Origin: an uncultured bacterium
GTDB lineage: Bacteria > Zixibacteria > MSB-5A5 > CAIYYT01
Assembly (NCBI GenBank): GCA_963726455.1
Contig: CAVSCK010000003.1
Coordinates: 448,001-512,000 of the forward strand
Length of the DNA: 64,000 nucleotides
Reading direction: 5' to 3'
In this document: positions 1 through 64,000 of the stretch, one piece after another
How positions within the stretch are numbered: the first letter of the stretch is position 1
Layout of the letters: each line of letters begins with the position of its first letter
Program-made: the position numbers and the translations under genes
Notes under the pieces: generated by a model
Told to the model about the DNA's origin: nothing
Database searches by the model: none
Seen by the model: only the letters and a program-made list of their open reading frames with translations

Positions 1-153
1 ACGAGCTATATCGCGTAAGGTACCTGCCGTAACCTGCAATAATAGTATTCAGTTTAGTATCCAAAGTAAGGCGCCAAGTTATTCTAACGATTCATGTGTA
101 TTGGCTAGAATAGAGTGCAGAGTCAGTCGAGTGAGATATAAAGTGGCCAGTTG

Positions 154-1308
154 TCAGATTTGCACGCCATAAGACTTGATTGCTTTCATGGTTAGCATTC
201 GCCCTTGTGGAGTGCGTTCTAGGAACCCTGCATATTCGAGACGAGGTTCAATAACCTGCTCGAGGTCCATTCGGGATGTCTGAGCCGCACTGGCAAGTGC
301 AGTGACTCCCATTGGTTCATTGTTTCGTTCCAGCAATGCCTTGACAACCCTCAAGTCGACATTGTGCAATCCATTCTCGTCAATGCCAATCAAGCTGAAC
401 CAGTAATTGACTGAGCTATTATCGAGTAGTTCGTAAGGATTTTGACAGTTACATACAGCCTGGAAGTGTCTCGTAATGCGCAAAGCTATGCGGGGATTAC
501 CGAGTGATCTTCTCGCAATTTCACGTTTAATCCAGTCCGGGATCAGAACATCGCTTCCTATTGAAAGATTCCTGGCATGTAATTCTATGACTGCCAGAGC
601 TTTCCTCTGTCCGATGTAAGCTTCAGATCCATTAGAGTGTGCGTCTATAACCTCGACGAGTTCACCTTCATTCAGAGGTTCTAATTCGATTATTATCGGG
701 AACCTGTCAAGAAATGGCTTATTGACTTCTCCCAGAATGGTAGTCGCGCCGACCATAGTAAATGGCGGGACGTCAACAATCCGCCCATCCCTGTCGATGC
801 CTTTGAAGTCTTGAAGAAGAGAGTACAGAGACTCTTCGACAACCCGTGACAACCCGTGAATTTCGTCAATAAACATGAGACAATGCCTGTTTGCTGGATT
901 CAGTAACTTGCCTATAAAGGAAAATACATCTTCTCTTGAAGACAGGTTCAAGGGGGTATAATTCGATAGTCGAACGTCCTTATTGGAGTAACGTCCTGCA
1001 TAAACACGAATCAAGCCTGCAAGCTTCGTCTTCCCTACTCCCGGTGGTCCGTAAAGCAGTGTATGTGGAAAAGTTTTGGTAGAGTGGTGACTCAATATCT
1101 GATCGTCTCCTGATTGGTTTGATTCCGGGATGGGCTTCCAGGTTCCACGATCGTCCCACAACCAATCGGAGAGGAGTATCGGCTTCGAATTGCAAGGGAC
1201 CTTGATTATGGTCGATAGTTTACACCTGGGACAACGTAATCGCTTGCCCTCAAAATGACTCGGGACTTCACAGCCCACGTCTCCACAATAGTCGCAACAT
1301 ACATACAC
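154..1308 (-). CDS. Divergent RuvB-like AAA+ ATPase with N-terminal zinc ribbon
   Basis: Walker A HTLLYGPPGVGKT, Walker B MFIDEIH, PPFTMVGATT, LDRF Arg finger, GNPRIA sensor 2, and a RuvB-type C-terminal wHTH (IEPRLEYAGFLERTPQGR). N-terminal CDYC...CPRC. Confidence 0.8.
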   Translation of the reverse strand: MYVCCDYCGDVGCEVPSHFEGKRLRCPRCKLSTIIKVPCNSKPILLSDWLWDDRGTWKPIPESNQSGDDQILSHHSTKTFPHTLLYGPPGVGKTKLAGLIRVYAGRYSNKDVRLSNYTPLNLSSREDVFSFIGKLLNPANRHCLMFIDEIHGLSRVVEESLYSLLQDFKGIDRDGRIVDVPPFTMVGATTILGEVNKPFLDRFPIIIELEPLNEGELVEVIDAHSNGSEAYIGQRKALAVIELHARNLSIGSDVLIPDWIKREIARRSLGNPRIALRITRHFQAVCNCQNPYELLDNSSVNYWFSLIGIDENGLHNVDLRVVKALLERNNEPMGVTALASAAQTSRMDLEQVIEPRLEYAGFLERTPQGRMLTMKAIKSYGVQI

Positions 1309-1315
1309 TCAACTC

Positions 1316-1344
1316 AATATAGGCAGCCATCCCATGTTAGTCAA
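1316..1344 (-). promoter_or_regulatory. Sigma70-type promoter for the RuvB-like gene (possibly leaderless mRNA)
   Basis: Minus strand TTGACT-17 nt-TATATT; predicted transcription start ~1309 lies next to the GTG at 1308. Confidence 0.5.
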
Positions 1345-1400
1345 GATGCAGTCAAGTAGGTCAAGAACGTTCAGTCTTGACGATCTCGTTGACAACGCTG

Positions 1401-3214
1401 CTACTCCCCTTCCCGGTCGATCTGCAGTACCGCGAGGAAGGCTTCCTGCGGGAGTTCGACTTTGCCGATCTGCTTCATCTTGCGTCTTGCCCTCTTTCTG
1501 GCGTTCGATCAGCTTGCGTTTGCGGGTGATGTCGCCGCCGTAGCATTTGGCGGTGACGTTCTTGCGCATGGCACGGACGGTGTCGCGCGCGACGATGCGT
1601 GAGCCGATGGCCGCCTGAATGACGACCTCGAACATCTGCCGCGGTATCAGTTCCTGCAGTTTGTGACAGAGTTTGCGCCCCCAGACCGCGGCGCGTTCCT
1701 GATGAATCAGGCACGAGAGCGCATCGACCGGCTCGGAGTTGAGCAGGATGTCGAGTTTGACCAGCTTGCTCTGGCGCATGCCGAGGAAGTCGTAATCCAG
1801 CGATGCGTAGCCGCGCGAAATCGACTTGAGCTTGTCGTGGAAATCGAAAATGATTTCGGAAAGCGGCAGATTGAAAGTCGATCGTGGCGCGCGAAGTGTC
1901 GGGATAATGCGTGTCCTTAAATTCGCCGCGACGGTCGGAGATCAGTTTCATGATGTTGCCGATGTAATCCACCGGCGTGATGATCTGCGCGGCGACGTAG
2001 GGTTCCTCGATGTATTCCACTGATCCCGGCGGCGGCATCTTGGCGGGGTTGTCGACCTTGACCAGCTCACCCTTATGGGTGTGCACGTGGTATTCGACGT
2101 TGGGAACGGTGTTGACGATGGTGCAGTTGAACTCGCGCTCGAGACGTTCGTGAATGATCTCCAGATGCAACAATCCGAGAAAGCCGCAGCGGAAACCGAA
2201 TCCGAGCGCCAGTGACGATTCGGGCTCGAAGGTCAGTGAGGCGTCGTTGAGTTTAAGTTTCTCCAATGCTTCCCGGAGTTGTTCGTAACGTTCGGTCGCG
2301 GCCGGGTAGATGCCGGAATAGACCATCGACTTGATTTCTTTGTAGCCGGGACAGGGCGCGATGCAGCCGCCGACGGCGTACGTGATCGTGTCGCCGACCT
2401 TGGCATCGGCGACCGTGCGGATGTTGCAGACGATGTAGCCGACCTCGCCGGCGGAGAGTTTGTCGGCGGGAATGCGATCCATGATCAGGTAGCCGACCTC
2501 GTCGACTTCGTACTGAATGCCGGTCGAGAAAAACTTGATCCGGTCGCCCTTCTTGACTTCGCCGTCCATCAGCCGCACATAAGGCACGGCGCCACGATAG
2601 CTGTCGAATTTGGAATCGAAGATCATCGCCTTGAGCGGCCACTGCGGATTGGCCAGCGGCGGCGGAATGCGTGTGACGATGGCTTCGAGCACCGCTTCGA
2701 TGCCGATCCCCTTCTTGGCGGACACGAGAATGATTTCCTCGCGCGGACAGCCGATCAGGTTGCAGATCGATTCGGCGACTTTCTCCGGTTCGGCGTGCGG
2801 CAGATCGATTTTATTGATCACGGGAATGATTTCGAGGTTGGCATCAAGCGCCTTGTATAGATTCGACAACGTCTGCGCCTCGATTCCCTGCGAAGCATCG
2901 ACGACCAGCAGCGCGCCCTCACAAGCGGCAATCGAGCGGGAGACTTCGTAGGAGAAATCGACATGGCCGGGCGTGTCGATCAGGTTGAGGATGTAATCCT
3001 GTTTGTCGGCGGCGCGGTATTTCATGCGGATGGCGTGCGCCTTGATGGTGATGCCGCGCTCCTGTTCCAGCGGCATGTCGTCAAGCACCTGCTTTTGCAT
3101 TTTGGACATTTCAATCGTGTGCGTGAGTTCCAGCAGGCGGTCGGCCAGCGTCGATTTGCCATGGTCGATATGGGCAATGATAGAGAAGTTGCGGATATGC
3201 TCGATGCGCTTCAT
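1401..3214 (-). CDS. lepA: Elongation factor 4 (LepA); two +1 frameshifts (~1875, ~1485), probably sequence errors
   Basis: [28 protein letters not shown] and NKID motifs. C-terminal [13 protein letters not shown] and [19 protein letters not shown] continue in shifted frames to TAG at 1401. Confidence 0.95.
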
Positions 3215-3232
3215 AGGTACAGCTTTCGCAGA

Positions 3233-4408
3233 TTACTTTTTCTGCAGATCGTTTTCGGAAGACAAAACCGGTTTGGCGATGATTTCATGCGGGTCGGCGC
3301 CGGGTTCGGTCGGTGGATCGCCGAGCCGTTCGCCATCCTCGCACTTGCGAAGGTAGATGAACGTGATCAATTGCGAACAAGTAATGATATTGAGACCGTA
3401 TGTGATAACTACAATCCAGACGACGATCAGAGTGATCAGGATTATCAGCGAGGCGATGGCCCCGCCGGTTGGTTCGGAGCCGAGATTGAATTCGAGGCCT
3501 TTGGTCGCGGAATTCATCCAGTCGATATGCGAACCGGGATAAAGCGATGTGAAGAACCGCAAGCCATCCTGAATCGGCGATAATGCGAAGTAACCGTTGG
3601 ATATGACCGTTTTGATTTTCTCCCCTGCAACCAGCGATGTCGTGAAGTTTGTCAGTTGCAGCGCGCGCATCATGAAATAGCCGAAAACGAAAATGCCGAC
3701 CTTGGCCATGATCAAGCCGATGACAGTTTGCGTAAACCAGCGCAGCGGTTGGGTCCAGATGACATTATATATATAGAACGTCACGCCGAAGGCATCCTTC
3801 TCCCTCGCCGTCACGATCGCCGGCAGTGACAGCACACCGGTGATCAGGCCGAACGCCAAAAACACAACGAACAACGACCACAGCACAAACGGCACAGCGT
3901 ACAGAATCGAGTATATGATTGGGCCGATGCCGGGAATCAAACCGACCAGTCCGATCACACCCTGAATGGCGGAAAGCACGACGATCAGAATCAATATCAG
4001 CGCGCCGGCAACCCAGAGCGGCCGCAGGTTGCTGCGCGCTTCGCGGGCAGCATCACGGCGTGCGTAGAAGGGATTGCCCTTGAGTTCTTCGAGCGCAAGT
4101 TTGGCGACGGTGAGGTTGCCGTAGTCATAGAAGGCGCCGGCGAGAACGATACCGAGAATCCAGATCACCCAGCCATACCAGTGCTCGAGGCCGAGGTGCG
4201 TGAACGGCACCAGATTGTAGGTTTCCCAGAGTTCGCCAAGAGTGCCGCGGCCTTCGACGAGCATGGCCTGGTAGGTGAAAATGAGATAGACGATGTAGCC
4301 GTAGAGCAGCGGCCGCGCCTGCGCCAGCAAGTATTTGCCGGAGAGCGCCATGCGCGGTGCTTTGAAAGTATCCCAGAAATCGTAACGGAGCGTACTTGTC
4401 TTGTTCAT
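3233..4408 (-). CDS. Polytopic membrane protein of unknown function
   Basis: About 6-7 hydrophobic segments. Start reassigned to ATG 4408 because the upstream ORF extension runs through a promoter and a repeat. Confidence 0.75.
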   Translation of the reverse strand: MNKTSTLRYDFWDTFKAPRMALSGKYLLAQARPLLYGYIVYLIFTYQAMLVEGRGTLGELWETYNLVPFTHLGLEHWYGWVIWILGIVLAGAFYDYGNLTVAKLALEELKGNPFYARRDAAREARSNLRPLWVAGALILILIVVLSAIQGVIGLVGLIPGIGPIIYSILYAVPFVLWSLFVVFLAFGLITGVLSLPAIVTAREKDAFGVTFYIYNVIWTQPLRWFTQTVIGLIMAKVGIFVFGYFMMRALQLTNFTTSLVAGEKIKTVISNGYFALSPIQDGLRFFTSLYPGSHIDWMNSATKGLEFNLGSEPTGGAIASLIILITLIVVWIVVITYGLNIITCSQLITFIYLRKCEDGERLGDPPTEPGADPHEIIAKPVLSSENDLQKK

Positions 4409-4423
4409 AATCACCCGGGGCGA

Positions 4424-4452
4424 ATGGTAGATTTGAAAAACGGTATTGTCAA
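4424..4452 (-). promoter_or_regulatory. Sigma70-type promoter for the membrane protein-lepA operon
   Basis: Minus strand TTGACA-17 nt-TACCAT. Confidence 0.6.
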
Positions 4453-4467
4453 GGAATGATTTGCGGA

Positions 4468-4497
4468 GCGCCGTCAGGAAAGGGTTCTTGACGGAGC
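4468..4497. repeat. Short palindrome, copy 1 (related copy at 6686-6713)
   Basis: GCGCCGTCAGGAA-AGGG-TTCTTGACGG; the reverse complement of 6686-6713 begins with the same 13 nt. Confidence 0.55.
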
Positions 4498-4502
4498 TGG
4501 AG

Positions 4503-4611
4503 AGTCGGGTTTCTCGTCCCGTGGTGTTGGCGATGCGTAGCAATCGACCGAAGCGCATGTAGTCTGCGGTCACTGAGATGGTAGAGAAAAGGGACTCGGA
4601 ACGCCGACCTA
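4503..4611. repeat. 109-bp structured repeat, copy 1 (REP/REPIN-like)
   Basis: Ungapped match to 6997-7105 with 14 mismatches. Ends are complementary (GTCGG.GTTTC..GTCCC / GGGAC..GGAAC.CCGAC). The minus-strand end begins GTAG. Confidence 0.85.
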
Positions 4612-4672
4612 CGGCGCTCCCAAAGGGAGAGGGAGGAAACGGAGACTCACAAGGAGAGAAGGAAGAACGGGG

Positions 4673-4701
4673 TTGCGAAATTGGATGGCGCGCACTATCT
4701 T
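4673..4701 (+). promoter_or_regulatory. Sigma70-type promoter for the dockerin/TSP3 gene
   Basis: TTGCGA-17 nt-TATCTT about 110 bp upstream of ATG 4809. Confidence 0.4.
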
Positions 4702-4808
4702 AGCAACAGACGGGTGTGGGTAACATCAGAATCAAAGGGGCTTGCCGGGCGACCCACCAAACAGGCGGGCGCAATTGGAATTTACGTGACAGGACGGAGG
4801 CAATAGCC

Positions 4809-6671
4809 ATGAAAACGGGTAAGGCATTCATGTGGGCAGCTTTCTTGGTGCTGCTGGCGCTGTGCCAGAATCTGGGAGCAGTCGACGGCAACGGTTTAGT
4901 ATCGAAGTACAACGAGGGACAAGTCAGGACGACGATCATCAGCGAACAGCCGGTGAGGGTGCAAGTCGCCAATCAGATGGAGAAGATGAGCTATGCAGAT
5001 TTTGACAAAGTTCTGAGAGAGGCAGCGGGACCCAGGTCTGTTGTCCAGTTTTTGCATCCGGCACTGGGGGATGGCGGTGGCGGGTTGATGGCGAAACTGT
5101 ATGAAAATCATGACGGGGTGTCACCGTCCGGATTGATCTTTATCTCGGGATCGAATAATTATGGTTTGAACTGGAGCGATAGCACCTGGGCAGATATGCC
5201 GGACGCGAAGTATCCCTCTCTCGACTATTGGGGATCAGGCACGCATTTCTTCGCGGCCGTAGTTCCGCCGTTGACCTTCTGGAACGGAGCGGCATTCGTG
5301 CTGATAACCATTCCCGACCCGATGAATAGAAGTACCTGGTATGCAGAGTACTCCTCCCCTGCGCCTCTGGGCTGGCATGATATGAGGATGGCGGAGATCG
5401 CCAGCGACGACGGCCAGCAAAGCTGGAACTGGGGGTTTCAATCTGCAATTATGAGCAGAACTTCGATGAGTGAAAATCTTGTTGATGCGCCATGGATCTT
5501 CGGGCTGCAAAATGGGCAACCAATGGGCAGCTATTATACTCTTTTCGAGCATTGTCTAACCACGACTGCCGATATCGATTCGTCAAACGGCAAGACCTAC
5601 GCGGTATACGATATGTACAATCCCGCGAGAGACCAGTACCGACTTTTGCTGAGACAGGATTTCCAGTACAATTGGGAGTTGTTGGCGGATGGCGCGCTGA
5701 AGGAATTCGCCGATACCAACCAGCACGTTAGATATCCGGCGGTGGCAGCCAATGACGAAAATCTGCTGGTGGTAGCGGCGACCTATCATGATGACGACTC
5801 CGCGAACAAGGATATCGTTTGCTGGTACACCGCGACGGGTGATGTTGACAGTCTGAATCATATGAGTACAATCGCTGCCGGAACTGATGCCGAGAATTAC
5901 CCGGAGCTGGCGCATCGCGCGGCGGGTGACTTCGTGTGCACCTATATCAAGCAGCGAGCGCTGTATGCGTGCTGGTCGACGGACGCGGGAGCGAGTTGGT
6001 CATCGCCCGTCAAGATAAGTTCAACCTCGGAACAGGTGGTTGAAGAATATCGCAGTGCGGACATCGGCGATGGCGGCAAGTACGTCATGTACGAATACCA
6101 GATCGTAGGCGACAGCACGGTTCATCTGGCAATCAAACCATTGATATATATGGACAGCGACGGTGACGGAATTGTCGATGGGTTGGACAATTGTCCGACA
6201 ATCGCGAATCCGACGCAGGCGGATGCTGATGCTGACGGCGTCGGAGATGCGTGCGACAACTGTCCGGGCGTTGCTAATGTTGATCAGGCGGACGCCGATG
6301 GAGATGGAATCGGCAATGCCTGTGATAATTGCACCGATACGGATGGCGACGGCTACGGCAATCCGGGATACCCGGCAAATACCTGTCCGGTCGACAACTG
6401 TCCGAATGTCGCCAATCCATTGCAGACGGATAGCAACAGCAATGGCGCCGGCGATGCGTGTGACTTTTGCGGCAATGCCGATGGCTCGGACGCGGTTGAT
6501 ATTTCCGATGTGGTGTTTCTGATCGCTTACATTTTTTCAGGTGGAGCGGCGCCGAATCCGATTACGATCGGCGATGCCAATTGCGATCTGTCGGTTGACA
6601 TCTCGGATGCGGTATACTTGATCCAGTATATTTTCAGCGGTGGTTTCGCGCCGTGCGCGGGGTGTAAGTAG
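4809..6671 (+). CDS. Secreted protein with thrombospondin type-3 repeats and C-terminal dockerin-like domain
   Basis: GGAGG RBS and signal peptide MKTGKAFMWAAFLVLLALC; repeated DxDGDGxxDxCDNCP; duplicated GDANCDxxVDISDAVYLIxYIFSGG. Confidence 0.85.
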   Translation: MKTGKAFMWAAFLVLLALCQNLGAVDGNGLVSKYNEGQVRTTIISEQPVRVQVANQMEKMSYADFDKVLREAAGPRSVVQFLHPALGDGGGGLMAKLYENHDGVSPSGLIFISGSNNYGLNWSDSTWADMPDAKYPSLDYWGSGTHFFAAVVPPLTFWNGAAFVLITIPDPMNRSTWYAEYSSPAPLGWHDMRMAEIASDDGQQSWNWGFQSAIMSRTSMSENLVDAPWIFGLQNGQPMGSYYTLFEHCLTTTADIDSSNGKTYAVYDMYNPARDQYRLLLRQDFQYNWELLADGALKEFADTNQHVRYPAVAANDENLLVVAATYHDDDSANKDIVCWYTATGDVDSLNHMSTIAAGTDAENYPELAHRAAGDFVCTYIKQRALYACWSTDAGASWSSPVKISSTSEQVVEEYRSADIGDGGKYVMYEYQIVGDSTVHLAIKPLIYMDSDGDGIVDGLDNCPTIANPTQADADADGVGDACDNCPGVANVDQADADGDGIGNACDNCTDTDGDGYGNPGYPANTCPVDNCPNVANPLQTDSNSNGAGDACDFCGNADGSDAVDISDVVFLIAYIFSGGAAPNPITIGDANCDLSVDISDAVYLIQYIFSGGFAPCAGCK

Positions 6672-6685
6672 GGAGACGACGAAAT

Positions 6686-6713
6686 GCCGTTAGGAATGGA
6701 TTCCTGACGGCGC
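6686..6713. repeat. Short palindrome, copy 2; possible terminator of the upstream gene
   Basis: GCCGTTAGGAA-TGGA-TTCCTGACGGC 15 bp after the stop codon. Confidence 0.5.
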
Positions 6714-6756
6714 AAGGAAGCAAGTCCTGCCGTAGCTTCCGAGCACGTCACTGTGT

Positions 6757-6838
6757 TGCGTCGGTTCCTGATTTCGCGCGGCCCTTCGCAACGCAGTAAC
6801 ACCAACGATCCCCCAGCGCGAAATTGTGAACCGACGCA
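6757..6838. repeat. Long imperfect inverted repeat
   Basis: TGCGTCGGTTC-CTG-ATTTCGCGC ... GCGCGAAAT-TGT-GAACCGACGCA. Confidence 0.7.
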
Positions 6839-6963
6839 TCTCGGCTTTACAGAACAGAAACTCTTGAGGCAGTCATAACTGGAGCTGCCATGCTGACGAT
6901 CTTTTCGACATGGAAGTTGCTAGACTGATTCGCGGCAGGACCTGACGCAACAGAAATCTGGTT

Positions 6964-6994
6964 CGGGCAGGAAGTGATTTCTGCCCGCGCTTTT
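6964..6994 (+). terminator. Hairpin with T tract abutting repeat copy 2
   Basis: CGGGCAGGAA-GTGA-TTTCTGCCCG followed by CGCTTTT. Confidence 0.45.
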
Positions 6995-6996
6995 GA

Positions 6997-7105
6997 AGTC
7001 GGGTTTCTCGTCCCGTGGTGTTGGCAAAGCGTTGCAGGAGACCGAAGCGCAGGTAGTCTGCGGGTAATGAGATGATGGCGAGAAGGGACTCGGAACGCCG
7101 ACCTA
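6997..7105. repeat. 109-bp structured repeat, copy 2
   Basis: Direct repeat of 4503-4611, ~87% identical, ungapped. Confidence 0.85.
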
Positions 7106-7452
7106 AAACCATTGACATGAAGGACAGCATCTACGGAACTCTGCGACATGCACAGATGGAATGTCATTTCTGTGTCACGGAATAAAGGGATGGGCGATGC
7201 GGGAAATGCCTGTATTTTCTGCAATTCAGGAGCGCGGTCGGTAAGATCACGCGCATCTTTAGGTTAGCGTTTGCTAACTGAAATGACCGAAAAGATATAG
7301 GGAACTTGAGCCAAAACGCGGGAGGCATATTTTCAAAAAAGACTTGACAATTTCAGGCCTGTTATTTAATTGCGCGCTATTTGGTGGGTGACTGAGGAGA
7401 AAGCATTTGTGAAGGAAATCACATTGTCGGCCACCCTGGAGTTGCAGATTAG

Positions 7453-7812
7453 ATGAGCATCAATAGCTTCGCACCAGTCGGAATTTTCATGGTTCTGGGA
7501 TTGGTGTTTGTGGTTGTCACCGTCTGGATCGCGAAATTCATCCGCCCGCACAGACCCTCCGAGGAAAAACTGAACAACTACGAGTGCGGCGAACCACCGA
7601 TCGGTTCGGCCTGGATTCAGTTCAATCCGAGGTTCTATATTTTCGCGCTGATCTTCGTGATCTTTGACGTCGAAGTGGTATTCCTCTTCCCGTGGGCGGT
7701 GGCGTACAAGTCGCTCGGCATTTTCGCGCTGATCGAGATGCTTATCTTTATCGCGATATTACTGGTGGGGCTGTATTGGGCGTGGAAGAAAGGTATTCTT
7801 AAATGGGTGTAA
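7453..7812 (+). CDS. nuoA: NADH-quinone oxidoreductase subunit A
   Basis: [22 protein letters not shown] and KKGILKW motifs. Confidence 0.95.
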
Positions 7813-8324
7813 TCTCCAAGGTGCCGGTGATCGTGGAACGCGTTCCCGGCGGCGCCATTGTTGCGACTTCGCTGGAGAAAGTCCTCAACATCACACGCGC
7901 TTCGTCGATGTGGTACCTTCTGTTCGGGACGGCCTGTTGCGCCATCGAGATGATGTGCACGGGCGCGTCGCGCTATGATTTTGATCGATTCGGCATGTTT
8001 TTCCGCGCGTCGCCACGTCAGGCCGACCTGATGTTCGTCGCCGGAACCATAACCTATAAGATGGCCCCGCGCGTAAAGCGGCTGTATGAGCAGATGGCGG
8101 AACCGCGCTATGTGATCGCGATGGGCGGTTGTGCGGTCGGCGGTGGGCCGTTCTATTATGATTCGTATGCCGTGCTCAAGGGCGTTGATTTGATTATCCC
8201 TGTCGATGTATACCTTCCCGGCTGTCCACCAAGACCGGAGTCGTTGATGGAGGCCTGTATCAAGCTGCAAGAGAAGATCAAGCGCGAGAAGTTGCAGGAT
8301 TGGAGTTCCGACAAGCGTGGCTGA
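7803..8324 (+). CDS. nuoB: NADH-quinone oxidoreductase subunit B
   Basis: [16 protein letters not shown] and [10 protein letters not shown] motifs. Confidence 0.95.
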
Positions 8325-8796
8325 TTGGGATACCATGATCAAGCTGCTTGTCGACAAGTTCTCATCTTCCGTCGAGGCGATCGAGCTATCCCCCAAGCAG
8401 AATGCGGTGCAAATCGATCCGAAGATCGTGGTACCGTTTTTCGAATTTCTCTATTCACATCCAGAACTGAAAATGACGTACCTGTCGTCGATCTCGGGCG
8501 TGGATACGACGACCAATATCGATATCGTTTATTTTGTGTCTTCACTGGAATACAAGCATAAGCTGACAGTCCGCACTAAAGTCGACCGCCTCGGCGGCAA
8601 GATTGACACGATATCCAGCGTGATCAAGGGCGCCAACTGGTTCGAGCGCGAGATCTGGGAATTGTTCGGCGTGGATTTCGTCGGGCATCCGAATTTGAAG
8701 CAGTTCCTGCTTCCGGATGACTGGGATGAAGGCAATCCGATGCTCCGTGACTGGACAGGACGGAATTTCGTGAAGATGCCGGAGATTGGCGGATGA
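8317..8796 (+). CDS. nuoC: NADH-quinone oxidoreductase subunit C
   Basis: [20 protein letters not shown] motif. Confidence 0.92.
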
Positions 8797-9905
8797 GAGA
8801 ACCCGCGGGCGCATACACCGAGGAATTCGAAGTCAACATGGGGCCGCAGCACCCGTCAACGCACGGCGTGCTACGATTGAAACTGGTGATGGACGGCGAG
8901 TATATCAAGGACGCCGAGCCACATATCGGATACCTCCATCGCGCCATCGAAAAGATATGCGAGAATCGGACGTACGCACAGTGCATTCCGATCCTTGACC
9001 GCTTTGAGTACGTGACATCGATGTCGACGGAAGAGGTATTCTGCCTGGCGTCGGAACGAATCGCCGGAATCGAAGTTCCGGAGCGCGCCGAGTATCTGCG
9101 CGTGATTATGCTGGAGCTCGACCGGATTGCCTCGCATCTGATCTTTCTCGGGACATTCTCGCTGGATTTGGGCGCGATCACGCCATTCCTTTATTGCCTG
9201 CGCGAACGCGAGATGATCATGGATCTGTTCGAGATGACGAGCGGACAGCGGTTGACGTACAATTACATTCGTATCGGCGGCGTAGCTCACGATATTCCTG
9301 AGCAGTTCTTACCGCTGGCGCGCAAGTTTGTGGACACGTTCCAGGCACGCGTCGATGATTATGAAGCGATACTGACACAGAATCCGATTTTCCTGGCGCG
9401 AACCAAGGATGTCGGCATTGTAAACAAGCAAGTCTGTTTGGATTATGCGGCGTCCGGCCCGGTGCTGAGAGCAGCGGGTGTTGACTGGGATTTGCGCCGC
9501 GACGATCCCTATTCGATATATAATCGTTTCAAGTTCGAGATTCCGACCGGCACCGTCGGCGACGTTTGGGATCGCTACATGGTGCGCGTGAAGGAAATGC
9601 GGCAGTCGAACGAGATCGTGCGGCAGGCGCTGGACCAGTTGCCGGAGGGCGAAATCAAGGCCAAGACGAAGCCGAGTTTCAAACCACCGGTGGGTGAGAT
9701 ATATGTGCGCGTCGAGAATTCGCGAGGTGAGATGGGCTGCCATCTTATTTCCGATGGTTCGGCAAAGCCCTATCGGCTGAAATTGAGAGGCGGATCGTTC
9801 TGCCATACACAATTGATTCCCGAAGTCGCCAAGGGTCTGATGATAGCCGACCTCGTAGCGACATTTGCCTCCCTGGACGTGATTCTGCCAGAGGTTGATC
9901 GATGA
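8793..9905 (+). CDS. nuoD: NADH-quinone oxidoreductase subunit D
   Basis: NMGPQHPSTHGVLRL, GYLHR and terminal EVDR; no NiFe-binding CxxC motifs. Confidence 0.95.
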   Translation: MREPAGAYTEEFEVNMGPQHPSTHGVLRLKLVMDGEYIKDAEPHIGYLHRAIEKICENRTYAQCIPILDRFEYVTSMSTEEVFCLASERIAGIEVPERAEYLRVIMLELDRIASHLIFLGTFSLDLGAITPFLYCLREREMIMDLFEMTSGQRLTYNYIRIGGVAHDIPEQFLPLARKFVDTFQARVDDYEAILTQNPIFLARTKDVGIVNKQVCLDYAASGPVLRAAGVDWDLRRDDPYSIYNRFKFEIPTGTVGDVWDRYMVRVKEMRQSNEIVRQALDQLPEGEIKAKTKPSFKPPVGEIYVRVENSRGEMGCHLISDGSAKPYRLKLRGGSFCHTQLIPEVAKGLMIADLVATFASLDVILPEVDR

Positions 9906-10924
9906 AACTCGAGCTTTCGACGCTCCTCAAATTGATCGACCAGTGGTTGTCAACGCTCGGGCTGCCTACCTGGCTGGTGGACTTGATTGAAATGCTGGGC
10001 GCCGCTGTGATGGTGCTCGCGATGGCATTTCTGATCATCCTATTCCTGGTTTGGTGGGAGCGCAAACTATCGGGTCATTTCCAGCAACGTCTCGGGCCGA
10101 TGCGCACGGGCTGGCATGGCGTTCTTCAGACCGTCGCGGACGGCATCAAGCTATTTCAGAAAGAAGACATTATACCGCGATCGGTTGACCGCAAGGTGTT
10201 CTACTGGGCGCCGGTGATTTGTTTTGCGTCGTCATTTGCGGCCTTTGCGGCGATGCCGTGGGGTAAGGGACTGTGGCCGACGGATCTCAATATTGGGATT
10301 CTCTATATTTTCGCGGTCACCACGTTCGTGGTGATATCGCTGTTGATGGCGGGTTGGAGCTCGAACAACAAGTATGCCCTGCTGGGGGGCATGCGCTCGG
10401 CGGCGCAGATCATCAGCTACGAAGTGCCGTTGACATTGTCGGTGCTGGGTGTAGTGATGGTGGCTCAATCGCTGTCGATGGTGTCGATTGTCGAAGCGCA
10501 GGATAAGGTCTACAAGTGGTTCATATTCCGGCAGCCGCTGGGTTTCATAATATATCTCATAGCCGCAACCGCTGAGACCAACCGCGCGCCGTTCGATATT
10601 CCGGAAGCGGAACAGGAATTGGTCGCCGGATTCAATATCGAATACTCGGGCATGAAATTCGCGATGTTCTTCATGGCAGAATTTCTGAATCTGTTCCTGG
10701 TATCGGCAATTGCGGCGACGTTGTTCCTGGGCGGCTGGCACGGACCGTTCCTGCCGTCGTGGCTGTGGTTTTTGGGAAAGACATTCTTTATCGTGTTCAT
10801 AATAATCTGGTTCAAATGGACATACCCCCGCCTGCGCGTGGATCAACTGATGGAATTCTGTTGGAAGTTCCTGCTGCCGCTGGCGTTTTTGAACCTGATC
10901 ATCGCGGGATTCATTTTTAGGTAG
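9902..10924 (+). CDS. nuoH: NADH-quinone oxidoreductase subunit H
   Basis: ERK...RLGP, ADGIKLFQKE and ETNRAPFDIPEAEQEL motifs. Confidence 0.95.
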   Translation: MKLELSTLLKLIDQWLSTLGLPTWLVDLIEMLGAAVMVLAMAFLIILFLVWWERKLSGHFQQRLGPMRTGWHGVLQTVADGIKLFQKEDIIPRSVDRKVFYWAPVICFASSFAAFAAMPWGKGLWPTDLNIGILYIFAVTTFVVISLLMAGWSSNNKYALLGGMRSAAQIISYEVPLTLSVLGVVMVAQSLSMVSIVEAQDKVYKWFIFRQPLGFIIYLIAATAETNRAPFDIPEAEQELVAGFNIEYSGMKFAMFFMAEFLNLFLVSAIAATLFLGGWHGPFLPSWLWFLGKTFFIVFIIIWFKWTYPRLRVDQLMEFCWKFLLPLAFLNLIIAGFIFR

Positions 10925-10928
10925 GCGC

Positions 10929-11516
10929 ATGGCATATAATCTTCCGGTTTTCCGCGGCATACTGAATCTACTTATCGGCCTCAAGGTGACATTACGCCAT
11001 CTGTTCAGCCATGCAATTACGTTGCAGTATCCGACCGAACGTTGGACAATGCCGGAACGCTCACGCGGCGTGGTCGTGCTGTTGTCCAACAAGGAAACGG
11101 GCGAGCTGAATTGCACGGCTTGCATACTTTGCGCGAAGGCCTGCCCGACGGCGGCGATCATTATCGAGCGACATCGCGGCGATGACAAGAAATGGAAGGT
11201 CGATTCCTTCAAGGTTGACAACAGCATTTGCTGCTATTGCGGACTGTGCGAAGAGGCGTGCAATTTCGACGCGATCAAGCTGACACCGAAGTACGAATTT
11301 TCGACTTATGACAAGCCAAGTCTCGTCTATGACGTTCACAAACTTCAGGAACTGGGACGAGACGTTGAGTATACACCGAGAGTCAAGAAGGCCTCGGCAG
11401 CCATTGCAACTGCGACTGCTACCACAGCTACGGCTACGGTAGTTGCTCCGGCGGCAGCGCCGACACCGACTATTGAGACTCCGGCAAATCCGGAAGAGAA
11501 AGGAGAAGGTGCATGA
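10929..11516 (+). CDS. nuoI: NADH-quinone oxidoreductase subunit I with Ala/Thr/Pro-rich tail
   Basis: TLQYP and two 4Fe-4S motifs, CTACILCAKACP and CCYCGLCEEAC. Confidence 0.93.
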   Translation: MAYNLPVFRGILNLLIGLKVTLRHLFSHAITLQYPTERWTMPERSRGVVVLLSNKETGELNCTACILCAKACPTAAIIIERHRGDDKKWKVDSFKVDNSICCYCGLCEEACNFDAIKLTPKYEFSTYDKPSLVYDVHKLQELGRDVEYTPRVKKASAAIATATATTATATVVAPAAAPTPTIETPANPEEKGEGA

Positions 11517-12013
11517 CGGAATCGGCTATTGTCCCCTATCTGTTTTACATTTTCTCTTTCGTAGTAATTGTTTCCGGAATTCTGGTCGTCGTGGCGAAGA
11601 ATATATTCCACTGCGCGCTGTTCCTGATACTCTGCCTCTTTTCGGTAGCCGGTATCTATGTACTACTGGGCGCGGATTTTATCGCGGCGGTACAAGTTTT
11701 GCTATATGTAGGCGCCATTGCAGTACTGATGATATTCGCGATAATGTTAACGGCCAAAGTTTCGGGCATAGGTATTAAGCAGCAAAACGAGCAAGTGCCG
11801 GTGGCCATCATCACCACTGTCGCCTTTGTAGCTATTGCTCTGTTTGGACTGGGCAAGACGATCTGGAATGTCAAAGATACTGACATACCAGCCAATGCCA
11901 CGATGTCGATCGGCAAGCTGTTGCTGACGACCTACGTGGTGCCGTTCGAGATCGTTTCAGTGGTGTTGCTGACGGCCTTGATCGGCGCAATCGTGATTGC
12001 GAGGAGAGACTAG
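11513..12013 (+). CDS. nuoJ: NADH-quinone oxidoreductase subunit J
   Basis: QVLLYVGAIAVL and PFEIVSVVLL motifs. Confidence 0.93.
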   Translation: MTESAIVPYLFYIFSFVVIVSGILVVVAKNIFHCALFLILCLFSVAGIYVLLGADFIAAVQVLLYVGAIAVLMIFAIMLTAKVSGIGIKQQNEQVPVAIITTVAFVAIALFGLGKTIWNVKDTDIPANATMSIGKLLLTTYVVPFEIVSVVLLTALIGAIVIARRD

Positions 12014-12324
12014 TGACAATCGGATTGATGCACTACCTGGCGCTGGCGGCGATTCTGTTCGGGATCGGGATGTTCGGCGTGCTGACGCGCCGGAATGCGA
12101 TCGGGATATTGATGTCGATTGAGCTGATGTTCAACGCGGTCAACATCAACCTGGTGGCATTCAATCGCTTCGTAACGCCGGCTGATTTTACCGGACAGAT
12201 TTTTTCGATTTTTACGATAGTCGTGGCCGCCGCGGAAGCAACCGTGGGGCTGGCGATTGTGCTTTTGATATATCGCAATTTCCGCGACATCTTTGTTGAT
12301 AACATTAATCTGATGAAATGGTGA
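12013..12324 (+). CDS. nuoK: NADH-quinone oxidoreductase subunit K
   Basis: RRNAIGILMSIELM and AAAEATVGLAI motifs. Confidence 0.95.
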   Translation: MTIGLMHYLALAAILFGIGMFGVLTRRNAIGILMSIELMFNAVNINLVAFNRFVTPADFTGQIFSIFTIVVAAAEATVGLAIVLLIYRNFRDIFVDNINLMKW

Positions 12325-12327
12325 GCC

Positions 12328-14247
12328 GTGCGCGAACTTAGCTGGATCATACCGTTGTTGCCGCTGTTGTCGTTTGCGGTAATCGTTCTGTTCACCCGGA
12401 ACAATCGCACACTCTCTTCGGGGATTTCAATCGGCGCGATCGGCATCGGCTTCATTTATGCGGTCTCGTTGTTGATTCGGCAACTGGGCGACAACTCGGA
12501 TTTCGAGATGCGGTTTGCCTGGGCGGTATTCCCGACTATAAAGCTTGAAGTCGGGATACTGATCGACTCACTGACGACGATGATGCTGGTGGTGGTTACC
12601 ACGGTGTCGATGCTGGTGCAGATTTATTCGCTGGGCTATATGAAAGGCGACCCGAGGTTCTCGCGTTATTACGCCTATCTGTCGCTGTTTACGTTTTCGA
12701 TGCTGGGGCTGGTGCTGTCGAACAACTTCTTCCTGATCTTCATATTCTGGGAGTTGGTCGGCCTGACCTCCTATCTGTTGATCGGTTTCTGGTTTGAAAA
12801 GAAAACGGCTGCCGACGCGGGCAAGAAGGCATTTATCACGACCCGCATCGGTGATCTTGGATTCATCGTCGGCATATTACTGCTGAGCATTTACGCGGGA
12901 ACTCTCAATTTCAAAGAGGTCTTCGCACAGGCGGCCGGTGGCGTCATACCAACGGCGGCGTTGTCGTTGGCAGGCATATTTATTTTCTGCGGCGCGGTCG
13001 GCAAGTCGGCGCAGTTCCCGCTGCATGTCTGGTTGCCGGACGCCATGGAAGGCCCAACACCGGTGTCGGCATTGATTCATGCCGCGACGATGGTGGCGGC
13101 CGGTGTGTATCTGGTAGCGCGCTCGATGGCGATTTACATCAACGCTCCGGATGCCGGAATGGTTGTGGCGGTGATTGGAATCACGACGGCGTTATTGGCG
13201 GCGTCAATCGCACTGGTGCAAAACGATATTAAGAGAATTCTGGCTTATTCCACGGTGAGCCAACTTGGCTATATGATCATGGCGCTGGGACTGGGGTCGT
13301 TCACGGCCGGCACCCTGCATCTGATGACGCATGCGTTCTTCAAAGCCCTACTGTTCCTCTGCGCGGGCTCGGTGATACATGCCGTACACACGCAGGATAT
13401 TCAGCAGATGGGCGGCCTGCGCAACAAGATGAAGATTACGTTCTGGGCGATGTTCATTGCCTCACTGTCGATCGCGGGCATACCTCCCCTATCGGGATTC
13501 TGGTCGAAGGATGAGATTGTCACGGCGACGATGGGACATCCGGTATTCATGGTGTTGACGCTGCTCGTGGCGTTCATGACCGCGTTCTACATGTTCCGAC
13601 TGATCTTCCTGACGTTCTTCGGCAATCCGCGTGACCAGCATGCATACGACCACGCGCATGAGTCTCCGCGCACGATGACGACGCCGCTGCAAATTCTGGC
13701 GGTGCTTTCGATCTGCGCCGGCTGGGTGGCGATTCCCTGGCTCAAAGAAGGTTACTCGATGTTCGTTTACTATCACGAGCCGGAGGAAACCAGCCCGCAT
13801 TATCTGATCATGCTGGTTTCGAGCGTGGTGGCGCTCAGTGGAATGGGCTTGTCGTACCTGGTGTACTTCAAACGGAGCATTTCGGCGGACGCGCTGGCGG
13901 CGAAATTCAAGCCGGTGTATACGCTTTTCTACAATAAGTGGTATTTCGATGAGATCTACGACCGCGTGATAATCCAGCCGGTGCTGAGATTGACTTCGGG
14001 ACTCTGGACGTTCGATGGCGGTGTGATCGATTGGGTCGTCAATTTCTTTGGCAAGTTCACGATCTGGGTGTCGGACGTCAAACAATGGTTCGACGTGCAC
14101 ATCGTTGACGGCGCCGTCAACGGGCTTGGATACACGATCTGGAACACGGGAGCGCTGCTACGTCAGGTTCAGACCGGACGCGTGCAGACATACGGCTTCA
14201 TTATAGTATTGGGCATCGTGCTAATGTTGGCTTTCAAAGTGGTATAA
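12328..14247 (+). CDS. nuoL: NADH-quinone oxidoreductase subunit L
   Basis: GKSAQFPLHVWLPDAMEGPTPVSALIHAATMV and HAFFKALLFL motifs. Confidence 0.96.
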   Translation: MRELSWIIPLLPLLSFAVIVLFTRNNRTLSSGISIGAIGIGFIYAVSLLIRQLGDNSDFEMRFAWAVFPTIKLEVGILIDSLTTMMLVVVTTVSMLVQIYSLGYMKGDPRFSRYYAYLSLFTFSMLGLVLSNNFFLIFIFWELVGLTSYLLIGFWFEKKTAADAGKKAFITTRIGDLGFIVGILLLSIYAGTLNFKEVFAQAAGGVIPTAALSLAGIFIFCGAVGKSAQFPLHVWLPDAMEGPTPVSALIHAATMVAAGVYLVARSMAIYINAPDAGMVVAVIGITTALLAASIALVQNDIKRILAYSTVSQLGYMIMALGLGSFTAGTLHLMTHAFFKALLFLCAGSVIHAVHTQDIQQMGGLRNKMKITFWAMFIASLSIAGIPPLSGFWSKDEIVTATMGHPVFMVLTLLVAFMTAFYMFRLIFLTFFGNPRDQHAYDHAHESPRTMTTPLQILAVLSICAGWVAIPWLKEGYSMFVYYHEPEETSPHYLIMLVSSVVALSGMGLSYLVYFKRSISADALAAKFKPVYTLFYNKWYFDEIYDRVIIQPVLRLTSGLWTFDGGVIDWVVNFFGKFTIWVSDVKQWFDVHIVDGAVNGLGYTIWNTGALLRQVQTGRVQTYGFIIVLGIVLMLAFKVV

Positions 14248-14269
14248 GCAGACTGCAGGAGCAATAAGT

Positions 14270-15766
14270 ATGGGATTTCCAATTCTAAGTTTGATGATCT
14301 TCACCCCGCTAATCGGCATGGTGGTGGTGATGATGCTCAACAAGGACAACTTCAAGTTGATCCGCTGGGTGTCGACCGGCATCAGCATTATTCCGCTGAT
14401 CCTGTCAATCATTCTCGCTGCCGGGTACGACTCATCCACCAGCGCCATGCAATTTGTCGAAAAAGCCAGTTGGATTCCCTCGCTGTCGATCCAGTATTTC
14501 CTCGGAGTCGACGGTTTATCAGTGCCGATGCTGTTCCTGACCACTCTGCTGTCCACTATTTCGTTGATTGTATCTTTCAATATCACCAACCGCGTGAAAG
14601 AATATTTCGCCTTCTTCCTCTTGCTGGAAGCGGGTATGCTGGGCGTGTTTGCTTCGCTGGACTTCTTCCTGTTCTACATCTTCTGGGAAGTAATGCTGGT
14701 GCCGATGTACTTCCTGATCGGTATCTGGGGCGGTCCGCGCAAGGAATACGCGGCGATCAAGTTCTTCCTGTATACGCTGTTCGGTTCGATCTTCATGCTG
14801 GTCGGCATATTGGTCATGTACCTGTCGACCACGCCGCACACGCTGGATATGATGGAGTTGATCGCCAGGGGATCGACGTACACACATTCGATGCAGTTAC
14901 TGGTCTGGGTGTTCTTCTTCCTGGCGTTTGCGATCAAGGTGCCGATTTTCCCCTTCCACACGTGGTTGCCGGACGCACACGTGGAGGCGCCCACGGCGGT
15001 TTCGATCATTCTTGCCGGCGTCTTGTTGAAAATGGGAACGTATGGATTCCTGCGAATCAGCTATCCGATGCTGCCATACGGCACGAATTACTTCGCGTAT
15101 CCGTTCGCCATTCTGGGTTTGATCGGTATCATCTACGGCGCGCTGGTTTCGATGGCGCAGAAGGATTTGAAGAAGCTGGTCGCGTACTCGTCGGTGTCGC
15201 ACATGGGATACTGCATTCTGGGAATGGCCGTGTTCTTCATCGATCAAGCATCAGGCAAGCCGCATATCACCGGACTTGCGGGCGCGTACTTTCAGATGTT
15301 CAGCCACGGATTGATTACGGGCGCGCTGTTCTTGCTGGTCGGCGTACTTTATGATCGCGCGCATACCAGAGAGATCGCGGCCTTCGGCGGATTGGGCGCC
15401 AAGCTGCCGGTGTACACGGCGTTTATGACGGTCTTTGCGATGGCATCACTCGGACTGCCAGGAATGTCAGGATTTGTCGCAGAGTTCATGGTGTTCCTGG
15501 GAGCATTCCCGAAATACCCGATTGTCACGGGTTTGGCAGTAGTTGGTGTCGTGCTGACCGCGGGGTATATCCTGCGGATGGTGCAGAAGATGTTCCTGGG
15601 AGAATTCAATACGAAATGGTCTGCGCTAACTGAGATCAATGCACGGGAAATAATCGCGGTAACGCCGCTGTTGGTGCTGACGATTGCGCTGGGCGTTTAC
15701 CCCAAGCCGCTGGTTGATATGATTTCATCGACGCTATCGAATATAGTGGTACAGGTGATGAGGTAA
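14270..15766 (+). CDS. nuoM: NADH-quinone oxidoreductase subunit M
   Basis: KVPIFPFHTWLPDAHVEAPT and AYSSVSHMG motifs. Confidence 0.96.
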   Translation: MGFPILSLMIFTPLIGMVVVMMLNKDNFKLIRWVSTGISIIPLILSIILAAGYDSSTSAMQFVEKASWIPSLSIQYFLGVDGLSVPMLFLTTLLSTISLIVSFNITNRVKEYFAFFLLLEAGMLGVFASLDFFLFYIFWEVMLVPMYFLIGIWGGPRKEYAAIKFFLYTLFGSIFMLVGILVMYLSTTPHTLDMMELIARGSTYTHSMQLLVWVFFFLAFAIKVPIFPFHTWLPDAHVEAPTAVSIILAGVLLKMGTYGFLRISYPMLPYGTNYFAYPFAILGLIGIIYGALVSMAQKDLKKLVAYSSVSHMGYCILGMAVFFIDQASGKPHITGLAGAYFQMFSHGLITGALFLLVGVLYDRAHTREIAAFGGLGAKLPVYTAFMTVFAMASLGLPGMSGFVAEFMVFLGAFPKYPIVTGLAVVGVVLTAGYILRMVQKMFLGEFNTKWSALTEINAREIIAVTPLLVLTIALGVYPKPLVDMISSTLSNIVVQVMR

Positions 15767-17239
15767 ATGATGCCTGACCTGAAGTTGATGTTGCCGGAGC
15801 TGTTCCTGTTTATCTGGGCAGTGGTTGTCCTGGTGTTCGGAATCAGCCGGAAGGAACGCAGCCGTGACAGCTTGATCTATTTGACATTGGCCGGGCTGGT
15901 CATTACGGGTGTTCTCATTCCGATTGCAGGTTACGGCAGTCTCTTCGGGGAAACGTTCATCGTCGACAAATACGCGGTCTTCTTCAAAATAGTATTCTTG
16001 AGTGCGGCATTCCTTGCCGTGTCATCGTCGCGCGAGTTCGTGGGCAAATTGCCGGCGGATAAGGGCGAGTTCTTTTCGCTGATTCTGCTTTCGACCATCG
16101 GCATGATGTTCCTGACTTCGACGGCCGAGTTGATCACACTTTACGTGTCATTGGAATTGACAACAATTCCGCTGTTCGTACTGGCGGCGTATCGCAAGGA
16201 CCGGCTCAATTCGTCCGAGGCCGGACTGAAGTATCTGATTCTGGGCGCGGTATCGTCGGCGATTCTGCTGTATGGTATCTCGCTGGTCTACGGTTTGACC
16301 GGCACGACCTTCCTGAAGCCGGCGTTGAGCAGACTCATTGAGCAGTCGGTGCCGATGTTGCTGGCGAGTGGAAATCTCAACATGGCGGCGGTGATTGCCA
16401 TGATTATGATGCTGGCGGGTTTCGGTTTCAAACTGGCGCTGGTGCCGTTCCACATGTGGGCGCCGGACGTTTACGAAGGCGCTCCGACCCCGATTACTTC
16501 ATTTCTGTCGGTGGCATCCAAAGGCGCCGGCGTCGCAGCGTTGGCGCGGGTGTTTTATTCTACACTGCCGATGTTCCATGACGCACAGTGGTCGACTTAC
16601 GTAGCCGTACTGGCCGCTCTGGCGATGATAATTGGCAACATCACAGCGGTAATGCAATCCAATATCAAGCGCATGCTGGCGTTTTCGTCGATTGCGCATG
16701 CTGGATACGTGTTGGTTGGATTCGTCGCGCTTCCGCAAGGCAAGGCGGCGACCCCGTACGGACCGGCTTCGATTTTGGTTTACATGATGGCTTATCTTTT
16801 CACCAATATGGGCGCCTTCGCGTGCGCGATTGCGTTCGCAAAAAACTACGGATCATATGAGATCAAGGATTATGAGGGCCTGTCGAAGAACTCCCCCGGA
16901 CTCGCGTTGTTGTTCACGATATTTCTGTTGTCGCTGGCGGGCATTCCGCCGTTAGCCGGCTTTGTGGCGAAGTACAATGTATTTCTGGCCTGCTGGAGCC
17001 AGTTCCCGTGGCTGGTCATGGTGGGTGTGCTGACCTCAGTGATAGCACTCTTCTACTATGCCAATATCATCAAGCAAATGTATTTCAATCGCCAGGAAAC
17101 CAAACTGGCCAGAGCCGTTTATGATCGCCCGCTTGCCCTGACATTGGTGCTGACCACGCTGGGAACGATTGCGGTTGGTGTCTATCCCGAGCCGATCGTG
17201 CGTTTTGCCACTGAAGCGGTCAGGGTATTCCCCTTTTAG
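15767..17239 (+). CDS. nuoN: NADH-quinone oxidoreductase subunit N
   Basis: EAGLKY, FKLALVPFHMWAPDVYEGAPTP and SLAGIPPLAGF motifs. Confidence 0.96.
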   Translation: MMPDLKLMLPELFLFIWAVVVLVFGISRKERSRDSLIYLTLAGLVITGVLIPIAGYGSLFGETFIVDKYAVFFKIVFLSAAFLAVSSSREFVGKLPADKGEFFSLILLSTIGMMFLTSTAELITLYVSLELTTIPLFVLAAYRKDRLNSSEAGLKYLILGAVSSAILLYGISLVYGLTGTTFLKPALSRLIEQSVPMLLASGNLNMAAVIAMIMMLAGFGFKLALVPFHMWAPDVYEGAPTPITSFLSVASKGAGVAALARVFYSTLPMFHDAQWSTYVAVLAALAMIIGNITAVMQSNIKRMLAFSSIAHAGYVLVGFVALPQGKAATPYGPASILVYMMAYLFTNMGAFACAIAFAKNYGSYEIKDYEGLSKNSPGLALLFTIFLLSLAGIPPLAGFVAKYNVFLACWSQFPWLVMVGVLTSVIALFYYANIIKQMYFNRQETKLARAVYDRPLALTLVLTTLGTIAVGVYPEPIVRFATEAVRVFPF

Positions 17240-17240
17240 G

Positions 17241-17269
17241 TTGACATCCCGATCTGCATTGTTTACACT
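17241..17269 (+). promoter_or_regulatory. Sigma70-type promoter
   Basis: TTGACA-17 nt-TACACT immediately after nuoN. Confidence 0.65.
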
Positions 17270-17298
17270 CTGACGCGGTCAAGCTGCGCTCAAAAACT

Positions 17299-17937
17299 AT
17301 GAACATTCTGGGCTACATCAAAAGCAGTATCAAGCGTTACTTTCTAGCCGGCATCCTCGTTATCGTGCCGCTAATCATTACGTACGTTGTCCTGAAATTC
17401 TTCCTGACCTCGATCGACGGCATCCTGTCGCCGCTGGTAGCCAAGTATCTGGGCTACGAGATTCCCGGGCTGGGAGTCGTAATCACCATCATCATAATTT
17501 TCGGAGCCGGCGTCCTGACGCGTGGCGTTTTCGGACGTGGCGCTGTGAAGATGTGGGAGCGGTTTCTGACGACGTTACCTCTGGTCAAGACAATATACGG
17601 CGCCTCCAAGCAATTGCTGGCTTCGGTTGCCGAACCGAGGGAGTCTACCTTTCAGCGAGTCGTTATTATACCCTACCCGAGATTGGGAGTGTACTGCTTT
17701 GCATTTGCGGCCAGCGAGGTGACACTTGACATTCATGACTTGGGCAGCGATTATGTTGCTGTGTTTATTCCATCGACGCCAACACCTTTCACCGGCTTTG
17801 TCGTGATGGTTAAAAAAGCTGAGGTTTATCCGACAAATATAAGTGTGGAGCAGGCCGTCAAATTCATTGTCTCGGGAGGTGTAGTAACCCCGGAGATGTT
17901 GACGCCGCGCCTTAATGGAATAGACGGCCCTGCATGA
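17299..17937 (+). CDS. DUF502 family membrane protein
   Basis: FLAGILVIVPLIIT, PLVKTIY and VFIPSTPTPFTGF...SGG motifs. Confidence 0.88.
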   Translation: MNILGYIKSSIKRYFLAGILVIVPLIITYVVLKFFLTSIDGILSPLVAKYLGYEIPGLGVVITIIIIFGAGVLTRGVFGRGAVKMWERFLTTLPLVKTIYGASKQLLASVAEPRESTFQRVVIIPYPRLGVYCFAFAASEVTLDIHDLGSDYVAVFIPSTPTPFTGFVVMVKKAEVYPTNISVEQAVKFIVSGGVVTPEMLTPRLNGIDGPA

Positions 17938-18839
17938 GACTCTCCGCACTTCTTTCCGAAGAACTTGTTCTCGCCGACATGGCGGCCAACACCAAGGCCG
18001 AGGCCCTCACAACGTTGCTGGGCCAATTGGGCAGGCGGTTTCCATTTCTGGATATGGAGAGTATCGCCGAAGCCATTGATGAGCGGGAGCGGATCGAGAA
18101 CACGTCGTATGGGCATGGTTATGCGTTTCCGCACGCGCGCACGGATGCAGTCGAACGGATGTATATCGCAATCGGCGTGAGCAAGAAGGGCCTGTCGGAT
18201 AAGACACCGGACGATGTTGCATTGCGCGTGGTTTGTTTGATGCTGACTCCTTCGAACATATCGCAACTTTATTTGCAGACGCTTTCGGCATTCGCGCGCT
18301 TTGCTAGAGACACCGCGAATCTCAAGAAGTTGCTGGAGGCCAAGAATTCGGCGCAGGTAATCGAAGCCATTTATCAATCGAATGTGGTAGTCGACCGGGA
18401 GTTGCTCGTGCGGGACATAATGGTGGAGCGAGTGATAAGCGTCACGACGAACCAGTCTTTGAAGGAAGTCGCCAATCTCTTCTATCGACACCGAATCGGC
18501 GAAATGCCCGTTGTTGACGGGCAGAACCGGGTGGTCGGACAGATTTCCAACCGTGATCTGATCAAGGCCGCACTCACCGACTACAATACTTTGCTAGGCA
18601 AACCGGACACCAACGAGGATTCGGCTCTGCTTGACGATCTGCTTAAGACCCAGGAACGAATGACCGTCAATCAAGTCATGCTGCGCGAACTGACCACCAC
18701 GACGGAGGATACGCCCGTAGTACAACTGGCGACAACAATGCTCAACAAGAGTCTCCGGATGGTGCCGGTAGTGCGCGAGGAAAAGCTAGTGGGTGTCGTG
18801 GTTATGTCCGACATAGTCTCCAAGATTATCCGTGGGTAA
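17934..18839 (+). CDS. PTS EIIA-like domain fused to a CBS pair
   Basis: ERE..NTSYGHGYAFPHAR (phospho-His retained), followed by VRDIM...MPVVD and VPVV...LVGVV CBS motifs. Confidence 0.85.
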   Translation: MRLSALLSEELVLADMAANTKAEALTTLLGQLGRRFPFLDMESIAEAIDERERIENTSYGHGYAFPHARTDAVERMYIAIGVSKKGLSDKTPDDVALRVVCLMLTPSNISQLYLQTLSAFARFARDTANLKKLLEAKNSAQVIEAIYQSNVVVDRELLVRDIMVERVISVTTNQSLKEVANLFYRHRIGEMPVVDGQNRVVGQISNRDLIKAALTDYNTLLGKPDTNEDSALLDDLLKTQERMTVNQVMLRELTTTTEDTPVVQLATTMLNKSLRMVPVVREEKLVGVVVMSDIVSKIIRG

Positions 18840-18878
18840 CAAGTTACCTTCCTCACCAGAAGCGCGAGAGGTGACTCG

Positions 18879-19833
18879 GTGAATGCGTTTCTCCTTTGGG
18901 GCGGATTCGTGCTGTTCGTCCTGGTGATGATCACTATCGATCTGGGACTGTTTCATCGTCATGCCCATTCGGTCAAGCCGAAAGAAGCGTTAATCTGGTG
19001 CGCTGTCTGGGTAGGCCTGGCGCTGCTATTCAATGCCGGGGTCTACCATTACACCGATTCGCAACACGCGGTCGAGTTTCTTACCGGTTACCTGATTGAG
19101 CTATCGCTGAGTCTGGACAATCTGTTTGTCTTCCTGCTCATCTTCATGTTCTTCCGGGTTCCGAAACAATTACAGCATAAGGTTCTTTACTGGGGCATTC
19201 TCGGGGCACTGGTCATGCGCGCGATAATGATTGTCACGGGCATCGCACTGATCAACACTTTCCACTGGATCATTTATGTCTTCGGCGCGTTCCTGATCTA
19301 TACCGGCGTCAAGATGTTCGTTACCGGGGACAAACAGATTGAACCGGAGGCCAATCCCGTGATCAAATTGGCGCGGAAGGTCTTTCCGATCACTCATGAA
19401 TTTCACGGCAATCATTTCTTCGTGCGATCGGAAACCGGCCTGCTGGCAACACCCATGTTCCTGGTGTTGCTGGTGATTGAAACGACGGATCTCGTATTCG
19501 CGGTCGATTCGATACCGGCGATTCTGGCTATCACGCGTGACACGTTTATCGTATACACGTCCAACGTATTCGCAATACTTGGCTTGCGGTCGTTCTACTT
19601 CGCGCTGGCGGGCATGTTCGAAAAGTTCCGGTTTCTCAAAGTCGGGCTGTCGTTCGTGCTTAGCTTCGTGGGCGTGAAGATGTTGATCGCGGACTTCTTT
19701 CAAAATACCCACGCTCGTATCTCTGGCGGTGATTGCCGTGGCGATCGGGACATCAATACTGATATCATTCTTCGTACCCGACAAATCAGTAACAGTCGAT
19801 GCTAAAGACGGCAAGGATCATACGAAGAAGTGA
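18879..19833 (+). CDS. TerC/Alx family membrane protein; +1 frameshift near 19700
   Basis: GYLIELSLSLDNLFVF, DLVFAVDSIPA and SNVFAILGLR motifs. The last TM helix (IPTLVSLAVIAVAIG) is in the shifted frame ending TGA 19833. Confidence 0.9.
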
Positions 19834-19846
19834 CCTTGCCGCAGAG

Positions 19847-20422
19847 CTATTCTGCGGGCTGCTCTGATTCTGTCAATACCTTCCAGGTTTTCGAAGATTG
19901 CAGCCGCTGGATTTCCTGATCGCGTTGGCCATCATCAAACTTCAGGAAAGCATTGTCATTGGCATAGCGTTCATCCTCACTTTCCTCAAGCGACAACAAC
20001 CGCCGAAGCATCAAATAGGCCTCGTCGCATACGCGACGATGCGGAGGTCTCTGATCGGACGACGTGAAGGCGGCTGCCGAGTCGGACTCACGCGTGTCTG
20101 AAAGCATTTTCTCCAAGGTTCCAGTCAGGCGGGCGCGATTCGCAAGGTGAACGACGAGCGCGGCCCTAACGTCCCAAACGTAATCTTCCGGAGGATCATT
20201 CTGCAATGAATCCAGCAACGGGTCGGCGGTGAGTGTACTCAAACGGAGTAACACTGCAGAGGCGGTAGCTCGGGTGTTGTTATCATCGGCGTGGGCAAGC
20301 CGCACAACTTCCCTGGGCTCTTTGAGTGACTTGTCTTTGATCGCGGTCGCCAGACTGTCGATCGACTGTTCGTCGTTCGGCTGTGTCTGCATTATGGTTT
20401 CGCTGACGGTTCGGTACGGCAT
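19847..20422 (-). CDS. Hypothetical alpha-helical (HEAT-like) protein; candidate immunity or partner protein
   Basis: GAGGTG RBS; follows the 20438 gene by 15 bp; RVCDEAYLMLRRL helical motif. Confidence 0.6.
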   Translation of the reverse strand: MPYRTVSETIMQTQPNDEQSIDSLATAIKDKSLKEPREVVRLAHADDNNTRATASAVLLRLSTLTADPLLDSLQNDPPEDYVWDVRAALVVHLANRARLTGTLEKMLSDTRESDSAAAFTSSDQRPPHRRVCDEAYLMLRRLLSLEESEDERYANDNAFLKFDDGQRDQEIQRLQSSKTWKVLTESEQPAE

Positions 20423-20437
20423 GTATTCACCTCTGAC

Positions 20438-21602
20438 TCAATATATTTCGTAGCCCAATCGATTTGCATTCAACTGGATGTTGGTGCGCCGCTTGGCTTC
20501 CTGAAGACTTTTCCACCACGATTCATTGGCGTTCTCTTTAGGAAATTTCATCCAGTTAGTCAGCCACATGGCCGCTGTATCTCCAACGGAGAAGTTCGTT
20601 GTGAAGTAGGCGAATCGGTCCGTGGGGGGATCGTCACGTTTCCAGCCCTTGTAGGCGTCGCGCCTGATGACCTCCCAATAGTGGAGGCGAGAACTGCACC
20701 CGAAATGACAGAATACTCTGCACTTGAAGTCGAGCGCACCGAGATCGAAGGGATCGTTCACGGTGCTGACCCAATCGGCGTAGACGACAATGTTGTCAAG
20801 GCCGCCAAGCTTGAGGCCATAGTATTGATTGTTGTCAGATTCGTAATAAGGGGCAACCTGTCCGGTCAAATCGTCGGGAAGAGTGATCTTGCCGACCTGG
20901 CGCCTGATGTCGGGATGACGATATGCCATTTCGGGCAGACCGTCGGCGGCAGCGACGGGACGAAACTGGTAGCCGTGGTGTTCGATGTCCTTCAATTCAA
21001 CCGGCAGCACGGGATAGCCGAGGCGAAACAATCCGTTGTCGTTTGTCGTACCGTCTTCCCACTGTTCGCCCTGAGGGGTAAATTCACCGCTATACTGATC
21101 GAAGCAGGCGCCGCGGCCATAGCGTGAGTGTCCCTCGTAGATGACCTGGATGCCTTCGGTTTCCAACGCGGCTTTGAACTCGGACTTCGTGCGCACGGCC
21201 TTCACTTTGAAATACACCAATTGCGCATCGCAGACGTATTCACCTTCGTCATCCGAAAGTCGCGTGTAGCCATCGACGTGTTGTTCGAGATATTCCTGAA
21301 GTGGTGTTTCTATACTTTTGCGTAGTCCGCGCGCAATACCTTTAAGAACGGCTGGAGTTCTTTGAAATGGCGCCAGGCCCCGGCCAAATTGCTTTTCCAA
21401 CTCCTGCGAAACCTGTTCGACTTGTTCGGGCGTCGGGTCGTTTTCCAGCGTGTCCGCCCATCTCTTGATTTTGACGGCGCGGGCGCGCTTGTCGCTATCG
21501 TGGAATTCGATGCCTTGAGCGACGATGACATCGCGCTCTTCGTAGCCATCGACAAAACATGCCAAGCTCACCGGTGCCGGTCGGTGTGCCGTTTGCGCCC
21601 AT
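20438..21602 (-). CDS. Putative effector with clan CD (caspase-like) His/Cys motifs
   Basis: VIYEGHSRYG and FCHFGCSS motifs. True start is probably ATG 21602 (GGAG RBS, adjacent to the upstream stop) with one extra G; the ORF track starts at 21571. Confidence 0.55.
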
Positions 21603-22496
21603 CTACTTCTCCAACATTACGCCCTTGGCATGGTGAAACTTGATTACACACTTCCCCGGAGGAAGACTCTCTAACTTCGCGTAACCATTCTGATCGAGTT
21701 GCCCCTGTTGAGTCGTGCCGTCAGGCAGCTCTACTGTATACTGCTCGTTGGCGCCAACCTGGCCTTTGCGATCACGAAGGGTGATCTCGATCGAGTCGCA
21801 AAACACCACAAAGCCCGATTCCTGTCTTCGGCCGAATTCCTGATTGTCGATTTTGACTGTGAAGAAGTATTTCGGAGATGCGTACTTGCGGCCATAGCGC
21901 TGCAAATCCGATTGGGTGGGTATTTCCTCGGTATTGTCCGGGTAATCAAATGCCCACTCGAGGGCGACCTTCTTGTTCTCGACTGTAGCTGCAATCTCGG
22001 CGATTTTATCATGGGCGCCGTCGGCGTCAAATTCGTAGACGATGGTTTTCACCGCGGCGGAGCCGGGAACATTCTCGATTTTCGCATTCAGAGTCAGGAC
22101 ATCGCCCCGGTGAACTTCTTGAGCACTCCAATGCATATCGGTCACCAGAATTGGCGGAACGACAGCGACTGAGTTCGATTTAGCGCTTAAGCCATTCTTC
22201 GGCAATTGGACGTCGAAGTAGACCAACTCTCCTGTCTTGACATCGGGAGGAATCGCAAATGCGCCGATAAATTTGTTTCCGCGAATCTTGCCGGTAACTT
22301 TGCCGAGACTCTTCCCCTTGCTGCTCTTGCCCTTGACTTCAACCGGAGCGCCTTGACCGACAAAAAGGGTGCCGATTTCGAAAAACGCCTGCTGGCCCGC
22401 CGGAGCATATGACTGCTGCCATTCGGCATAAACGAGCATTGATGACAGCGTCAGTTTCTCCTTGCTGTCGGTAGCTTTTGTGAATTTGAGAGCCAT
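21603..22496 (-). CDS. Stand-alone Ig-like + transthyretin-like module protein (paralog 1)
   Basis: Collinear with 26868-27899 and with the PAAR C-terminal extension; ends YTVELPDGTTQQGQLDQNGYAKLESLPPG. Confidence 0.75.
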   Translation of the reverse strand: MALKFTKATDSKEKLTLSSMLVYAEWQQSYAPAGQQAFFEIGTLFVGQGAPVEVKGKSSKGKSLGKVTGKIRGNKFIGAFAIPPDVKTGELVYFDVQLPKNGLSAKSNSVAVVPPILVTDMHWSAQEVHRGDVLTLNAKIENVPGSAAVKTIVYEFDADGAHDKIAEIAATVENKKVALEWAFDYPDNTEEIPTQSDLQRYGRKYASPKYFFTVKIDNQEFGRRQESGFVVFCDSIEITLRDRKGQVGANEQYTVELPDGTTQQGQLDQNGYAKLESLPPGKCVIKFHHAKGVMLEK

Positions 22497-22759
22497 GTAT
22501 ACACCCCCAGGATTTGCCTGGTTATGACCACCCCTTACGGGGAGTTGCCAACATTCTTGTGAGTGATACGAAGGCAGAGATTCTTTGAAGTGACCTAAAT
22601 TGGTCCAGGATCATGTCGGCAGCGGATTTGTAGCCCGCGACATCAGATAGGCGGACCGGCCTGAATCCGCAAAAGCGGGTGAATTCGGCGGGAATATTCC
22701 GCCGGCCAGCTTGTAATTCTGGCAGAGTATTCATTTCCATGACTGAACAGGAGGAGATT

Positions 22760-24411
22760 ATGAAGCACCTCATAGCTGTAATGGCGATGGTTGCGCTGAT
22801 AGTCGCGCAGGCCACGGGGGCGCCACAGCCCGTCAAATCCGAGATCAAGAAGGTAACCGTCTTCCCCGACCGGGCACAGGTATCGAGAGTGGCATCGGCC
22901 AATCTCGACCAAGGAGAGCGACAGCTTGTCTTCGAGGATTTGCCGCTGGAGGCGGACGACGCGTCATTTCACGCAGTTGTCCATGGTGACGACGGTATCC
23001 TGTTTCTGGGACTGACACACAAAGTCGTTCAGCACTTGGAATCTCGCCAGACCCGGATAGCTGAGGTTGAGAAGAAGATCGCTGATATCGAAAAGAATCA
23101 GCGCGAACCAGCCAATCACCGGCAAAACATCTTCTGGCAAGAAAGGGAACTACTTCTCGCTTTGGGCAAGGCAGGCGGCGAACAGATGAACGGCCAGATG
23201 AAGGGTGGCGCGATGGATGTTAAGAGCTGGGAATCCGCATACAATTTCTTCAGTCGGGAATTCGCTGCGATAAGTGATTCACTGCGTTTAGTAGGGCAGA
23301 TCAAGGCCGAAGCGGACACACAGCTCACCCTACTCAAGAATGAATTGCAGGAGATTCGCGGTAGCGGCAGCCGCAATACCAAGACCATTCAGGTGGATTT
23401 GCAGCTGGCGAAAGCGGGAGCCGTGGATGTGACGTTGGACTATGTCGTACCGAACGCCGTCTGGGTGCCAATATATGATGCGCGCCTGAACGCCGACGAA
23501 CAGGTTGACCTCAGCTATTCCGCAGATGTTCAGCAGCGAACGGGTGAAGACTGGAATGACGTTAATCTGACACTGTCGACGGCCAGACCGGCGGAAGGGA
23601 TTACACCGGGAGACATTTCTCCCTGGGTGTTGGTCATTTTCCGACCGGCAATGGAGACGATGAATTTCGGCAGCATTCAGGCGTTGCGGACGAAGAGTTG
23701 CTATTGATGGCACTCAAATTAGGGATCCGTTGGGAATGAGAGGCGGCAGGGATTCGGAAATGGCAAAGCCGATGCTGGCGCAGGTAACTCAGAATCTGGC
23801 TGCCGTCTCGACCTGCTATGTCATTCAGCGCAAGATGACGATTCTCTCGGGTAGGGAAGCCGCACGGGTACCGATCGGGCAATGGACACTGAAGGGAGAC
23901 ATGAAATTGGTTTGTCGTCCACGAAACCATGAAGGTGTCTTTCGGTTTGCGACTTTGACAAATCAAGAGGAAACGCCCTTGCTGCCGGGACCGGTGAATA
24001 TCTTCGCCGGTAACGAATTTCTGGGCACAACCATATTTCGGGACTTGATCGCAGTAAGCCAGAGTTTCGAATTGCCGTTCGGACCGGATAATCGAATCAC
24101 CGTAAAGCGGGAGATTTTATCGCGCAAGACTACCGTCGGAGACGATAATGAAACGCGGCAGGAGACGGTTGCGATCACGCTTACGAATCACGGCAAGGAC
24201 AGCCGTATTGTTACGCTGGAGGAATCATTGCCGACTTCAACCGATAGCCGCATAAAGATCAAGATGGGAGATGTTGTGCCGGAGCCTCGAGTCCAAAGAC
24301 GTCAAAGGAAAGGCATCGTGGTCGTTGACGCTGGCGCCGGGTTCGGAGACAACCGTTCAGATTCCGTACAAGATTGAATTTCCGGTCGGGATGCTCGTGT
24401 CAGGATTCTAG
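22760..24411 (+). CDS. DUF4140/DUF4139 (MuiA-like) secreted protein; frameshifts ~23695 and ~24288
   Basis: Signal peptide; IKKVTVFPDRAQVSR, WVPIYDAR, QRTGEDWNDVNLTLSTARP and LLPGPVNIF motifs. C-terminal WSLTLAPG..IPYKIEFP lies in the shifted frame ending TAG 24411. Confidence 0.85.
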
Positions 24412-24442
24412 GTGCGTTGGCTCAGTATCGGTCGCGGATAAT

Positions 24443-24470
24443 GAAGGGAAGGAGCGCACTCCTTCCCTTC
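24443..24470. terminator. Hairpin between convergent genes
   Basis: GAAGGGAAGGAG-CGCA-CTCCTTCCCTTC, a perfect 12-bp stem. Confidence 0.7.
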
Positions 24471-24480
24471 GCATTTCAAC

Positions 24481-26871
24481 TCAGCCGCGAACGCCCCAGG
24501 AGGGCATGTCGGCCCATTCGTCGGATTCGAAGTCGTAGTCACGGTCAACGTTGATCATGATGTTAGCGTGTTCGACAAGCTGTTCCAGATGAAAGGCCAG
24601 TCCATCGTGCGGGACGGTGAATTCTGAGTGGCCAAATGGCTGACAATTGAGCCATGCCTGTCCGGTAGTGATGCCGTCCTCGAGTCTGAGGTTTATCTCA
24701 ATCTCGTAACTATCTCCGGATGTCCGAACACAGAAATTGGCCGAAATTACGGCGCGTCCGCTTACCGAGGGGACGGTAAAATCACGGTAATGCTCGGTAT
24801 TCCGGGACGGAAACTGAAGTGTGAATTTTGTACGAAAAGTGGCGCCATTGGCATTTCCGAACTCGCAGCGAAAGACAAACTTGGCCGCGTCGGGCAGGAA
24901 CTTGGTGGTAATTTTGATCTCGCACACACGCGTGACCGTGTCGAACATGTGGCAAACCGTGTACTTGTGGCAGCAATTGATCAGTGAGTTGAGCTGCATC
25001 TTGAGTCCCGCATCGTCGGCGCGCCAGGCCTCGTAACGTCCGTCAGCCCACGGCGCCTGACTGCCTTCACCCGGAGTCTTGCCCCACATACATCGAGCGG
25101 CGAAGATTTCCAGATCACTATCCGAGCAGGCCATCACAATTACGGCGCCGGCAGCGGAAATCAGACCAATGACGGCGCCGGCTGGACCGCCGACGCTGCC
25201 GCCATATGCCATGCAGTAGAGCACCAAGCTTAACTCGGCGATGCCCGCACCCACGACGATGGCATTTCCGACCATCGCGTCATAGTCATCCATCCGCCAG
25301 CGATCAGCAGCTCCGCTGCTGCTGCCATAAATGTCGAAGATGTTCTTTACGACCATGGCCTTCATGGCCAAGCCGGTCGCGCCTCTCAGCATAGCCAGAT
25401 TGGCGAGACTGTCGAAAACGTTGGTGATGCGACCAGCATTGACGTCGCCGTCGAGAATTCCCTTTAGTTCCCCGAGACCGCTGGCAATTCGATAGATGCT
25501 GGCAACCTTCACCAATTTCTGCTCGATATCGCTCGTGCGTCCGACTGCCCTAATGTAGCGGCTGGCGGTGTCGCGTATTTCCGTCAGTTCGTCCAGGTAA
25601 TCTCTAAAACCGGACGGACGCCCGACATAATATTTCAGGAGAGCATATGTTGCTACCGTGAAAACTGACGCGATCATTTCCGCAGCGTCAACCTGGCTGA
25701 ACGAGGTTTTCCAGGCAGCGGCCAGAGCAGTATCCTGATTGGTCCCTCTTCCCAATGAGGCCTTGTAGAAAGCAGCCCAGGCATTCTCGCCGGTGTTTTC
25801 TTCCGCGAGTTCGGATAAGTAGTCGGACAATAGTGCGTGATCGCCGGCGATGCTGGTCACGGGAAGCATAATCTGCAGCCAAACCTTGCCATCAAGACGC
25901 AAGCCGTCTTCCTCGTAAATCATGAATTGCTTCTGGAGGTCCTTCATGATCGGACGTGTTAACATATTGTACAGGTTGTCGATCAGAAAGGCCTTGCGAG
26001 TCGCATAGTCGGCGTAGCGGTTGAAATCAGAATCAAGACGTCCCATCTCAAAATCATCGGCGACAGAGCTGTCCTGGTCGGCAAGTTGCTTGCAGAGACA
26101 GGCGAGGATTCCCTTGTAGCGAAGCCGCCTTTCTGCGGTGCTGAGGCGCGGCATGGAAACTCGCGCGTCAACAATCGACGCCAATCGCGAATAGACGCCT
26201 GCGGCATCTACCGTGTGCTCGATAACATAGCCGGGATCAAACACAATCAGACGACCTTCTCCGGGTCCCTGGTCGTTTTCGCGATTGAGCAATCGCAAAC
26301 GACTAAATCTTAGGAAATCGGAAAGTGCACCGTAGGAGCCGGAGAAGATCATATCGGCGGTCTTCGCATTGATTTGGCCGGGCAGCGCAATTGCATAGCA
26401 GTCCGGCAAATCGGCGCGCAGCAGACTGAACAAACTGTTGTCGGAACCTACGCTACGCACCGGCTCGAAATCGCCATCGCCGTTGCGGGTGAACTCGGTC
26501 GAATCCCAGTTGGTGATCCCTCTGTATTCGATTTCCCAGAGCGTCTCACGAGGCTGACAATAGATGTAGACCCAGCGGCCGGTCGCTTCCGATGTTAACG
26601 GGCGAAAGAGCGCGGGAATGTCGACAACGTGATCGTCGTGGAAGAGCGCCAGGAGATTATCCTGATTTTCTACATAGAAGAAGGGCCCACCGGAACCACC
26701 AAGTATCCGCGCAATGAAAGCAAGAACACCCTGGCCGAGATTGCTGCCTAATCGCTCATAGACCACATAGTTGAAGCGTGACAAGACCACCTGGACACGA
26801 TTGGACAGACGGTTTTGCTGGTAGCTTCCCGTAGCGACCTGATGGGTTGAATCCTGATTTCCACCGCTCAT
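24481..26871 (-). CDS. Putative VasX-like pore-forming effector
   Basis: MIX-like RPL...GRWVYIY...LWE motif; C-terminal Gly/Ala-rich hydrophobic helices followed by DSDLEIFAARCMWG; no signal peptide. Confidence 0.55.
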   Translation of the reverse strand: MSGGNQDSTHQVATGSYQQNRLSNRVQVVLSRFNYVVYERLGSNLGQGVLAFIARILGGSGGPFFYVENQDNLLALFHDDHVVDIPALFRPLTSEATGRWVYIYCQPRETLWEIEYRGITNWDSTEFTRNGDGDFEPVRSVGSDNSLFSLLRADLPDCYAIALPGQINAKTADMIFSGSYGALSDFLRFSRLRLLNRENDQGPGEGRLIVFDPGYVIEHTVDAAGVYSRLASIVDARVSMPRLSTAERRLRYKGILACLCKQLADQDSSVADDFEMGRLDSDFNRYADYATRKAFLIDNLYNMLTRPIMKDLQKQFMIYEEDGLRLDGKVWLQIMLPVTSIAGDHALLSDYLSELAEENTGENAWAAFYKASLGRGTNQDTALAAAWKTSFSQVDAAEMIASVFTVATYALLKYYVGRPSGFRDYLDELTEIRDTASRYIRAVGRTSDIEQKLVKVASIYRIASGLGELKGILDGDVNAGRITNVFDSLANLAMLRGATGLAMKAMVVKNIFDIYGSSSGAADRWRMDDYDAMVGNAIVVGAGIAELSLVLYCMAYGGSVGGPAGAVIGLISAAGAVIVMACSDSDLEIFAARCMWGKTPGEGSQAPWADGRYEAWRADDAGLKMQLNSLINCCHKYTVCHMFDTVTRVCEIKITTKFLPDAAKFVFRCEFGNANGATFRTKFTLQFPSRNTEHYRDFTVPSVSGRAVISANFCVRTSGDSYEIEINLRLEDGITTGQAWLNCQPFGHSEFTVPHDGLAFHLEQLVEHANIMINVDRDYDFESDEWADMPSWGVRG

Positions 26872-27899
26872 GTGTTCACCGTTGGCGCATCATCAACGTC
26901 TGTCTCCGAGGCGCTTTCAACTTCAGAAGGTTCTTCTATCTGGCTGCTGTCTGCGACATCAAGTTCCGGATCACTCACGGCACTCGTATCGTTGATGCCC
27001 GTATGCTCTTCCTGATTCACTGCCGGCAAGGCGCCCGGGTAGGTTATCGTCACCTCGCCGGGAGGAATATCCTCCAGCCGTACCCTGCCGTTGTCATCGA
27101 GGTCACCTTCGCGGGTGGTGCCATCGGGAAGCGTGACGACATAATGTTGATTTGGCACCGAGTCATGTTGATCGTCGACCAACTGAATCTCGATCCAATC
27201 CTTGAACAGCAGCAGACCCGATTCCTGCCGTCTGCCGAACTCCTGGTTGTCAACCTTTACGGTGAAGAAGTACTCCGGCGGATTGTAGCTTCTGCCATAC
27301 CGTTGCATTTCCTCGTCGGTGGGGATTTCATCGGTATCTTCGTGATATTCGTAGGCCCACTGCAATTCTATTTTCTTGGAAGTCACAGTTGCCGGCAACT
27401 CGACGATCTTGTCATGGGCGCCGTCCTGATCGTACTCGTAAATGATGACCTTGACCTGTGCTCCTTCGGGAAGGTTCTCAACCGACGCCTTCAACGTAAG
27501 AACTTCACCCCGGCGCGCTTCGGAAGCGCTCCAGGACAAGTCAGATACGATGATCGGCGGAACGGCTGCGACATGATTGGAAGTGGTGCTCAATCCGTTC
27601 TTGGGAAGTTTGACATCGAAAGATACCATGTCGCCTATCTTGGTATCCGAGGGAATCGTAAATTCGCCGATGAACTTATTGGCCCTGACCTTTCCGGTAA
27701 CGGTGCCGAGATTCTTCCCCTTCTTGCTTTTTCCCTTGGCCTGGACCGGCGCGCCCTGCCCGACAAAGATCGTTCCGATCTCAAATGATGCCTTCTGGCC
27801 AACACAGGCGTAGGATTGTTGCCACTCCGCATAGACGATGGAAGCCGTGAGCGTGACTTTCTCTTTGGCATCGGTGGATTTGGTGAATCTCAGTGGCAT
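26868..27899 (-). CDS. Stand-alone Ig-like + transthyretin-like module protein (paralog 2) with acidic tail
   Basis: Shares YAEWQQSYA, FVGQGAPV, DGAHDKI and DNQEFGRRQESG with 21603-22496; its stop overlaps the ATG of the next gene. Confidence 0.75.
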   Translation of the reverse strand: MPLRFTKSTDAKEKVTLTASIVYAEWQQSYACVGQKASFEIGTIFVGQGAPVQAKGKSKKGKNLGTVTGKVRANKFIGEFTIPSDTKIGDMVSFDVKLPKNGLSTTSNHVAAVPPIIVSDLSWSASEARRGEVLTLKASVENLPEGAQVKVIIYEYDQDGAHDKIVELPATVTSKKIELQWAYEYHEDTDEIPTDEEMQRYGRSYNPPEYFFTVKVDNQEFGRRQESGLLLFKDWIEIQLVDDQHDSVPNQHYVVTLPDGTTREGDLDDNGRVRLEDIPPGEVTITYPGALPAVNQEEHTGINDTSAVSDPELDVADSSQIEEPSEVESASETDVDDAPTVNT

Positions 27900-27919
27900 G
27901 ACAATACCCTGCGCTCGTG

Positions 27920-28345
27920 CTAAGTTTCCAGAGTGAAGTTTTCGATCATGCGATCTACTTCGATACCGATCGTCTTGAAAGTTTGTTTCGTGAAGTTGGC
28001 GGTGAACGTGTAGCCGCGATCACCAACGATCACGTAGACATGTTTCTTGAACACCGCTTTGCCGTCGCCGAGGACCATCTTATAGACCCATTCGTAGGCC
28101 TTGACACCGGTTGCGAAAGTGCGCTCTTCTTCTTTCAGGGTTTCGATCCCTGCCATCGAGTCTTTGATCGGCTGCATTCTGTCGAGAGCAAATTCCTTGA
28201 GATCATTGTCTGCCAGATTACGGTCAACGACGAGGTTCAGAATGTGCCGGTACCCATTCACCTCAGGGCCCATGAAGATGTACGCGGTTTGGTCCTCCCA
28301 GCCATCGGGCAACCGCAAGAGAAATCGGGAATTTGTTCCTGCCAT
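27920..28345 (-). CDS. DUF1795/DcrB-like (EagR-type) chaperone
   Basis: LPDGWEDQT, NLVVDR, GDRGYTFTA and DRMIENF; 141 aa; lies in a PAAR locus. Confidence 0.75.
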   Translation of the reverse strand: MAGTNSRFLLRLPDGWEDQTAYIFMGPEVNGYRHILNLVVDRNLADNDLKEFALDRMQPIKDSMAGIETLKEEERTFATGVKAYEWVYKMVLGDGKAVFKKHVYVIVGDRGYTFTANFTKQTFKTIGIEVDRMIENFTLET

Positions 28346-28378
28346 TCGCAGCTCACTTTCTATCTACGGCTGATTGTT

Positions 28379-29620
28379 CTAATGGGCCGTCGTTATCTCG
28401 TAGAGTCCGGCAGTGGTACCGACTACAAGCGTACCTTTCTTGAGTTCGACCACCGGCGTCGTAATACTGCCCTCAAAACCCATCACGGCGAACCGTTCCT
28501 TGCCGTCGGCAGTGAGTGCAACGATGCGGCTTCCGCCGCTAACCACCAGGCAATCGTTGAACAAGGTTGCATAGATGCCGGCGCTCCGGGTGACACCAAG
28601 AGGATATTGCCAAAGACTTTGTCCCGCTACATCGTAGGCCGCCACGCCTTCCTCACCAACGACGTAGATCTTGCCATCAGTTGCAGCCAACGGCGGGCAG
28701 ATTACTTTACCTACCGCTTTGGGAATGACCGCCTTGAAACGGCTGTGGCCATCGGAGGTGAAAGCGAAAAGCTGGTCGGTATCCCCAACGGCGGCGCTAA
28801 GAAATATTTCGGAGTTCAAGCCCGCTGAGGCAAAGCTCGGAACGAAGTCTCCGACGATCACGCGTTGGACCTTGAGATCGTAGTTTAGCACTACTATCCC
28901 CTTCCTGATTGGCTGGACGATCTGCTCGGTGAGGAACACCGGCACGATGAAGAGATCGTCGAAATAGGCAGCCATCTTTTCCTCGCGAATGTCGCTCAAA
29001 TTGAGACTGCCGGCGGGCGGCAGAACATCCTTGATCTTGAACATGCGCAGGAAGGCGGACTGATCACGACGGTCGGGCATCATTTGATATGTATGACAGC
29101 CGGCGATGATAAATCGGTCGCCAATGACGTTGGCCTCATAGAAATGCAACTGTTGAGCGCCGCTGATTATGATCTCACTCAGTTGCTTTCCGTCGGAATC
29201 GTATTCGCACAGGTCATCCCCCAGCGAGTACAGTTTTCCGTTGCTGACGCTGAGGTAGCTGTCGCGACCCCACCAGCGTTGCTCCCGAATCAGGCGCAAG
29301 CTGTCCCGCTCATAGATGCGAAACACGCCCTGGGATTCGACGATGAGTTTCGGTCCGTTAAGATAGAGCGCTCTGACCTCGGCGTCTCCAACTCTTTTCA
29401 CTAAATAGTCAGCTTCTGAGGGATAGTCAAACTTCTGGTAGCAGTTGCCGTTGCGCAACGGGTTAACAAAGCGACAGGTGAAACCGACCGGCGGAGCCGC
29501 AACGGGCTGAGGTTCAGACGCGGAGGTGGACGGCTGGAGCTCTATTATTGGGAACGACTCAGGGATCACATGCCTTTCGTCACCCACGAACAACCAGTTA
29601 TCATAAATGCGCACGTCCAT
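28379..29620 (-). CDS. PQQ-like beta-propeller protein
   Basis: PPLAATDGKIYV, AYDVAGQSLWQY and ALTADGKERF repeats; start at ATG 29620 with AGGAG RBS. Confidence 0.7.
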   Translation of the reverse strand: MDVRIYDNWLFVGDERHVIPESFPIIELQPSTSASEPQPVAAPPVGFTCRFVNPLRNGNCYQKFDYPSEADYLVKRVGDAEVRALYLNGPKLIVESQGVFRIYERDSLRLIREQRWWGRDSYLSVSNGKLYSLGDDLCEYDSDGKQLSEIIISGAQQLHFYEANVIGDRFIIAGCHTYQMMPDRRDQSAFLRMFKIKDVLPPAGSLNLSDIREEKMAAYFDDLFIVPVFLTEQIVQPIRKGIVVLNYDLKVQRVIVGDFVPSFASAGLNSEIFLSAAVGDTDQLFAFTSDGHSRFKAVIPKAVGKVICPPLAATDGKIYVVGEEGVAAYDVAGQSLWQYPLGVTRSAGIYATLFNDCLVVSGGSRIVALTADGKERFAVMGFEGSITTPVVELKKGTLVVGTTAGLYEITTAH

Positions 29621-29689
29621 CTTAGCTCCTTGACATGAGACCAAAGCACTCAAAAAAAAAGAACCCCTAACAGAACCAGTCGCGAATAT

Positions 29690-32600
29690 TTAGGCAAGTT
29701 TCACCGTCCCGTTGGGCACAAAGTCACCGACGGCAAAGTTGGTGGCACTTGGAGTCTGTCCATTGGTCAATCCAACCATCTCTGCGAAATACTTCCAAAA
29801 ATCAGTGGAATCTGCGACAGCCAGGTCCAATTCGCCCGGATCGTCGTCGAAATCATCCCACTCGCTCGTGCCGGAATTGGCGACGTCTATCTCATAATGC
29901 GGTTGCGCCTCTGGCTGCGTCAATATCCAATCCCTCTGGGCATTATATTTTCCGGCCGTGTCAAGTCTGGCGGAATAGGTAGCCGCATATTCGGGCGTAT
30001 AGTTATTCACCAGGTAGCGTGGCTGAAACTGCACCAGGGTCTCCGTATAGGGGGCGTCTCCGCAAATCTTTATGACATTATTATCTGCGAATTGTCTGGT
30101 GATGCCAAGATCGATTTTGCCGAGCGAATCGACAATCTGAGCCATGGTGGCGGAGGCACCGATAAGCGGGTCCCAGTACTGTAGACGCAGGTTGACCTTG
30201 ACGACTAGTAGCGCCGTAAATTTCTTCAGAATTCGTGGCAACGCCTGGCTGTAACGGTCTTCGCCGAGAGGATACAGATAGAGGTTGAATCTTCCCGTGC
30301 CGCTAACCGAGTTTGATCGATTGTTCTCCTGTTTGCTCGGATAATTAAGGTAGTGATCGGCATCGGTACCAACGTCGGCGGGGTCCCAGGTGAGCGTTGG
30401 GTTGAAGGGAAGTTTATAATCAGGAGCGCTCCACTTACTAATAATGAAATCGTACTTCTTGCCGGCTGTTAGTCGAGTTCGCAACCATTCAGCATAGTGC
30501 CAATAATGGCGGGCGCGAATGTAAAGGTTGCTCATCATCATCGAACCGCTGTCGGCATTGTATGGCGCTCCCGGCTTGAAATCCGGAAGCCCCATCATTC
30601 CATAGCAACAGTTGTCCCATTTTTCGTGATAGTCATCGTCCAAACTACTGGCGTGTCCGGTCTCGTGGGCGGCAGTCAACTGAGTTCCGACCCCGGCCCT
30701 GGCGGTCTGATTGGATCTGATCTCGCCTTTGTCCCGGCTCATGAAAGAACGACCGGCAGCGCCGGCAGGATGAACCGAAATGATCGTATGCTGCTGAGGG
30801 AGATCGACGTGCTGAATATAGAATCGGATATTGACACGCTGCTTGGTTAGTTCGTTCGACGCAAAAAGTGAAACCAGCCGGGTGCCGCCGTCTTCGAAGT
30901 CGTTCCAGGCATTCGTTATGTTCTTTAGGGAATCGTCGATCCACGTCGGGGTGACGACGGGACTGGTGGCAACTTTATCCTGAAGGTGCCACCTGAAGTA
31001 ACTGAAGATGTATGAGATTTCCTCGCCGTCCTTGTAGCCTTTTTCGCGAAGAAGATAGCAATCGAAATTCCCTAGCGACCAATTCCAATTAGTCTTGTTC
31101 TCCCGCACGCGGTAGTGTCGTTGTTGAAAGCTCGCAACAAAAGTGCATTTGGTGGCGTGATTGTACACCGCGGCTCGATGGCCCAGACGCTGCCCGGCGG
31201 TAAGGCGGTCTTTGAATGTGGCGTACAACTTGTTCTGCGCGACGACACCGCCGATAGGAGTGCCGAAGAATGGCAGGTAGGATGAAACCATTAATCCCGT
31301 CGTGATTTCGCCGTCGGCCGCCACCGTGCCGGCGATCTTCTCGGTGTAGTAACTTTGATGGTTTGTAGCGTCCGGGTTGATAACGCCGAATTTATCGTCG
31401 AGAACTGCTATGCGCTGCATGACCGGAATGTTCTCCGGCGCGAGATTGGCGGCCGTGAGAACCAGATCATCCAGTGAAAACACGATCGGCTTGGCCGGCT
31501 GCGTAATTCGACCACCAAACGGCTTGAACTTGTCTGCCGCGGGGCTCGCGGAAGTAAACAAGAAGCGGAAGACATACTTCTTGTCCTGATTCTTGGTCAC
31601 GTCGTCAAGGGTGACGCCACCGCCCGCCTGATTTTGAGGCCTGGCGCACCAATCATCGGATATCCATTTTGCCGGAAGATCGTAGTATTTCCATTTTTCT
31701 TCGGCATCGCTCTTATTCGCATCGCGCAAATCTTTCAGGGCTTTCTGCATCTCAGCATCGGTGACTATCTTGCCGGCATCGTCAGCGCTGGATTTGAAGA
31801 TCCACTTGCCCGCCGCTTCAAAGACGAATTGCAGTTTAGATCGGGTCGGATCAGTAAGGCGATTTCCGAAGTTCACCTTGAGACTGTAGACGCCGTCTTT
31901 CCACTTGCACTTGGACGGCAATGGCGCGCCGTCGTTTTCAGAAACCTGAAACTGCAGGCCGTCGGGTGCACTGTCGAGTTTCCCATATTTTAGATGGTAG
32001 TAGACGAAGCGCAGGTGATACACAACCGAGGTCAGGTCAGTGCCGTCAGGGTATATTCGTTTGAAATGATACTTGTGCCACATCGGGCATTCAGGGGCCT
32101 TGTGGACAGTATCTACACGGGCAGGACAATCGATCACAGGGATATTCTCTTTGTCGAAAAAGAATAATTCGACGCGGCGATTAACCTGTGAACGGTAATT
32201 GCTCTTCTCGGCATCGTCGATCGGAAATGATTCTCCGCAGGAGAGATATTTCTTCATATCGTCACAATATTTCAGACGAGAGCGATACTCAGAAGTTAAC
32301 AATTCGCGACTGACCTGCAGGGCTGCCGCGATGTCGTCGTTATAGATGTCATAGACGGCGAGCCACATTTCCATCGGCCACTTGTGCGCTCCGTCATTCT
32401 TGATCTTCGCGTGCGTACCCTCCGGTATCGTGACGCTTTCAGCGGGGGCGAGACCGCTGAGAACCCAATCGTTGTAATGGGAAATGAAGGCCTTGCAGGC
32501 ATCGCTGACGTCATTGCTCCATTTGTCATCAAGTTTCACAGGGTCGCAATCGGCCCAGCTTCTGCGGTTCTTTACGTACAAGAGAATCTGCTGATAGTCT

Positions 32601-33064
32601 TCAATTCGATGCCGCTTCTTGGAGACCTCCGCCCATTTGTCGCGAGTGCCTTCGAGTAGATACATGACATTCTGGGCACGCAGGTCAGACAACTCGAAGT
32701 TCATTTTTGCGGCCCCGGAAGTATCGGTATGCCCGGCAATCAGCAGGCGCTTTTCGGGATCGAATTCGAATTGCTTCAGCCCAAGCGCCAGCGCCTGCAA
32801 TCCGGAAACCTTGTCCTGGTCTTCCTGCAATTTGGCATCGTCGGGGTCGGTAGCATTTTCCGCGGCGCCGTCACTCGATGATTTTCCCTGCGGGCGTTCG
32901 GGCATCATCACGGCGCTGTCAAGATGGAAGAGCACATCCTCCATCTCGAGCATCAGGACTTCGGCCGGATCAAGCTCGAATTCGGGGAACACCGTGGTGT
33001 CGGCGTCCTTGCCCCCAATCATTTCTCGAAAAGTGCAGGGTTTCTTTACGGCAGGTTTGGACAT
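29690..33064 (-). CDS. Large protein: split OmpA-C-like domain with PG-binding-like insert, plus HExxH metallopeptidase domain
   Basis: VLFHLDSAV, IAGHTDTSG..NFELSDLRA and GESFP..NRRVELFFF; AAHETGHASSLDDDY at ~30653-30667; no signal peptide. Confidence 0.7.
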   Translation of the reverse strand: MSKPAVKKPCTFREMIGGKDADTTVFPEFELDPAEVLMLEMEDVLFHLDSAVMMPERPQGKSSSDGAAENATDPDDAKLQEDQDKVSGLQALALGLKQFEFDPEKRLLIAGHTDTSGAAKMNFELSDLRAQNVMYLLEGTRDKWAEVSKKRHRIEDYQQILLYVKNRRSWADCDPVKLDDKWSNDVSDACKAFISHYNDWVLSGLAPAESVTIPEGTHAKIKNDGAHKWPMEMWLAVYDIYNDDIAAALQVSRELLTSEYRSRLKYCDDMKKYLSCGESFPIDDAEKSNYRSQVNRRVELFFFDKENIPVIDCPARVDTVHKAPECPMWHKYHFKRIYPDGTDLTSVVYHLRFVYYHLKYGKLDSAPDGLQFQVSENDGAPLPSKCKWKDGVYSLKVNFGNRLTDPTRSKLQFVFEAAGKWIFKSSADDAGKIVTDAEMQKALKDLRDANKSDAEEKWKYYDLPAKWISDDWCARPQNQAGGGVTLDDVTKNQDKKYVFRFLFTSASPAADKFKPFGGRITQPAKPIVFSLDDLVLTAANLAPENIPVMQRIAVLDDKFGVINPDATNHQSYYTEKIAGTVAADGEITTGLMVSSYLPFFGTPIGGVVAQNKLYATFKDRLTAGQRLGHRAAVYNHATKCTFVASFQQRHYRVRENKTNWNWSLGNFDCYLLREKGYKDGEEISYIFSYFRWHLQDKVATSPVVTPTWIDDSLKNITNAWNDFEDGGTRLVSLFASNELTKQRVNIRFYIQHVDLPQQHTIISVHPAGAAGRSFMSRDKGEIRSNQTARAGVGTQLTAAHETGHASSLDDDYHEKWDNCCYGMMGLPDFKPGAPYNADSGSMMMSNLYIRARHYWHYAEWLRTRLTAGKKYDFIISKWSAPDYKLPFNPTLTWDPADVGTDADHYLNYPSKQENNRSNSVSGTGRFNLYLYPLGEDRYSQALPRILKKFTALLVVKVNLRLQYWDPLIGASATMAQIVDSLGKIDLGITRQFADNNVIKICGDAPYTETLVQFQPRYLVNNYTPEYAATYSARLDTAGKYNAQRDWILTQPEAQPHYEIDVANSGTSEWDDFDDDPGELDLAVADSTDFWKYFAEMVGLTNGQTPSATNFAVGDFVPNGTVKLA

Positions 33065-33072
33065 TGTCTCTA

Positions 33073-34149
33073 TCAACTACTTCCGGGAAACTTGTCATCT
33101 CTGACATTGACTGAGATTTTCAGTTTCCCCGGGGCTACATCGGTTACTTTGGCATAGCCACCGCCGTCGAGTTTGCCTTCCTTGACTTCTCCGGACGGCA
33201 AAATCACGCGATATTTCTTGTCGCCGATGGCGTTACCTTCTTTATCCTTGAGCTTGAATTCCAGATCATCCACGTATTCCAGCAGGCCGGAGCGTTGTGT
33301 CAGGGTCGACGTCTTGGCGACAAAGTAGTAGGCCGGCGACGAATAACCACCGCCCTTCAACTTCTTTTCCTGGAGCTTGAGGAAGTCCTGGTCAACGACG
33401 AGTTCCCACTCGCCTTCGATCTTGTCGCCCTTAACGGTAGTTTCTATCTGCTTGAGAACCTGGTCGGGGAAGTTAGTGTCCCGGACGTGCACCTCCAGAA
33501 ATGCCTTTTGCCCTTCGGGAACGCCGGTGGTCTCAGCAGTCATTTGAACCTTCTCCCCTACCTTGGCGGAGTCTTTGGACCACTTGGCGCTGATGATCGC
33601 CCTGATTTCGATGTCGTAATTGCCGGGATCGATGTTGGCTTGCTTGACGCTGCCGGTCAGCGGCGATACACTCTTATTGCTCGATGGCGAGGTCAACTCA
33701 TATTCGGCGCCGGTGATAGGGAATCCGCCATTATCTACAATGGCGACATCCAAAAAATGTCCCTCCGGCTTTTCCATCGCAGCAGTCGCTGCCTCGGCCT
33801 CGGCGCTCTTCTCACCACCTCCGGTTCCGGCTCCTGCACCGGGGCTCATCGCATCCCCAATAAGCACAGTAGGGCAACCCATAGCGATACTGTCGGGCGG
33901 GCCTGCACAAAGCACCGGGTCACCGACTCGCGCGGCAGGCATATTGCCAATCATGACGCTGGCGCTGCCTTTCAGAATCGGGCCACCAACGTGCGGTGGT
34001 GGTGGAACACCCGGATTGAGCAGAGGACAGATATGGTTGTCTCCCATCCGGGCAGCCGGCATACCGCCGATTAGGACCATAGGAAATCCAACCATAATTG
34101 TTCCACCATGAACGGTCGAGTCAAATTGTCTGGCTGCGGGTTGTCCCAT
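33073..34149 (-). CDS. PAAR domain protein with C-terminal transthyretin-like/Ig-like extension
   Basis: Three PAAR motifs (GQPAAR, GMPAARMGD, NMPAARVGD) with His/Cys Zn ligands; C-terminal YRVILPSGEVKEGKLDGGGYAKV. Confidence 0.92.
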   Translation of the reverse strand: MGQPAARQFDSTVHGGTIMVGFPMVLIGGMPAARMGDNHICPLLNPGVPPPPHVGGPILKGSASVMIGNMPAARVGDPVLCAGPPDSIAMGCPTVLIGDAMSPGAGAGTGGGEKSAEAEAATAAMEKPEGHFLDVAIVDNGGFPITGAEYELTSPSSNKSVSPLTGSVKQANIDPGNYDIEIRAIISAKWSKDSAKVGEKVQMTAETTGVPEGQKAFLEVHVRDTNFPDQVLKQIETTVKGDKIEGEWELVVDQDFLKLQEKKLKGGGYSSPAYYFVAKTSTLTQRSGLLEYVDDLEFKLKDKEGNAIGDKKYRVILPSGEVKEGKLDGGGYAKVTDVAPGKLKISVNVRDDKFPGSS

Positions 34150-34331
34150 AAATCAGGCGCTATCTCCCTAATCGGTTTTACGCTGATATAGTCGTGGCTA
34201 CTGCCCTATGGTTCAAGCAAAGAAGCGCTTTCAGTTGACCGACAGAATTTAGCGTAGCAGCAGCGTTCCGTCAACATTCAATTTGAGCTGTACTGGAGGC
34301 ATTGCGCGGAAATCGCTTGATCTGCGCGAGA

Positions 34332-34901
34332 CTAGTTGTGTTCGGAGCTGGCTGTAGCCGCGTTCTTGGTGTTGGAGGATGATTCCTTGAGCGGGAGTCC
34401 ACACACCGGGCAGTACAAGTACTCTTTTTCGACCCATTTGTGGCCGTATTCGCACTGCTTTACCTTATGCTTCTGGTCGATGTAGACGTCGTCCCAGTCG
34501 GCTAGTATGGTGTAGTAGAGAGTGTTGCCCGAAACCCGCAGCGCCAGCGAAATTTCCTCTACCTTACAGATGGTCTCGCCGTCACATTCCAAGTAAATAG
34601 GGATCTTCTGCGTGGAAATCAGTTTCTCGGGACCACCCTTGGCAGGCCGCTCTGATTCACGGGATTCGATTTCGATTGTGGTCTCGCCGGTTCTCCCCAA
34701 AAAGACCAAGCTGCGCAAGGTCGTGACCTTGTCCACCGTCATACCCCATGAGGCAATTGATTGATTCGGTAACGCCGAAGTCGATTGGCCACCCTTGTAG
34801 TAACGGGTAGTCGTGATTTTCATGTCGGCGCGCAAATCTGATGCCAAGGCAAAGGCCAATGCAAGCGATACTATTAGCAGACTTGACGAGATTTTTCTCA
34901 C
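34332..34901 (-). CDS. Secreted hypothetical protein with C-terminal zinc ribbon
   Basis: Signal peptide; CEYGH...YCPVCG. Confidence 0.65.
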   Translation of the reverse strand: MRKISSSLLIVSLALAFALASDLRADMKITTTRYYKGGQSTSALPNQSIASWGMTVDKVTTLRSLVFLGRTGETTIEIESRESERPAKGGPEKLISTQKIPIYLECDGETICKVEEISLALRVSGNTLYYTILADWDDVYIDQKHKVKQCEYGHKWVEKEYLYCPVCGLPLKESSSNTKNAATASSEHN

Positions 34902-34996
34902 GCGAATCCTCCGGGAAGCGATGGAAATCGCCCCTGCTGACTATATCGACGCAGACGCACTCAAAACTGAGTGCGGAGTGCACCGGACGGAGGATA

Positions 34997-37045
34997 TTAC
35001 GTCGTTTCAACCCTTTGGCAAAGCAATTTGTGTTCCGTAACCGGGCTAATTCCGACCACAAAACGGTGGACAATTCTGATTTCCGTCTTGCCGCGATAGC
35101 GATCATCCAATCTCCGGACGAATTCCTGGGCTACGCGGTCTCGTTCACCGGGTTGGAGCGAGTGATAAAAGGTCGTGCCGGCGCCGGATTTCATGACATG
35201 GTCATATACTTCCTGTCCGGAGTGTGCCAGGAAATCGAATGTCCCTTCGTTCAGCCAGTCGATGTCAAATCCGAAGTTCCGCAAATGCTCTTCAGTTTCT
35301 TTCGCGTCTAAAGGGAATTTCATCCGAACAGCCTTAGTCAGGATATCGGGCTCTTCTCGCACGATTTCCTCGAACAGTTCCAGTGGGACCTCGGGCGAGC
35401 GATCCAGGTGCGCGACGAAGGCGATAACGCCTCCGGGCTTCAGGATTCTTTTCAGCAGCGGGAAGATTTCCTCGCAGCCGACATAGCCGATAAGCCAGGT
35501 CATGGTGGCAACATCAACCGATTGCGCCGGCAGCTTACGCAATTCCACTAATACGTCACCGATGCGAAATTCGACGTTCCCCAAACCAAGCGTTCCGAGC
35601 CGTTGTCTTGCTTTTTCCACCATACCTTCGGTGAGATCAATGGCGATGACTTTGCCTGATGTCCCGACCATCCCCGCCAGCTTGGCAGTTGAGTATCCGG
35701 TGCCACAACCGCAGTCGACTGCGACCGAACGGGGTTTGATTTGGAGTTTCGCAAACATGTAGTCGATAGGCGCTGATGCTACCGACAACCAATAGTCTTC
35801 GTAGGTCTGGCTGGCGGAATTGTATCCTTTGACAATTTCGGCGTTGCCTGCGAGCTCGGAATTCTGTCCTTCCAGAATTCTGAAGAATCGCGGCGGCTCC
35901 TCCTCGGGAAGCGGCATTGGCGGCACCGTTTCCACACGGGCGGGTCGACAATGTTTGGAGCATTCGGAGAAATATCCACGTAACTGGTGGGCAAGACAGA
36001 TACTGTATGGATGCGTGATGTCGGCCTGCATGCGAGACATGATTACTCCCAAGTCCTCTTCAAGCACATTGCCGTAGGATATCGGCATCATGTTGCAGGG
36101 AGACACCTCTCCGCTGCCGTCAACGTAGATGTGTGAGTGCCCGGCGCCACAACCAAAGAACTCGGGAGACTCCATGTGCGCAAATGACGAGATGGGTGCG
36201 CTCTTCTCCTGTACATTGTATTCGGCCATGAGTTGAAACACGCGGGCGAATTCCAGTTCACCAAAGCCGATATCGCTGTTGATAATCCTACCGGCAGGCG
36301 CAGGTTCGATCAATTGGAGTTCATCGACGCCTAGACTTGTATTCAGCTCCACCAGTTTTCGGAAGTTGTCCCCTTCGAGAAGTCTTCTGGTCGGCACTGC
36401 GCATGTATAAGTGTAGAAGCCGTGCTTCTTCGCAAGCTCGATAGCTTTGAGAGCAATCTTGAACGCACCGAGACGTCCGCGGCGAGTGTCGTGTTCGCCT
36501 TCGTCGGCGGAATCGAGACTGATTGAGACAGAGTAGACGCGAGTTTCGCGCAACCGACACGCCAATTCGTCGTTGAATCCATAACCGGTAGTAGCCAAGA
36601 CGCCGCAGGAGTCTTCGCGTAAGCACGAGACTATTTCCACCAGGTCATTGCGCAAGCATGGTTCGCCGCCCGTGAAGTTGACGACGATTGCTCCCAATTC
36701 CTGCAGGCGCGTAACGACCTTCTGGAGTGCATCGGTTGACAGGTCGGACACGACCCGTCCGGCGTTGTAGCAGTGCCAGCAGTTGAAGATGCAGGCGTTG
36801 GTTAGCGCCAGGTCGACTGATTGTATCGGAGTTCTCTTGTCCGCGCCGAAGTAGGTCGCCATGAAACGGTCGAAGGGTTTGCCGGGAAAAGGCGGAATGA
36901 AGGTGCTGATAACATATTGATTGCCATATTCGCGCACGCGCTCGATTTCCAGAAAATCACGGAGGTACTGGTACAGCGACGGCGTGAAGAGGCGCATATC
37001 AACGCCCTTCATGAACTCATTCAAGAAATGCTCGTTGTTCGTCAT
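34997..37045 (-). CDS. Radical SAM/SPASM-twitch domain fused to class I SAM methyltransferase
   Basis: CIFNCWHC, FTGGEP and CGAG..YVDGSGEVSPC, then VDCGCGTG..VIAIDLT..LKPGG. Confidence 0.9.
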   Translation of the reverse strand: MTNNEHFLNEFMKGVDMRLFTPSLYQYLRDFLEIERVREYGNQYVISTFIPPFPGKPFDRFMATYFGADKRTPIQSVDLALTNACIFNCWHCYNAGRVVSDLSTDALQKVVTRLQELGAIVVNFTGGEPCLRNDLVEIVSCLREDSCGVLATTGYGFNDELACRLRETRVYSVSISLDSADEGEHDTRRGRLGAFKIALKAIELAKKHGFYTYTCAVPTRRLLEGDNFRKLVELNTSLGVDELQLIEPAPAGRIINSDIGFGELEFARVFQLMAEYNVQEKSAPISSFAHMESPEFFGCGAGHSHIYVDGSGEVSPCNMMPISYGNVLEEDLGVIMSRMQADITHPYSICLAHQLRGYFSECSKHCRPARVETVPPMPLPEEEPPRFFRILEGQNSELAGNAEIVKGYNSASQTYEDYWLSVASAPIDYMFAKLQIKPRSVAVDCGCGTGYSTAKLAGMVGTSGKVIAIDLTEGMVEKARQRLGTLGLGNVEFRIGDVLVELRKLPAQSVDVATMTWLIGYVGCEEIFPLLKRILKPGGVIAFVAHLDRSPEVPLELFEEIVREEPDILTKAVRMKFPLDAKETEEHLRNFGFDIDWLNEGTFDFLAHSGQEVYDHVMKSGAGTTFYHSLQPGERDRVAQEFVRRLDDRYRGKTEIRIVHRFVVGISPVTEHKLLCQRVETT

Positions 37046-37052
37046 ATTCTTT

Positions 37053-37319
37053 TCATTCTTTCTGAACCGAATGGTTCTCCAATGGATGTTGCCCGATCAA
37101 CCAAACCCCAGCTTTCAGAACTTGAGCGAGAGAGAGCATTCTGACAAAGATGCGCCGGGCACGGCCAAGGGCGCACAAAATGCAGCCACCTGCGATAGCT
37201 GCCCACGCAAAGAGCGTCGTCGTAAGTATCATCAGGAGACAATCGATCAAGGCGTTACCGATAGCGGTCAATTCCTTCTCGATCAAGTCGCCGCCGAGTT
37301 CAATGATTCCGTAATTCAC
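37053..37319 (-). CDS. Small membrane protein
   Basis: GTGA overlap with the upstream stop and AAGGAG RBS; one hydrophobic helix; fills the gap to the radical SAM gene. Confidence 0.55.
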   Translation of the reverse strand: MNYGIIELGGDLIEKELTAIGNALIDCLLMILTTTLFAWAAIAGGCILCALGRARRIFVRMLSLAQVLKAGVWLIGQHPLENHSVQKE

Positions 37320-38215
37320 AGTCTGGCTCCTTCCGGCAGTTTCAGCAGCGGCGTTGAAGATCGCGACCTCACCTCCGCCGTCGCGAAGAAGTAGCTGTCT
37401 TCGATGTGATCCGTGCCGCTGTAGAGAATGTTGGCCTCGCGCATGCTGACGATTTTGATGTCTCCATAGCCAACGCTGGATAGAATGGATTTCATGCGAT
37501 CCGGGCGGCTCGAAAATGTCAACGGCTCGTTAATCGAATTGCAGAGTTCGATCAATTGACGATTGCCCTGATAGTCGGTCTCATTGTCGGTTAGTTCCGG
37601 CGGAACGAAGTCGAAGGTGATGCGATTATTCGGGCCCAGTTCGGCAAGACGGCCAAGAGTCTCGGCCACGATATTCTCATTCAGGAAGAGTGTGACGCCT
37701 TCCCAGATAGAAAGCGTGCGCTTGTGCCTTGCGAATCCGGCGGCTAGGAGCTTGTCGTTAACAGAGTCCTTCGAGAAATCGGTGGCGACATACGTCACAT
37801 TAGCCGGCAGCCGGCCAAACAGGCGGCGGGTGAGCGCTTTCTTTATTTGCTGTGTCGATTCCAGATCTAGTTCAAAGACCTGGGCACGGCGAAATTCCGG
37901 CATGCGGAAGTAGCGGCTGTCGTACCCGGCTCCGAGAAGAACGATCTGCTCGAAACCTTCGTTGAGGCAGTCGCGGGCGAAGTCGTCCATAAAGCGCGCC
38001 CGCAGAACAATGGCTTTGCGAACGGAAGGGTTAATCACTTGCATCATGCCGACCATCTTCATCCCTTCCTGACCGGCGTAGTACGGCGCGAGTGGATCGG
38101 CGATTACGCGTTTCTCTGCGGGCAACGAACACTCAAACGCCTTCGCTCCCGCCGACCAGCGCGCAAAGAGAAACCCGCATGGTTTCTCAACTGTTTTGCT
38201 GTATACCTGCTGCAT
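37316..38215 (-). CDS. SAM-dependent methyltransferase, leucine carboxyl methyltransferase/TIGR00027-like
   Basis: DPLA, RARFMDD, QIVLLGAGYDSR, VFELD and IWEGV motifs; start at ATG 38215 with GAGG RBS. Confidence 0.88.
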   Translation of the reverse strand: MQQVYSKTVEKPCGFLFARWSAGAKAFECSLPAEKRVIADPLAPYYAGQEGMKMVGMMQVINPSVRKAIVLRARFMDDFARDCLNEGFEQIVLLGAGYDSRYFRMPEFRRAQVFELDLESTQQIKKALTRRLFGRLPANVTYVATDFSKDSVNDKLLAAGFARHKRTLSIWEGVTLFLNENIVAETLGRLAELGPNNRITFDFVPPELTDNETDYQGNRQLIELCNSINEPLTFSSRPDRMKSILSSVGYGDIKIVSMREANILYSGTDHIEDSYFFATAEVRSRSSTPLLKLPEGARL

Positions 38216-38234
38216 GGCTTGTACCTCTCTCCCT

Positions 38235-38948
38235 TTAGTATTTCCTGTCAAAGACCGGTTTGAGTACGCCGATGCCAAGGAGCACCGGGTTGACAAATAG
38301 CTGCACGCAGATAGCGAGCAGCAACACCCAGTAGATGATGGCTGGCGCCTGATCGAGCATGACGAACACCGGTATGAAGAAGATCGTCGTCAGGTAATTG
38401 ATGATGCTCTTGTAACCCGGTTTCCAGTGCGTGGTGACGAGGCAATTGATGGGGTAGTGCACGGGCGAAACGGTGAGCACGATCAGAGTGGCTACGTAAA
38501 TCGTCGGATATATCGGCGGCAACTGCAGGAAGTAGAAAGCGAAGACGGAGAAGAACACCGGCGGTGCACCGACAGAATAGCCGTTTGCCAGAAAGCTTTC
38601 TTTGCGCGAATACTTCGAGGATGCCGCCATCGCAGCGCCAACCACCAACCAGACTCCGACGCCCTCAACGAACAGGCCGGTCTTCCAGAACAACATCATC
38701 GGCACGAAAGTCAGTCCGACGAGATCAGTGATAATATCCAGTACTTCGCCGGAGGTACCCGGAAATTTGTCTTTGATTTTGAACTTGCGCGCAAGAGTGC
38801 CATCGAGACGGTCGACTAACAGGACCAACAGACTAAAACGCGCCGCAGCGTCGTAGCTGCCATCAAGCACCGCCATCATGGCCAGCGCGGCAAAGCCAAG
38901 TCCAACCAAGGTCAGGATATGCGGTCCGTAATAGAGATACTTCTTCAT
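38235..38948 (-). CDS. CDP-alcohol phosphatidyltransferase, phosphatidylcholine-synthase-like
   Basis: PHILT and DRLDGTLARK...GEVLDIITD...FVP signature. Confidence 0.85.
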   Translation of the reverse strand: MKKYLYYGPHILTLVGLGFAALAMMAVLDGSYDAAARFSLLVLLVDRLDGTLARKFKIKDKFPGTSGEVLDIITDLVGLTFVPMMLFWKTGLFVEGVGVWLVVGAAMAASSKYSRKESFLANGYSVGAPPVFFSVFAFYFLQLPPIYPTIYVATLIVLTVSPVHYPINCLVTTHWKPGYKSIINYLTTIFFIPVFVMLDQAPAIIYWVLLLAICVQLFVNPVLLGIGVLKPVFDRKY

Positions 38949-38961
38949 GACGACTTTCCTT

Positions 38962-39702
38962 TCATATTCCCATCAAGCGCCCCAGCCAGTAGGCCACCGG
39001 GGCGGAGACGATCAGACTGTCGAAGCGGTCAAAGATTCCACCATGACCCGGCAAAAGTCCGGAGAAATCTTTGATTCCAAGTTTGCGTTTTATCAGTGAG
39101 AAGAGCAGGTCACCGACCGTGGCGGCAGAGGCGATGGCGAAACCCATGATAGCGGCTTGGGTCTCAGTCAGGTTGGAGATTTGGGGCGCCATCGCCAAGG
39201 CGCCGACCACAGCTGTCCCCGCTCCGCATAACATTCCTTCCCAGGTTTTTCCGGGGCTTAGTCGGGGGCAAAGTTTATGGGTGCCGAGCAATCGGCCCCA
39301 GAGTTGTGCAAAACTGTCTGTCATCGAGACAAGCAGGAAGACGAGAGCGAAATCAGGGAACCATTGATCGCTGGTTCCAATCAACAGATGGGAAAGCAAG
39401 ACTACCACGAGAGCACCAAATAGAATACTCGCCGTGGTTGCGATGAAAGTTCGGCGGTTTAGTACGCGGATCATCTCGATGGTGCCTATCACTGCAATGG
39501 TCAGGAGCACGGCGGCCAGTAAACCGCGCCCGATCCATGCGAAAGTGAGAACACCGACGATGATCGCCGCATAAACGCAATATTTTGTCCAGTCCTCACA
39601 GCGACGAAATCCCGTCACCGATTGAATTCGGTGCGTCAGTGTCATCAGGGAGGCGCCGACGGCGAACAAGCCGGTGACCATGAAGACAAGAGCGGTGTTC
39701 AT
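38962..39702 (-). CDS. Phosphatidate cytidylyltransferase family (CdsA-like)
   Basis: LSPGKTWEG and GDL..SLIKR..GIKDFSGLLPGHGGIFDRFDS motifs. Confidence 0.92.
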   Translation of the reverse strand: MNTALVFMVTGLFAVGASLMTLTHRIQSVTGFRRCEDWTKYCVYAAIIVGVLTFAWIGRGLLAAVLLTIAVIGTIEMIRVLNRRTFIATTASILFGALVVVLLSHLLIGTSDQWFPDFALVFLLVSMTDSFAQLWGRLLGTHKLCPRLSPGKTWEGMLCGAGTAVVGALAMAPQISNLTETQAAIMGFAIASAATVGDLLFSLIKRKLGIKDFSGLLPGHGGIFDRFDSLIVSAPVAYWLGRLMGI

Positions 39703-40631
39703 TGTGCCCTCCCGAAGGACGCCGGCACAATCAGATTGACGGCCGAGGGGAGGACGCGAAATTCGAATGCATAACCGCGCTCATGAACTTGACCGTCCCC
39801 GAATAGCAGCATGGGTTCGGATGACCGGATACTTAAGGATGATTCGCGCAGGCGAACGACGTTTCCGGAGCAGTTATTGGCACCGGTGACTGTAGATAAC
39901 ACAGATTGCAGCAGTGAGTGACGATCATGGTTGTCGGTAATGGCGAACAGGTCGAGGTGGCCATCGCAATTGGAGGCCGCGGGCGCGACTTGGAATCTGC
40001 CTCCCAGAAACGGCTGGTTGGCGATGATGACCGAATATGCTTCGCCTTTCCAATCAGATTGATTCCCGTGAAGAGTCAAAGGAATCCCACGACGGGTACT
40101 GCGGCGATAGATAAGCGCCAAGGCCAACAGATAGAGCTTACTGCCAAATACGCGAGCTACCAGTTCTCCGGCTACGCCGGCTTTCCGGATTGATTCGGCT
40201 TCCTCGACAGCACAACACGGCAGGCCGAATCCGGCGACAGTGAGAAAACACCAGCCGTTGACGCTAATGGCGTCGACGCGCCGAATGTGGCGCCTTCCTA
40301 TCACTTGACACGCAGATCGCAGGTCGGTCGGAATATCATGATAGTTTGCCAGGTCATTCGCGGTGCCGGTCGGGATCAAGCCGACTGCGACGTCATGCCC
40401 GATGCAGCCGTTAACTACTTCGTTGATCGTACCGTCACCGCCGACCGCGACAATGGTGTCGCAGGCGTGCATACAAGCATCACGAGCCAACTCTGTTGCG
40501 TGGCCCGGAAAATCAGTCCAGGTGATGGCTCGCTGCTCAAGTGCGAGTAACTGGCGAAGCCGTTCGGTGAAACGCCGGGGTCGCCCTTTGCACGTCCGTG
40601 GATTTATGATGACCTGAGTTTGCATATTCAT
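39699..40631 (-). CDS. Soluble diacylglycerol/lipid kinase family (DgkB/YegS-like)
   Basis: IINP, GGDGTINEV, PTGTANDLA, N..FLGG and GDG motifs. Confidence 0.9.
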   Translation of the reverse strand: MNMQTQVIINPRTCKGRPRRFTERLRQLLALEQRAITWTDFPGHATELARDACMHACDTIVAVGGDGTINEVVNGCIGHDVAVGLIPTGTANDLANYHDIPTDLRSACQVIGRRHIRRVDAISVNGWCFLTVAGFGLPCCAVEEAESIRKAGVAGELVARVFGSKLYLLALALIYRRSTRRGIPLTLHGNQSDWKGEAYSVIIANQPFLGGRFQVAPAASNCDGHLDLFAITDNHDRHSLLQSVLSTVTGANNCSGNVVRLRESSLSIRSSEPMLLFGDGQVHERGYAFEFRVLPSAVNLIVPASFGRAQ

Positions 40632-40646
40632 TCTCTCGCGGCGTTG

Positions 40647-41768
40647 TCAGGCAGCGTGCGGCACTGCCTTTCCCCAATCGACGGCGAAGCAGTAGTCAAG
40701 CAAGGTGTCGAAGTAGCTCGAAAACTGCGGCAGACTGATTCCACTTCCACTTAGCGCCTCAAGCGTGTTGGCATCGTCGAAGCGGCGGACGACTTTCAGA
40801 TAGGGTTCAAACACGGACATCAATTGCAGAGTGCGAGAGTTGGGAGGTTGGATGTTGTCTTGAGCGTTACCGAAAGCCGGAAGATGAAGCTTATCCGCAG
40901 TTGCGTGTTTCCGCAAATAGCCCAGGAAATGGCCGACGATGTTGCCGACTGCGGGAGCGCCATCGGCCCCTGAGACGAGGTGATATATCTTGCCATTCGA
41001 GTCCGTATGCAAGAATATGTGGGTAATTGCCCGAGCGACATATTCGAGCGGGACTACGTCAAGCGGAGTGGCGGGATTGCAGGTTAAAGACTTAAGAACT
41101 CCCCGATAGATCAGCCGCAGCGGCGAATAGAGCACGTTGAAAGACAATGTCCGGCCTGTCTGCGAATCACCGACTACAATGCTGGGACGGAAGATCGTGA
41201 TCGGCAGTTCTGGCATCAGCGAACGAACATGTTGCTCGGCCTCAAACTTGGTGGCTTCGTAGCTATTGGAAAAGCGGCAGGGCTGTGCCGGTTCATCTTC
41301 ATAGATGTGACCCTCACGATCGCCGCAGACATAAGCAGTACTGATATGCGCAACTTTTTCCAGCCGACCAATCCTGGACGCCTGCTGTGCGAGTTCCATG
41401 ACGTTGCGGGTACCGAAACAGTTGATCTGGCGGGCACATTCCAAAGGCAAAGTGAATTGAACGGCTGCCGCTGAGTGGATAATGTGCGTGACAGTCGAGG
41501 CGAGATCCTGCCAATCGGCGTCGGACAACCCAAGCATTGGCTGAGCGATATCACCACAGACAACCCGGACACGATCTTCGAATTGGGCCAAGTCGAGTTC
41601 CCGGTCGAGAACCTGGACGGCCTGTTGCAGCCGTTCTTTCGCGGCCGATTTCGAACTTCCTCTGACAAGCGCAACGATTTCGGTCTCTGGCTCGTTGGCC
41701 AGAATCGTCAGAAGAATCTTTCCACCGATGTTCCCGGTGGCGCCGGTTATTAGTATCTTTGCTGACAT
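40647..41768 (-). CDS. Extended SDR, fatty-acyl/thioester reductase-like (NAD_binding_4)
   Basis: ITGATGNIG, HSAA, HISTAYVCG, NSYEATK and RPSIVVGDSQTG motifs. Confidence 0.88.
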   Translation of the reverse strand: MSAKILITGATGNIGGKILLTILANEPETEIVALVRGSSKSAAKERLQQAVQVLDRELDLAQFEDRVRVVCGDIAQPMLGLSDADWQDLASTVTHIIHSAAAVQFTLPLECARQINCFGTRNVMELAQQASRIGRLEKVAHISTAYVCGDREGHIYEDEPAQPCRFSNSYEATKFEAEQHVRSLMPELPITIFRPSIVVGDSQTGRTLSFNVLYSPLRLIYRGVLKSLTCNPATPLDVVPLEYVARAITHIFLHTDSNGKIYHLVSGADGAPAVGNIVGHFLGYLRKHATADKLHLPAFGNAQDNIQPPNSRTLQLMSVFEPYLKVVRRFDDANTLEALSGSGISLPQFSSYFDTLLDYCFAVDWGKAVPHAA

Positions 41769-41815
41769 TGTCCTACCTCGTGAATCGCTACTGGTTTCAT
41801 AACGACCAGCGTTAA

Positions 41816-41832
41816 AGCAATCCCAATGCCAG
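41816..41832 (-). promoter_or_regulatory. Sigma54 -24/-12 promoter of the lipid operon
   Basis: Minus strand CTGGCATTGGGATTGCT (GG-N10-GC), 48 bp upstream of the ATG. Confidence 0.75.
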
Positions 41833-42188
41833 CCAACGCTGAATGACTAGTTCATGCTGTGAGCCAAAGAGATAGCCCGTTCTTGAGGTCACCGCTTCTG
41901 ACATAATGTGAGCCGCCGTGGGGTATCATATATCCAGCCGAAGAACTTCGGTAACCATCTGATCACCGGCAAATGCCGAAAAGACAGGCATTTTCAAACT
42001 TGTATTGCGGCGGGCTCTGCTCTATCTTCAGAGCGACATCAATTCGACAATCAAGGTGACGGGATGGCGATTGCGTACGGGAAAGTCCCTTGGTAACAGC
42101 TAATTTGGGGTGTGACAAAGTTCTTAGGAAAAGGTGTTACGACTTGGCGTCAAGTTGTCTCTGAAATCACGCTCAGCGGAGGTACCGA

Positions 42189-44012
42189 ATGAAATTGCCA
42201 TCGATACAGCAGGTCTGGCTTGAGGCCGGTCGAACGGCAAAAAGATTCCCATTGGTGCTAATCGCGACCACGATTGGAACGATTGCCGCTCTAATTTTGG
42301 TCGATCACGATTATTCCAAGGAAGGCACCTTTTTGAATGGAGTTCTACTCGCATCAGCCCTCGGTGCGATGTTATTGACCGGCGCGGTGCTGGTAGGAGA
42401 AAAGGGCCGACGCGGCAAACTCATTTTCTGGGCGATGCAAATCCTAAGTATCCTGCTGCTGGTCGGATATGCTTTCACAATCCCATTGAAACTTGTTGGA
42501 GCGCCACTTTTTCACGTTGTGCAGTTTCAGCTCTTCTGTTTTGCGCTGGCGCTGCTGGTGTCTGTCGGGCCGTTCCGCTCACCCGGTGAATTGAATGGAT
42601 TCTGGCAATATAACAAGACACTGGTCTTCAGAATTCTAACGTCACTACTTTTCGCGGGTGTCCTGTATGCCGGCCTTGCCATAGCGCTGGCGGCGCTGGA
42701 CCATCTGTTCGGCGTTGATATAGCCGGGAAGCGGTACTTCGAACTGTGGGTATTGATTGCAGGTATATTTGCTCCCTGGTTCTTTCTCGCCGGAGTACCC
42801 GAGGATCTGGATGCTTTAGAAAGCGTCAGTGAGTACTCCAAGGGTATAAAGGTATTCGCGCAATATATCCTCTCCCCGATCGCCCTGGTCTATTTCGTTA
42901 TTCTCTATGCCTACATCGTGAAGATTCTGCTCGAATGGAACTGGCCCAAGGGTTGGGTTGCAGAACTAATCCTTGGCTTCGCCGCTGTCGGTCTGTCGAC
43001 GTTAGTGCTGCTGTATCCGGTTCGCGAGCGGCCGGAGAACAAGTGGATCAGAGTTGCAACGCGCTGGTTCTTCCGGCTGATGATCCCGTTGATAGTTGTC
43101 TTGATCCTTGCGGTCTGGCGTCGAATCACGGATTACGGAGTTACGGAAGAAAGATATTTCGGTATTGCACTGGCCGTTTGGCTCGCAGTGGTGGTGGTGT
43201 ATTTCCTGGTCAGTAAAGCGAAGAGTATTAAGATTCTGCCCGGGTCAATGTGTATTCTGCTGCTGGTAACGAGCGTCGGGCCGTGGGGTGCCTTTTCCGT
43301 TTCCGAGAACAGCCAGATTGGGAAGCTGCGTATGTTGCTCGAAAGAAACGCCATGCTTGTCAACGAGAAAATCGAAAAGGCGCCCGCGACATTGCCTTCC
43401 GGCGACAAGGAACAGATTTGGTCAATTGTGCATTACCTCAACGGGATGCACGGCCTGGAAGATATTCGTCCCTGGTTCGAGGAAAAGATTGTGCCTGACT
43501 CCACCGGCATCCGTCCCAAGAAATTGTCGACGTCCATCGCGTTCGATCTGATGGGAGTCGAGTATGCCGGAGTCTGGCGAAGTGCCGCTTCGGACCAATT
43601 CATTTTCAATTCCGGATCAGACAACGCGGTGGACGTTGCCGGATTTGACCACTGGATGCCAAGGCAACAATTCGGGTCCAGTCCTGCAAAACCTGCCTCT
43701 CAGGGAAGCGAATTACTTTGGAGGACGAATACCGAACTTGACACGATCATGTTCTTTCTGCGCAAGGATAGCGTCAGTATAGATTCTATAGAGATATCGA
43801 TTCAGCCGCTTATGACAAGCTTGCTGAGCCAGTACGGCAACGCGAATGTCGAGGATGTCCCGCCTGACCAGATGTCAGTCGGCGCCGCAAGTCAAACAAT
43901 GCGCGTCAAGATGTTCGTGAATTCATTTTCCTTTAGAAGAGATGGTGACAAATTGATACCGATCTGGTATTCGGCCAACATCTTCTATTCGGTGGGCAGC
44001 CGGACGGAATGA
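42189..44012 (+). CDS. DUF4153 family membrane protein
   Basis: KRFP at the N-terminus, many TM helices, YFVILYAYIVKI..W.WPKG, RITDYGVTEERY and GPWGA motifs. Confidence 0.85.
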   Translation: MKLPSIQQVWLEAGRTAKRFPLVLIATTIGTIAALILVDHDYSKEGTFLNGVLLASALGAMLLTGAVLVGEKGRRGKLIFWAMQILSILLLVGYAFTIPLKLVGAPLFHVVQFQLFCFALALLVSVGPFRSPGELNGFWQYNKTLVFRILTSLLFAGVLYAGLAIALAALDHLFGVDIAGKRYFELWVLIAGIFAPWFFLAGVPEDLDALESVSEYSKGIKVFAQYILSPIALVYFVILYAYIVKILLEWNWPKGWVAELILGFAAVGLSTLVLLYPVRERPENKWIRVATRWFFRLMIPLIVVLILAVWRRITDYGVTEERYFGIALAVWLAVVVVYFLVSKAKSIKILPGSMCILLLVTSVGPWGAFSVSENSQIGKLRMLLERNAMLVNEKIEKAPATLPSGDKEQIWSIVHYLNGMHGLEDIRPWFEEKIVPDSTGIRPKKLSTSIAFDLMGVEYAGVWRSAASDQFIFNSGSDNAVDVAGFDHWMPRQQFGSSPAKPASQGSELLWRTNTELDTIMFFLRKDSVSIDSIEISIQPLMTSLLSQYGNANVEDVPPDQMSVGAASQTMRVKMFVNSFSFRRDGDKLIPIWYSANIFYSVGSRTE

Positions 44013-44042
44013 AGTCGAAAGGCACAGAATTCGAGTCGTCAA

Positions 44043-46652
44043 ATGCAAGAGGATAATGACAATAAGCAATCCGTAGGCACTCTTTCACCGGGAAGCGACG
44101 TCGGTCATTACCAGGTCATAGACATGATCGGCAAAGGTGGCATGGGAGAAATCTACCTTGCTGACGACCGGCAACTACAACGACAGGTGGTGCTGAAGTT
44201 CCTGCCGGCTCATCTCGCCGTCGACAATGATTGTCGGACGCGCTTCCGGCAGGAAGCACAGGCAGCCGCCAAGCTGAACCACCCTAATATCGTTACCATC
44301 TACGAAGTCGGCGAATACGGAAGTCGGCCGTTTATCGCGATGGAGTATATTCACGGCCGCACTCTGCGTGATATCCTGCTTGAGGGACCAATGGCGCCTG
44401 TGCGTGCCGCCGAAATCATTTGCCAAACGTGTCAGGGATTGCAAGCGGCACATGAAGCCGGAACTGTCCACCGGGATATCAAACCCGCAAACATAATGCT
44501 CGATGACAAAGGCCGAGTGCGTCTGCTTGATTTCGGTCTGGCGAAAGCGTTGTGCTCCGAGCTCCCCAGTCAATCGCAGGCAACCGCCGGTACCGTGAAC
44601 TATCTCGCACCCGAAGTTTTGACTGGCGGAGCAATTACGCCGGCGTCCGACTTGTTTTCGCTCGGTGTGGTGCTGTACCAAATGCTGGCAGGACAACTGC
44701 CCTTTACCGGCGATTATGAAGCTGCCGTCCTTTATGCGATTGTCAACGAAGTGCCGCGAGACGTCCGAGACATAAATCCGCGCATTCCGGAACGCCTCGC
44801 CGCTATAGTCGACCGGCTTCTACAGAAGGATCCGCTCAAGCGATTTCAGTCCGCTCAAGAAGTTAGAGAAGCGTTGAGTTGCCGGTCGGAAGAAACGCAG
44901 AAGGAGATTCCAGTTCAGGTAAAAAGATCGGTTCGTAATCGACTCGTATATTACACCACCGTCACGGTGCTCATAGTGGTCACGAGTATTAGTGTCTGGA
45001 ATTACGCCAATAAGCCACCTGCCGGCGCAACAAGTAAGAAAGTGCTCGCAGTCCTGCCATTTGATAATCTGGGTTCTGCTGACGATGACTATTTTGCAAA
45101 TGGCATGACCGACGCTGTGGCCGCCAATCTGGCGAACTCTGGTGAAATAGCCGTGATTCAACGCGCCGGCACCATGTCATATCGGAAGAGTGTCAAGACT
45201 TCGCAGCAAATCGGGACAGAGCTGGGAGCAAAGTACCTTCTTACCGGAACGATTCAGTGGGACAAGGCAGTCGTGCCCGGCCAAATTCGCATTACCGCCG
45301 GCCTGATCAACGTTGAGCGTGGCAATTATCTCTGGCGACAACAATACGACCGCTCCATTGACCGAGTGTTCTTAGTACAGTCTGATATAGCCAATCAGGT
45401 CACTCGTTCCTTGAAGATCGAAGTACGGAGTGAGGCATCGTCAAGTGTAGCCGCTCAACCCACTGAGAACCTCGAGGCATACGACTATTACCTGAGGGGT
45501 AACGACTACTTCAACCGCAGTTGGGAGTTGAATGACATACGAAGCGCGATCCAGATGTATCAGCGTGCCGTCGAACTTGATTCAACGTTCGCGCTTGCCT
45601 ATGCAATGCTGTCCCGAGGCCACTCCAGTATGTACTGGGAATACTTCGATCATTCCGATCAGCGCCGCGCCACAGCGGAAGAAGCCGTCGCCCGAGCGTT
45701 GACACTTCAGCCCCAACTGGCAGAGGCACACCTGGCCAAAGGATACGTCTCTTATCACTGCTACCTGGATTACAGCGCCGCGCTGCGTGAATTCGACCTG
45801 GCCCTCAAAGGACAGCCGAATAACGCCGACCTCTACAACGCCATCGCGGCGGTGCAGCGTCGACAGGGGTTGCTGCAACAGGCATCGCAGAATTTTGCCA
45901 AGGCGTTGGAGCTGGATCCGCGTTCGCCGTTGCGCGCCTTTGACGTCGGGCTGACATTCGGCATGATGCGCCAATTTACTTCGGCGGACGAGTATCTTGA
46001 TCGCGCCATTTCGCTGGCCCCGGACTGGCCGCTGGCGTACATCTATAAGGCCTGGCTGGCAATATTCGAAAATGGAGACACCGCCCAAGCAGACCAGGTG
46101 CTGGCATCTGCCTCCGGCAAGGCAGATTTGTCGCGCTCGAAATATTATTGGTGGCTGCTGAGAATAATCGAACCGAATACTGAGAGACAACTGACTGAAG
46201 TCAACCTGGGGAGTGATACGGCGGCCTACTATCTTCAAGTCGCCGAAATCAATCGCTTGCTAGGGCAACGTCAGGCCGAAGCTGTCTTTGCTGATTCTGC
46301 CCGGCGGCTGCTCGAACCGCAACTCAAGTATTTCCCCGAAGACGCGCGCGTACACAGCTACCTTGGGCTGGCATACGCCGGCCTTCGACAGAAGGGCAAG
46401 GCGCTGATGCATGGTGGTAAGGCGGTCGAGCTTATCCCGACAACGCGTGAGGCCTTTGACGCGCCTTTCTGGATAATGAATCTTGCCGAATCAGAGGTAA
46501 TCTTCGGCGAAAACGATTCCGCTGTCAAGCACCTGGGAATACTGCTGTCAATTCCCGGCTTTGCGACCAGCACTTACTTGAAGCTGGACCCAATCTGGAA
46601 GCCCCTGCGAGGTAATCCCGGTTTTCAGCAACTGATACAGCCGATCTCATAA
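44043..46652 (+). CDS. Ser/Thr protein kinase - TM - TolB_N-like - TPR
   Basis: GKGGMGEIY, HRDIKPAN, DFGLA and APE; VLAVLPFDNL..DYFANGMTD; PTENLEAYDYYLRG TPRs; terminal LDPIWKPLR. Confidence 0.92.
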   Translation: MQEDNDNKQSVGTLSPGSDVGHYQVIDMIGKGGMGEIYLADDRQLQRQVVLKFLPAHLAVDNDCRTRFRQEAQAAAKLNHPNIVTIYEVGEYGSRPFIAMEYIHGRTLRDILLEGPMAPVRAAEIICQTCQGLQAAHEAGTVHRDIKPANIMLDDKGRVRLLDFGLAKALCSELPSQSQATAGTVNYLAPEVLTGGAITPASDLFSLGVVLYQMLAGQLPFTGDYEAAVLYAIVNEVPRDVRDINPRIPERLAAIVDRLLQKDPLKRFQSAQEVREALSCRSEETQKEIPVQVKRSVRNRLVYYTTVTVLIVVTSISVWNYANKPPAGATSKKVLAVLPFDNLGSADDDYFANGMTDAVAANLANSGEIAVIQRAGTMSYRKSVKTSQQIGTELGAKYLLTGTIQWDKAVVPGQIRITAGLINVERGNYLWRQQYDRSIDRVFLVQSDIANQVTRSLKIEVRSEASSSVAAQPTENLEAYDYYLRGNDYFNRSWELNDIRSAIQMYQRAVELDSTFALAYAMLSRGHSSMYWEYFDHSDQRRATAEEAVARALTLQPQLAEAHLAKGYVSYHCYLDYSAALREFDLALKGQPNNADLYNAIAAVQRRQGLLQQASQNFAKALELDPRSPLRAFDVGLTFGMMRQFTSADEYLDRAISLAPDWPLAYIYKAWLAIFENGDTAQADQVLASASGKADLSRSKYYWWLLRIIEPNTERQLTEVNLGSDTAAYYLQVAEINRLLGQRQAEAVFADSARRLLEPQLKYFPEDARVHSYLGLAYAGLRQKGKALMHGGKAVELIPTTREAFDAPFWIMNLAESEVIFGENDSAVKHLGILLSIPGFATSTYLKLDPIWKPLRGNPGFQQLIQPIS

Positions 46653-46772
46653 TTCCACATTCGTGTGCCAAGCCATAGCGTCGGAAGAGGAGTACGTTTG
46701 TATTCCAAATAGACTCACCTTATATTGCGGTGGTTATGAAGCTTCGGAGACTCTCATCGACAAGGCGCCGCA

Positions 46773-48257
46773 TTGACTAGATCGCTACCCAGGAAGATCC
46801 TCAGATATTCTGGCTGGAGCTTGCTGGCTCTCGTCGTGCTGTATCTCGCGCTCCTAATTCCCGCAACTCAACCTCCGCCAGTTGCACCCGGTCAACGTGA
46901 GCCGTTCGCCTGGAATCAAGACAATTACTGGACACTGCTCGAAAGCAAGTTCCGACAGGCACGGGAAATCGGTTGCTCCCAGCAGGCAGATCAGATAAGA
47001 GCGGACCTTGACGGTTTGCGGAGCGTGATTGATTCGCTCGCGGTCGGCAATCTGACTCCTGATGCGCCGATATTCACGGAAATTGAGTATCGGATGTTCA
47101 ACCTTGGAGCTCTCGTGGGCGCCTGCCCGGAGCAACTGCCCACTTATCAGAAACTCTACGATCGGATGCGCGAAACTGTCAAGGATCAGTCACAGCATTG
47201 GGACATGAACTCGACGGCGGCGCGAAGACGACTCTATCGCTTGCTCTATGGCGGGCGCACAGCCATCGAAGAAATCATGATGCAGTCGCCCCCTGATTCG
47301 GTACCGGCTCTGACCCTTGCGCACGACGAGCCATCGCAGACGCCCGCAGCTCAGATACTGGGCGTTACCATTCATTCTGGGGACATTCTCGTATCGCGAG
47401 GCGGCGCACCGACGTCGGCTCTCATTGCGCGCGGAAATGATTTTCCCGGAAATTTCTCGCATGTGGCCCTTGTGCATGTCGACGAGAACACGGGCCAAGT
47501 TTCCATAATCGAATCGCATATTGAGAAGGGTGTCGCGGTCGCAACCCTGGATCAGTACTTGAAGGACACGAAGCTGCGGGTGATGGTGCTTAGACTGCGG
47601 GCAAATTTGCCGGCATTAGTGGCGGATCCGCTCTTGCCACATAAGGCAGCGTCGGCGGAATTGGCCAGGGCTCTTCGTGAGCACGTGCCGTACGATTTTG
47701 CCATGGACTTTCGTGATACAACGACGCTGTTCTGCTCTGAGGTAGCGTCGGAAGCATATGCGAGGGTCGGCATCAAGCTGTGGATGGGGCTTTCAAACAT
47801 CTCCGGCAAAGGAATCAAGTCGTGGCTGTCGGCATTTGGGGTGCGGCATTTTGAGACTCAGGAACCGTCAGACTTGGAATATGATCCACAGTTGCGCGTG
47901 GTTGCCGAGTGGCGCGATCCGGAGACATTGTTCAAGGATCGCGTCGACAATGCGATAATCGACGTCATGCTGGAACAGGCGGACAGCGGCAAGGTACTCA
48001 GTTATAATCTATACATGTTGCCGGTAGCGAGAGTGCTGAAGGCATATAGTTCATTGCTCAATCTATTCGATGGTATCGGCCCAATCCCAGAAGGTATGGA
48101 CGCCGCTGCCGCGCTTAAGAATGACTTGTTTACGAAGACCCACAACGCCGTAAAGGCACGGGTACTGGTTCTGGTGGAAGAATTCCGGAAGTCAAACGGA
48201 TACACGCCACCTTACTGGGAGTTGGTGAAGCTGGCGAGGATCGCAGCGACGAACTAA
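46773..48257 (+). CDS. Permuted papain-like NlpC/P60 (YiiX/YebB-like) hydrolase with N-terminal anchor
   Basis: SGDILVSRG and FSHVALV (His) precede YDF...LFCSEV (Cys). Confidence 0.82.
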   Translation: MTRSLPRKILRYSGWSLLALVVLYLALLIPATQPPPVAPGQREPFAWNQDNYWTLLESKFRQAREIGCSQQADQIRADLDGLRSVIDSLAVGNLTPDAPIFTEIEYRMFNLGALVGACPEQLPTYQKLYDRMRETVKDQSQHWDMNSTAARRRLYRLLYGGRTAIEEIMMQSPPDSVPALTLAHDEPSQTPAAQILGVTIHSGDILVSRGGAPTSALIARGNDFPGNFSHVALVHVDENTGQVSIIESHIEKGVAVATLDQYLKDTKLRVMVLRLRANLPALVADPLLPHKAASAELARALREHVPYDFAMDFRDTTTLFCSEVASEAYARVGIKLWMGLSNISGKGIKSWLSAFGVRHFETQEPSDLEYDPQLRVVAEWRDPETLFKDRVDNAIIDVMLEQADSGKVLSYNLYMLPVARVLKAYSSLLNLFDGIGPIPEGMDAAAALKNDLFTKTHNAVKARVLVLVEEFRKSNGYTPPYWELVKLARIAATN

Positions 48258-48350
48258 ACCGAACCCGACCGCAACATCTTCGCGTCAGAATTCGGCGCTT
48301 CTGCCGGTCGAGGGCAGAATACCTACATCAATTCATCTTGAACTGAGGGA

Positions 48351-49697
48351 TCATGATCTCGAAACGCACGGCGCCGGACCGCTACTGAATATGTAGTGAA
48401 TCAAGTACACAACATCAGAGATATCAACACTTCCAGTACAGTCGGTATCGCCGATAAGAATATTATCCGGGCCAATGCGACCGCTAAAGACATAGCCAAT
48501 TATGGCCACAGCGTCACCAATGTCGACACTGCCGCTCAAGTCGAAATCACCCGCGACTACAACCTCATGAGGCGGCGCGATAAACTGTCCCGGCTGCAGC
48601 GACCGATGACCTATCACCGCCATCGTCCCTGCCGCAGAGTCCACGACTCCATCAGTATATGACCAATTTACTCTCAAGGGATGATACGTCGTGTCGTACA
48701 GTAGACCCAGAGGTGCAAGCAGATCAGATGCCGGTATGGTGGCACGGATGACATTATCGAAGTAGCCGTCCAATTGCGAAACGACCTCTGACGCAGTCGC
48801 GGGCAGGCCGTTGATAGTGATCGACGACAGGTTGATCTGTGACGCCGAACGGGCGTTGATAAAGTCTCCCAGCACGATTGTGTCTATGACGGGAGTCAGC
48901 GCTTGGAGATAATAGGTATATTGCGGTGACGGCATAATCGACGCCAGTGCTGGATAGGGATAATGTTTCGTGACGACGGTCGGAATACCAATGGTAGTCT
49001 GCTGCCAGGCTGCCGTATCAGTACTCGCGTAAACATAGTTCAGAAACGAATTGGGTCCCAGCTTGGCCGTGTCGAGACTGACAATTCCGGCCGGTACAGA
49101 GGTACAGCGCATGTCGACTGTACCGAAGAGGTTTGTGCCGGGCGGCATCCAGTTGCTCCAGCGCGAGAAGCAAAACGCCGCCGTCGAATCGGGCCAGTGT
49201 GCGAATCTACCGGTGTACAACACGTCCCCGATAGCCACATACCCGGCTCGGTGGAGCGAGTCTGCAATCATCGATCCTCCCGGTTTCCTGATTTTGAACG
49301 ACACCAGGAAGTCACTCACCCAATTGCGATTTACCATAATCACAGGGAGGTTTACCTTCGTGACTCCTGCCGGGAGAGAGGTAGCCGGCATAATCAATGT
49401 GTCACTACTGGTCAACAAGGGATAAGGCGGGTATGGAGGACAGGCGGGCGGAGGAGCCCACCACGTGAAGAAGTAATTGAATAGATATCTTAGGTCTCCC
49501 GTATTGATACCCTGCCGATGATCCACATCACCTCTCCCGGCAGGAATGGGCTGCCTCCCCACAAAATCCTGATACATGTGAATTATGTCGGCAATATCAC
49601 AGGAGTTACTCCCGTCAACATCACAGCAGTTTTGTGCGTCTGCAGGAACAAAAGCAAACATGGTCGTCAAAATCAGAATTAGCAAAGTGCTCTTCAT
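48351..49697 (-). CDS. Secreted protein with dockerin-like domains at both ends and a cohesin-like/Ig middle
   Basis: Signal peptide; N-terminal DVDGSNSCDIAD/GDVDHRQGINTGDLRYL; C-terminal GDFDLSGSVDIGDAV/GDTDCTGSVDISDVVYLIHYIF. Confidence 0.8.
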   Translation of the reverse strand: MKSTLLILILTTMFAFVPADAQNCCDVDGSNSCDIADIIHMYQDFVGRQPIPAGRGDVDHRQGINTGDLRYLFNYFFTWWAPPPACPPYPPYPLLTSSDTLIMPATSLPAGVTKVNLPVIMVNRNWVSDFLVSFKIRKPGGSMIADSLHRAGYVAIGDVLYTGRFAHWPDSTAAFCFSRWSNWMPPGTNLFGTVDMRCTSVPAGIVSLDTAKLGPNSFLNYVYASTDTAAWQQTTIGIPTVVTKHYPYPALASIMPSPQYTYYLQALTPVIDTIVLGDFINARSASQINLSSITINGLPATASEVVSQLDGYFDNVIRATIPASDLLAPLGLLYDTTYHPLRVNWSYTDGVVDSAAGTMAVIGHRSLQPGQFIAPPHEVVVAGDFDLSGSVDIGDAVAIIGYVFSGRIGPDNILIGDTDCTGSVDISDVVYLIHYIFSSGPAPCVSRS

Positions 49698-49791
49698 GAA
49701 ACCCTCCGAGTATAGAATTCAAGAAGAAAGGCCGACGACTTTCAGGTCGCCACGAAAGAAGGACTTTTCGAGTTACTACGAATTTTGATGA

Positions 49792-49820
49792 AATATAGAC
49801 ATTCTACGCTCTCGTGTCAA
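49792..49820 (-). promoter_or_regulatory. Sigma70-type promoter
   Basis: Minus strand TTGACA-17 nt-TATATT. Confidence 0.65.
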
Positions 49821-49889
49821 GTTGAAAATGAGAGAAGGTCGATCAACAAGGCGAGACTTGCCGCGACAAAACCGCCCGGATGCCGGGAT

Positions 49890-51470
49890 TTATTCTTTTC
49901 CCGCATTGATCCCAAAGCGCGCCATCTTTTCTTTGAGCCCTTTGCGAGTCAGGCCGAGGGCGTTTGCCGTTCTGAGGATATTGCCGCTGTTCTCTCTCAA
50001 GGTTCCCGTGATGAGATCGCGCTCGACTTCTTCGACGATGTCGCGCAGCTTCCCGTTCCGGTTTCGCCCGGCCGGTTGCTGGATTGCGGCAGTGCTGATG
50101 ATTTCCGGCGAGAGATCGTTGACGTCGATGACCCCGTCGTCGTGGCTCACAACGGCTGCACGTTCGATTTCATTTTCCAGTTGGCGTACATTGCCTGGCC
50201 AGGAATAGTTGCCCAGTGCTTCCAGCGCCCTGGCCGTAATCGAAAGATACTCGTTGCCGAGTTTGATTCGCAGCTTTTCCAGAAAGTGGTGCACCAACAT
50301 TGGAATGTCGTCGCGGCGTTGGCTCAATGGCGGAAGATCGATGGTGAAGGTATTCAGTCGATAGAAAAGATCAGCACGGAAGTTGCCCCTGGCGATTTCC
50401 TCTTTGAGGTCGCGATTGGTGGCGGAGATGACCCTCACGTTGACATACTCCGTGCGTGCCGATCCGACCGGCCGGGTCTCACCGGATTCAATTACGCGCA
50501 GCACCGCCACCTGAGTCGAGGGAGGCGCTTCCCCTATTTCGTCGAGGAAAATCGTGCCGCCGTCTGCTTCCCGAAACAGGCCCGGTTTGTCTTTGTCGGC
50601 GCCGGTAAATGCGCCTTTGACGTAGCCGAAAAGCTCCGCTTCCAGAAGTGACTCCGTCTTGATGCCGCAATTCTTGACCACGAACGGTTTGCCGCGCCGA
50701 TCGCTATTGTGATGTATCGCCCGCGCCATCAATTCCTTGCCGGTTCCGGTAGCGCCGGCTATCAGCAGTGGTGAGTCATTGCCGGCAACTTTAGAGGCGA
50801 GTGTCAGCACGCTCTTAAGCGCCTGCGACTTCCCGATTATGTTTTCGAAAGAAAAAGTGGCATCCAGTTCTGCTTTAAGACGAATATTTTCCTCATGCAG
50901 TCGCCGCCTCGAAACTTCCAGCAATTCTGCCTTGCGAGAAAGTTCCGTCATGAGTATGGCATTCGATAGAATGTGTGCTGATTGCGAGATGATTATCCCG
51001 GCCAGCCGGCACTGTTCATCGCTAAACGGCCCACGTGCCGCATCACGCACCAGACTGGTTAAACCGATGACCTCTCCACGAACGACCATGGGGCAGCACA
51101 GAATGGATTTGAAGCGGCCATCTTCCGACGACAGGCCGTGAAAGCGTTCGTCGCTGTCCAGATCGTCTACCTTGAGCAAGCGATTGTTCTTGAGAACCCA
51201 GCCCGAAACAAGACTACTGACCTTGTATGGCATCTCACCTGGTTCGGAATGACTGCCGCGGATAACCGTGGTCATGTTGTCGTCCTTTTGCGGCTGCAAG
51301 AGATTGATCACACCTTGGGAGGCCGCAGTCAGACCAATCAACTCGTCGATGATAATCGACATCATGTGGTTGGTCTCGCGTGCCCGACAGACGCGGTCGA
51401 CTACTCGATTGATGCTCTTGAGTTCATCAAGAGCAGACTGCAATCGTTGCAGATCGCTTTCTTCTGCCAT
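49890..51470 (-). CDS. GAF-domain sigma54-dependent Fis-family activator
   Basis: GAF domain; GATGTGKE, ELFGYVKGAFTGA, FLDEIG, FRADLFYRL, WPGNVRQL; C-terminal HTH. Confidence 0.95.
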   Translation of the reverse strand: MAEESDLQRLQSALDELKSINRVVDRVCRARETNHMMSIIIDELIGLTAASQGVINLLQPQKDDNMTTVIRGSHSEPGEMPYKVSSLVSGWVLKNNRLLKVDDLDSDERFHGLSSEDGRFKSILCCPMVVRGEVIGLTSLVRDAARGPFSDEQCRLAGIIISQSAHILSNAILMTELSRKAELLEVSRRRLHEENIRLKAELDATFSFENIIGKSQALKSVLTLASKVAGNDSPLLIAGATGTGKELMARAIHHNSDRRGKPFVVKNCGIKTESLLEAELFGYVKGAFTGADKDKPGLFREADGGTIFLDEIGEAPPSTQVAVLRVIESGETRPVGSARTEYVNVRVISATNRDLKEEIARGNFRADLFYRLNTFTIDLPPLSQRRDDIPMLVHHFLEKLRIKLGNEYLSITARALEALGNYSWPGNVRQLENEIERAAVVSHDDGVIDVNDLSPEIISTAAIQQPAGRNRNGKLRDIVEEVERDLITGTLRENSGNILRTANALGLTRKGLKEKMARFGINAGKE

Positions 51471-51678
51471 CGCCGCCTTCCGAGTAAAAGGTCAATGTTT
51501 CCCGCTCAATATGCACAAACATTGAATCTCAGGTCAAGCGCAATTCCGACTGGCACCCAGGTACCCAGCATCGCATGCCCACTGGCTATCCCCTACCCAT
51601 TCGCCAGTCGTCTCAACGGCATCCTACTTTGCTCGATACTCGTTGAACAACAACGCACTGAATGTAAGTTCATGAGAT

Positions 51679-51694
51679 TGGCATCGTGGTTGCT
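51679..51694 (+). promoter_or_regulatory. Sigma54 -24/-12 promoter
   Basis: TGGCATCGTGGTTGCT (GG-N10-GC), divergent from the sigma54 activator. Confidence 0.75.
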
Positions 51695-51785
51695 TTTCGG
51701 GTTGATATCTGACGATCGGCCCAAGCGTGAGCCGGTCAGGAGAAACAAAAGCACATAGTCGTTCAAACCCACAGAGAGGTGAAAC

Positions 51786-53177
51786 ATGAGAGGAATCTCA
51801 CTACTTGCAATCGGCCTGACATTGATTGGGCTGTTGCTTGCGGGCTGCGAGAAAAACTACAATCCCGTGGCCGCTCCCGAGACGGACTCGCCCGTTGCGT
51901 TGGCGCCGCCAATTGAAATTCGCGAACTGGAAGCCAACAGCGTTGCGGATGCGGTCCGAGTTGCTCCGACGCCGATGGTGACGGTATCGGTCGGCGAGAG
52001 CATGCTGGAATTCTGGCCCTATACCGGTACCAACTTTGCCGGAACGCCCCAGGACCCCATCAATTTGATCTTTTACGGCAATGCCGATCCACGCGACATT
52101 CGTGCAGCGTTGCTGTCTCTGAATGGCGATCGCACGGCGCTTGGTTTCCCACCGGCGCCACCGTTCAATTCGACATGGGACGACGCCATTGGCGACGTGC
52201 AAACTGCATACGGTGGTATGCTCGGAGATGGTCCTTCGATGTCAACCAGCCCCGACGATCACGAGACGCCGGACAGGTCCTGCCATGACCGGGACTGGAC
52301 TGGAAGCACGATCCAACTGGCTTGCGGACCGTACGAAGGCATGCGCTTTCACTTGCGGCTGTTCAAGCTCGGTTGCTGGACGGTAGCAAACGCGCACCTT
52401 GACGTTCTGATTCCGGGGACGACCGATCATCAGGTCGTCAGTTGGGAAGTGGCAGAACAGTTTGTCATTGCCGATTTCATGCGCAGTGGGCTGCTCGATG
52501 AAACCACACCGATGATCCCGACGGGTCAGATCAACGATTCGCCGTTCAGAACCATTCCGGCGATCATTTACAACGGATTCCCGCCTGAACTTCGCGCCTT
52601 GATCGGTGGACCGATGTCCGATGTCACTGAGGACGTTCCTATCGGCACGGACGGACGCGCGGTTATTCTGAACCTCGCCCAAAAGGCCGAGCGCGTTGCG
52701 GAAGTGCGGACGCAGGACTTTGTCATCAACTTCAACCAGGCAATTCCCAAGCCCTTCTGCTCAAACGGGCCTACCGATTACGTGTTTGTTACCGGGCCCG
52801 TGCATTTGGTTCAGACCGCTCGCCTGACGCGTGCCGGAGTGTACGAAGTTGGCTTCTCCGCCACCGGGACCCTGAATGCCGTGCCGATTGATCCGACTAC
52901 CGGCCAACCGACTGGCGCGGCCATGCAGGCGTATGTTCGCGAAACCCATTCCGGGTTGATGAACAAGAATTTCTGTTCGGCAACAAGCAGCAAGTACCAG
53001 AAGCTAGGCCAAACTGATGATCCGAATGGCGGCCGCAGCTTCACGCATCTTATGGTCAATTCCTCCGGATTGAACAAATTTTCCGAAGACACCCGTTGCG
53101 GATCAGATCGATTCGACAATAGTGACGAGCGTTTCGCAAGATCAACCACTCCCGACCTGGCGCCTGATGAGCAATAG
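51786..53177 (+). CDS. Lipoprotein of unknown function
   Basis: GAGG RBS and lipobox LLAGC; DPINLIFYG motif. Confidence 0.75.
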   Translation: MRGISLLAIGLTLIGLLLAGCEKNYNPVAAPETDSPVALAPPIEIRELEANSVADAVRVAPTPMVTVSVGESMLEFWPYTGTNFAGTPQDPINLIFYGNADPRDIRAALLSLNGDRTALGFPPAPPFNSTWDDAIGDVQTAYGGMLGDGPSMSTSPDDHETPDRSCHDRDWTGSTIQLACGPYEGMRFHLRLFKLGCWTVANAHLDVLIPGTTDHQVVSWEVAEQFVIADFMRSGLLDETTPMIPTGQINDSPFRTIPAIIYNGFPPELRALIGGPMSDVTEDVPIGTDGRAVILNLAQKAERVAEVRTQDFVINFNQAIPKPFCSNGPTDYVFVTGPVHLVQTARLTRAGVYEVGFSATGTLNAVPIDPTTGQPTGAAMQAYVRETHSGLMNKNFCSATSSKYQKLGQTDDPNGGRSFTHLMVNSSGLNKFSEDTRCGSDRFDNSDERFARSTTPDLAPDEQ

Positions 53178-53236
53178 GTCGCTGAATATGAGCTTCGGGG
53201 TTGTGACCTGAGGCAACCTTCCAAATACAGGGGCGT

Positions 53237-53276
53237 CTGAAAGCCGTCGCCAGTTCTGGCGGCGGCTTCAGCTTTA
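53237..53276 (+). terminator. Rho-independent terminator
   Basis: AAGCCGTCGCCAG-TT-CTGGCGGCGGCTT followed by CAGCTTTA. Confidence 0.55.
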
Positions 53277-53367
53277 TTCTTAAGAAACTTGTGTCCAGAA
53301 CGTCATTTTCCATTTGACGAGTGACCACTTATTGATTAGTAATCGCGACAATATTTCTGGAGGAAGA

Positions 53368-53907
53368 ATGGCAGACGACAAGAAAGAACACTGGCTGAAT
53401 TACCTTGCGTTAACCACTGTCATTCTGGCAGTGTGTGCTACCCTATCAACTTTCCGTGGAAGCTCCTATTCGACTCGAACCGTAATCAGCCAGAATAAAG
53501 CATCCAATCAGTGGGCGTATTATCAGTCGAAGAGCATTAAGGGATATCTGTACGAGCTGCAAAAAGACGCATTTGAAATAGATTTGACTGCTCTGACAGG
53601 TAAGGGCGAATCGAATCAGGCCGCCGCTTACAACTCCAAGATGGCCGAATATGACAGCAGCATCACACGATACGAGAAGGAAAAGGCACAAATTCAAGAC
53701 GATGCAAGGAAGTATGAAGAGGAACGTGATCACAATCAGAGGCATTCGCAAGTTTTCGGTATCGCAGTGATCTACCTGCAGATCGCGATATTGCTTTCCT
53801 CAATTGCCGCCGTTCTCAAGAAGAAGATGGTCTGGCTCGGAGGCCTGTTGGTAGGCGCGGTGGGTATCGGATATTTTCTGTTTGCCTTCTTCGTTATGCC
53901 CGCTTGA
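53368..53907 (+). CDS. DUF4337 family membrane protein
   Basis: ASNQWAYYQSKSIK and LQIAILLSSIA motifs; ATG 53368 with GGAGG RBS. Confidence 0.85.
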   Translation: MADDKKEHWLNYLALTTVILAVCATLSTFRGSSYSTRTVISQNKASNQWAYYQSKSIKGYLYELQKDAFEIDLTALTGKGESNQAAAYNSKMAEYDSSITRYEKEKAQIQDDARKYEEERDHNQRHSQVFGIAVIYLQIAILLSSIAAVLKKKMVWLGGLLVGAVGIGYFLFAFFVMPA

Positions 53908-54264
53908 TTCCAACGGGGGGCGGCAATCGGAGCCACTGTAATGCCAAGCCATTGAATGACTTAACTCATCCCCGAGATTGTCGCGGTTTTGTCTGGGGCA
54001 CGACATTCATCTGGCACACTAACCTCGGCTTGACAAGCACCAGGCATAAGCTGATATTTCCCGCGTGATAAACGTCACCTGGCCGTTTGGCTGCGATGGC
54101 GCATGGAGAAGTCTGCATTTTCTTACCGGATCCATTTCCCTTTCAGGCACTAGAGACAGAGTTTAGTTCGATTGACAGATTGTTTCTATGACTTCTATGA
54201 GCGCTCAGGATAGATAAAACGGTGACGAAACGCGTTTACAACAACGGAGGCGCCGACACAGATT

Positions 54265-55206
54265 ATGAGCTCTGATAAGATATTCATTCACGAGGTTGGA
54301 CCGCGAGACGGTTTGCAGGTCGAGAAATCGACTGTTCCGCTCGAGGTAAAAATCAGATGGATTGACGGCCTGCTCGAAAGTGGGATTGATATTATTCAAC
54401 TCGGTTCCTTTGTGAATCCCGAAAAGGTTCCTCAGATGGCTGACACCGATAAGCTGTTCACTCATTACACTTCATCTGGCAAGAAACCGAGTGGCGCCGC
54501 ACTGTCGGGTCTGGTACTGAATGAAAAAGGCCAGGAGCGTGCCATGGCTTGTGGTGTGGAAATGCTTTGTATGGGCGTTTCGGTTAGCGAGACACACAGT
54601 CGGAAGAACACGGGGATGAGCACCTCAGAAGCTCTCGGGCGTATCGTGCCGATGGCGAAAAGTGCATTGGCCATAGGCAAAAGAGTACAAGTGTCGGTTC
54701 AGTCTGCCTTTGGCTGCGGATTCGAGGGACCCATCCCGCAGGAAAAGGTCTTGGGAATCGTCAAAGAATATCTCAACGCCGGTATTCGTAACATCAGTCT
54801 TGCCGATACCGCGGGCCACGCACAACCCCTGCAAGTAGAACAATTGTTCGGAAAGATCCGACAGCTTGATGCGAGCGCTGAACTGGCCTGTCATTTTCAC
54901 AACACCTACGGTCTCGGGTTGGCCAATTGCTTCGCGGCCCTGAAAGCGGGCGTCACCTACTTCGAGTCTGCGTTCGGCGGTCTCGGCGGCTGCCCGTTCA
55001 CCAAGCTCCCGGCCGGCAATGTAAGCACTGAGGATTTGGTGCATTCGCTGCAGCGGATGGGATTTCGGAGTGATATCAAACTTGACGTCCTGTTGGAAAC
55101 AGCACGCGCGGTAGCGGCCTTCTTCAACAGAGAATTGCCGGGACTGGTTCTTAAATCAGGATCGATTGTGGGCTTCAAAGGAAAAGAAAACAAAGAGGTG
55201 GTATGA
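54265..55206 (+). CDS. HMG-CoA lyase family (DRE-TIM) lyase
   Basis: EVGPRDGLQ, VPQMAD, HFHNTYG and GGLGGCPF...GNVSTED motifs. Confidence 0.92.
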   Translation: MSSDKIFIHEVGPRDGLQVEKSTVPLEVKIRWIDGLLESGIDIIQLGSFVNPEKVPQMADTDKLFTHYTSSGKKPSGAALSGLVLNEKGQERAMACGVEMLCMGVSVSETHSRKNTGMSTSEALGRIVPMAKSALAIGKRVQVSVQSAFGCGFEGPIPQEKVLGIVKEYLNAGIRNISLADTAGHAQPLQVEQLFGKIRQLDASAELACHFHNTYGLGLANCFAALKAGVTYFESAFGGLGGCPFTKLPAGNVSTEDLVHSLQRMGFRSDIKLDVLLETARAVAAFFNRELPGLVLKSGSIVGFKGKENKEVV

Positions 55207-56397
55207 AATTGCTGGAAAACATTCGCGTTATCGATATGACCAACGTGTTGTCTGGCCCGTTCGCGACTCTGCATTTGTCGCTGCTCGGAGCGGAAGTGAT
55301 CAAGATCGAGAATCCGGACGGCGGTGATTTGGCACGCAAACTGGGGAATGTCCCCAAACTCAACAAAGAGCTTATGGGGACAAGTTTCCTGGCTCAGAAT
55401 GCCAACAAGAAATCGCTCACGCTCAACATGAAGTTGCCTGAGGGAAAGAAGATCTTTGGCGAACTGCTTAAGAGCGCGGATGTATTGGTGGAGAACTTCC
55501 GTCCCGGCGTGATGGCACGTCTCGGGTTTTCCTTTGAGGAATGCCAGAAGATCAATCCGCGGCTGATATACTGCGCCATTTCCGGTTTTGGGCAGACCGG
55601 ACCGGATGCCTTCAAACCGGCTTACGATCAGATAATTCAGGGACTTTCAGGCGTAATGGATGTCAACGGTGATGAACGGCTTCATCCCTTGCGCGCCGGG
55701 TTTCCGATCTGTGACACGGTTGGTGGGCTGAACGCGGCGTTCGCAGTGATGGCGGCGCTCTACTATCGAGAGAAAACCGGCGAGGGCCAGTTCATTGACA
55801 TTGCGCTGCTTGACGCCATTATGCCACTGATGGGCTGGGTCGCGGCCAATCTGCTTGATCGGCGGGAAACATCCGATTCCGATGGGCAATGATAATTTCA
55901 CTGCAGCTCCATCCGGCGCGTTCAAAACGAAAGACGGCTATATAAATATCGCCGCCAATCAGCAGAAACAGTGGGAAGATCTCGCCGATGTTGTCGGGCT
56001 GCCGGAACTCAAGACTGATTCTCGTTTCCAGGAGCGCGATACCCGCAAAGCCAACCGCAAAGTGCTCACACCGATTTTGGAAGAGAAGCTCACGCAGCAT
56101 TGTACAAACTATTGGGTGGAGGTTCTGAACGAGAAGGGAATACCTGCGGGAGATATTCTCAGTCTGGAGAAGGCGCTGAATAGCGAGCAGATCAAGCACA
56201 GAGAGACGATCGCCAACGTGAACGAACCGGACATTGGCGACGTAAAGATATTCAATATGTCGGCGAAATTTTCCAAAACGCCCGCAAGCGTTGATATGGC
56301 GCCGCCGCGACTTTCGGCTCATACAGCAGAAATTCTTGGCCGGCTCGGATACAGCGAGGAAGACATGCGGGCGCTGAGAGAAAAGATGGTTATATGA
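55203..56397 (+). CDS. CaiB/BaiF class III CoA-transferase; +1 frameshift ~55855
   Basis: LGAEVIKIE, NANKKS, ADVLVENFRPG and ISGFGQTGP motifs; continues APSGAFKTKDG...PPRLSAHT in the shifted frame. Confidence 0.9.
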
Positions 56398-56437
56398 GCG
56401 ATTGTCGGATAGCAAATTCATGCAAGGAGCATCATAA

Positions 56438-57727
56438 ATGGGAATGACCTACGTACAAAAAGTCATCGCCAGGGCCTGCGGTAAATCCGCGGTCGCCGTC
56501 GGCGACGTGGTGGAGCCGGAAGTTCACCTCGCCATGTCGCATGAAAACGGCGCGCTGGTAATGAACCAGTTTGCCGAGATATACAAGGGCACCGGCCTGG
56601 TAGCCAACGTCTGGAATCCTGATCGCATCGCGATCATTCTCGATCATCGCGTCCCCGCCGAAAGCTCGAAGACGGCCACCAATCAGAAAAAGATTCGCGA
56701 CTATGTTGCCGAGCAGGGGATCAAGAAATTCCACGATATCCGTGGCGACGAAGGCGGCATCTGCCATCAGATTCTGCCTGAGCATGGTTATGTTCGCCCC
56801 GGCTACGTAGTAGTTGGCACGGACAGTCACACCACGAGTCATGGTTCGCTGGGTGCGTTCGCGTTCGGTATCGGCGCCACAGAAATGGCATCGGTCTGGG
56901 CGTTGGGCAGAGTGCTCAATGTCGAAGTGCCGGGCACGATCAAAGTCGTTGTCAACGGCAAATTGGCGTCGCACGTCGGGCCAAAGGATCTGATCTTGCA
57001 TCTGATCGGCAAACTGACTGCTGAAGGCGCGAATTTCAAAGTTCTGGAATTTCATGGGGAGGCAATCAGAACTATGCCGACCTCCGGACGCTTAACTGTC
57101 TGTAACATGTCGGTCGAAGCAGGAGCTACGTCGGGCATCGTGCCGCCGGATGAAGAAACCCTGCGTTATCTCAAGGTCGAAGCAGGCGTCAGCGAGAAGA
57201 TCGAGGTGTACGGCCCTGACAAGGACGCCGTCTATGAACAGGTCGTGGAGATTGACGCCACCAAACTTGGCCCACAGATTGCCTGTCCTCACACGGTGGA
57301 CAATATCAGAGCGGTCGAGCAAGTTGCGGGAACCAAAATCGATCAGATTGTAATCGGTTCCTGCACCAACGGACGTTTGGACGACTTGGAGGCCGCCGCC
57401 CGGATTCTCAAAGGCAAAAAGGTCGCGCGTGGAACCAGGATGTTGGTATTCCCGGCGTCGTGGCGGATTTATCGTGAGGCGCTCAAACGCGGGTATCTCG
57501 CGGACTTGGTGGATGCCGGCGCAGTCGTCTGCAATCCCGGCTGCGGACCCTGCTTGGGTGTGCATCAAGGCGCTTTGGGCGATAACGAAGTTGCTCTGGC
57601 GACCACGAACAGGAATTTCAAGGGACGTATGGGCAACCCAAATGCTGAAGTCTATCTCTGCTCACCCGAGGTAGCTGCTGCAAGCGCAATCACCGGTGTG
57701 ATTTCTGATCCCAGAGGAGGACGCTAA
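56438..57727 (+). CDS. leuC: 3-isopropylmalate dehydratase/homoaconitase-family large subunit (short HacA/DmdA type)
   Basis: DH, GICHQ, DSHT, GSCTNGR, CGPCLG and NRNFKGRMG motifs; substrate uncertain. Confidence 0.85.
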   Translation: MGMTYVQKVIARACGKSAVAVGDVVEPEVHLAMSHENGALVMNQFAEIYKGTGLVANVWNPDRIAIILDHRVPAESSKTATNQKKIRDYVAEQGIKKFHDIRGDEGGICHQILPEHGYVRPGYVVVGTDSHTTSHGSLGAFAFGIGATEMASVWALGRVLNVEVPGTIKVVVNGKLASHVGPKDLILHLIGKLTAEGANFKVLEFHGEAIRTMPTSGRLTVCNMSVEAGATSGIVPPDEETLRYLKVEAGVSEKIEVYGPDKDAVYEQVVEIDATKLGPQIACPHTVDNIRAVEQVAGTKIDQIVIGSCTNGRLDDLEAAARILKGKKVARGTRMLVFPASWRIYREALKRGYLADLVDAGAVVCNPGCGPCLGVHQGALGDNEVALATTNRNFKGRMGNPNAEVYLCSPEVAAASAITGVISDPRGGR

Positions 57728-57728
57728 G

Positions 57729-58226
57729 ATGGGTAAAGTAGTTCTCAAAGTTGGCAATGACGTTTCGACTGATATCATTTATCCGGGACGTTTTATGGCG
57801 ACCGTACTCCCGACGGAGACGCCGCAGTTTGCATTTGCCGACCAGACTGAATTCAATAAGAAGCTGAAGAATAACGAAGTTCCCAAGGGCAGTTACATTG
57901 TCGCCGGCCAGAACTTCGGCTGTGGTTCCTCGCGCGAGCAGGCGGCATCCTGCCTCAAGGGGTGGGAGTTGACCATTGTGGCCAACCATTTCTCCAGAAT
58001 CTTCATGCAGAACTCGATCAATCTGGGTCTGGCAACCGTCATCTGTCCCGACATCGAAGCAGACGAAGGCGACGAACTGGAAATCAACGGTGAGGTAATT
58101 AAGAACATCACCAAGGGCAAGGAGTTCAAGATTCATCCGTTGCCCAAGGCGCGTCAGGCGATAATCGACGCGGGAGGGTTGATTCCCTACACGCGCACGC
58201 TTCTGATGAAGGAATCCAAGAAGTAG
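57729..58226 (+). CDS. leuD: 3-isopropylmalate dehydratase-family small subunit
   Basis: TDIIYPGR, NFGCGSSREQA and AGGL motifs. Confidence 0.85.
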   Translation: MGKVVLKVGNDVSTDIIYPGRFMATVLPTETPQFAFADQTEFNKKLKNNEVPKGSYIVAGQNFGCGSSREQAASCLKGWELTIVANHFSRIFMQNSINLGLATVICPDIEADEGDELEINGEVIKNITKGKEFKIHPLPKARQAIIDAGGLIPYTRTLLMKESKK

Positions 58227-58258
58227 CCACCAAAGCTATCACGAACATCACAAGTTCG

Positions 58259-58294
58259 AGCGGGTCAGATGCCAATTGCTTCTGACCCGCTTTT
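58259..58294 (+). terminator. Rho-independent terminator
   Basis: AGCGGGTCAGA...TCTGACCCGCT followed by TTT. Confidence 0.7.
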
Positions 58295-58364
58295 CAATGC
58301 GTAAGGTTAAGGTATCGTTACGCCATTCGGCGCGATCGCCGGATGATCGATGGCGTCTACGTGA

Positions 58365-59432
58365 TTAATTTCCCGAACAAGGGGCCGGGCCGCCCGCGAA
58401 TTTGTATTCTATAAGAAATACGGCATCCGCCAAGTCGATCGCACTGTCGCAGTTCGCATCACCGGTGATACTGGGGTTCGGCGCAGGTCCGCTCGCGAAA
58501 ATAAATTGGATGAGAAACATGGCATCCGAGACATCCAGAACCCCATCAGCATTCGCGTCACCAGCACCAACAGTACGAAGACTGAACACTTGTCTCGACC
58601 AGGTGGACGCGCCATGTTGATCCGCAGCGCTCACTTTCCACCAGTACGGTCTTCCCCAAAGCAGACTATCGCCCAATGTCAATGTAGCTGATCGCGTGGC
58701 TGGGGAATGAAACGTGTTAGAGAAGAGACTGTCGGAACTTGCATAGAGTGTGTATGTCACGGTGTCGCCGGGATCCGGATCAGATGATGCAGCCCAGATG
58801 AACTGCGGGTAGCGTGTCATCACAGGCGGCATCGGCCCATTGGTGGGTGACAGAAGGTCGAAGGCAACGGGTGCGTTGTTGGATGAGGCAAAGGCGACCG
58901 ACTTGCTCGCAGTATAGGTGTAATCACCGCCGGTGCCGCCGGTGTTGTTGGCGGCCAGTCCGCACACATAGAACGTAACGGGTCCGCCGTTGGTCGTTGG
59001 TGCGATCCACTGGAAACTCCATTTGGTGGAGTCTGCCGTTCCGGCATGAGTTCCGCCGCTGGTCTGAAACATGTACTGTCTGGAACCGGAGGTCTGTTGC
59101 TGGGTGTGCGTCGCGTCGGTTACCCGTAATAGTCCCGCAGCATTATTAGACGCATCCAGCACTGTCAACTCGAATCCCCATCGAGTCAGGCCGGTATGTT
59201 TGACGGTCGCCGTGACTGTTAGGGTGTCCCCCAGCGCAAATTGACTCTTGGAAACGTAGAGGGTGACCGATCCGGGACCAGGATTGGCGGCATTGGAGTG
59301 GCAATTTGCACAGGTGGATTCGCCTGGGGCGCCGGTCCGCGTACCCACAAAACTAGATGCATAAGCCCAACACATGGCAGAAACAAACAGCGAAATTGCG
59401 GATAGTAGCATGAGGGGAGAACGGTAATTCAT
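58365..59432 (-). CDS. Secreted Reeler-like (choice-of-anchor V) protein with CxxCH motif, FN3/Ig domain and dockerin-like domain
   Basis: TGAPGESTCANCH, GFEL, WSFQWIAP..GPVTFY, NNAP..W.ASSDPD and GDANCDSAIDLADAVFLI motifs. Confidence 0.8.
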   Translation of the reverse strand: MNYRSPLMLLSAISLFVSAMCWAYASSFVGTRTGAPGESTCANCHSNAANPGPGSVTLYVSKSQFALGDTLTVTATVKHTGLTRWGFELTVLDASNNAAGLLRVTDATHTQQQTSGSRQYMFQTSGGTHAGTADSTKWSFQWIAPTTNGGPVTFYVCGLAANNTGGTGGDYTYTASKSVAFASSNNAPVAFDLLSPTNGPMPPVMTRYPQFIWAASSDPDPGDTVTYTLYASSDSLFSNTFHSPATRSATLTLGDSLLWGRPYWWKVSAADQHGASTWSRQVFSLRTVGAGDANADGVLDVSDAMFLIQFIFASGPAPNPSITGDANCDSAIDLADAVFLIEYKFAGGPAPCSGN

Positions 59433-59525
59433 GGAGACTCCTTCCGTAGATGTCCTCTAGAATAGATTGAAGTAATGGCATTCGCGCGTCAGTGCGCGAT
59501 GAATCGGTATTCCTGCCCGAGTTAG

Positions 59526-59618
59526 AAGTTGCAGTCGATCGATGGCTGCGAAGGCGCGATAGCTACGAAAGGTAATTCTGGCAGAGATCAAAGTAGCAGT
59601 CGATGAATGACTGCGAAG
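59526..59618. repeat. Two 28-bp palindromic direct repeats, 65-bp period
   Basis: AAGTTGCAGTCGATCGATGGCTGCGAAG (59526-59553) and AAGTAGCAGTCGATGAATGACTGCGAAG (59591-59618). Confidence 0.7.
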
Positions 59619-60004
59619 AAGCGGTAAGATACACGATCTGTCCTGTTTGTCAAGAGCGAATCTTCCGTGACCGTTCGATTGATCATATTTTCCATTCGAC
59701 GATCCCGAGAATTCCCATCGGATTGATGGCGATGCGCTTGCTCGAGTCGTGACCGAGCATTACTGTCCGAATCAATGCAGGCAAGCGAGACCGGGTACCT
59801 CGCGAACAAACGTCGAATCTCAATCACCTTCCGCCTGACGTTATGATCGAACCTCTCGATCCCCGCATTTTCACTTGCCACAGCCGCTGAAAACCAGCAG
59901 ATTAGAAAAGAGAACTCGATCATTTTCAGCGACCGCCGTCTCGCACTTATGGTTTTGACTGAGGGTGATCTGCGCACGATAAGCAGTTTAAGAGTGATTA
60001 GTTC

Positions 60005-61832
60005 ATGAGTAAGAAGCCCAATGAAAGAGAGCTGATGCGAAAGGTCGGTGATGATGCCGCCGTGTCGGAGTCGTCGGTGCAGTCGCGTCCGGATGGCCCG
60101 GGCATTGACCGGGCTGAGTTCGAACAAATGCTGCTTGAGCTTTCCTCTGCATTCGCACACTTGCGCGCCGAACAGTTGGATATTGAAATCGGCAAATGGC
60201 TGCAGCGGATCGGCGAGTTCCTGCAACTGGATATGAATGTAATCTGGCAACCATGCCCCGACGGCCAGCACCTTAACGTTTCGCATTGCTGGACAGTTTC
60301 GGGGTCGGTGATCTTCCCGAACATCGTCTCGATAGCGGATATCCCCTGGCTGGCCGGCAAGCTTGGCCATGGTGAAACAGTCGTTTGTCATCGTATTGAT
60401 GATCTTCCTGCCGAAGCCGACAAGGAAAAGAAAATCCTCCGCGACAGAGGCGTCAAGTCAGTGGCAGGGATTCCGCTGTCGGTTGGGGGCATCAATGTCG
60501 GGGCCGTTAATTTTGGCACGCTTAGTGATGAACGCGAGTGGCCCGACTATCTGCTCAGACGATTGCAGTTGGTTGCGGAAATATTCGCTGGAGCACTCCT
60601 GCGCAGAACCACGCTTGAAGCCGTTCGCAACGAGAGAGACCGTGCCCAGCAGTATCTTGACATGGCGGGTACCATATTGATCGCTCTCGATCGAGGCGGC
60701 TGCGTTACCATGATAAATCAAAGAGGTTGCGAATTATTGGGATACACAGAAAGCGAGCTTATCGGCAAGGAATGGTTCGGAAATTTCCTGCCCAAGCACA
60801 TAGCCCGGGAAGTGAGAAGCACATTTGACCCACTGATGAGGGGTGAGAAGCAACCTGCCGAATATTACGAAAACTCAGTCCTCACCAAGAGCAGCGAAGA
60901 ACGACTGATAGCCTGGAACAACAGACTTCTGCACGACGGCTCCGGAAGAATTATCGGTACGTTAAGTTCGGGAGAGGATATAACTGAGCGAAGACAGATG
61001 TTGAGGGAGCTAAGAAAGAGCAAGGAAAGATTCGAACGGGTAGCTCAGCAAAGTCGTGAGATGGTTTGGGAAGTTGACGCCGACGGCCTGTTTACTTACG
61101 TGAGTCCGGCATCCGAGGCGATCCTTGGATATCGGCCGGAAGAGATGGTTGGCAAAATGCATTTCTACGATCTTCAGCCGACCGCCGAACGGGAGAAATT
61201 CAAAGCCGCATCGTTTCGTCAGATTACCAACCGCGAGTCGTTTCGCAATGACGTCAACCAAGCGGAAACCAAATCAGGCCGGATCGTCTGGTTCTTGACC
61301 AGCGGCGCGCCGGTGCTGGACGACCAGGGAAAGTTCACGGGTTATATCGGGTCTGACCTCGATATCACAGAGCGCGTACAGATGGAAGAGCGGCTCAAGG
61401 TCGAACGCGAGGAACTGACCGAGAAGAACATCGCACTAAAGCAGGTGCTCGACCATATCGAAAGAGAGCGGGCCAGCTTCCGACACGATATTAGTTCCGG
61501 CGTTGAAAACCTGCTGAAGCCAATCGTAGAGAAGCTAAAGAAGAAGCGGTGGCCAGTTAAGGGAACGCGAGATCGGCATAATGGAAGACGCCATTAACTC
61601 TATAATTGGCAAAGACATAGACAGCTTCACCAACAACCTGGCGAAACTGTCGCCACGCGAACGTGATGTCGCAGAGCTAATAAAGCAGGGACGGAGCTCA
61701 AAACAGATCGCGCAAGCTCTTAATATCGATGTGCTTACGGTACATAAACATCGCGACTCTATTCGCAGGAAACTGCAACTGAAGCACAAGGATCTGAACT
61801 TGACCAGCTTTCTCCGCTCCCACTGGCTTTAG
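60005..61832 (+). CDS. GAF-PAS-PAS-LuxR HTH regulator; +1 frameshift ~61545
   Basis: GAF domain; two PAS/PAC domains (GEDITER, DLDITER); LSPRERDVAELIKQGRSSKQIA..HRDSIRRKL in the shifted frame. Confidence 0.85.
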
Positions 61833-62117
61833 CAGACCAATACCTAATCCATACTCAATAATGCCACATTGCGGTTTGCTTTATCATTACGATAATTCTC
61901 CCTGGGCTAGTGGAGCTATCCGAGGAATACAGAGCTCTGTAACGAGGCATTATCGACGGAGATATGTTCTGACGAACAACGGCAATAATGCCTCGCCTCG
62001 CACTCATCGTAAATCACAAAATTTCACGCGGTAATTCGGCAGCTAGTACGAAGCGAACAGTTGATCGACGTTCAAATCGTGAAGTTCTAATAGCGATTTA
62101 ATCAGACAAGCAATAGA

Positions 62118-62142
62118 GCCCCCTCTCGACTTGAGAGGGGGC
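62118..62142 (-). terminator. Terminator hairpin after tldE
   Basis: GCCCCCTCTC-GACTT-GAGAGGGGGC. Confidence 0.6.
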
Positions 62143-62155
62143 TGTCAGACTGGGC

Positions 62156-63508
62156 CTAGAAATCTGTCTTACCGGAAAACTTGAATGATCCCAGATGCAG
62201 AGTGGGCACGGAAACGCAGCCGACCGAGCTCCACCAGGCGCCGATCAACTGTGTTTCTTTCGAGACAGCGACAGTCGATTTGAAAGCACGCATGATCGAA
62301 TCGGTAAATCGCAGATTCTTGACACCGCACTTGATCTCACCATTTTCGATCAGGAATGTACCGTCACGAGTCATGCCGGTAAGAACGGAATTGCGCGTGT
62401 CGATCAAGCCGTTGATGTAATGGAAGCGCGTAATCAGAATGCCGCGCTTGATACCTGAAATCATCTTGGCTTTGGGCACTGTGCCCGGCGCCAACGACAG
62501 GTTAAGCCCCATCGCACCGGCGGCGGCTTCGGTGGCAGGAAGTGCATGGCCGGTCGATTTGGTCTTGCCTTTGGCGGCAGACACAGAATCGAAGACCACT
62601 CCCTTGGCGACACCCTTGTCGATCAGTTTCACTTTCTTTTTGGGAACGCCCTCGAAATCAAACGGGAACGCAATCAACTTAGGATTGAGAGCATCATCAA
62701 AGATCGAAATCTTATCGGACGTAATTTTGCGACCAATCCGTCCCGCAAGGAACGACGTGCCCTGCTGATATGATTTCGATCCGAAGGCGATGTAGTTCAA
62801 CCATTCTAGCACTTCGGCGACGGCCGCCGGCTCCAGGACTACCTCATATTCCCCGGGTTCGATTTGCTGTGGATTCTGCGAAAGGCGGCACTTATCGACC
62901 GCGGTTTTGGCAAGAGCTGCGAAATCAAGATTGGCAACCTTGCGCGATACCGCCGACGCGTAGCCAGAGGACGTGTCGCCGGTGACCACCATATTGATAG
63001 TCGCTGAACTAACGGGCTGATAAGCACGCACACCGTGTGAACTCACGATGCCTATTTCGCCGCTACCGGTTGCCAGCGCGCCGGCGACAGAATAGCCGGC
63101 CTTGCTCGCAACGCTAATGATTTTCTGAACTGAGCGAGCACGTTGCATGGGCGTGTAGCTCGCCGTCGCTTTATCGAAGGTGTTCAGTTTCGCGTACTTG
63201 GCTTTCTTTGGCAGGCCGGGAAACTTCGGGTTGTCCGACTGGCTGCGGGCGATTACGATGGAGTTGTCGAGCGTCAGTTTGAGATCAGCATCCACAAGTG
63301 AATTAGTCGAAGCCACCCCGACTTTCTTTCCGATCACGGTTCGAAACAGGATGCGACAGTCGTTTTCGTACACATTCTGATGAATGTGGTTGTTGGCAAA
63401 TCGCGTCAAAGCGCTTTCATCGCCGATGTAGGCAATCTCGGTCTGGTCGGCTTGGGAATACGCGAGAATGGATTCCAGCTTCTTGAGGAGTTTCTCTTTG
63501 CCTATCAC
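62156..63508 (-). CDS. TldE/PmbA family protein
   Basis: TRFANNHIHQN, PGEYEVVLEP, FDFEGVP, TGHA and TGMTRDGTFLIENG motifs; GTG 63508 overlaps the tldD stop. Confidence 0.9.
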   Translation of the reverse strand: MIGKEKLLKKLESILAYSQADQTEIAYIGDESALTRFANNHIHQNVYENDCRILFRTVIGKKVGVASTNSLVDADLKLTLDNSIVIARSQSDNPKFPGLPKKAKYAKLNTFDKATASYTPMQRARSVQKIISVASKAGYSVAGALATGSGEIGIVSSHGVRAYQPVSSATINMVVTGDTSSGYASAVSRKVANLDFAALAKTAVDKCRLSQNPQQIEPGEYEVVLEPAAVAEVLEWLNYIAFGSKSYQQGTSFLAGRIGRKITSDKISIFDDALNPKLIAFPFDFEGVPKKKVKLIDKGVAKGVVFDSVSAAKGKTKSTGHALPATEAAAGAMGLNLSLAPGTVPKAKMISGIKRGILITRFHYINGLIDTRNSVLTGMTRDGTFLIENGEIKCGVKNLRFTDSIMRAFKSTVAVSKETQLIGAWWSSVGCVSVPTLHLGSFKFSGKTDF

Positions 63509-64000
63509 TTGCTCACCCCCACCTTGACGTTGCGGAATCGCGCCGGCGCGGTGCCGTGGGCGACGCGCGCGACTTGCATTGGTTCTCCCTTGCCGCAATT
63601 GGGTACTCCCCAGACATGCCAGTGATCTCGATTGCAGATGGCATCGCAGGAGTTCCAGAATTCAGGAGTGATACCGGTATAGACGGCGTTCTTGTACATT
63701 TGTCCCAGTTTGCCGTCCTTGATTTCCCAGGCGCACTCGACACCAAATTGGAAGTTCAGCCGCTTGTCATCGATCGACCAGCTCTTGTTCAGATCCAGGA
63801 AGATACCGCGCTGCGTGTCAGCAATCAGATTGTCGAGCGTCCACTCCCCCGGTTCGAGGTTAATATTGGTCATGCGGATAATCGGAATGCGATTCCATCC
63901 GTCGGCGCGCATGGCGCCATTGGAGCGCTGGTTAATGACGGGCGCCGTGTCTCTGCCGGTCAGATAGCCGACAAACATTCCATTCTCGATGATCGGCGTG
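63505..64000 (-). CDS. tldD: TldD family metalloprotease, C-terminal part (runs off the window)
   Basis: PIIRMTN, SWSIDDKRLNFQFG and CGKGEPMQ..VAHG motifs. Confidence 0.88.
   Translation of the reverse strand, partial: TPIIENGMFVGYLTGRDTAPVINQRSNGAMRADGWNRIPIIRMTNINLEPGEWTLDNLIADTQRGIFLDLNKSWSIDDKRLNFQFGVECAWEIKDGKLGQMYKNAVYTGITPEFWNSCDAICNRDHWHVWGVPNCGKGEPMQVARVAHGTAPARFRNVKVGVSK

Follow-up and report, generated by a model that had tools for sequence, protein, structure and literature searches.

What does a single protein module do in three neighbouring genes, one of which encodes a PAAR spike-tip protein, when each of them directly precedes a different large open reading frame? This question is raised by positions 19847-34149 of the window, by which we mean the whole 64,000-nucleotide stretch of an uncultured zixibacterial genome analysed here. 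As the first-pass annotation had noticed, and as our alignment confirmed, three minus-strand genes, namely a PAAR fusion (33073-34149) and two genes that stand by themselves (AD-A, 26868-27899, and AD-B, 21603-22496), have in common a C-terminal module of ~170 residues, composed of a beta-sandwich and a transthyretin-like (TTR) domain. Identity between the PAAR protein and either AD is 25%, and the three-protein alignment contains 54 invariant columns, among them W..S..G, YxxPxYFF, SG, LPxG, and LDxxG. AD-A and AD-B, 61% identical overall, also have an N-terminal domain of ~115 residues in common. This likeness lies far beyond chance, as an HMM built from the three copies picks up 113 module-bearing proteins across 79 related loci; furthermore, a 45-sequence profile retrieved 288 cluster representatives at E<=1e-30 from 1.84 billion proteins.

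The surroundings were also described correctly at first pass. The three large proteins following the module genes, hereafter cargos, are mutually unrelated (no BLASTP match below E 0.1), no N-terminal hydrophobic segment was found in any of them, and an Eag/DUF1795-like gene lies between the module genes. No vgrG, hcp, sheath, or baseplate gene had been seen, and Pfam indeed detected no T6SS core gene among all 54 window ORFs of at least 80 aa. Two further genes are encoded here. A Pfam DUF4140/DUF4139 gene on the plus strand (22679..24377), split into two frames and located between the two AD cassettes, had zero homologues in the 79 related loci and is not part of the system; a 189-aa protein with a signal peptide is encoded upstream of the PAAR gene (34332..34901, minus strand) and is conserved there only in the two closest related loci.

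Is the island then a system of its own? T6SS core genes were sought in the genome, and contractile machinery is present: a T6SS-iii-like core cluster lies ~230 kb from the island. A profile-guided scan of genome contigs yielded 193 relatives, from which we kept 79 loci of MAGs labelled Zixibacteria, Ignavibacteria, and Krumholzibacteria. When searched by phmmer with this genome's own proteins, 46-49 of these loci contained ClpV, 44 TssC, 41 TssB, 40 VgrG, and 32 TssD, in the recurrent order PAAR+module, cargo, lipoprotein, Eag-like, AD, variable cargo, clpV, tssB, tssC, tssD, vgrG. In most of the relatives the island genes stand directly upstream of clpV-tssB-tssC-tssD-vgrG, and the island is hence the 5' arm of a T6SS-iii-like cluster from which it has become detached. 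Its earlier reading as a T6SS effector-loading locus is supported, whereas its designation as an "orphan system" is not. In seven genomes of this genome's family, compared by eye, AD and tssC reside on different contigs, and the detachment of island and core looks like a trait of that family. Manual cross-tabulation of an AD profile against TssC (PF17541) in 200 other genomes of the phylum found both in 100 genomes, TssC only in 4, AD only in 5 (all of them weak, E 1e-13 to 1e-17), and neither in 91, a genome usually having a single full AD match and a single match to the module only. Both the 79 loci and the 200-genome sample hence tie module homologues strongly to T6SS genes, as the earlier interpretation implied. 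On these grounds we regard the island as probably the part of a T6SS-iii-like type VI secretion system that loads its effectors.

The spike-tip protein (358 aa; 33073..34149, minus strand) owes its PAAR identity, already recognized at first pass, to PF05488 (1.5e-22) and to an AF2 model (pLDDT 82.1) whose PAAR domain matches 4jiw_D with Z 15.2 (VIA). Its PAAR domain (1-99) and Gly-rich disordered linker (101-128) are followed by a first small beta domain (~131-173), an Ig-like domain (~179-249), a helix (254-265), and a transthyretin-like domain (~273-347). SpaA (prealbumin-like) and CarboxypepD_reg matches fall on the last domain of module proteins; in some relatives SpaA exceeds the cut-off there (25.3-27.2 bits). 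The PAAR protein of this genome has a sole SpaA match, which concerns the first beta domain (residues 139-180) and stays below cut-off (20.1 vs 23.1 bits). The PAAR gene overlaps the next ORF, cargo 1 (1128 aa; 29690..33076, minus strand), by TTGA, or is separated from it by 8 nt if cargo 1 starts at ATG 33064, which is likely its true start. Cargo 1 lacks a signal peptide and carries a zinc-peptidase motif HExxH (HETGH, residue 804, window 30653-30667), conserved in 22 of its 23 homologues, all of which are encoded downstream of a PAAR+module gene; its OmpA-like peptidoglycan-binding segment (residues 93-140) is a weak match below cut-off (2.7e-5, 24.8 vs 27.2 bits). Thus, of the names first given to this cargo, HExxH stands and OmpA remains sub-threshold. 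The following 424-aa lipoprotein (28379..29653, minus strand), whose called ORF opens with an LVSC lipobox and is closely preceded by a T9 run, is the probable immunity protein to cargo 1, and genes at this position in relatives mostly encode lipoprotein-type signal peptides.

The two free proteins, candidate carriers or adaptors, are called AD. AD-A (343 aa; 26868..27899, minus strand), of which metagenomes hold homologues of 79% identity, comprises a conserved N-terminal peptide, Ig1, Ig2, a transthyretin-like domain, and an acidic tail (~300-343). AD-B (297 aa; 21603..22496, minus strand) was modelled by AF2 (pLDDT 86.9, pTM 0.76) as an all-beta protein of three sandwich domains, with a disordered conserved N-terminus (1-19), Ig1 (20-113), Ig2 (117-182), a helix (195-201), and the transthyretin-like domain (~209-287); Ig1 matches 2p9r_B (Z 11.4) and residues 115-233 match 9jdh_A (Z 11.3; both VIA). 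Together with the PAAR protein model, this supports the Ig-like plus transthyretin-like description given at first pass.

Translational coupling, which had been claimed for all three module genes, holds for the PAAR gene as described above and for AD-A, whose stop overlaps the start of cargo 2a (796 aa; 24481..26871, minus strand) by ATGA. For AD-B the frames do not agree as called. The ATG directly after the AD-B stop is one base off the frame of the 377-aa ORF called from GTG 21571, cargo 2b (20438..21602, minus strand), and its family-like N-terminus begins at this very ATG (21602), which therefore indicates an apparent frameshift near 21575. Cargo 2a has six homologues, each downstream of an AD gene, and a hydrophobic helical hairpin of two helices at 532-585, and might be a pore-forming toxin by its sequence; its earlier VasX-like label has behind it these helices and a weak NF041559 (BTH_I2691-family) match to residues 511-609 (2.1e-4, 19.9 bits vs a cut-off of 150). 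All four homologues of cargo 2b follow an AD gene. Its name as a His/Cys protease-like protein draws only on two motifs, GHSRYGRGACF and CHFGCSS, which are invariant in five family members and suggest a Cys/His enzyme. A 191-aa protein without signal peptide (19847..20422, minus strand) travels with cargo 2b; it has homologues in 5 loci, adjoins a cargo 2b homologue in the gene maps showing both (L011, L040, L045), and is a candidate immunity protein.

Eag proteins of the classical kind act as shields for transmembrane helices at the N-terminus of PAAR effectors. The product of the gene directly upstream of AD-A (141 aa, cytoplasmic; 27920..28345, minus strand) is, like EagT6 and SciW, small, cytoplasmic, and encoded beside a T6SS spike cargo. 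The DUF1795 assignment made at first pass is real and weak when the protein is taken alone (DcrB 3.7e-5, 24.3 bits, below the 27.2 cut-off), and a 48-sequence profile of its family (A6) matches EagT6 (6xrf, 2.9e-5) and PA0094 (1tu1, 3e-5). Homologues occur in 52 of the 79 related loci, mostly just upstream of AD. However, neither AD nor the PAAR protein contains hydrophobic helices, and the gene does not track hydrophobic cargo: cargos with hydrophobic helices make up 11 of 41 with an Eag-like gene upstream vs 7 of 17 without one. As it is not tied to such cargos, the gene behaves unlike classical Eag genes, and its sole natural fusion, between DcrB and a full AD (P0205), is to AD itself.

The rule of a constant adaptor followed by a variable gene was upheld in relatives. 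BLASTP clustering sorted 63 genes downstream of AD into 31 families (the largest with 6 members, 18 singletons) and the 45 that follow PAAR+module into 15 (the largest with 23), with intergenic gaps mostly of -14 to +80 nt between module gene and cargo. For 32 of 45 cargo cluster representatives no Pfam family was found, the rest including PG_binding_1, OmpA, LysM, PAD, and Metallophos. Natural fusions join AD to an AHH nuclease (3 loci) and PAAR plus module to Tlde1 (1 locus); further fusions, followed up by BLASTP checks, join AD to phage lysozyme (P0198), PG_binding_1, OmpA, and metallo-beta-lactamase, and the module to Peptidase_M15, Hcp (P0196), and, weakly, VgrG (P0195). Such fusions to toxins, to Hcp, and to the Eag-like protein argue that module and AD are carriers.

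Moreover, the 3' part of the module genes co-varies with the cargo. Of all parts of AD, compared in 62 proteins, the TTR domain varies most (mean identity 0.478) and is more alike within the same cargo family (0.607) than otherwise (0.473), an excess of +0.11 remaining after regressing out Ig1+Ig2 identity and reached by none of 1000 label permutations; the N-terminal peptide showed no such excess in the same set. In 41 PAAR+module proteins, Ig, linker, and TTR2 co-vary with cargo family (0, 0, and 5 of 1000 permutations), and TTR1 does not (154 of 1000). These counts overstate the significance, because related genomes have labels in common, and cassette exchange with a breakpoint inside the gene could produce the same pattern without direct binding. 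No significant common motif was found in cargo N-termini (Gibbs-sampled 12.14 bits vs 11.85 +/- 0.40 in 12 control sets). Co-folding of AD-A (1-300) with cargo 2a (1-420) scored 0.38 (runs 0.38, 0.29, 0.46; best of three controls 0.00), with at least 56% of contacts agreeing between runs and a partner pLDDT of at least 54. Among 80 solved complexes 58 reach the mark used, as do 2 among 110 mismatched pairs, and the range up to 0.60 holds only seven of the 80 solved complexes along with both passing mismatches. The model points only weakly to AD-A binding this cargo.

Two other roles for the Ig- and TTR-bearing proteins have to be weighed against that of cargo carriers. AD might chiefly be a structural or assembly part, spike- or baseplate-associated and needed for firing, comparable to B. 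fragilis effectors without which the T6SS reportedly does not function, with the variable genes loaded via Hcp, VgrG, or PAAR and merely filling the variable region of the cluster. Its presence in 100 of the 104 TssC-positive genomes of the 200-genome sample, usually as exactly one full copy, and its high conservation (45-64% identity across the 79 loci, 45-50% between distantly labelled MAGs) are core-like, and for that reason AD fits a structural as well as an adaptor role; in addition, passages in two reports (PMC13402684, PMC13699834) describe some Bacteroides locus-II effectors and adaptors as required for T6SS function. We nevertheless consider a mainly structural AD unlikely, given that further AD-cargo cassettes occur away from the core (in this window and in loci L013, L014, L016, L019, L022, L026, and L032), that AD is fused to toxin domains, and that its TTR end co-varies with cargo family. 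Very improbable, in our view, is that AD and the PAAR extension are target-binding parts that, once injected, hold on to the prey surface or peptidoglycan, with toxins acting independently. Generic beta-sandwich folds of this kind do match adhesins, invasin/intimin, and carbohydrate-binding modules (Z 8-10), and the TTR part matches the biofilm-associated surface protein 7dm0 (5.7e-7) and is also matched by large repeat proteins with CarboxypepD_reg repeats. Yet the proteins lack signal peptides, are tightly linked to and frequently overlap the cargo gene, and carry the module behind PAAR and Hcp (more weakly VgrG), while the co-variation is with cargo family and the extension has a homologue in a PAAR protein whose structure was solved on a VgrG spike.

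A different doubt concerns the state of the genes in this genome, where the island could be a relic and secretion could no longer make use of its PAAR, AD, and cargo genes. In comparison with a same-genus genome with intact genes (488 and 141 aa), tssC carries five +1 insertions and tssD one, no protein of this genome matches PF17541 at E<=1e-10, and cargo 2b is frameshifted at its start; owing to these lesions in sheath, tube, and cargo genes this organism may have a system that cannot fire. However, the remaining ORFs of the island, the long ones of 1128 and 796 aa among them, are intact, and the six single-base insertions, outside homopolymers and within 1.4 kb, also fit a local consensus error. 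A relic is accordingly improbable, and it would bear on activity in this genome rather than on the nature of the system.

How novel is such an architecture? Our literature searches found no description of the AD family or the lineage. Nonetheless, the first-pass remark that the architecture was not recognized as described is not supported, since the concept of secreted adaptors and PAAR loading platforms is already in print. In passages of Kanarek et al. 2023 (PMC10435454), Vibrionaceae RIX-TTR proteins are secreted adaptors replacing PAAR or VgrG before cargo-immunity pairs. There, too, a free secreted protein with a TTR-like end platform directly precedes a cargo effector and its immunity gene, the platform-effector-immunity module is PAAR- or VgrG-fused in other strains, and some family members bear toxins in place of the platform. 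In place of the arginine-rich RIX domain, the N-terminal delivery part here consists of the conserved peptide of 19 residues and an Ig-like domain, and the platform is Ig plus TTR. As further differences, this system is T6SS-iii-like in FCB-group MAGs (RIX being T6SS-i in Vibrio), the main cluster is the normal place of the near-universal AD while the paper describes RIX genes as orphan, and an Eag-like gene accompanies AD.

Closer in subtype (TssC PF17541, TssD PF17642) is the T6SS-iii of B. fragilis GA3, which, according to passages in PMC13699834 and PMC13402684 that cite Li et al. 2025, secretes a PAAR-effector together with a second effector via an adaptor. Its BtpeA-BtapC-BtaeB complex on VgrG (PDB 9JG8, 9JDH) appears in these passages as two effectors per spike, one PAAR-linked and one accessory-borne, and its PAAR for Bte2 (PDB 8GRA) has a homologous Ig-like C-terminal extension: our PAAR-protein family profile matches 8gra_J at 6e-14, Ig extension included, and the module profile matches that extension at E 0.0019. 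In both AF2 models the module Ig domain finds its best structural match in the BtaeB N-terminal domain 9jdh_A (Z 11.3; Z 11.7 for PAAR protein residues 182-294, VIA) and the spike cargo complex 9jg8_C, the BtaeB matches being only ~1 Z unit above generic Ig-like ones. Apart from the host phylum, the systems differ in the PAAR extension, which is longer here (two TTR-like domains besides Ig), and in the second slot, occupied here by a free Ig-Ig-TTR protein plus a separate cargo and there by an effector with its own N-terminal domain. A small C-terminal TTR-like sandwich, proposed to hold cargo, is also known as the "internal adaptor" of VgrG and PAAR proteins (EAEC VgrG1 6SJL; P. aeruginosa VgrG2b 6H56), a likeness that is not significant alone (module profile E 0.026 for 6h56 and 0.27 for 6sjl); unlike there, the TTR domain here always follows an Ig-like domain and helix and is also found on a free protein. 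Overall, the first-pass interpretation is partly supported.

Building on the observed homology, domain architecture, gene order, T6SS co-occurrence, downstream variability, natural fusions, and module/cargo co-variation, we favour as likely a PAAR tip with a built-in loading platform, complemented by free secreted carriers that load further effectors. Two kinds of loading slots would be built from one Ig-like plus TTR module. In the first, the module is fused to PAAR, would thereby be carried on the VgrG spike tip, and would recruit the next-encoded protein, a putative peptidoglycan-binding HExxH metallopeptidase whose presumed lipoprotein immunity gene follows. In the second, the module resides in a free AD of ~300 aa, behind the conserved 19-residue peptide and an Ig-like domain; AD would be secreted along with the spike, carrying the protein encoded next, and the Eag/DUF1795-like chaperone, encoded just upstream, probably acts on AD. 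As suggested at first pass, free AD might dock on the PAAR tip or form chains from it. Here we infer not only the secretion of AD and the binding of AD and PAAR module to their cargos, but also the client of the chaperone and the place where AD docks. This genome would hold two such AD-cargo cassettes, for a possible pore-former and a possible Cys/His enzyme. One common module would in this manner serve both the spike tip and two free carriers, each standing before a different toxin gene.

The Ig-like plus transthyretin-like (TTR) module that the first-pass annotation had reported in three genes of the island, the gene row at window 19847-34149 on the minus strand, proved genuine and far from chance. 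A three-way alignment with 54 invariant columns places a C-terminal stretch of ~170 residues in the PAAR protein (358 aa, 33073-34149) on residues ~118-297 of the two stand-alone carriers or adaptors (ADs), AD-A (343 aa, 26868-27899) and AD-B (297 aa, 21603-22496). The module of the PAAR protein is 25% identical to each stand-alone protein, and AD-A and AD-B, 61% identical overall, have a further N-terminal ~115 residues in common. The PAAR domain itself is a clear member of the spike-tip family whose repeats build the VgrG-capping cone (PF05488, 1.5e-22, 80 bits versus a cut-off of 27), and residues 3-98 of its AF2 model superimpose on 4jiw_D with Z 15.2, an rmsd of 1.5, and 39% identity in VIA-align, our structure comparison against 48,161 chains. 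Pfam gave no match at all for AD-A or AD-B.

The AF2 model of AD-B (pLDDT 86.9, pTM 0.76, from a 41-row alignment) consists of a disordered yet conserved N-terminus (1-19), Ig-like sandwiches at 20-113 (Ig1) and 117-182 (Ig2), a low-confidence acidic loop (187-194), a helix (195-201), and a small final sandwich. In the model of the PAAR protein (pLDDT 82.1), a disordered Gly-rich linker leads from the PAAR domain to a small beta domain (TTR1) and then to the same Ig-helix-sandwich module as in AD-B, which ends in the last transthyretin-like domain (TTR2). SpaA (PF17802) scored 20.1 bits on the PAAR protein of this genome, below its cut-off of 23.1 and on the first beta domain (139-180) rather than the last, and in relatives it exceeded the cut-off (25.0-27.2 bits), there on the last domain; the transthyretin-like assignment of this last domain is hardly covered by the structural matches. 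Foldseek with the whole AD model returned macroglobulin-domain arrays only (TM 0.27), which speaks for tandem beta-sandwiches and nothing more, and Ig1 on its own resembled an alpha-2-macroglobulin MG domain (Z 11.4). In both models, the shared Ig domain was best matched by the N-terminal domain of the Bacteroides fragilis effector BtaeB (9jdh_A; Z 11.3 and 11.7, rmsd 2.2 and 2.1 over 106 and 105 residues for the AD-B and PAAR models, respectively), followed by 9jg8_C from the BtpeA-BtaeB-BtapC cargo complex on VgrG. Since generic Ig rows come next at Z ~10, we take the BtaeB match as a lead and not as proof. Furthermore, a profile of PAAR+module proteins matched the B. fragilis PAAR protein 8gra_J at 6e-14 with its C-terminal extension included (i-E 0.0017), the module profile alone matched that extension at 0.0019, and the TTR domains of VgrG2b and EAEC VgrG1 were matched only weakly.

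Called as open reading frames on the minus strand, the genes of the island run from the PAAR gene through cargo 1 (1128 aa, 29690-33076; TTGA overlap, or 8-nt gap), a 424-aa ORF beginning at an LVSC lipobox (28379-29653), an Eag-like gene with a weak DcrB match (141 aa, 27920-28345), AD-A, and cargo 2a (796 aa, 24481-26871; ATGA overlap with AD-A) to AD-B, cargo 2b (377 aa, 20438-21571), and a 191-aa ORF (19847-20422). Between the two AD cassettes lies, on the plus strand, a DUF4140/DUF4139 gene in two frames (342 + 215 aa, 22679-24377), which has no counterpart in the 79 related loci described below. The stop codon TAG of AD-B directly abuts an ATG whose frame is one base off the 377-aa ORF; as the longer N-terminus of cargo 2b relatives matches both frames of this genome joined, cargo 2b carries an apparent frameshift near 21575. 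The 424-aa reading frame runs in phase from the stop of cargo 1 with no standard start codon for its signal peptide, and a T9 run sits directly upstream (within 29640-29690). In the rest of the window Pfam shows housekeeping genes only. A plus-strand CoA_transf_3 ORF (55203-55892) covers just profile positions 1-212 of 366, precedes an opposite-strand 200-aa ORF, and is probably another frameshifted gene; a 682-aa fusion of radical SAM/SPASM and class I SAM methyltransferase (34997-37045, minus strand), just upstream of the island, has no evident link to it.

The loading function initially proposed was right in kind, namely a repeated adaptor module, and wrong in that the system was regarded as an orphan without precedent. 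The source genome (G000; 3.64 Mb, 5 contigs, rated 100% complete) carries the type VI secretion (T6SS) core genes for which a search had been advised: they lie on the contig of the window (C3:448001-512000), at C3:703-718.5 kb, about 230 kb from the island, and encode VgrG (Phage_GPD + Phage_base_V), TssG, TssB (VipA), TssC of the Bacteroidota type (PF17541), TssD (PF17642), and ClpV, together with four proteins (289, 620, 304, and 527 aa) that have no Pfam family. The subtype-iii sheath and tube families were recognized by PF17541 on two ORF fragments (2.3e-10 and 9.9e-4) and by PF17642 at 2.2e-11, and this complete genome yielded no match to PF05943 (proteobacterial TssC), PF05638 (Hcp), PF06761 (TssM), or PF05936 (TssK). 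On these two grounds we call the machine T6SS-iii-like; subtype iii has TssN-R in place of the TssJ/L/M membrane complex. [quoted passage not shown]

The tssC gene of this assembly is spread over three frames and its tssD gene over two. Compared with a genome of the same genus, in which both are intact (488 and 141 aa), tssC has five single-base insertions and tssD has one, none of them in a homopolymer and all within 1.4 kb (G000:C3:713500-716050; positions 13400-16050 of L005, the core locus), while the neighbouring T6SS genes are open. As 92.6% of the window is covered by long ORFs, these frameshifts reflect either a local consensus error or real decay; the sheath and tube genes look broken in this assembly. 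Both genes are intact in relatives, and TssC was found in 104 of 201 genomes. Among public sequencing runs, none carried the sequence (the best contained 0.05 of the sampled words). ClpV likewise occupies two adjacent ORFs, the N-domain with AAA D1 (~484 aa) and D2 (~366 aa; L005 15988-18518 on G000:C3); because it is divided in most related clusters (L011-L087), with a single ~840-aa ORF in some relatives, this split looks natural. A second, plain PAAR gene (123 aa) lies on contig 5 (locus L007 of this genome, 6491-10546, G000:C5). The protein encoded after it (1206 aa) joins a DUF4123 (Tap/Tec-type adaptor) domain to an Rhs N-terminus, and its neighbour is a cadherin/Big_9 protein of 1969 aa carrying a T9SS sorting tail.

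A word-indexed protein search detected 782 relatives of AD-A at E<=0.001, most of them ~290-305 aa long and 50-80% identical and, where the source names them, hypothetical proteins of Candidatus Zixiibacteriota or FCB-group metagenome-assembled genomes (MAGs). From a genome scan with one genome per species (193 relatives), 79 loci were kept, whose record titles name Zixibacteria, Ignavibacteria, Krumholzibacteria, GN15, and one Acidoferrum MAG; a simple greedy caller produced 1190 proteins, which were queried with the proteins of this genome. Module proteins were matched in at least 71 of the 79 loci, the Eag-like protein in at least 52, and cargo 1 in at least 31, and for the T6SS core the counts were at least 46 and 49 (the two ClpV halves), 44 (TssC), 41 (TssB), 40 (VgrG), and 32 (TssD), all of them lower bounds as many loci end at contig ends. 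The recurrent order is PAAR+module, cargo (often 1128-like), a ~400-aa protein, Eag-like, AD, and one or two variable genes, then clpV, tssB, tssC, tssD, vgrG, a 124-aa gene, and tssF. Hence the island is no self-standing system: in most relatives its counterparts stand directly before clpV-tssB-tssC-tssD-vgrG. An origin of the PAAR gene in an extracellular contractile injection system (eCIS) or a phage tail was rejected for the same reason, as relatives set these genes beside ClpV, TssB/C, TssD, VgrG, and TssF/G. In seven genomes of this genome's own family, AD and tssC are on separate contigs, and in other families they are a few kb apart. The two closest loci (L009 and L010) have the island beside TerC/CBS/DUF502/nuo genes as here, with one AD instead of two. 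In a phylum sample of 200 genomes, cross-tabulated by hand and containing related genomes that are not independent, the AD profile and PF17541 both matched in 100, TssC alone in 4, AD alone in 5 (all weak), and neither in 91. Most positive genomes have one full AD match plus one at profile positions ~118-295, which corresponds to the PAAR+module gene; this genome has two full AD matches. AD-cargo pairs far from T6SS core genes occur at seven loci (L013, L014, L016, L019, L022, L026, and L032) in a conserved context: two genes precede the AD, one of ~558 aa and, on the opposite strand, one of ~520 aa, and two others follow, of 781 and 345 aa. These pairs are auxiliary cassettes, comparable to the second one of the window.

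The predicted succession of adaptor and variable gene also held across genomes. The 79 loci encode 113 module proteins (67 AD-type, 46 PAAR-type). For 108 of them the neighbouring downstream gene shares their strand, usually at a distance of 0-80 nt: 63 proteins in 31 BLASTP clusters follow an AD, and 45 in 15 clusters follow PAAR+module, the largest cluster (23) being the 1128-like metallopeptidase. Among 45 cargo cluster representatives, 32 have no Pfam family and 13 have one (E<=0.001), including six with cell-wall-binding domains (PG_binding_1, OmpA, LysM, SH3_3), one protein-arginine deiminase, and one metallophosphoesterase. The three cargos of the window are mutually unrelated, lack an N-terminal hydrophobic segment, and have no sequence relative among solved structures at E<=0.1. 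Cargo 1 contains HETGH at residue 804, and 22 of 23 homologues retain an AHExGHA...D[DE]Y motif; its OmpA match (PF00691) is weak (24.8 bits versus a cut-off of 27.2), and relatives' cargos at the same position exceed the cut-off (32.0 and 28.5 bits). Cargo 2a matches NF041559 (BTH_I2691) over residues 511-609 only, with 19.9 bits against a cut-off of 150, too low to show membership, and has two hydrophobic helices at 532-585; it may work like a BTH_I2691/VasX-like pore-forming effector. In the cargo 2b family, GHSRYGRGACF and CHFGCSS do not vary among 5 sequences; neither cargo 2b nor the other non-OmpA cargo matched Pfam, and NCBIfam added just the weak BTH_I2691 match on the 796-aa protein. 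Genes between cargo 1 and the Eag-like gene in relatives mostly begin with lipoprotein-type signal peptides, which would fit periplasmic immunity proteins.

Does the module recognize its cargo? Across 62 AD proteins, conservation is lowest in the TTR domain, and its identity is 0.607 between ADs with the same downstream cargo family versus 0.473 otherwise, an excess of +0.11 after regression on Ig1+Ig2 identity that was equalled in 0 of 1000 permutations; the N-terminal peptide of the same proteins showed no excess likeness by cargo family. Likewise, when the PAAR domain served as yardstick for 41 PAAR+module proteins, Ig, linker, and TTR2 co-varied with cargo family and TTR1 did not. An exchange of cassettes whose breakpoint fell within the gene would leave an identical pattern; therefore, the co-variation shows that the module travels with its cargo and does not imply physical contact. 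Co-folding of an adaptor with its downstream cargo, a check put forward by the first-pass annotation, was done for AD-A (1-300) and cargo 2a (residues 1-420) only and scored 0.38 versus 0.00 for the best of three controls, which was rated "weak support" with no interface given. Among 80 solved complexes 58 attain the mark, as do 2 of 110 mismatches, and scores of 0.60 or under comprise only 7 of the 80 solved complexes plus both passing mismatches. A common N-terminal loading tag in the cargos was rejected, as a Gibbs search over residues 1-65 of representatives from 28 AD-cargo families yielded a motif of 12.14 bits, not significant against 11.85 +/- 0.40 in 12 random control sets.

Natural fusions bear on the carrier role. 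Pfam detected PAAR in 42 of the 113 module proteins, AD with an AHH nuclease in 3, and PAAR+module with Tlde1 in 1. A word-indexed search for longer fused forms yielded one only, and an exhaustive search with the module profile (A5) over 1.84 billion representatives yielded many, with 5671 matching proteins at E<=0.001, 1510 at 1e-10, and 288 at 1e-30. Examination of 38 long or odd matches revealed Hcp + module (P0196), a weak VgrG + module (P0195), PAAR + module + long extension (P0234), module + Peptidase_M15, ADs fused to phage lysozyme (P0198), PG_binding_1, OmpA, or metallo-beta-lactamase, and a full AD joined to DcrB (P0205); BLASTP backs P0205 (38% over 288 residues), P0196 (35% over 182), and P0198 (38% over 294). 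These architectures mark the module and the AD as putative carriers. In P0210 (1511 aa), the Ig-TTR module follows the Rhs core domain, the normal toxin position of Rhs proteins. Some very long multi-repeat matches are probably unrelated surface proteins matching the TTR part only.

Eag (DUF1795) chaperones have as clients effectors with N-terminal transmembrane helices. The Eag-like protein of the island scores 24.3 bits with PF08786 (DcrB/DUF1795), under the cut-off of 27.2, and a profile of 48 family members matches EagT6 (6xrf) at 2.9e-5 and 1tu1 at 3e-5. AD-A, AD-B, and the PAAR protein contain no hydrophobic segment, that is, no transmembrane client of the Eag kind. Nor does the protein seem to shield hydrophobic cargos, as such a segment occurs in 11 of 41 cargos with an upstream Eag-like gene and in 7 of 17 without one, which is no association. 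Because the Eag-like gene does not track hydrophobic cargos, has a fixed place before the AD, and is fused to it in the DcrB-AD protein, we infer that its client is the AD, perhaps the conserved N-terminal peptide.

The architecture, at first regarded as unlike anything described, does have precedents. According to the available text of PMC10435454, RIX secreted adaptors have an N-terminal delivery domain followed by a TTR domain, which is predicted to bind the N-terminus of the next-encoded effector, and RIX stands in for PAAR or VgrG in otherwise homologous modules. The AD family appears to follow the same logic with different parts: here too a TTR platform ends the protein, genes for cargo and putative immunity come next, and the same module occurs behind PAAR or VgrG, whereas the arginine-rich RIX domain seems to be absent, the first 19 residues of AD-B and the family consensus being read without arginine. 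In B. fragilis T6SS-iii, as far as the accessible portions of PMC13699834 and PMC13402684 report, the adaptor BtapC co-secretes the PAAR-effector BtpeA and BtaeB in a paired delivery, and in some strains PAAR is decoupled from its effector. Among the papers listed on type VI secretion in Zixibacteria/Ignavibacteria or on T6SSiii effector adaptors, none described the AD family, judging by titles and abstract openings. What is new, judged from sequence, is the AD family as an Ig-Ig-TTR free carrier having its Ig-TTR module in common with the PAAR tip, as well as its apparent pairing with an Eag-like protein lacking a transmembrane client and its near-universal presence in a T6SS-iii-like lineage of uncultivated FCB-group bacteria.

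In a speculative picture that we consider possible and rather doubtful, the AD would give a T6SS-iii-like machine outside Bacteroidota a second cargo slot throughout the lineage. As a free carrier with the same cargo-holding module as the PAAR tip, it would be handled by a repurposed Eag-like chaperone via the conserved N-terminal peptide and would dock beside PAAR on the spike, so that every shot would deliver one toxin held by PAAR together with at least one held by an AD. Specificity would reside in the exchangeable TTR end, which would allow cassette exchange to plug in new toxins. Effector choice and loading in T6SS-iii are only now being worked out, in gut Bacteroides, and the AD family would offer a two-slot layout that is simple, widespread, and clear in its predictions: one module common to tip and free carrier, an Eag-like partner without a transmembrane client, and dozens of unannotated cargo families behind. 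It also places a T6SS-iii-like system outside the phylum to which the available part of PMC13584744 confines the subtype, and the "gene after AD" rule may help in practice to find further antibacterial toxins among uncultivated Zixibacteria and allied phyla.

Follow-up and report, generated by a model that had tools for sequence, protein, structure and literature searches.

The window, a 64,000-nt stretch of DNA from an uncultured sediment or soil bacterium, carries a conserved five-gene block that looks built for making a membrane phospholipid so far undescribed. The block encodes a thioester reductase, a lipid kinase, an extra CdsA, a Pcs-related transferase and an LCM-fold methyltransferase, and its genes and their −24/−12 promoter lie on the minus strand. 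In the reading that we tentatively prefer, the products of this sigma-54 operon would convert diacylglycerol to CDP-diacylglycerol and couple it to an alcohol obtained by thioester reduction, giving a carboxyl-methylated phospholipid.

Table 1. Features of the five-gene block and its surroundings (positions in the window).
Feature	Positions	Strand	Details
Gene 1, stand-alone thioester reductase	40647-41768	-	373 aa; extended SDR, NAD_binding_4 (7e-63)
Gene 2, YegS/DgkB-type soluble lipid kinase	39699-40631	-	310 aa; DAGK_cat and YegS_C, GGDGT motif
Gene 3, extra CdsA-type cytidylyltransferase	38962-39702	-	246 aa; CTP_transf_1, 7e-45
Gene 4, Pcs-related CDP-alcohol phosphatidyltransferase	38235-38948	-	237 aa; CDP-OH_P_transf
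Gene 5, LCM-fold SAM-dependent methyltransferase	37316-38215	-	299 aa from ATG at 38215
Spacer with doubtful small ORFs	37046-37315	-	ORFs 37053-37319 (88 aa) and 37042-37242 (66 aa)
Radical SAM and class I methyltransferase fusion	34997-37045	-	682 aa; SPASM-like part
Sigma-54 type −24/−12 promoter	41817-41831	-	TGGCATtgggaTTGC; 62 nt 5' of first ATG
Candidate upstream activator site	41920-41936	-	TGGATATATGATACCCC; imperfect TGGATA-N5-TATCCA palindrome
Ser/Thr protein kinase	44043-46652	+	869 aa; TPR repeats and TolB_N-like part; divergently placed
Sigma-54 activator	49890-51470	-	526 aa; GAF - AAA+ - HTH_8; co-conserved
Second regulatory region	51583-51693	+	palindrome-like site 51583-51599; −24/−12 match TGGCATCGTGGTTGC 51679-51693
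Lipoprotein	51786-53177	+	463 aa; signal peptide with LLAGC lipobox; co-conserved

A preliminary description of this DNA had grouped seven genes into one pathway. All seven open reading frames are present on the minus strand, with domain and profile matches to the families then named for all but the small ORF, and the conserved unit comprises five of them. The tight coupling holds for these first five genes (gaps of 15, −4, 13 and 19 nt) and ends at a 270-nt spacer 5' of the radical SAM gene. Likewise, the five genes occur together in 13 of the 15 loci fetched from relatives, the exceptions being one locus without the reductase and one cut by a contig end, and this co-conservation does not extend to the radical SAM-methyltransferase or the small ORF. 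Identity among relatives is highest for the Pcs-like and methyltransferase proteins (62–85%, against 31–62% for the other three). As had been stated, no acyltransferase is encoded (none of the seven genes matches any acyltransferase family), and a full-text literature search returned no described pathway with this gene set. All scores against named equivalog models fall below the cut-off.

The gene 4 transferase fits Pcs, which converts CDP-diacylglycerol and choline to phosphatidylcholine, better than other named families. Its best NCBIfam models are five Pcs models, which are matched over nearly the full length and above the serine-type models (79 versus 33 bits), albeit with scores of 46–79 bits that are far below the cut-offs of 300–440. 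The motif D46-x2-D49-G-x2-A-R-x12-G67-x3-D71-x3-D75 is invariant (n = 18 sequences), and the spacing D-G-x2-A-R-x12-G-x3-D-x3-D is typical of Pcs. Unlike Pcs, gene 4 belongs to a separate, isolated clade, with one full-length representative at 360 bits and the next at about 99 bits, and is always accompanied by a reductase, a SAM enzyme, a lipid kinase and a CdsA. No solved relative was detected at E ≤ 1.

Among solved structures, the gene 2 kinase comes closest to YegS and to diacylglycerol kinases from bacteria (about 65 bits). The extra CdsA shares 40% identity with the housekeeping CdsA, confined to the C-terminal 122 residues; the motif KR..KD..PGHGG.DRFD is shared in this aligned catalytic half, and the N-terminal half does not align with the housekeeping copy. 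Because the genome contains that housekeeping cdsA, on another contig in a frr-uppS-cdsA context, together with six other CDP-alcohol transferases, the operon genes are additional copies. Diacylglycerol recycling by a DgkB/YegS-type kinase and CdsA involves both of these enzyme families, with the reactions in the same order; in contrast, the kinase and CdsA described here are accessory paralogues in a regulated operon. We infer that the kinase, the CdsA and the transferase each perform the usual reaction of their family. The unaligned N-terminal half sits uneasily with a diacylglycerol substrate, and so does the presence of the housekeeping enzyme: a second CdsA for ordinary phosphatidate is not obviously needed beside it, and an unusual lipid alcohol would account more easily for a dedicated kinase and CdsA.

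The gene 1 reductase is closer to the terminal reductases of PKS/NRPS systems than to fatty acyl reductases. Among solved structures, the terminal reductase of MxaA ranks first (118 bits); next come a PKS reductase domain, a carboxylic acid reductase and, at 61 bits, the fatty acyl-CoA reductase 7eoz. Gene 1 scores 165.6 bits against TIGR01746, below the cut-off of 213. Its match to PRK07201-type reductases (169 bits) covers their N-terminal domain, and their second domain is missing (373 versus 657 aa). The two matches to fatty acyl-CoA reductases, PRK07201 and 7eoz, weigh against the preferred reading. With the fatty acyl-CoA reductases that serve in wax ester and ether lipid pathways, gene 1 has in common the NAD_binding_4 fold and the Gly-rich and YxxxK motifs; unlike in those pathways, no alkyl-DHAP synthase or wax synthase is found near the block.

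The gene 5 methyltransferase scores 156 bits against TIGR00027 (cut-off 93.6), and its best solved relatives are Rv0731c and ML2640c. As far as PMC10193983 describes them, these two are small-molecule carboxyl methyltransferases that were inactive on an alcohol mimic, and all solved relatives of gene 5 are carboxyl methyltransferases. Gene 5 has in common with these OPCMT-like enzymes the LCM fold, TIGR00027 membership and a Phe at the Tyr/Phe194 landmark, with which its invariant F177 aligns (landmarks as given in PMC10193983). However, it aligns with ML2640c and Rv0731c over the central 120 residues only, the N-terminal substrate domain being too divergent, and it is not in a steroid acid context; the Thr20 landmark of the carboxyl methyltransferases could not be placed in the alignment with gene 5.

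The triad of kinase, CdsA and Pcs-like transferase recurs in two sister modules outside this phylum, with a transferase identity of 50–51%. Relatives of the first, L144, are named Gemmatimonadota; the second, L178, shares its phylum with L045, whose record is labelled Acidobacteriota. The gene order is kinase-CdsA-BtaA-like-Pcs-like-HMGR-like in L144 and reductase-BtaA-like-Pcs-like-kinase-CdsA in L178; the correspondence between gene order and reaction order that had been described for the window thus stands in this lineage and is lost in both sister modules. L178 retains a homologous NAD_binding_4 reductase, whereas in L144, the one locus with context for this variant, a homologue of HMG-CoA reductase takes its place (345 bits versus an equivalog cut-off of 442), and decarboxylase, GNAT and ABC genes are also present. 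HMG-CoA reductase is an enzyme of small polar thioesters, and its homologue may point to a substrate of this kind. In both sister modules, a BtaA-like DUF3419 protein replaces the LCM methyltransferase, and a SAM enzyme adjoins the Pcs-like gene in every module variant. In the window block, L144 and L178 alike, the triad is therefore partnered by a four-electron thioester reductase and by an O-alkylating enzyme that uses SAM.

According to PMC10685587, homologues of betaine lipid synthase carry the annotation DUF3419. Like betaine lipid synthesis (BtaA/BtaB, BTA1), the window operon would involve a SAM-dependent O-alkylation on a diacylglycerol-derived lipid, but it encodes no DUF3419 protein and its CDP route is based on phosphate, whereas betaine lipids contain no phosphorus. 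Moreover, BtaA acts on the diacylglycerol hydroxyl rather than on a head group; the steps catalysed by gene 5 and by the BtaA-like enzyme may therefore not correspond to each other.

The consensus −24/−12 promoter that had been reported ahead of the operon is present (TGGCATTGGGATTGC) and is conserved in 9 of 14 loci, where GGCA[CT]N5[CT]TGC lies 51–65 nt 5' of the reductase start (0.019 expected per 300 nt). The pattern occurs three times in the window against 0.66 expected, and rpoN is present in the genome. All nine promoter-bearing loci have a palindrome match (at most three mismatches) upstream of the −24 GG, at 103–106 nt in eight and 124 nt in one; only this position is special, the total of palindrome matches not exceeding that of shuffles (104 versus a mean of 106). 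Homologues of the activator are found in 12 of 16 loci, and the GAF architecture is common to the window protein and seven of eight tested homologues, the eighth having a receiver domain. Homologues of the Ser/Thr kinase adjoin the block in 11 of 16 loci. A −24/−12 match precedes the lipoprotein gene in five of nine loci, the kinase gene in 1 of 15 and the activator gene in 0 of 12. The lipoprotein model (mean pLDDT 66) has no Foldseek match at E ≤ 0.001.

In the preferred route, the lipid kinase would phosphorylate diacylglycerol, the extra CdsA would convert the phosphatidate to CDP-diacylglycerol, and the Pcs-related transferase would attach the phosphatidyl moiety to a free alcohol, in the role that choline has for Pcs. 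The alcohol would arise from the four-electron reduction of an acyl thioester by the stand-alone reductase, and the LCM-fold enzyme would methyl-esterify a carboxyl of the head group before or after coupling. Such an operon would supply its own activated lipid and its own head-group synthesis, and would therefore not need an acyltransferase. The family marks of the three core enzymes and the exchange for an HMG-CoA reductase homologue, neither of them decisive, lean towards a diacylglycerol lipid with the reductase product as head group.

A less probable route, the one favoured in the preliminary description, would be free of glycerol. The reductase would convert acyl-CoA or acyl-ACP to a fatty alcohol or long-chain diol, to be phosphorylated by the kinase and converted to a CDP-alkanol by the CdsA paralogue; the Pcs-like enzyme would add a common head-group alcohol and the methyltransferase would cap a carboxyl or hydroxyl, yielding a single-chain alkyl-phospho lipid. 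Such a route would accord with the missing acyltransferase, with the dedicated kinase and second CdsA, with the diverged N-terminal half of the latter, with the gene order in this lineage, and with the matches of the reductase to the PRK07201-type N-terminal domain and to a fatty acyl-CoA reductase structure. Yet all three core enzymes would have to change substrate class while keeping their family marks, the kinase and CdsA are among the less conserved members of the block, and the order is lost in L144 and L178. The closer relation of the reductase to PKS/NRPS enzymes also argues against it, and an HMG-CoA reductase homologue is an unlikely producer of fatty alcohol, although HMG-CoA is a 3-hydroxyacyl thioester and a diverged homologue could in principle yield a 1,3-diol. 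It is unlikely that the lipid instead serves as a head-group carrier, with phosphatidyl-X donating phospho-X to a putative acceptor in the envelope, beyond the cytoplasm, and the released diacylglycerol returning to CDP-diacylglycerol through the kinase and CdsA. This cycle would resemble the recycling of diacylglycerol by DgkB during lipoteichoic acid synthesis, and it would explain why a diacylglycerol kinase and CdsA accompany the transferase in all three module variants; the co-conserved lipoprotein gene with its own sigma-54 promoter and the MacB/FtsX-type exporter genes adjoining both sister modules are consistent with it. Against it, the block shows no transferase of the LtaS/EptA kind, and no fold can be recognised in the lipoprotein. 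The least likely reading is that of ordinary lipid supply: gene 4 would encode a genuine phosphatidylcholine or phosphatidylserine synthase, CDP-diacylglycerol would simply be raised under stress by the kinase and CdsA, and the reductase and methyltransferase would serve otherwise. The intact CDP-alcohol motif and the JGI names of relatives ('phosphatidylcholine synthase' or 'phosphatidylserine synthase') favour it, but the low Pcs scores and the isolation of the gene 4 clade do not, and co-conservation is as tight for the reductase and methyltransferase as for the other genes, with analogous enzymes beside the triad in the sister modules.

That all seven genes form one pathway in this organism, with the fusion making or tailoring the head group (such as a methylated amine alcohol for the Pcs-like enzyme), is less likely than a carrier cycle. 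The genes are on the same strand, and the spacer contains neither a clear promoter nor a strong terminator, the one terminator-like hairpin there being weak. The fusion carries a CX3CX2C motif and three further invariant Cys, and among solved structures its methyltransferase part is closest to plant phosphoethanolamine N-methyltransferase (86 bits, versus 62 for the next methyltransferase). In 4 of 16 loci it is adjacent to the block or close by, but the other 12 have the block without it, including that of the congener L126; the whole genome of G008, which has the block, contains no orthologue (best E 4.8e-10). From 158 relatives in genome contigs, 80 loci from other lineages across many phyla were kept: lipid genes are nearby in five and absent in 75, and these loci have no conserved neighbour or conserved small peptide. 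An own −24/−12 match is present at 7 of 76 fusion loci, and the slot between the methyltransferase gene and a 189-aa gene varies among congeners. The radical tailoring step that had been proposed therefore falls outside the conserved chemistry; the fusion would be an independent gene, inserted at this variable position and probably transcribed by read-through from the promoter of the operon. As for the small membrane protein described as an operon member, it has no family match and is not conserved even within the genus: the congeners G003 and G001 have no DNA resembling the spacer at this position, the spacer has no Rfam match, and the ORF has no significant protein similarity to genes at that position in relatives. 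It is probably not a gene.

Occurrence of the Pcs-like gene in 22 of 285 genomes of the phylum (16 of 130 genera) marks it as an accessory trait. The GAF-domain activator would bind the palindrome about 105 nt upstream of the −24/−12 promoter and turn on the operon and, separately, the lipoprotein gene, and the Ser/Thr kinase probably feeds into operon control. The operon would depend on sigma-54 and make the phospholipid when a signal arrives.

The region contains seven co-directional ORFs on the minus strand. The first five encode a thioester reductase, a lipid kinase, an extra CdsA, a Pcs-like transferase and an LCM-fold methyltransferase, with successive intergenic gaps of 15, −4, 13 and 19 nt. 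A 270-nt spacer sets the gene for a radical SAM–methyltransferase fusion off from the methyltransferase gene, and two overlapping small ORFs in this spacer match no family in family scans. No match to Rfam models, whether riboswitch or other known RNA, was detected between positions 33000 and 54000 at E ≤ 0.1.

Positions of the operon genes, the neighbouring conserved genes and the candidate regulatory elements
Feature	Position	Strand	Basis or remark
NAD_binding_4/thioester reductase, 373 aa	40647-41768	-	family scan
Lipid kinase, DAGK_cat + YegS_C, 310 aa	39699-40631	-	family scan
CTP_transf_1 protein (extra CdsA), 246 aa	38962-39702	-	family scan
CDP-alcohol transferase, Pcs-like, 237 aa	38235-38948	-	family scan; best named matches are five Pcs models
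LCM/TIGR00027 methyltransferase, 299 aa	37316-38215	-	family scan
Radical SAM + class I methyltransferase fusion, 682 aa	34997-37045	-	family scan
-24/-12 promoter, TGGCATtgggaTTGC	41817-41831	-	62 nt before first start codon
Palindrome, window copy	41920-41936	-	candidate activator site, by position only
Ser/Thr kinase with TPR repeats	44043-46652	+	
Sigma-54 activator homologue	49890-51470	-	
-24/-12 match before lipoprotein gene	51679-51693	+	pattern match
Palindrome-like site before lipoprotein gene	51583-51599	+	pattern match
Lipoprotein	51786-53177	+	

Of 285 genomes examined in the phylum, 22 encode the Pcs-like protein, with identities of 63–84%; they represent 16 of 130 genera. Fifteen of these places were fetched and, together with the window, made up the 16 loci used for ORF clustering. 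The five genes are found together and in the same order in 13 of the 15 fetched loci, the exceptions being L121, which has no reductase match, and L126, where a contig end cuts the block. The transferase and the methyltransferase are 62–85% identical across loci, and the reductase, kinase and CdsA 31–62%. The fusion lies next to or near the block in 4 of the 16 loci (the window, L119, L120 and L127). Of the seven-gene operon proposed in the preliminary description, the five-gene block therefore stands, whereas the fusion and the small ORF, which has no match in congeners, do not belong to it; the absence of an acyltransferase noted there holds for all seven ORFs, none of which matches an acyltransferase family. 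L121 has the other four genes of the block at positions 8274–11503, the kinase being called at 444 aa, and in L125 the lipid kinase match (6341–7253) falls into two pieces in different frames, which may reflect a frameshift or an assembly error.

Three further genes accompany the block: 12 of 16 loci encode a homologue of a sigma-54 activator, 11 a TPR-containing Ser/Thr kinase and 9 a lipoprotein of no known family. The predicted model of the lipoprotein has a mean pLDDT of 66 and gave no Foldseek match at E ≤ 0.001. A gene for a DUF4153 membrane protein (42189–44012, plus strand) separates the operon from the Ser/Thr kinase gene. Between the kinase and activator genes, the interval 46773–49697 holds a Peptidase_C92-like gene and an ORF of 448 aa, whose dockerin-like match is weak (E 0.0007) and falls short of the Pfam cut-off; all three are absent at those positions in the other loci.

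The site between the methyltransferase gene and a gene for a 189-aa secreted protein, which adjoins the fusion downstream in the window, is a variable slot. In L126, from genome G001 of the same genus, the methyltransferase gene is followed by five tandem genes of 190 aa and then by the 189-aa gene, with no fusion; genome G003 has four tandem genes of the 190-aa type together with the fusion, and the window has the fusion and no tandem genes. The window spacer shows no DNA similarity to the congeners G001 and G003. Because the slot varies among congeners and the window spacer is unlike theirs, the fusion is best regarded as an add-on and the small ORF as doubtful. The idea that the small ORF is a remnant of the tandem genes was considered and rejected, as neither significant protein similarity nor DNA similarity was found. 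The 190-aa proteins begin with a signal peptide, contain the motif GPGAGHAYA, have ...LTLSF at the C terminus and match no Pfam family; in relatives their arrays lie between the methyltransferase and fusion genes (L127, 8544–11114; L126, five copies; L120, 11474–12046).

Fusion relatives in the genome collection number 158, and their records are titled with at least ten phyla, including Zixibacteria, Calditrichaceae, Ignavibacteria, Planctomycetota, Verrucomicrobiota, Sumerlaeota, Hydrogenedentota, Latescibacterota, Elusimicrobia, Syntrophales and Acidobacteriota. Among the 80 loci kept, the transferase and methyltransferase are near the fusion in four, and one further locus has the reductase and kinase only; none of the remaining neighbour families recurs in more than 11 of 81 loci (80 fetched plus the window). 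The cluster-binding motif CX3CX2C (C85, C89, C92) is invariant among 18 sequences, as are C299, C317 and C350, and the methyltransferase part of the fusion has no invariant cysteine beyond the SAM motif in the same number of sequences. An ArsS or ArsM identity, raised by an Atlas listing of an ArsS-named fusion cluster (0.92, by features only), was rejected: the 25 best-matching families include no ArsS model, and the score on the arsenite methyltransferase model is 57 bits, against a cut-off of 263. A precursor peptide was likewise rejected, no conserved small ORF being found within 700 nt in 80 loci, where the clusters were antisense or close-kin artefacts. A −24/−12 match of the fusion's own, at −50 to −60, is present in 7 of 76 loci. 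The window fusion has none, and its spacer contains no promoter-like match and only one weak terminator-like hairpin, so that the fusion is likely to be transcribed by read-through from the operon promoter. Elsewhere, a MarR-like gene lies two genes upstream of the fusion in six loci (L059, L071, L077, L082, L083 and L089). In L015, the fusion is flanked by genes for a secreted endonuclease/exonuclease/phosphatase-family protein and an Omp85-like outer membrane protein (8829–9968 and 12063–13166), as it is in L018, L019, L020 and L022; in loci of this type a histidine kinase and a receiver-type sigma-54 activator precede it. The widespread fusion is a problem separate from that of the lipid operon.

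The −24/−12 promoter described previously is present in the window and widely kept: in 9 of 14 loci, the pattern GGCA[CT]N5[CT]TGC is found 51–65 nt ahead of the start of the reductase gene, where 0.019 matches per 300 nt would be expected. It also precedes the lipoprotein gene in 5 of 9 loci, and in the controls it was found before none of 12 activator genes and one of 15 kinase genes. The activator has a GAF–AAA+–HTH_8 architecture in the window and in seven of eight others tested, the eighth having a receiver domain. With the GG-N10-GC promoter, rpoN in the genome and a nearby AAA+ activator all found, the operon is predicted to be sigma-54-dependent. A match to TGGATA-N5-TATCCA (≤3 mismatches) occurs upstream of the −24 GG in all nine promoter-bearing loci, starting 103–106 nt upstream in eight and 124 nt upstream in one. 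Palindrome matches overall show no excess over shuffles (104 versus 106), and therefore only the fixed position carries weight. A third exact TGGCAYN5YTGC match (34832–34846, minus strand) lies within the first codons of the 189-aa ORF (34332–34901); it could drive the downstream PAAR gene set or be due to chance. That set (24481–34901), conserved within the genus, encodes the 189-aa protein, a PAAR-domain protein (33073–34149) and a protein of 1128 aa that is OmpA-like in part; its further ORFs, among them a second PAAR-like one at 26868–27899, have no assigned family.

The Pcs-like transferase falls below the cut-offs of all five NCBIfam Pcs equivalog models (79, 70.6, 49.8, 47.3 and 45.9 bits; cut-offs of 400, 400, 300, 440 and 350). 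It contains the CDP-alcohol motif D-G-x2-A-R-x12-G-x3-D-x3-D, whose x12 spacing we take to mark Pcs, and D49, G50, A53, R54, G67, D71 and D75 are invariant among 18 sequences. The clade is isolated, with only six matches at E ≤ 1e-30 among the 1.84 billion representatives searched; one of these is full length (360 bits), after which the scores of full-length proteins drop to approximately 99 bits. No related solved structure was detected at E ≤ 1, and no extended forms carrying a fusion were found, which is weak evidence.

The extra CdsA scores 154 bits on Pfam CTP_transf_1 (cut-off of 24) and 95.9 bits on the PRK11624 equivalog, below its cut-off of 385. Its alignment with the housekeeping CdsA is confined to the catalytic C-terminal part (122 residues, 40% identity), which includes the stretch KR..KD..PGHGG.DRFD, presumably the CdsA family signature. 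As the housekeeping cdsA lies elsewhere in the genome, in a classical frr–uppS–cdsA context, and six other CDP-alcohol transferases are present, the operon copies are additional. The lipid kinase contains both the DAGK_cat and YegS_C domains and a GGDGT motif (TIGR00147, 116.9 bits; cut-off of 118.65). The reductase scores 212 bits on PF07993 and 165.6 bits on TIGR01746 (cut-off of 213.35), and contains the nucleotide-binding and YxxxK motifs GATGNIGG and Y-E-A-T-K; among solved structures, the terminal reductase MxaA is closest to it (118 bits), and a fatty acyl-CoA reductase scores 61 bits. The methyltransferase scores 156.4 bits on TIGR00027, above the cut-off of 93.55, and among solved structures only Rv0731c and ML2640c are related to it. 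The published study describes these two as small-molecule carboxyl methyltransferases inactive on an alcohol mimic, and gives Thr20 and Tyr/Phe194 as the landmark residues of OPCMT-like enzymes (PMC10193983). The invariant F177 aligns with the Tyr of ML2640 E-G-L-L-M-Y, corresponding to the Tyr/Phe194 landmark; the N-terminal Thr20 region failed to align.

A transferase clade 50–51% identical to that of the window, with one cluster member named Gemmatimonadota, is found in two other contexts. In the metagenome locus L144, the genes run kinase, CdsA, DUF3419, transferase, then a homologue of HMG-CoA reductase that scores 345 bits, below the 442 cut-off. Next come an ABC pair of the MacB/FtsX type, a gene resembling diaminopimelate decarboxylase and GNAT-type genes. 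In L178, from genome G735, it is NAD_binding_4 reductase (35% identical to that of the window), DUF3419, transferase, kinase and CdsA. Betaine lipid synthase homologues are annotated as DUF3419 (PMC10685587). All three variants combine a kinase, a CdsA, a Pcs-like transferase and a predicted thioester-to-alcohol reductase, which has one of two unrelated folds, with a SAM-using enzyme; the last, a predicted O-alkylating enzyme, adjoins the transferase in all three. The metagenome scan gave three loci of the sister module, with context for only one, and none was found among 168 genomes of the phylum of genome G285. Among 401 genomes of the phylum of G455, the genome that contains locus L045 and whose record bears the title Acidobacteriota, G735 is the only close relative; the remaining 44 matches score 60–96 bits, and the 13 of these that were fetched have no adjoining kinase, CdsA or reductase.

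The most economical reading, because each core enzyme would keep its usual family reaction, starts from diacylglycerol. The lipid kinase would phosphorylate it, the extra CdsA would activate the phosphatidate with CTP, and the phosphatidyl group would pass to a free alcohol, as in Pcs with choline; the reductase would supply this alcohol from an acyl thioester, and the methyltransferase would convert a carboxyl group of the alcohol into its ester. We favour this route tentatively, at somewhat less than even confidence, since an HMG-CoA-reductase homologue replaces the reductase in L144, the SAM enzyme constantly adjoins the transferase, and the transferase and methyltransferase are the better conserved. 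The route proposed previously, in which a fatty alcohol or diol becomes an alkyl phosphate and then a CDP-alkanol, better explains the need for a second kinase and a second CdsA and why half of the extra CdsA diverged; we nevertheless consider it rather unlikely. A carrier cycle, in which phosphatidyl-X would act as donor of phospho-X to the envelope, with diacylglycerol recycled through the kinase and CdsA, is a quite improbable alternative.

A more far-reaching proposal is that the Zixibacteria operon and the two sister modules form a new pathway family, in which a predicted four-electron thioester reductase provides an alcohol unseen in bacterial phospholipids. In its boldest form, the alcohol would itself be the lipid, a fatty alcohol or long-chain diol, giving a glycerol-free, single-chain, methylation-capped alkyl-phospho lipid made only on a signal through the Ser/Thr kinase and the GAF-type sigma-54 activator. 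We consider this unlikely; if true, the synthetic alkylphospholipids would have a natural counterpart in this lipid.

The preliminary description knew of no such pathway, and the gene set did not appear in full-text literature searches, which covered main texts, mostly from journals without subscription. The joining of a CDP-activated lipid to an alcohol is an established type of pathway; for its head group or lipid alcohol, its partner enzymes and its regulon we know of no precedent. The predicted regulon, with its GAF activator, fixed-distance palindrome and two target promoters, offers a clean sigma-54 example in an uncultured phylum. As the module is small (five genes, approximately 4.5 kb) and self-contained, it could be transferred to a laboratory host, where mass spectrometry of the product would put the question to a direct test. 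To our knowledge, bacterial phospholipid head groups are thought to form a short, closed list, to which this compact gene set with a clear on-switch, and with two variants in other soil and sediment phyla, probably adds.
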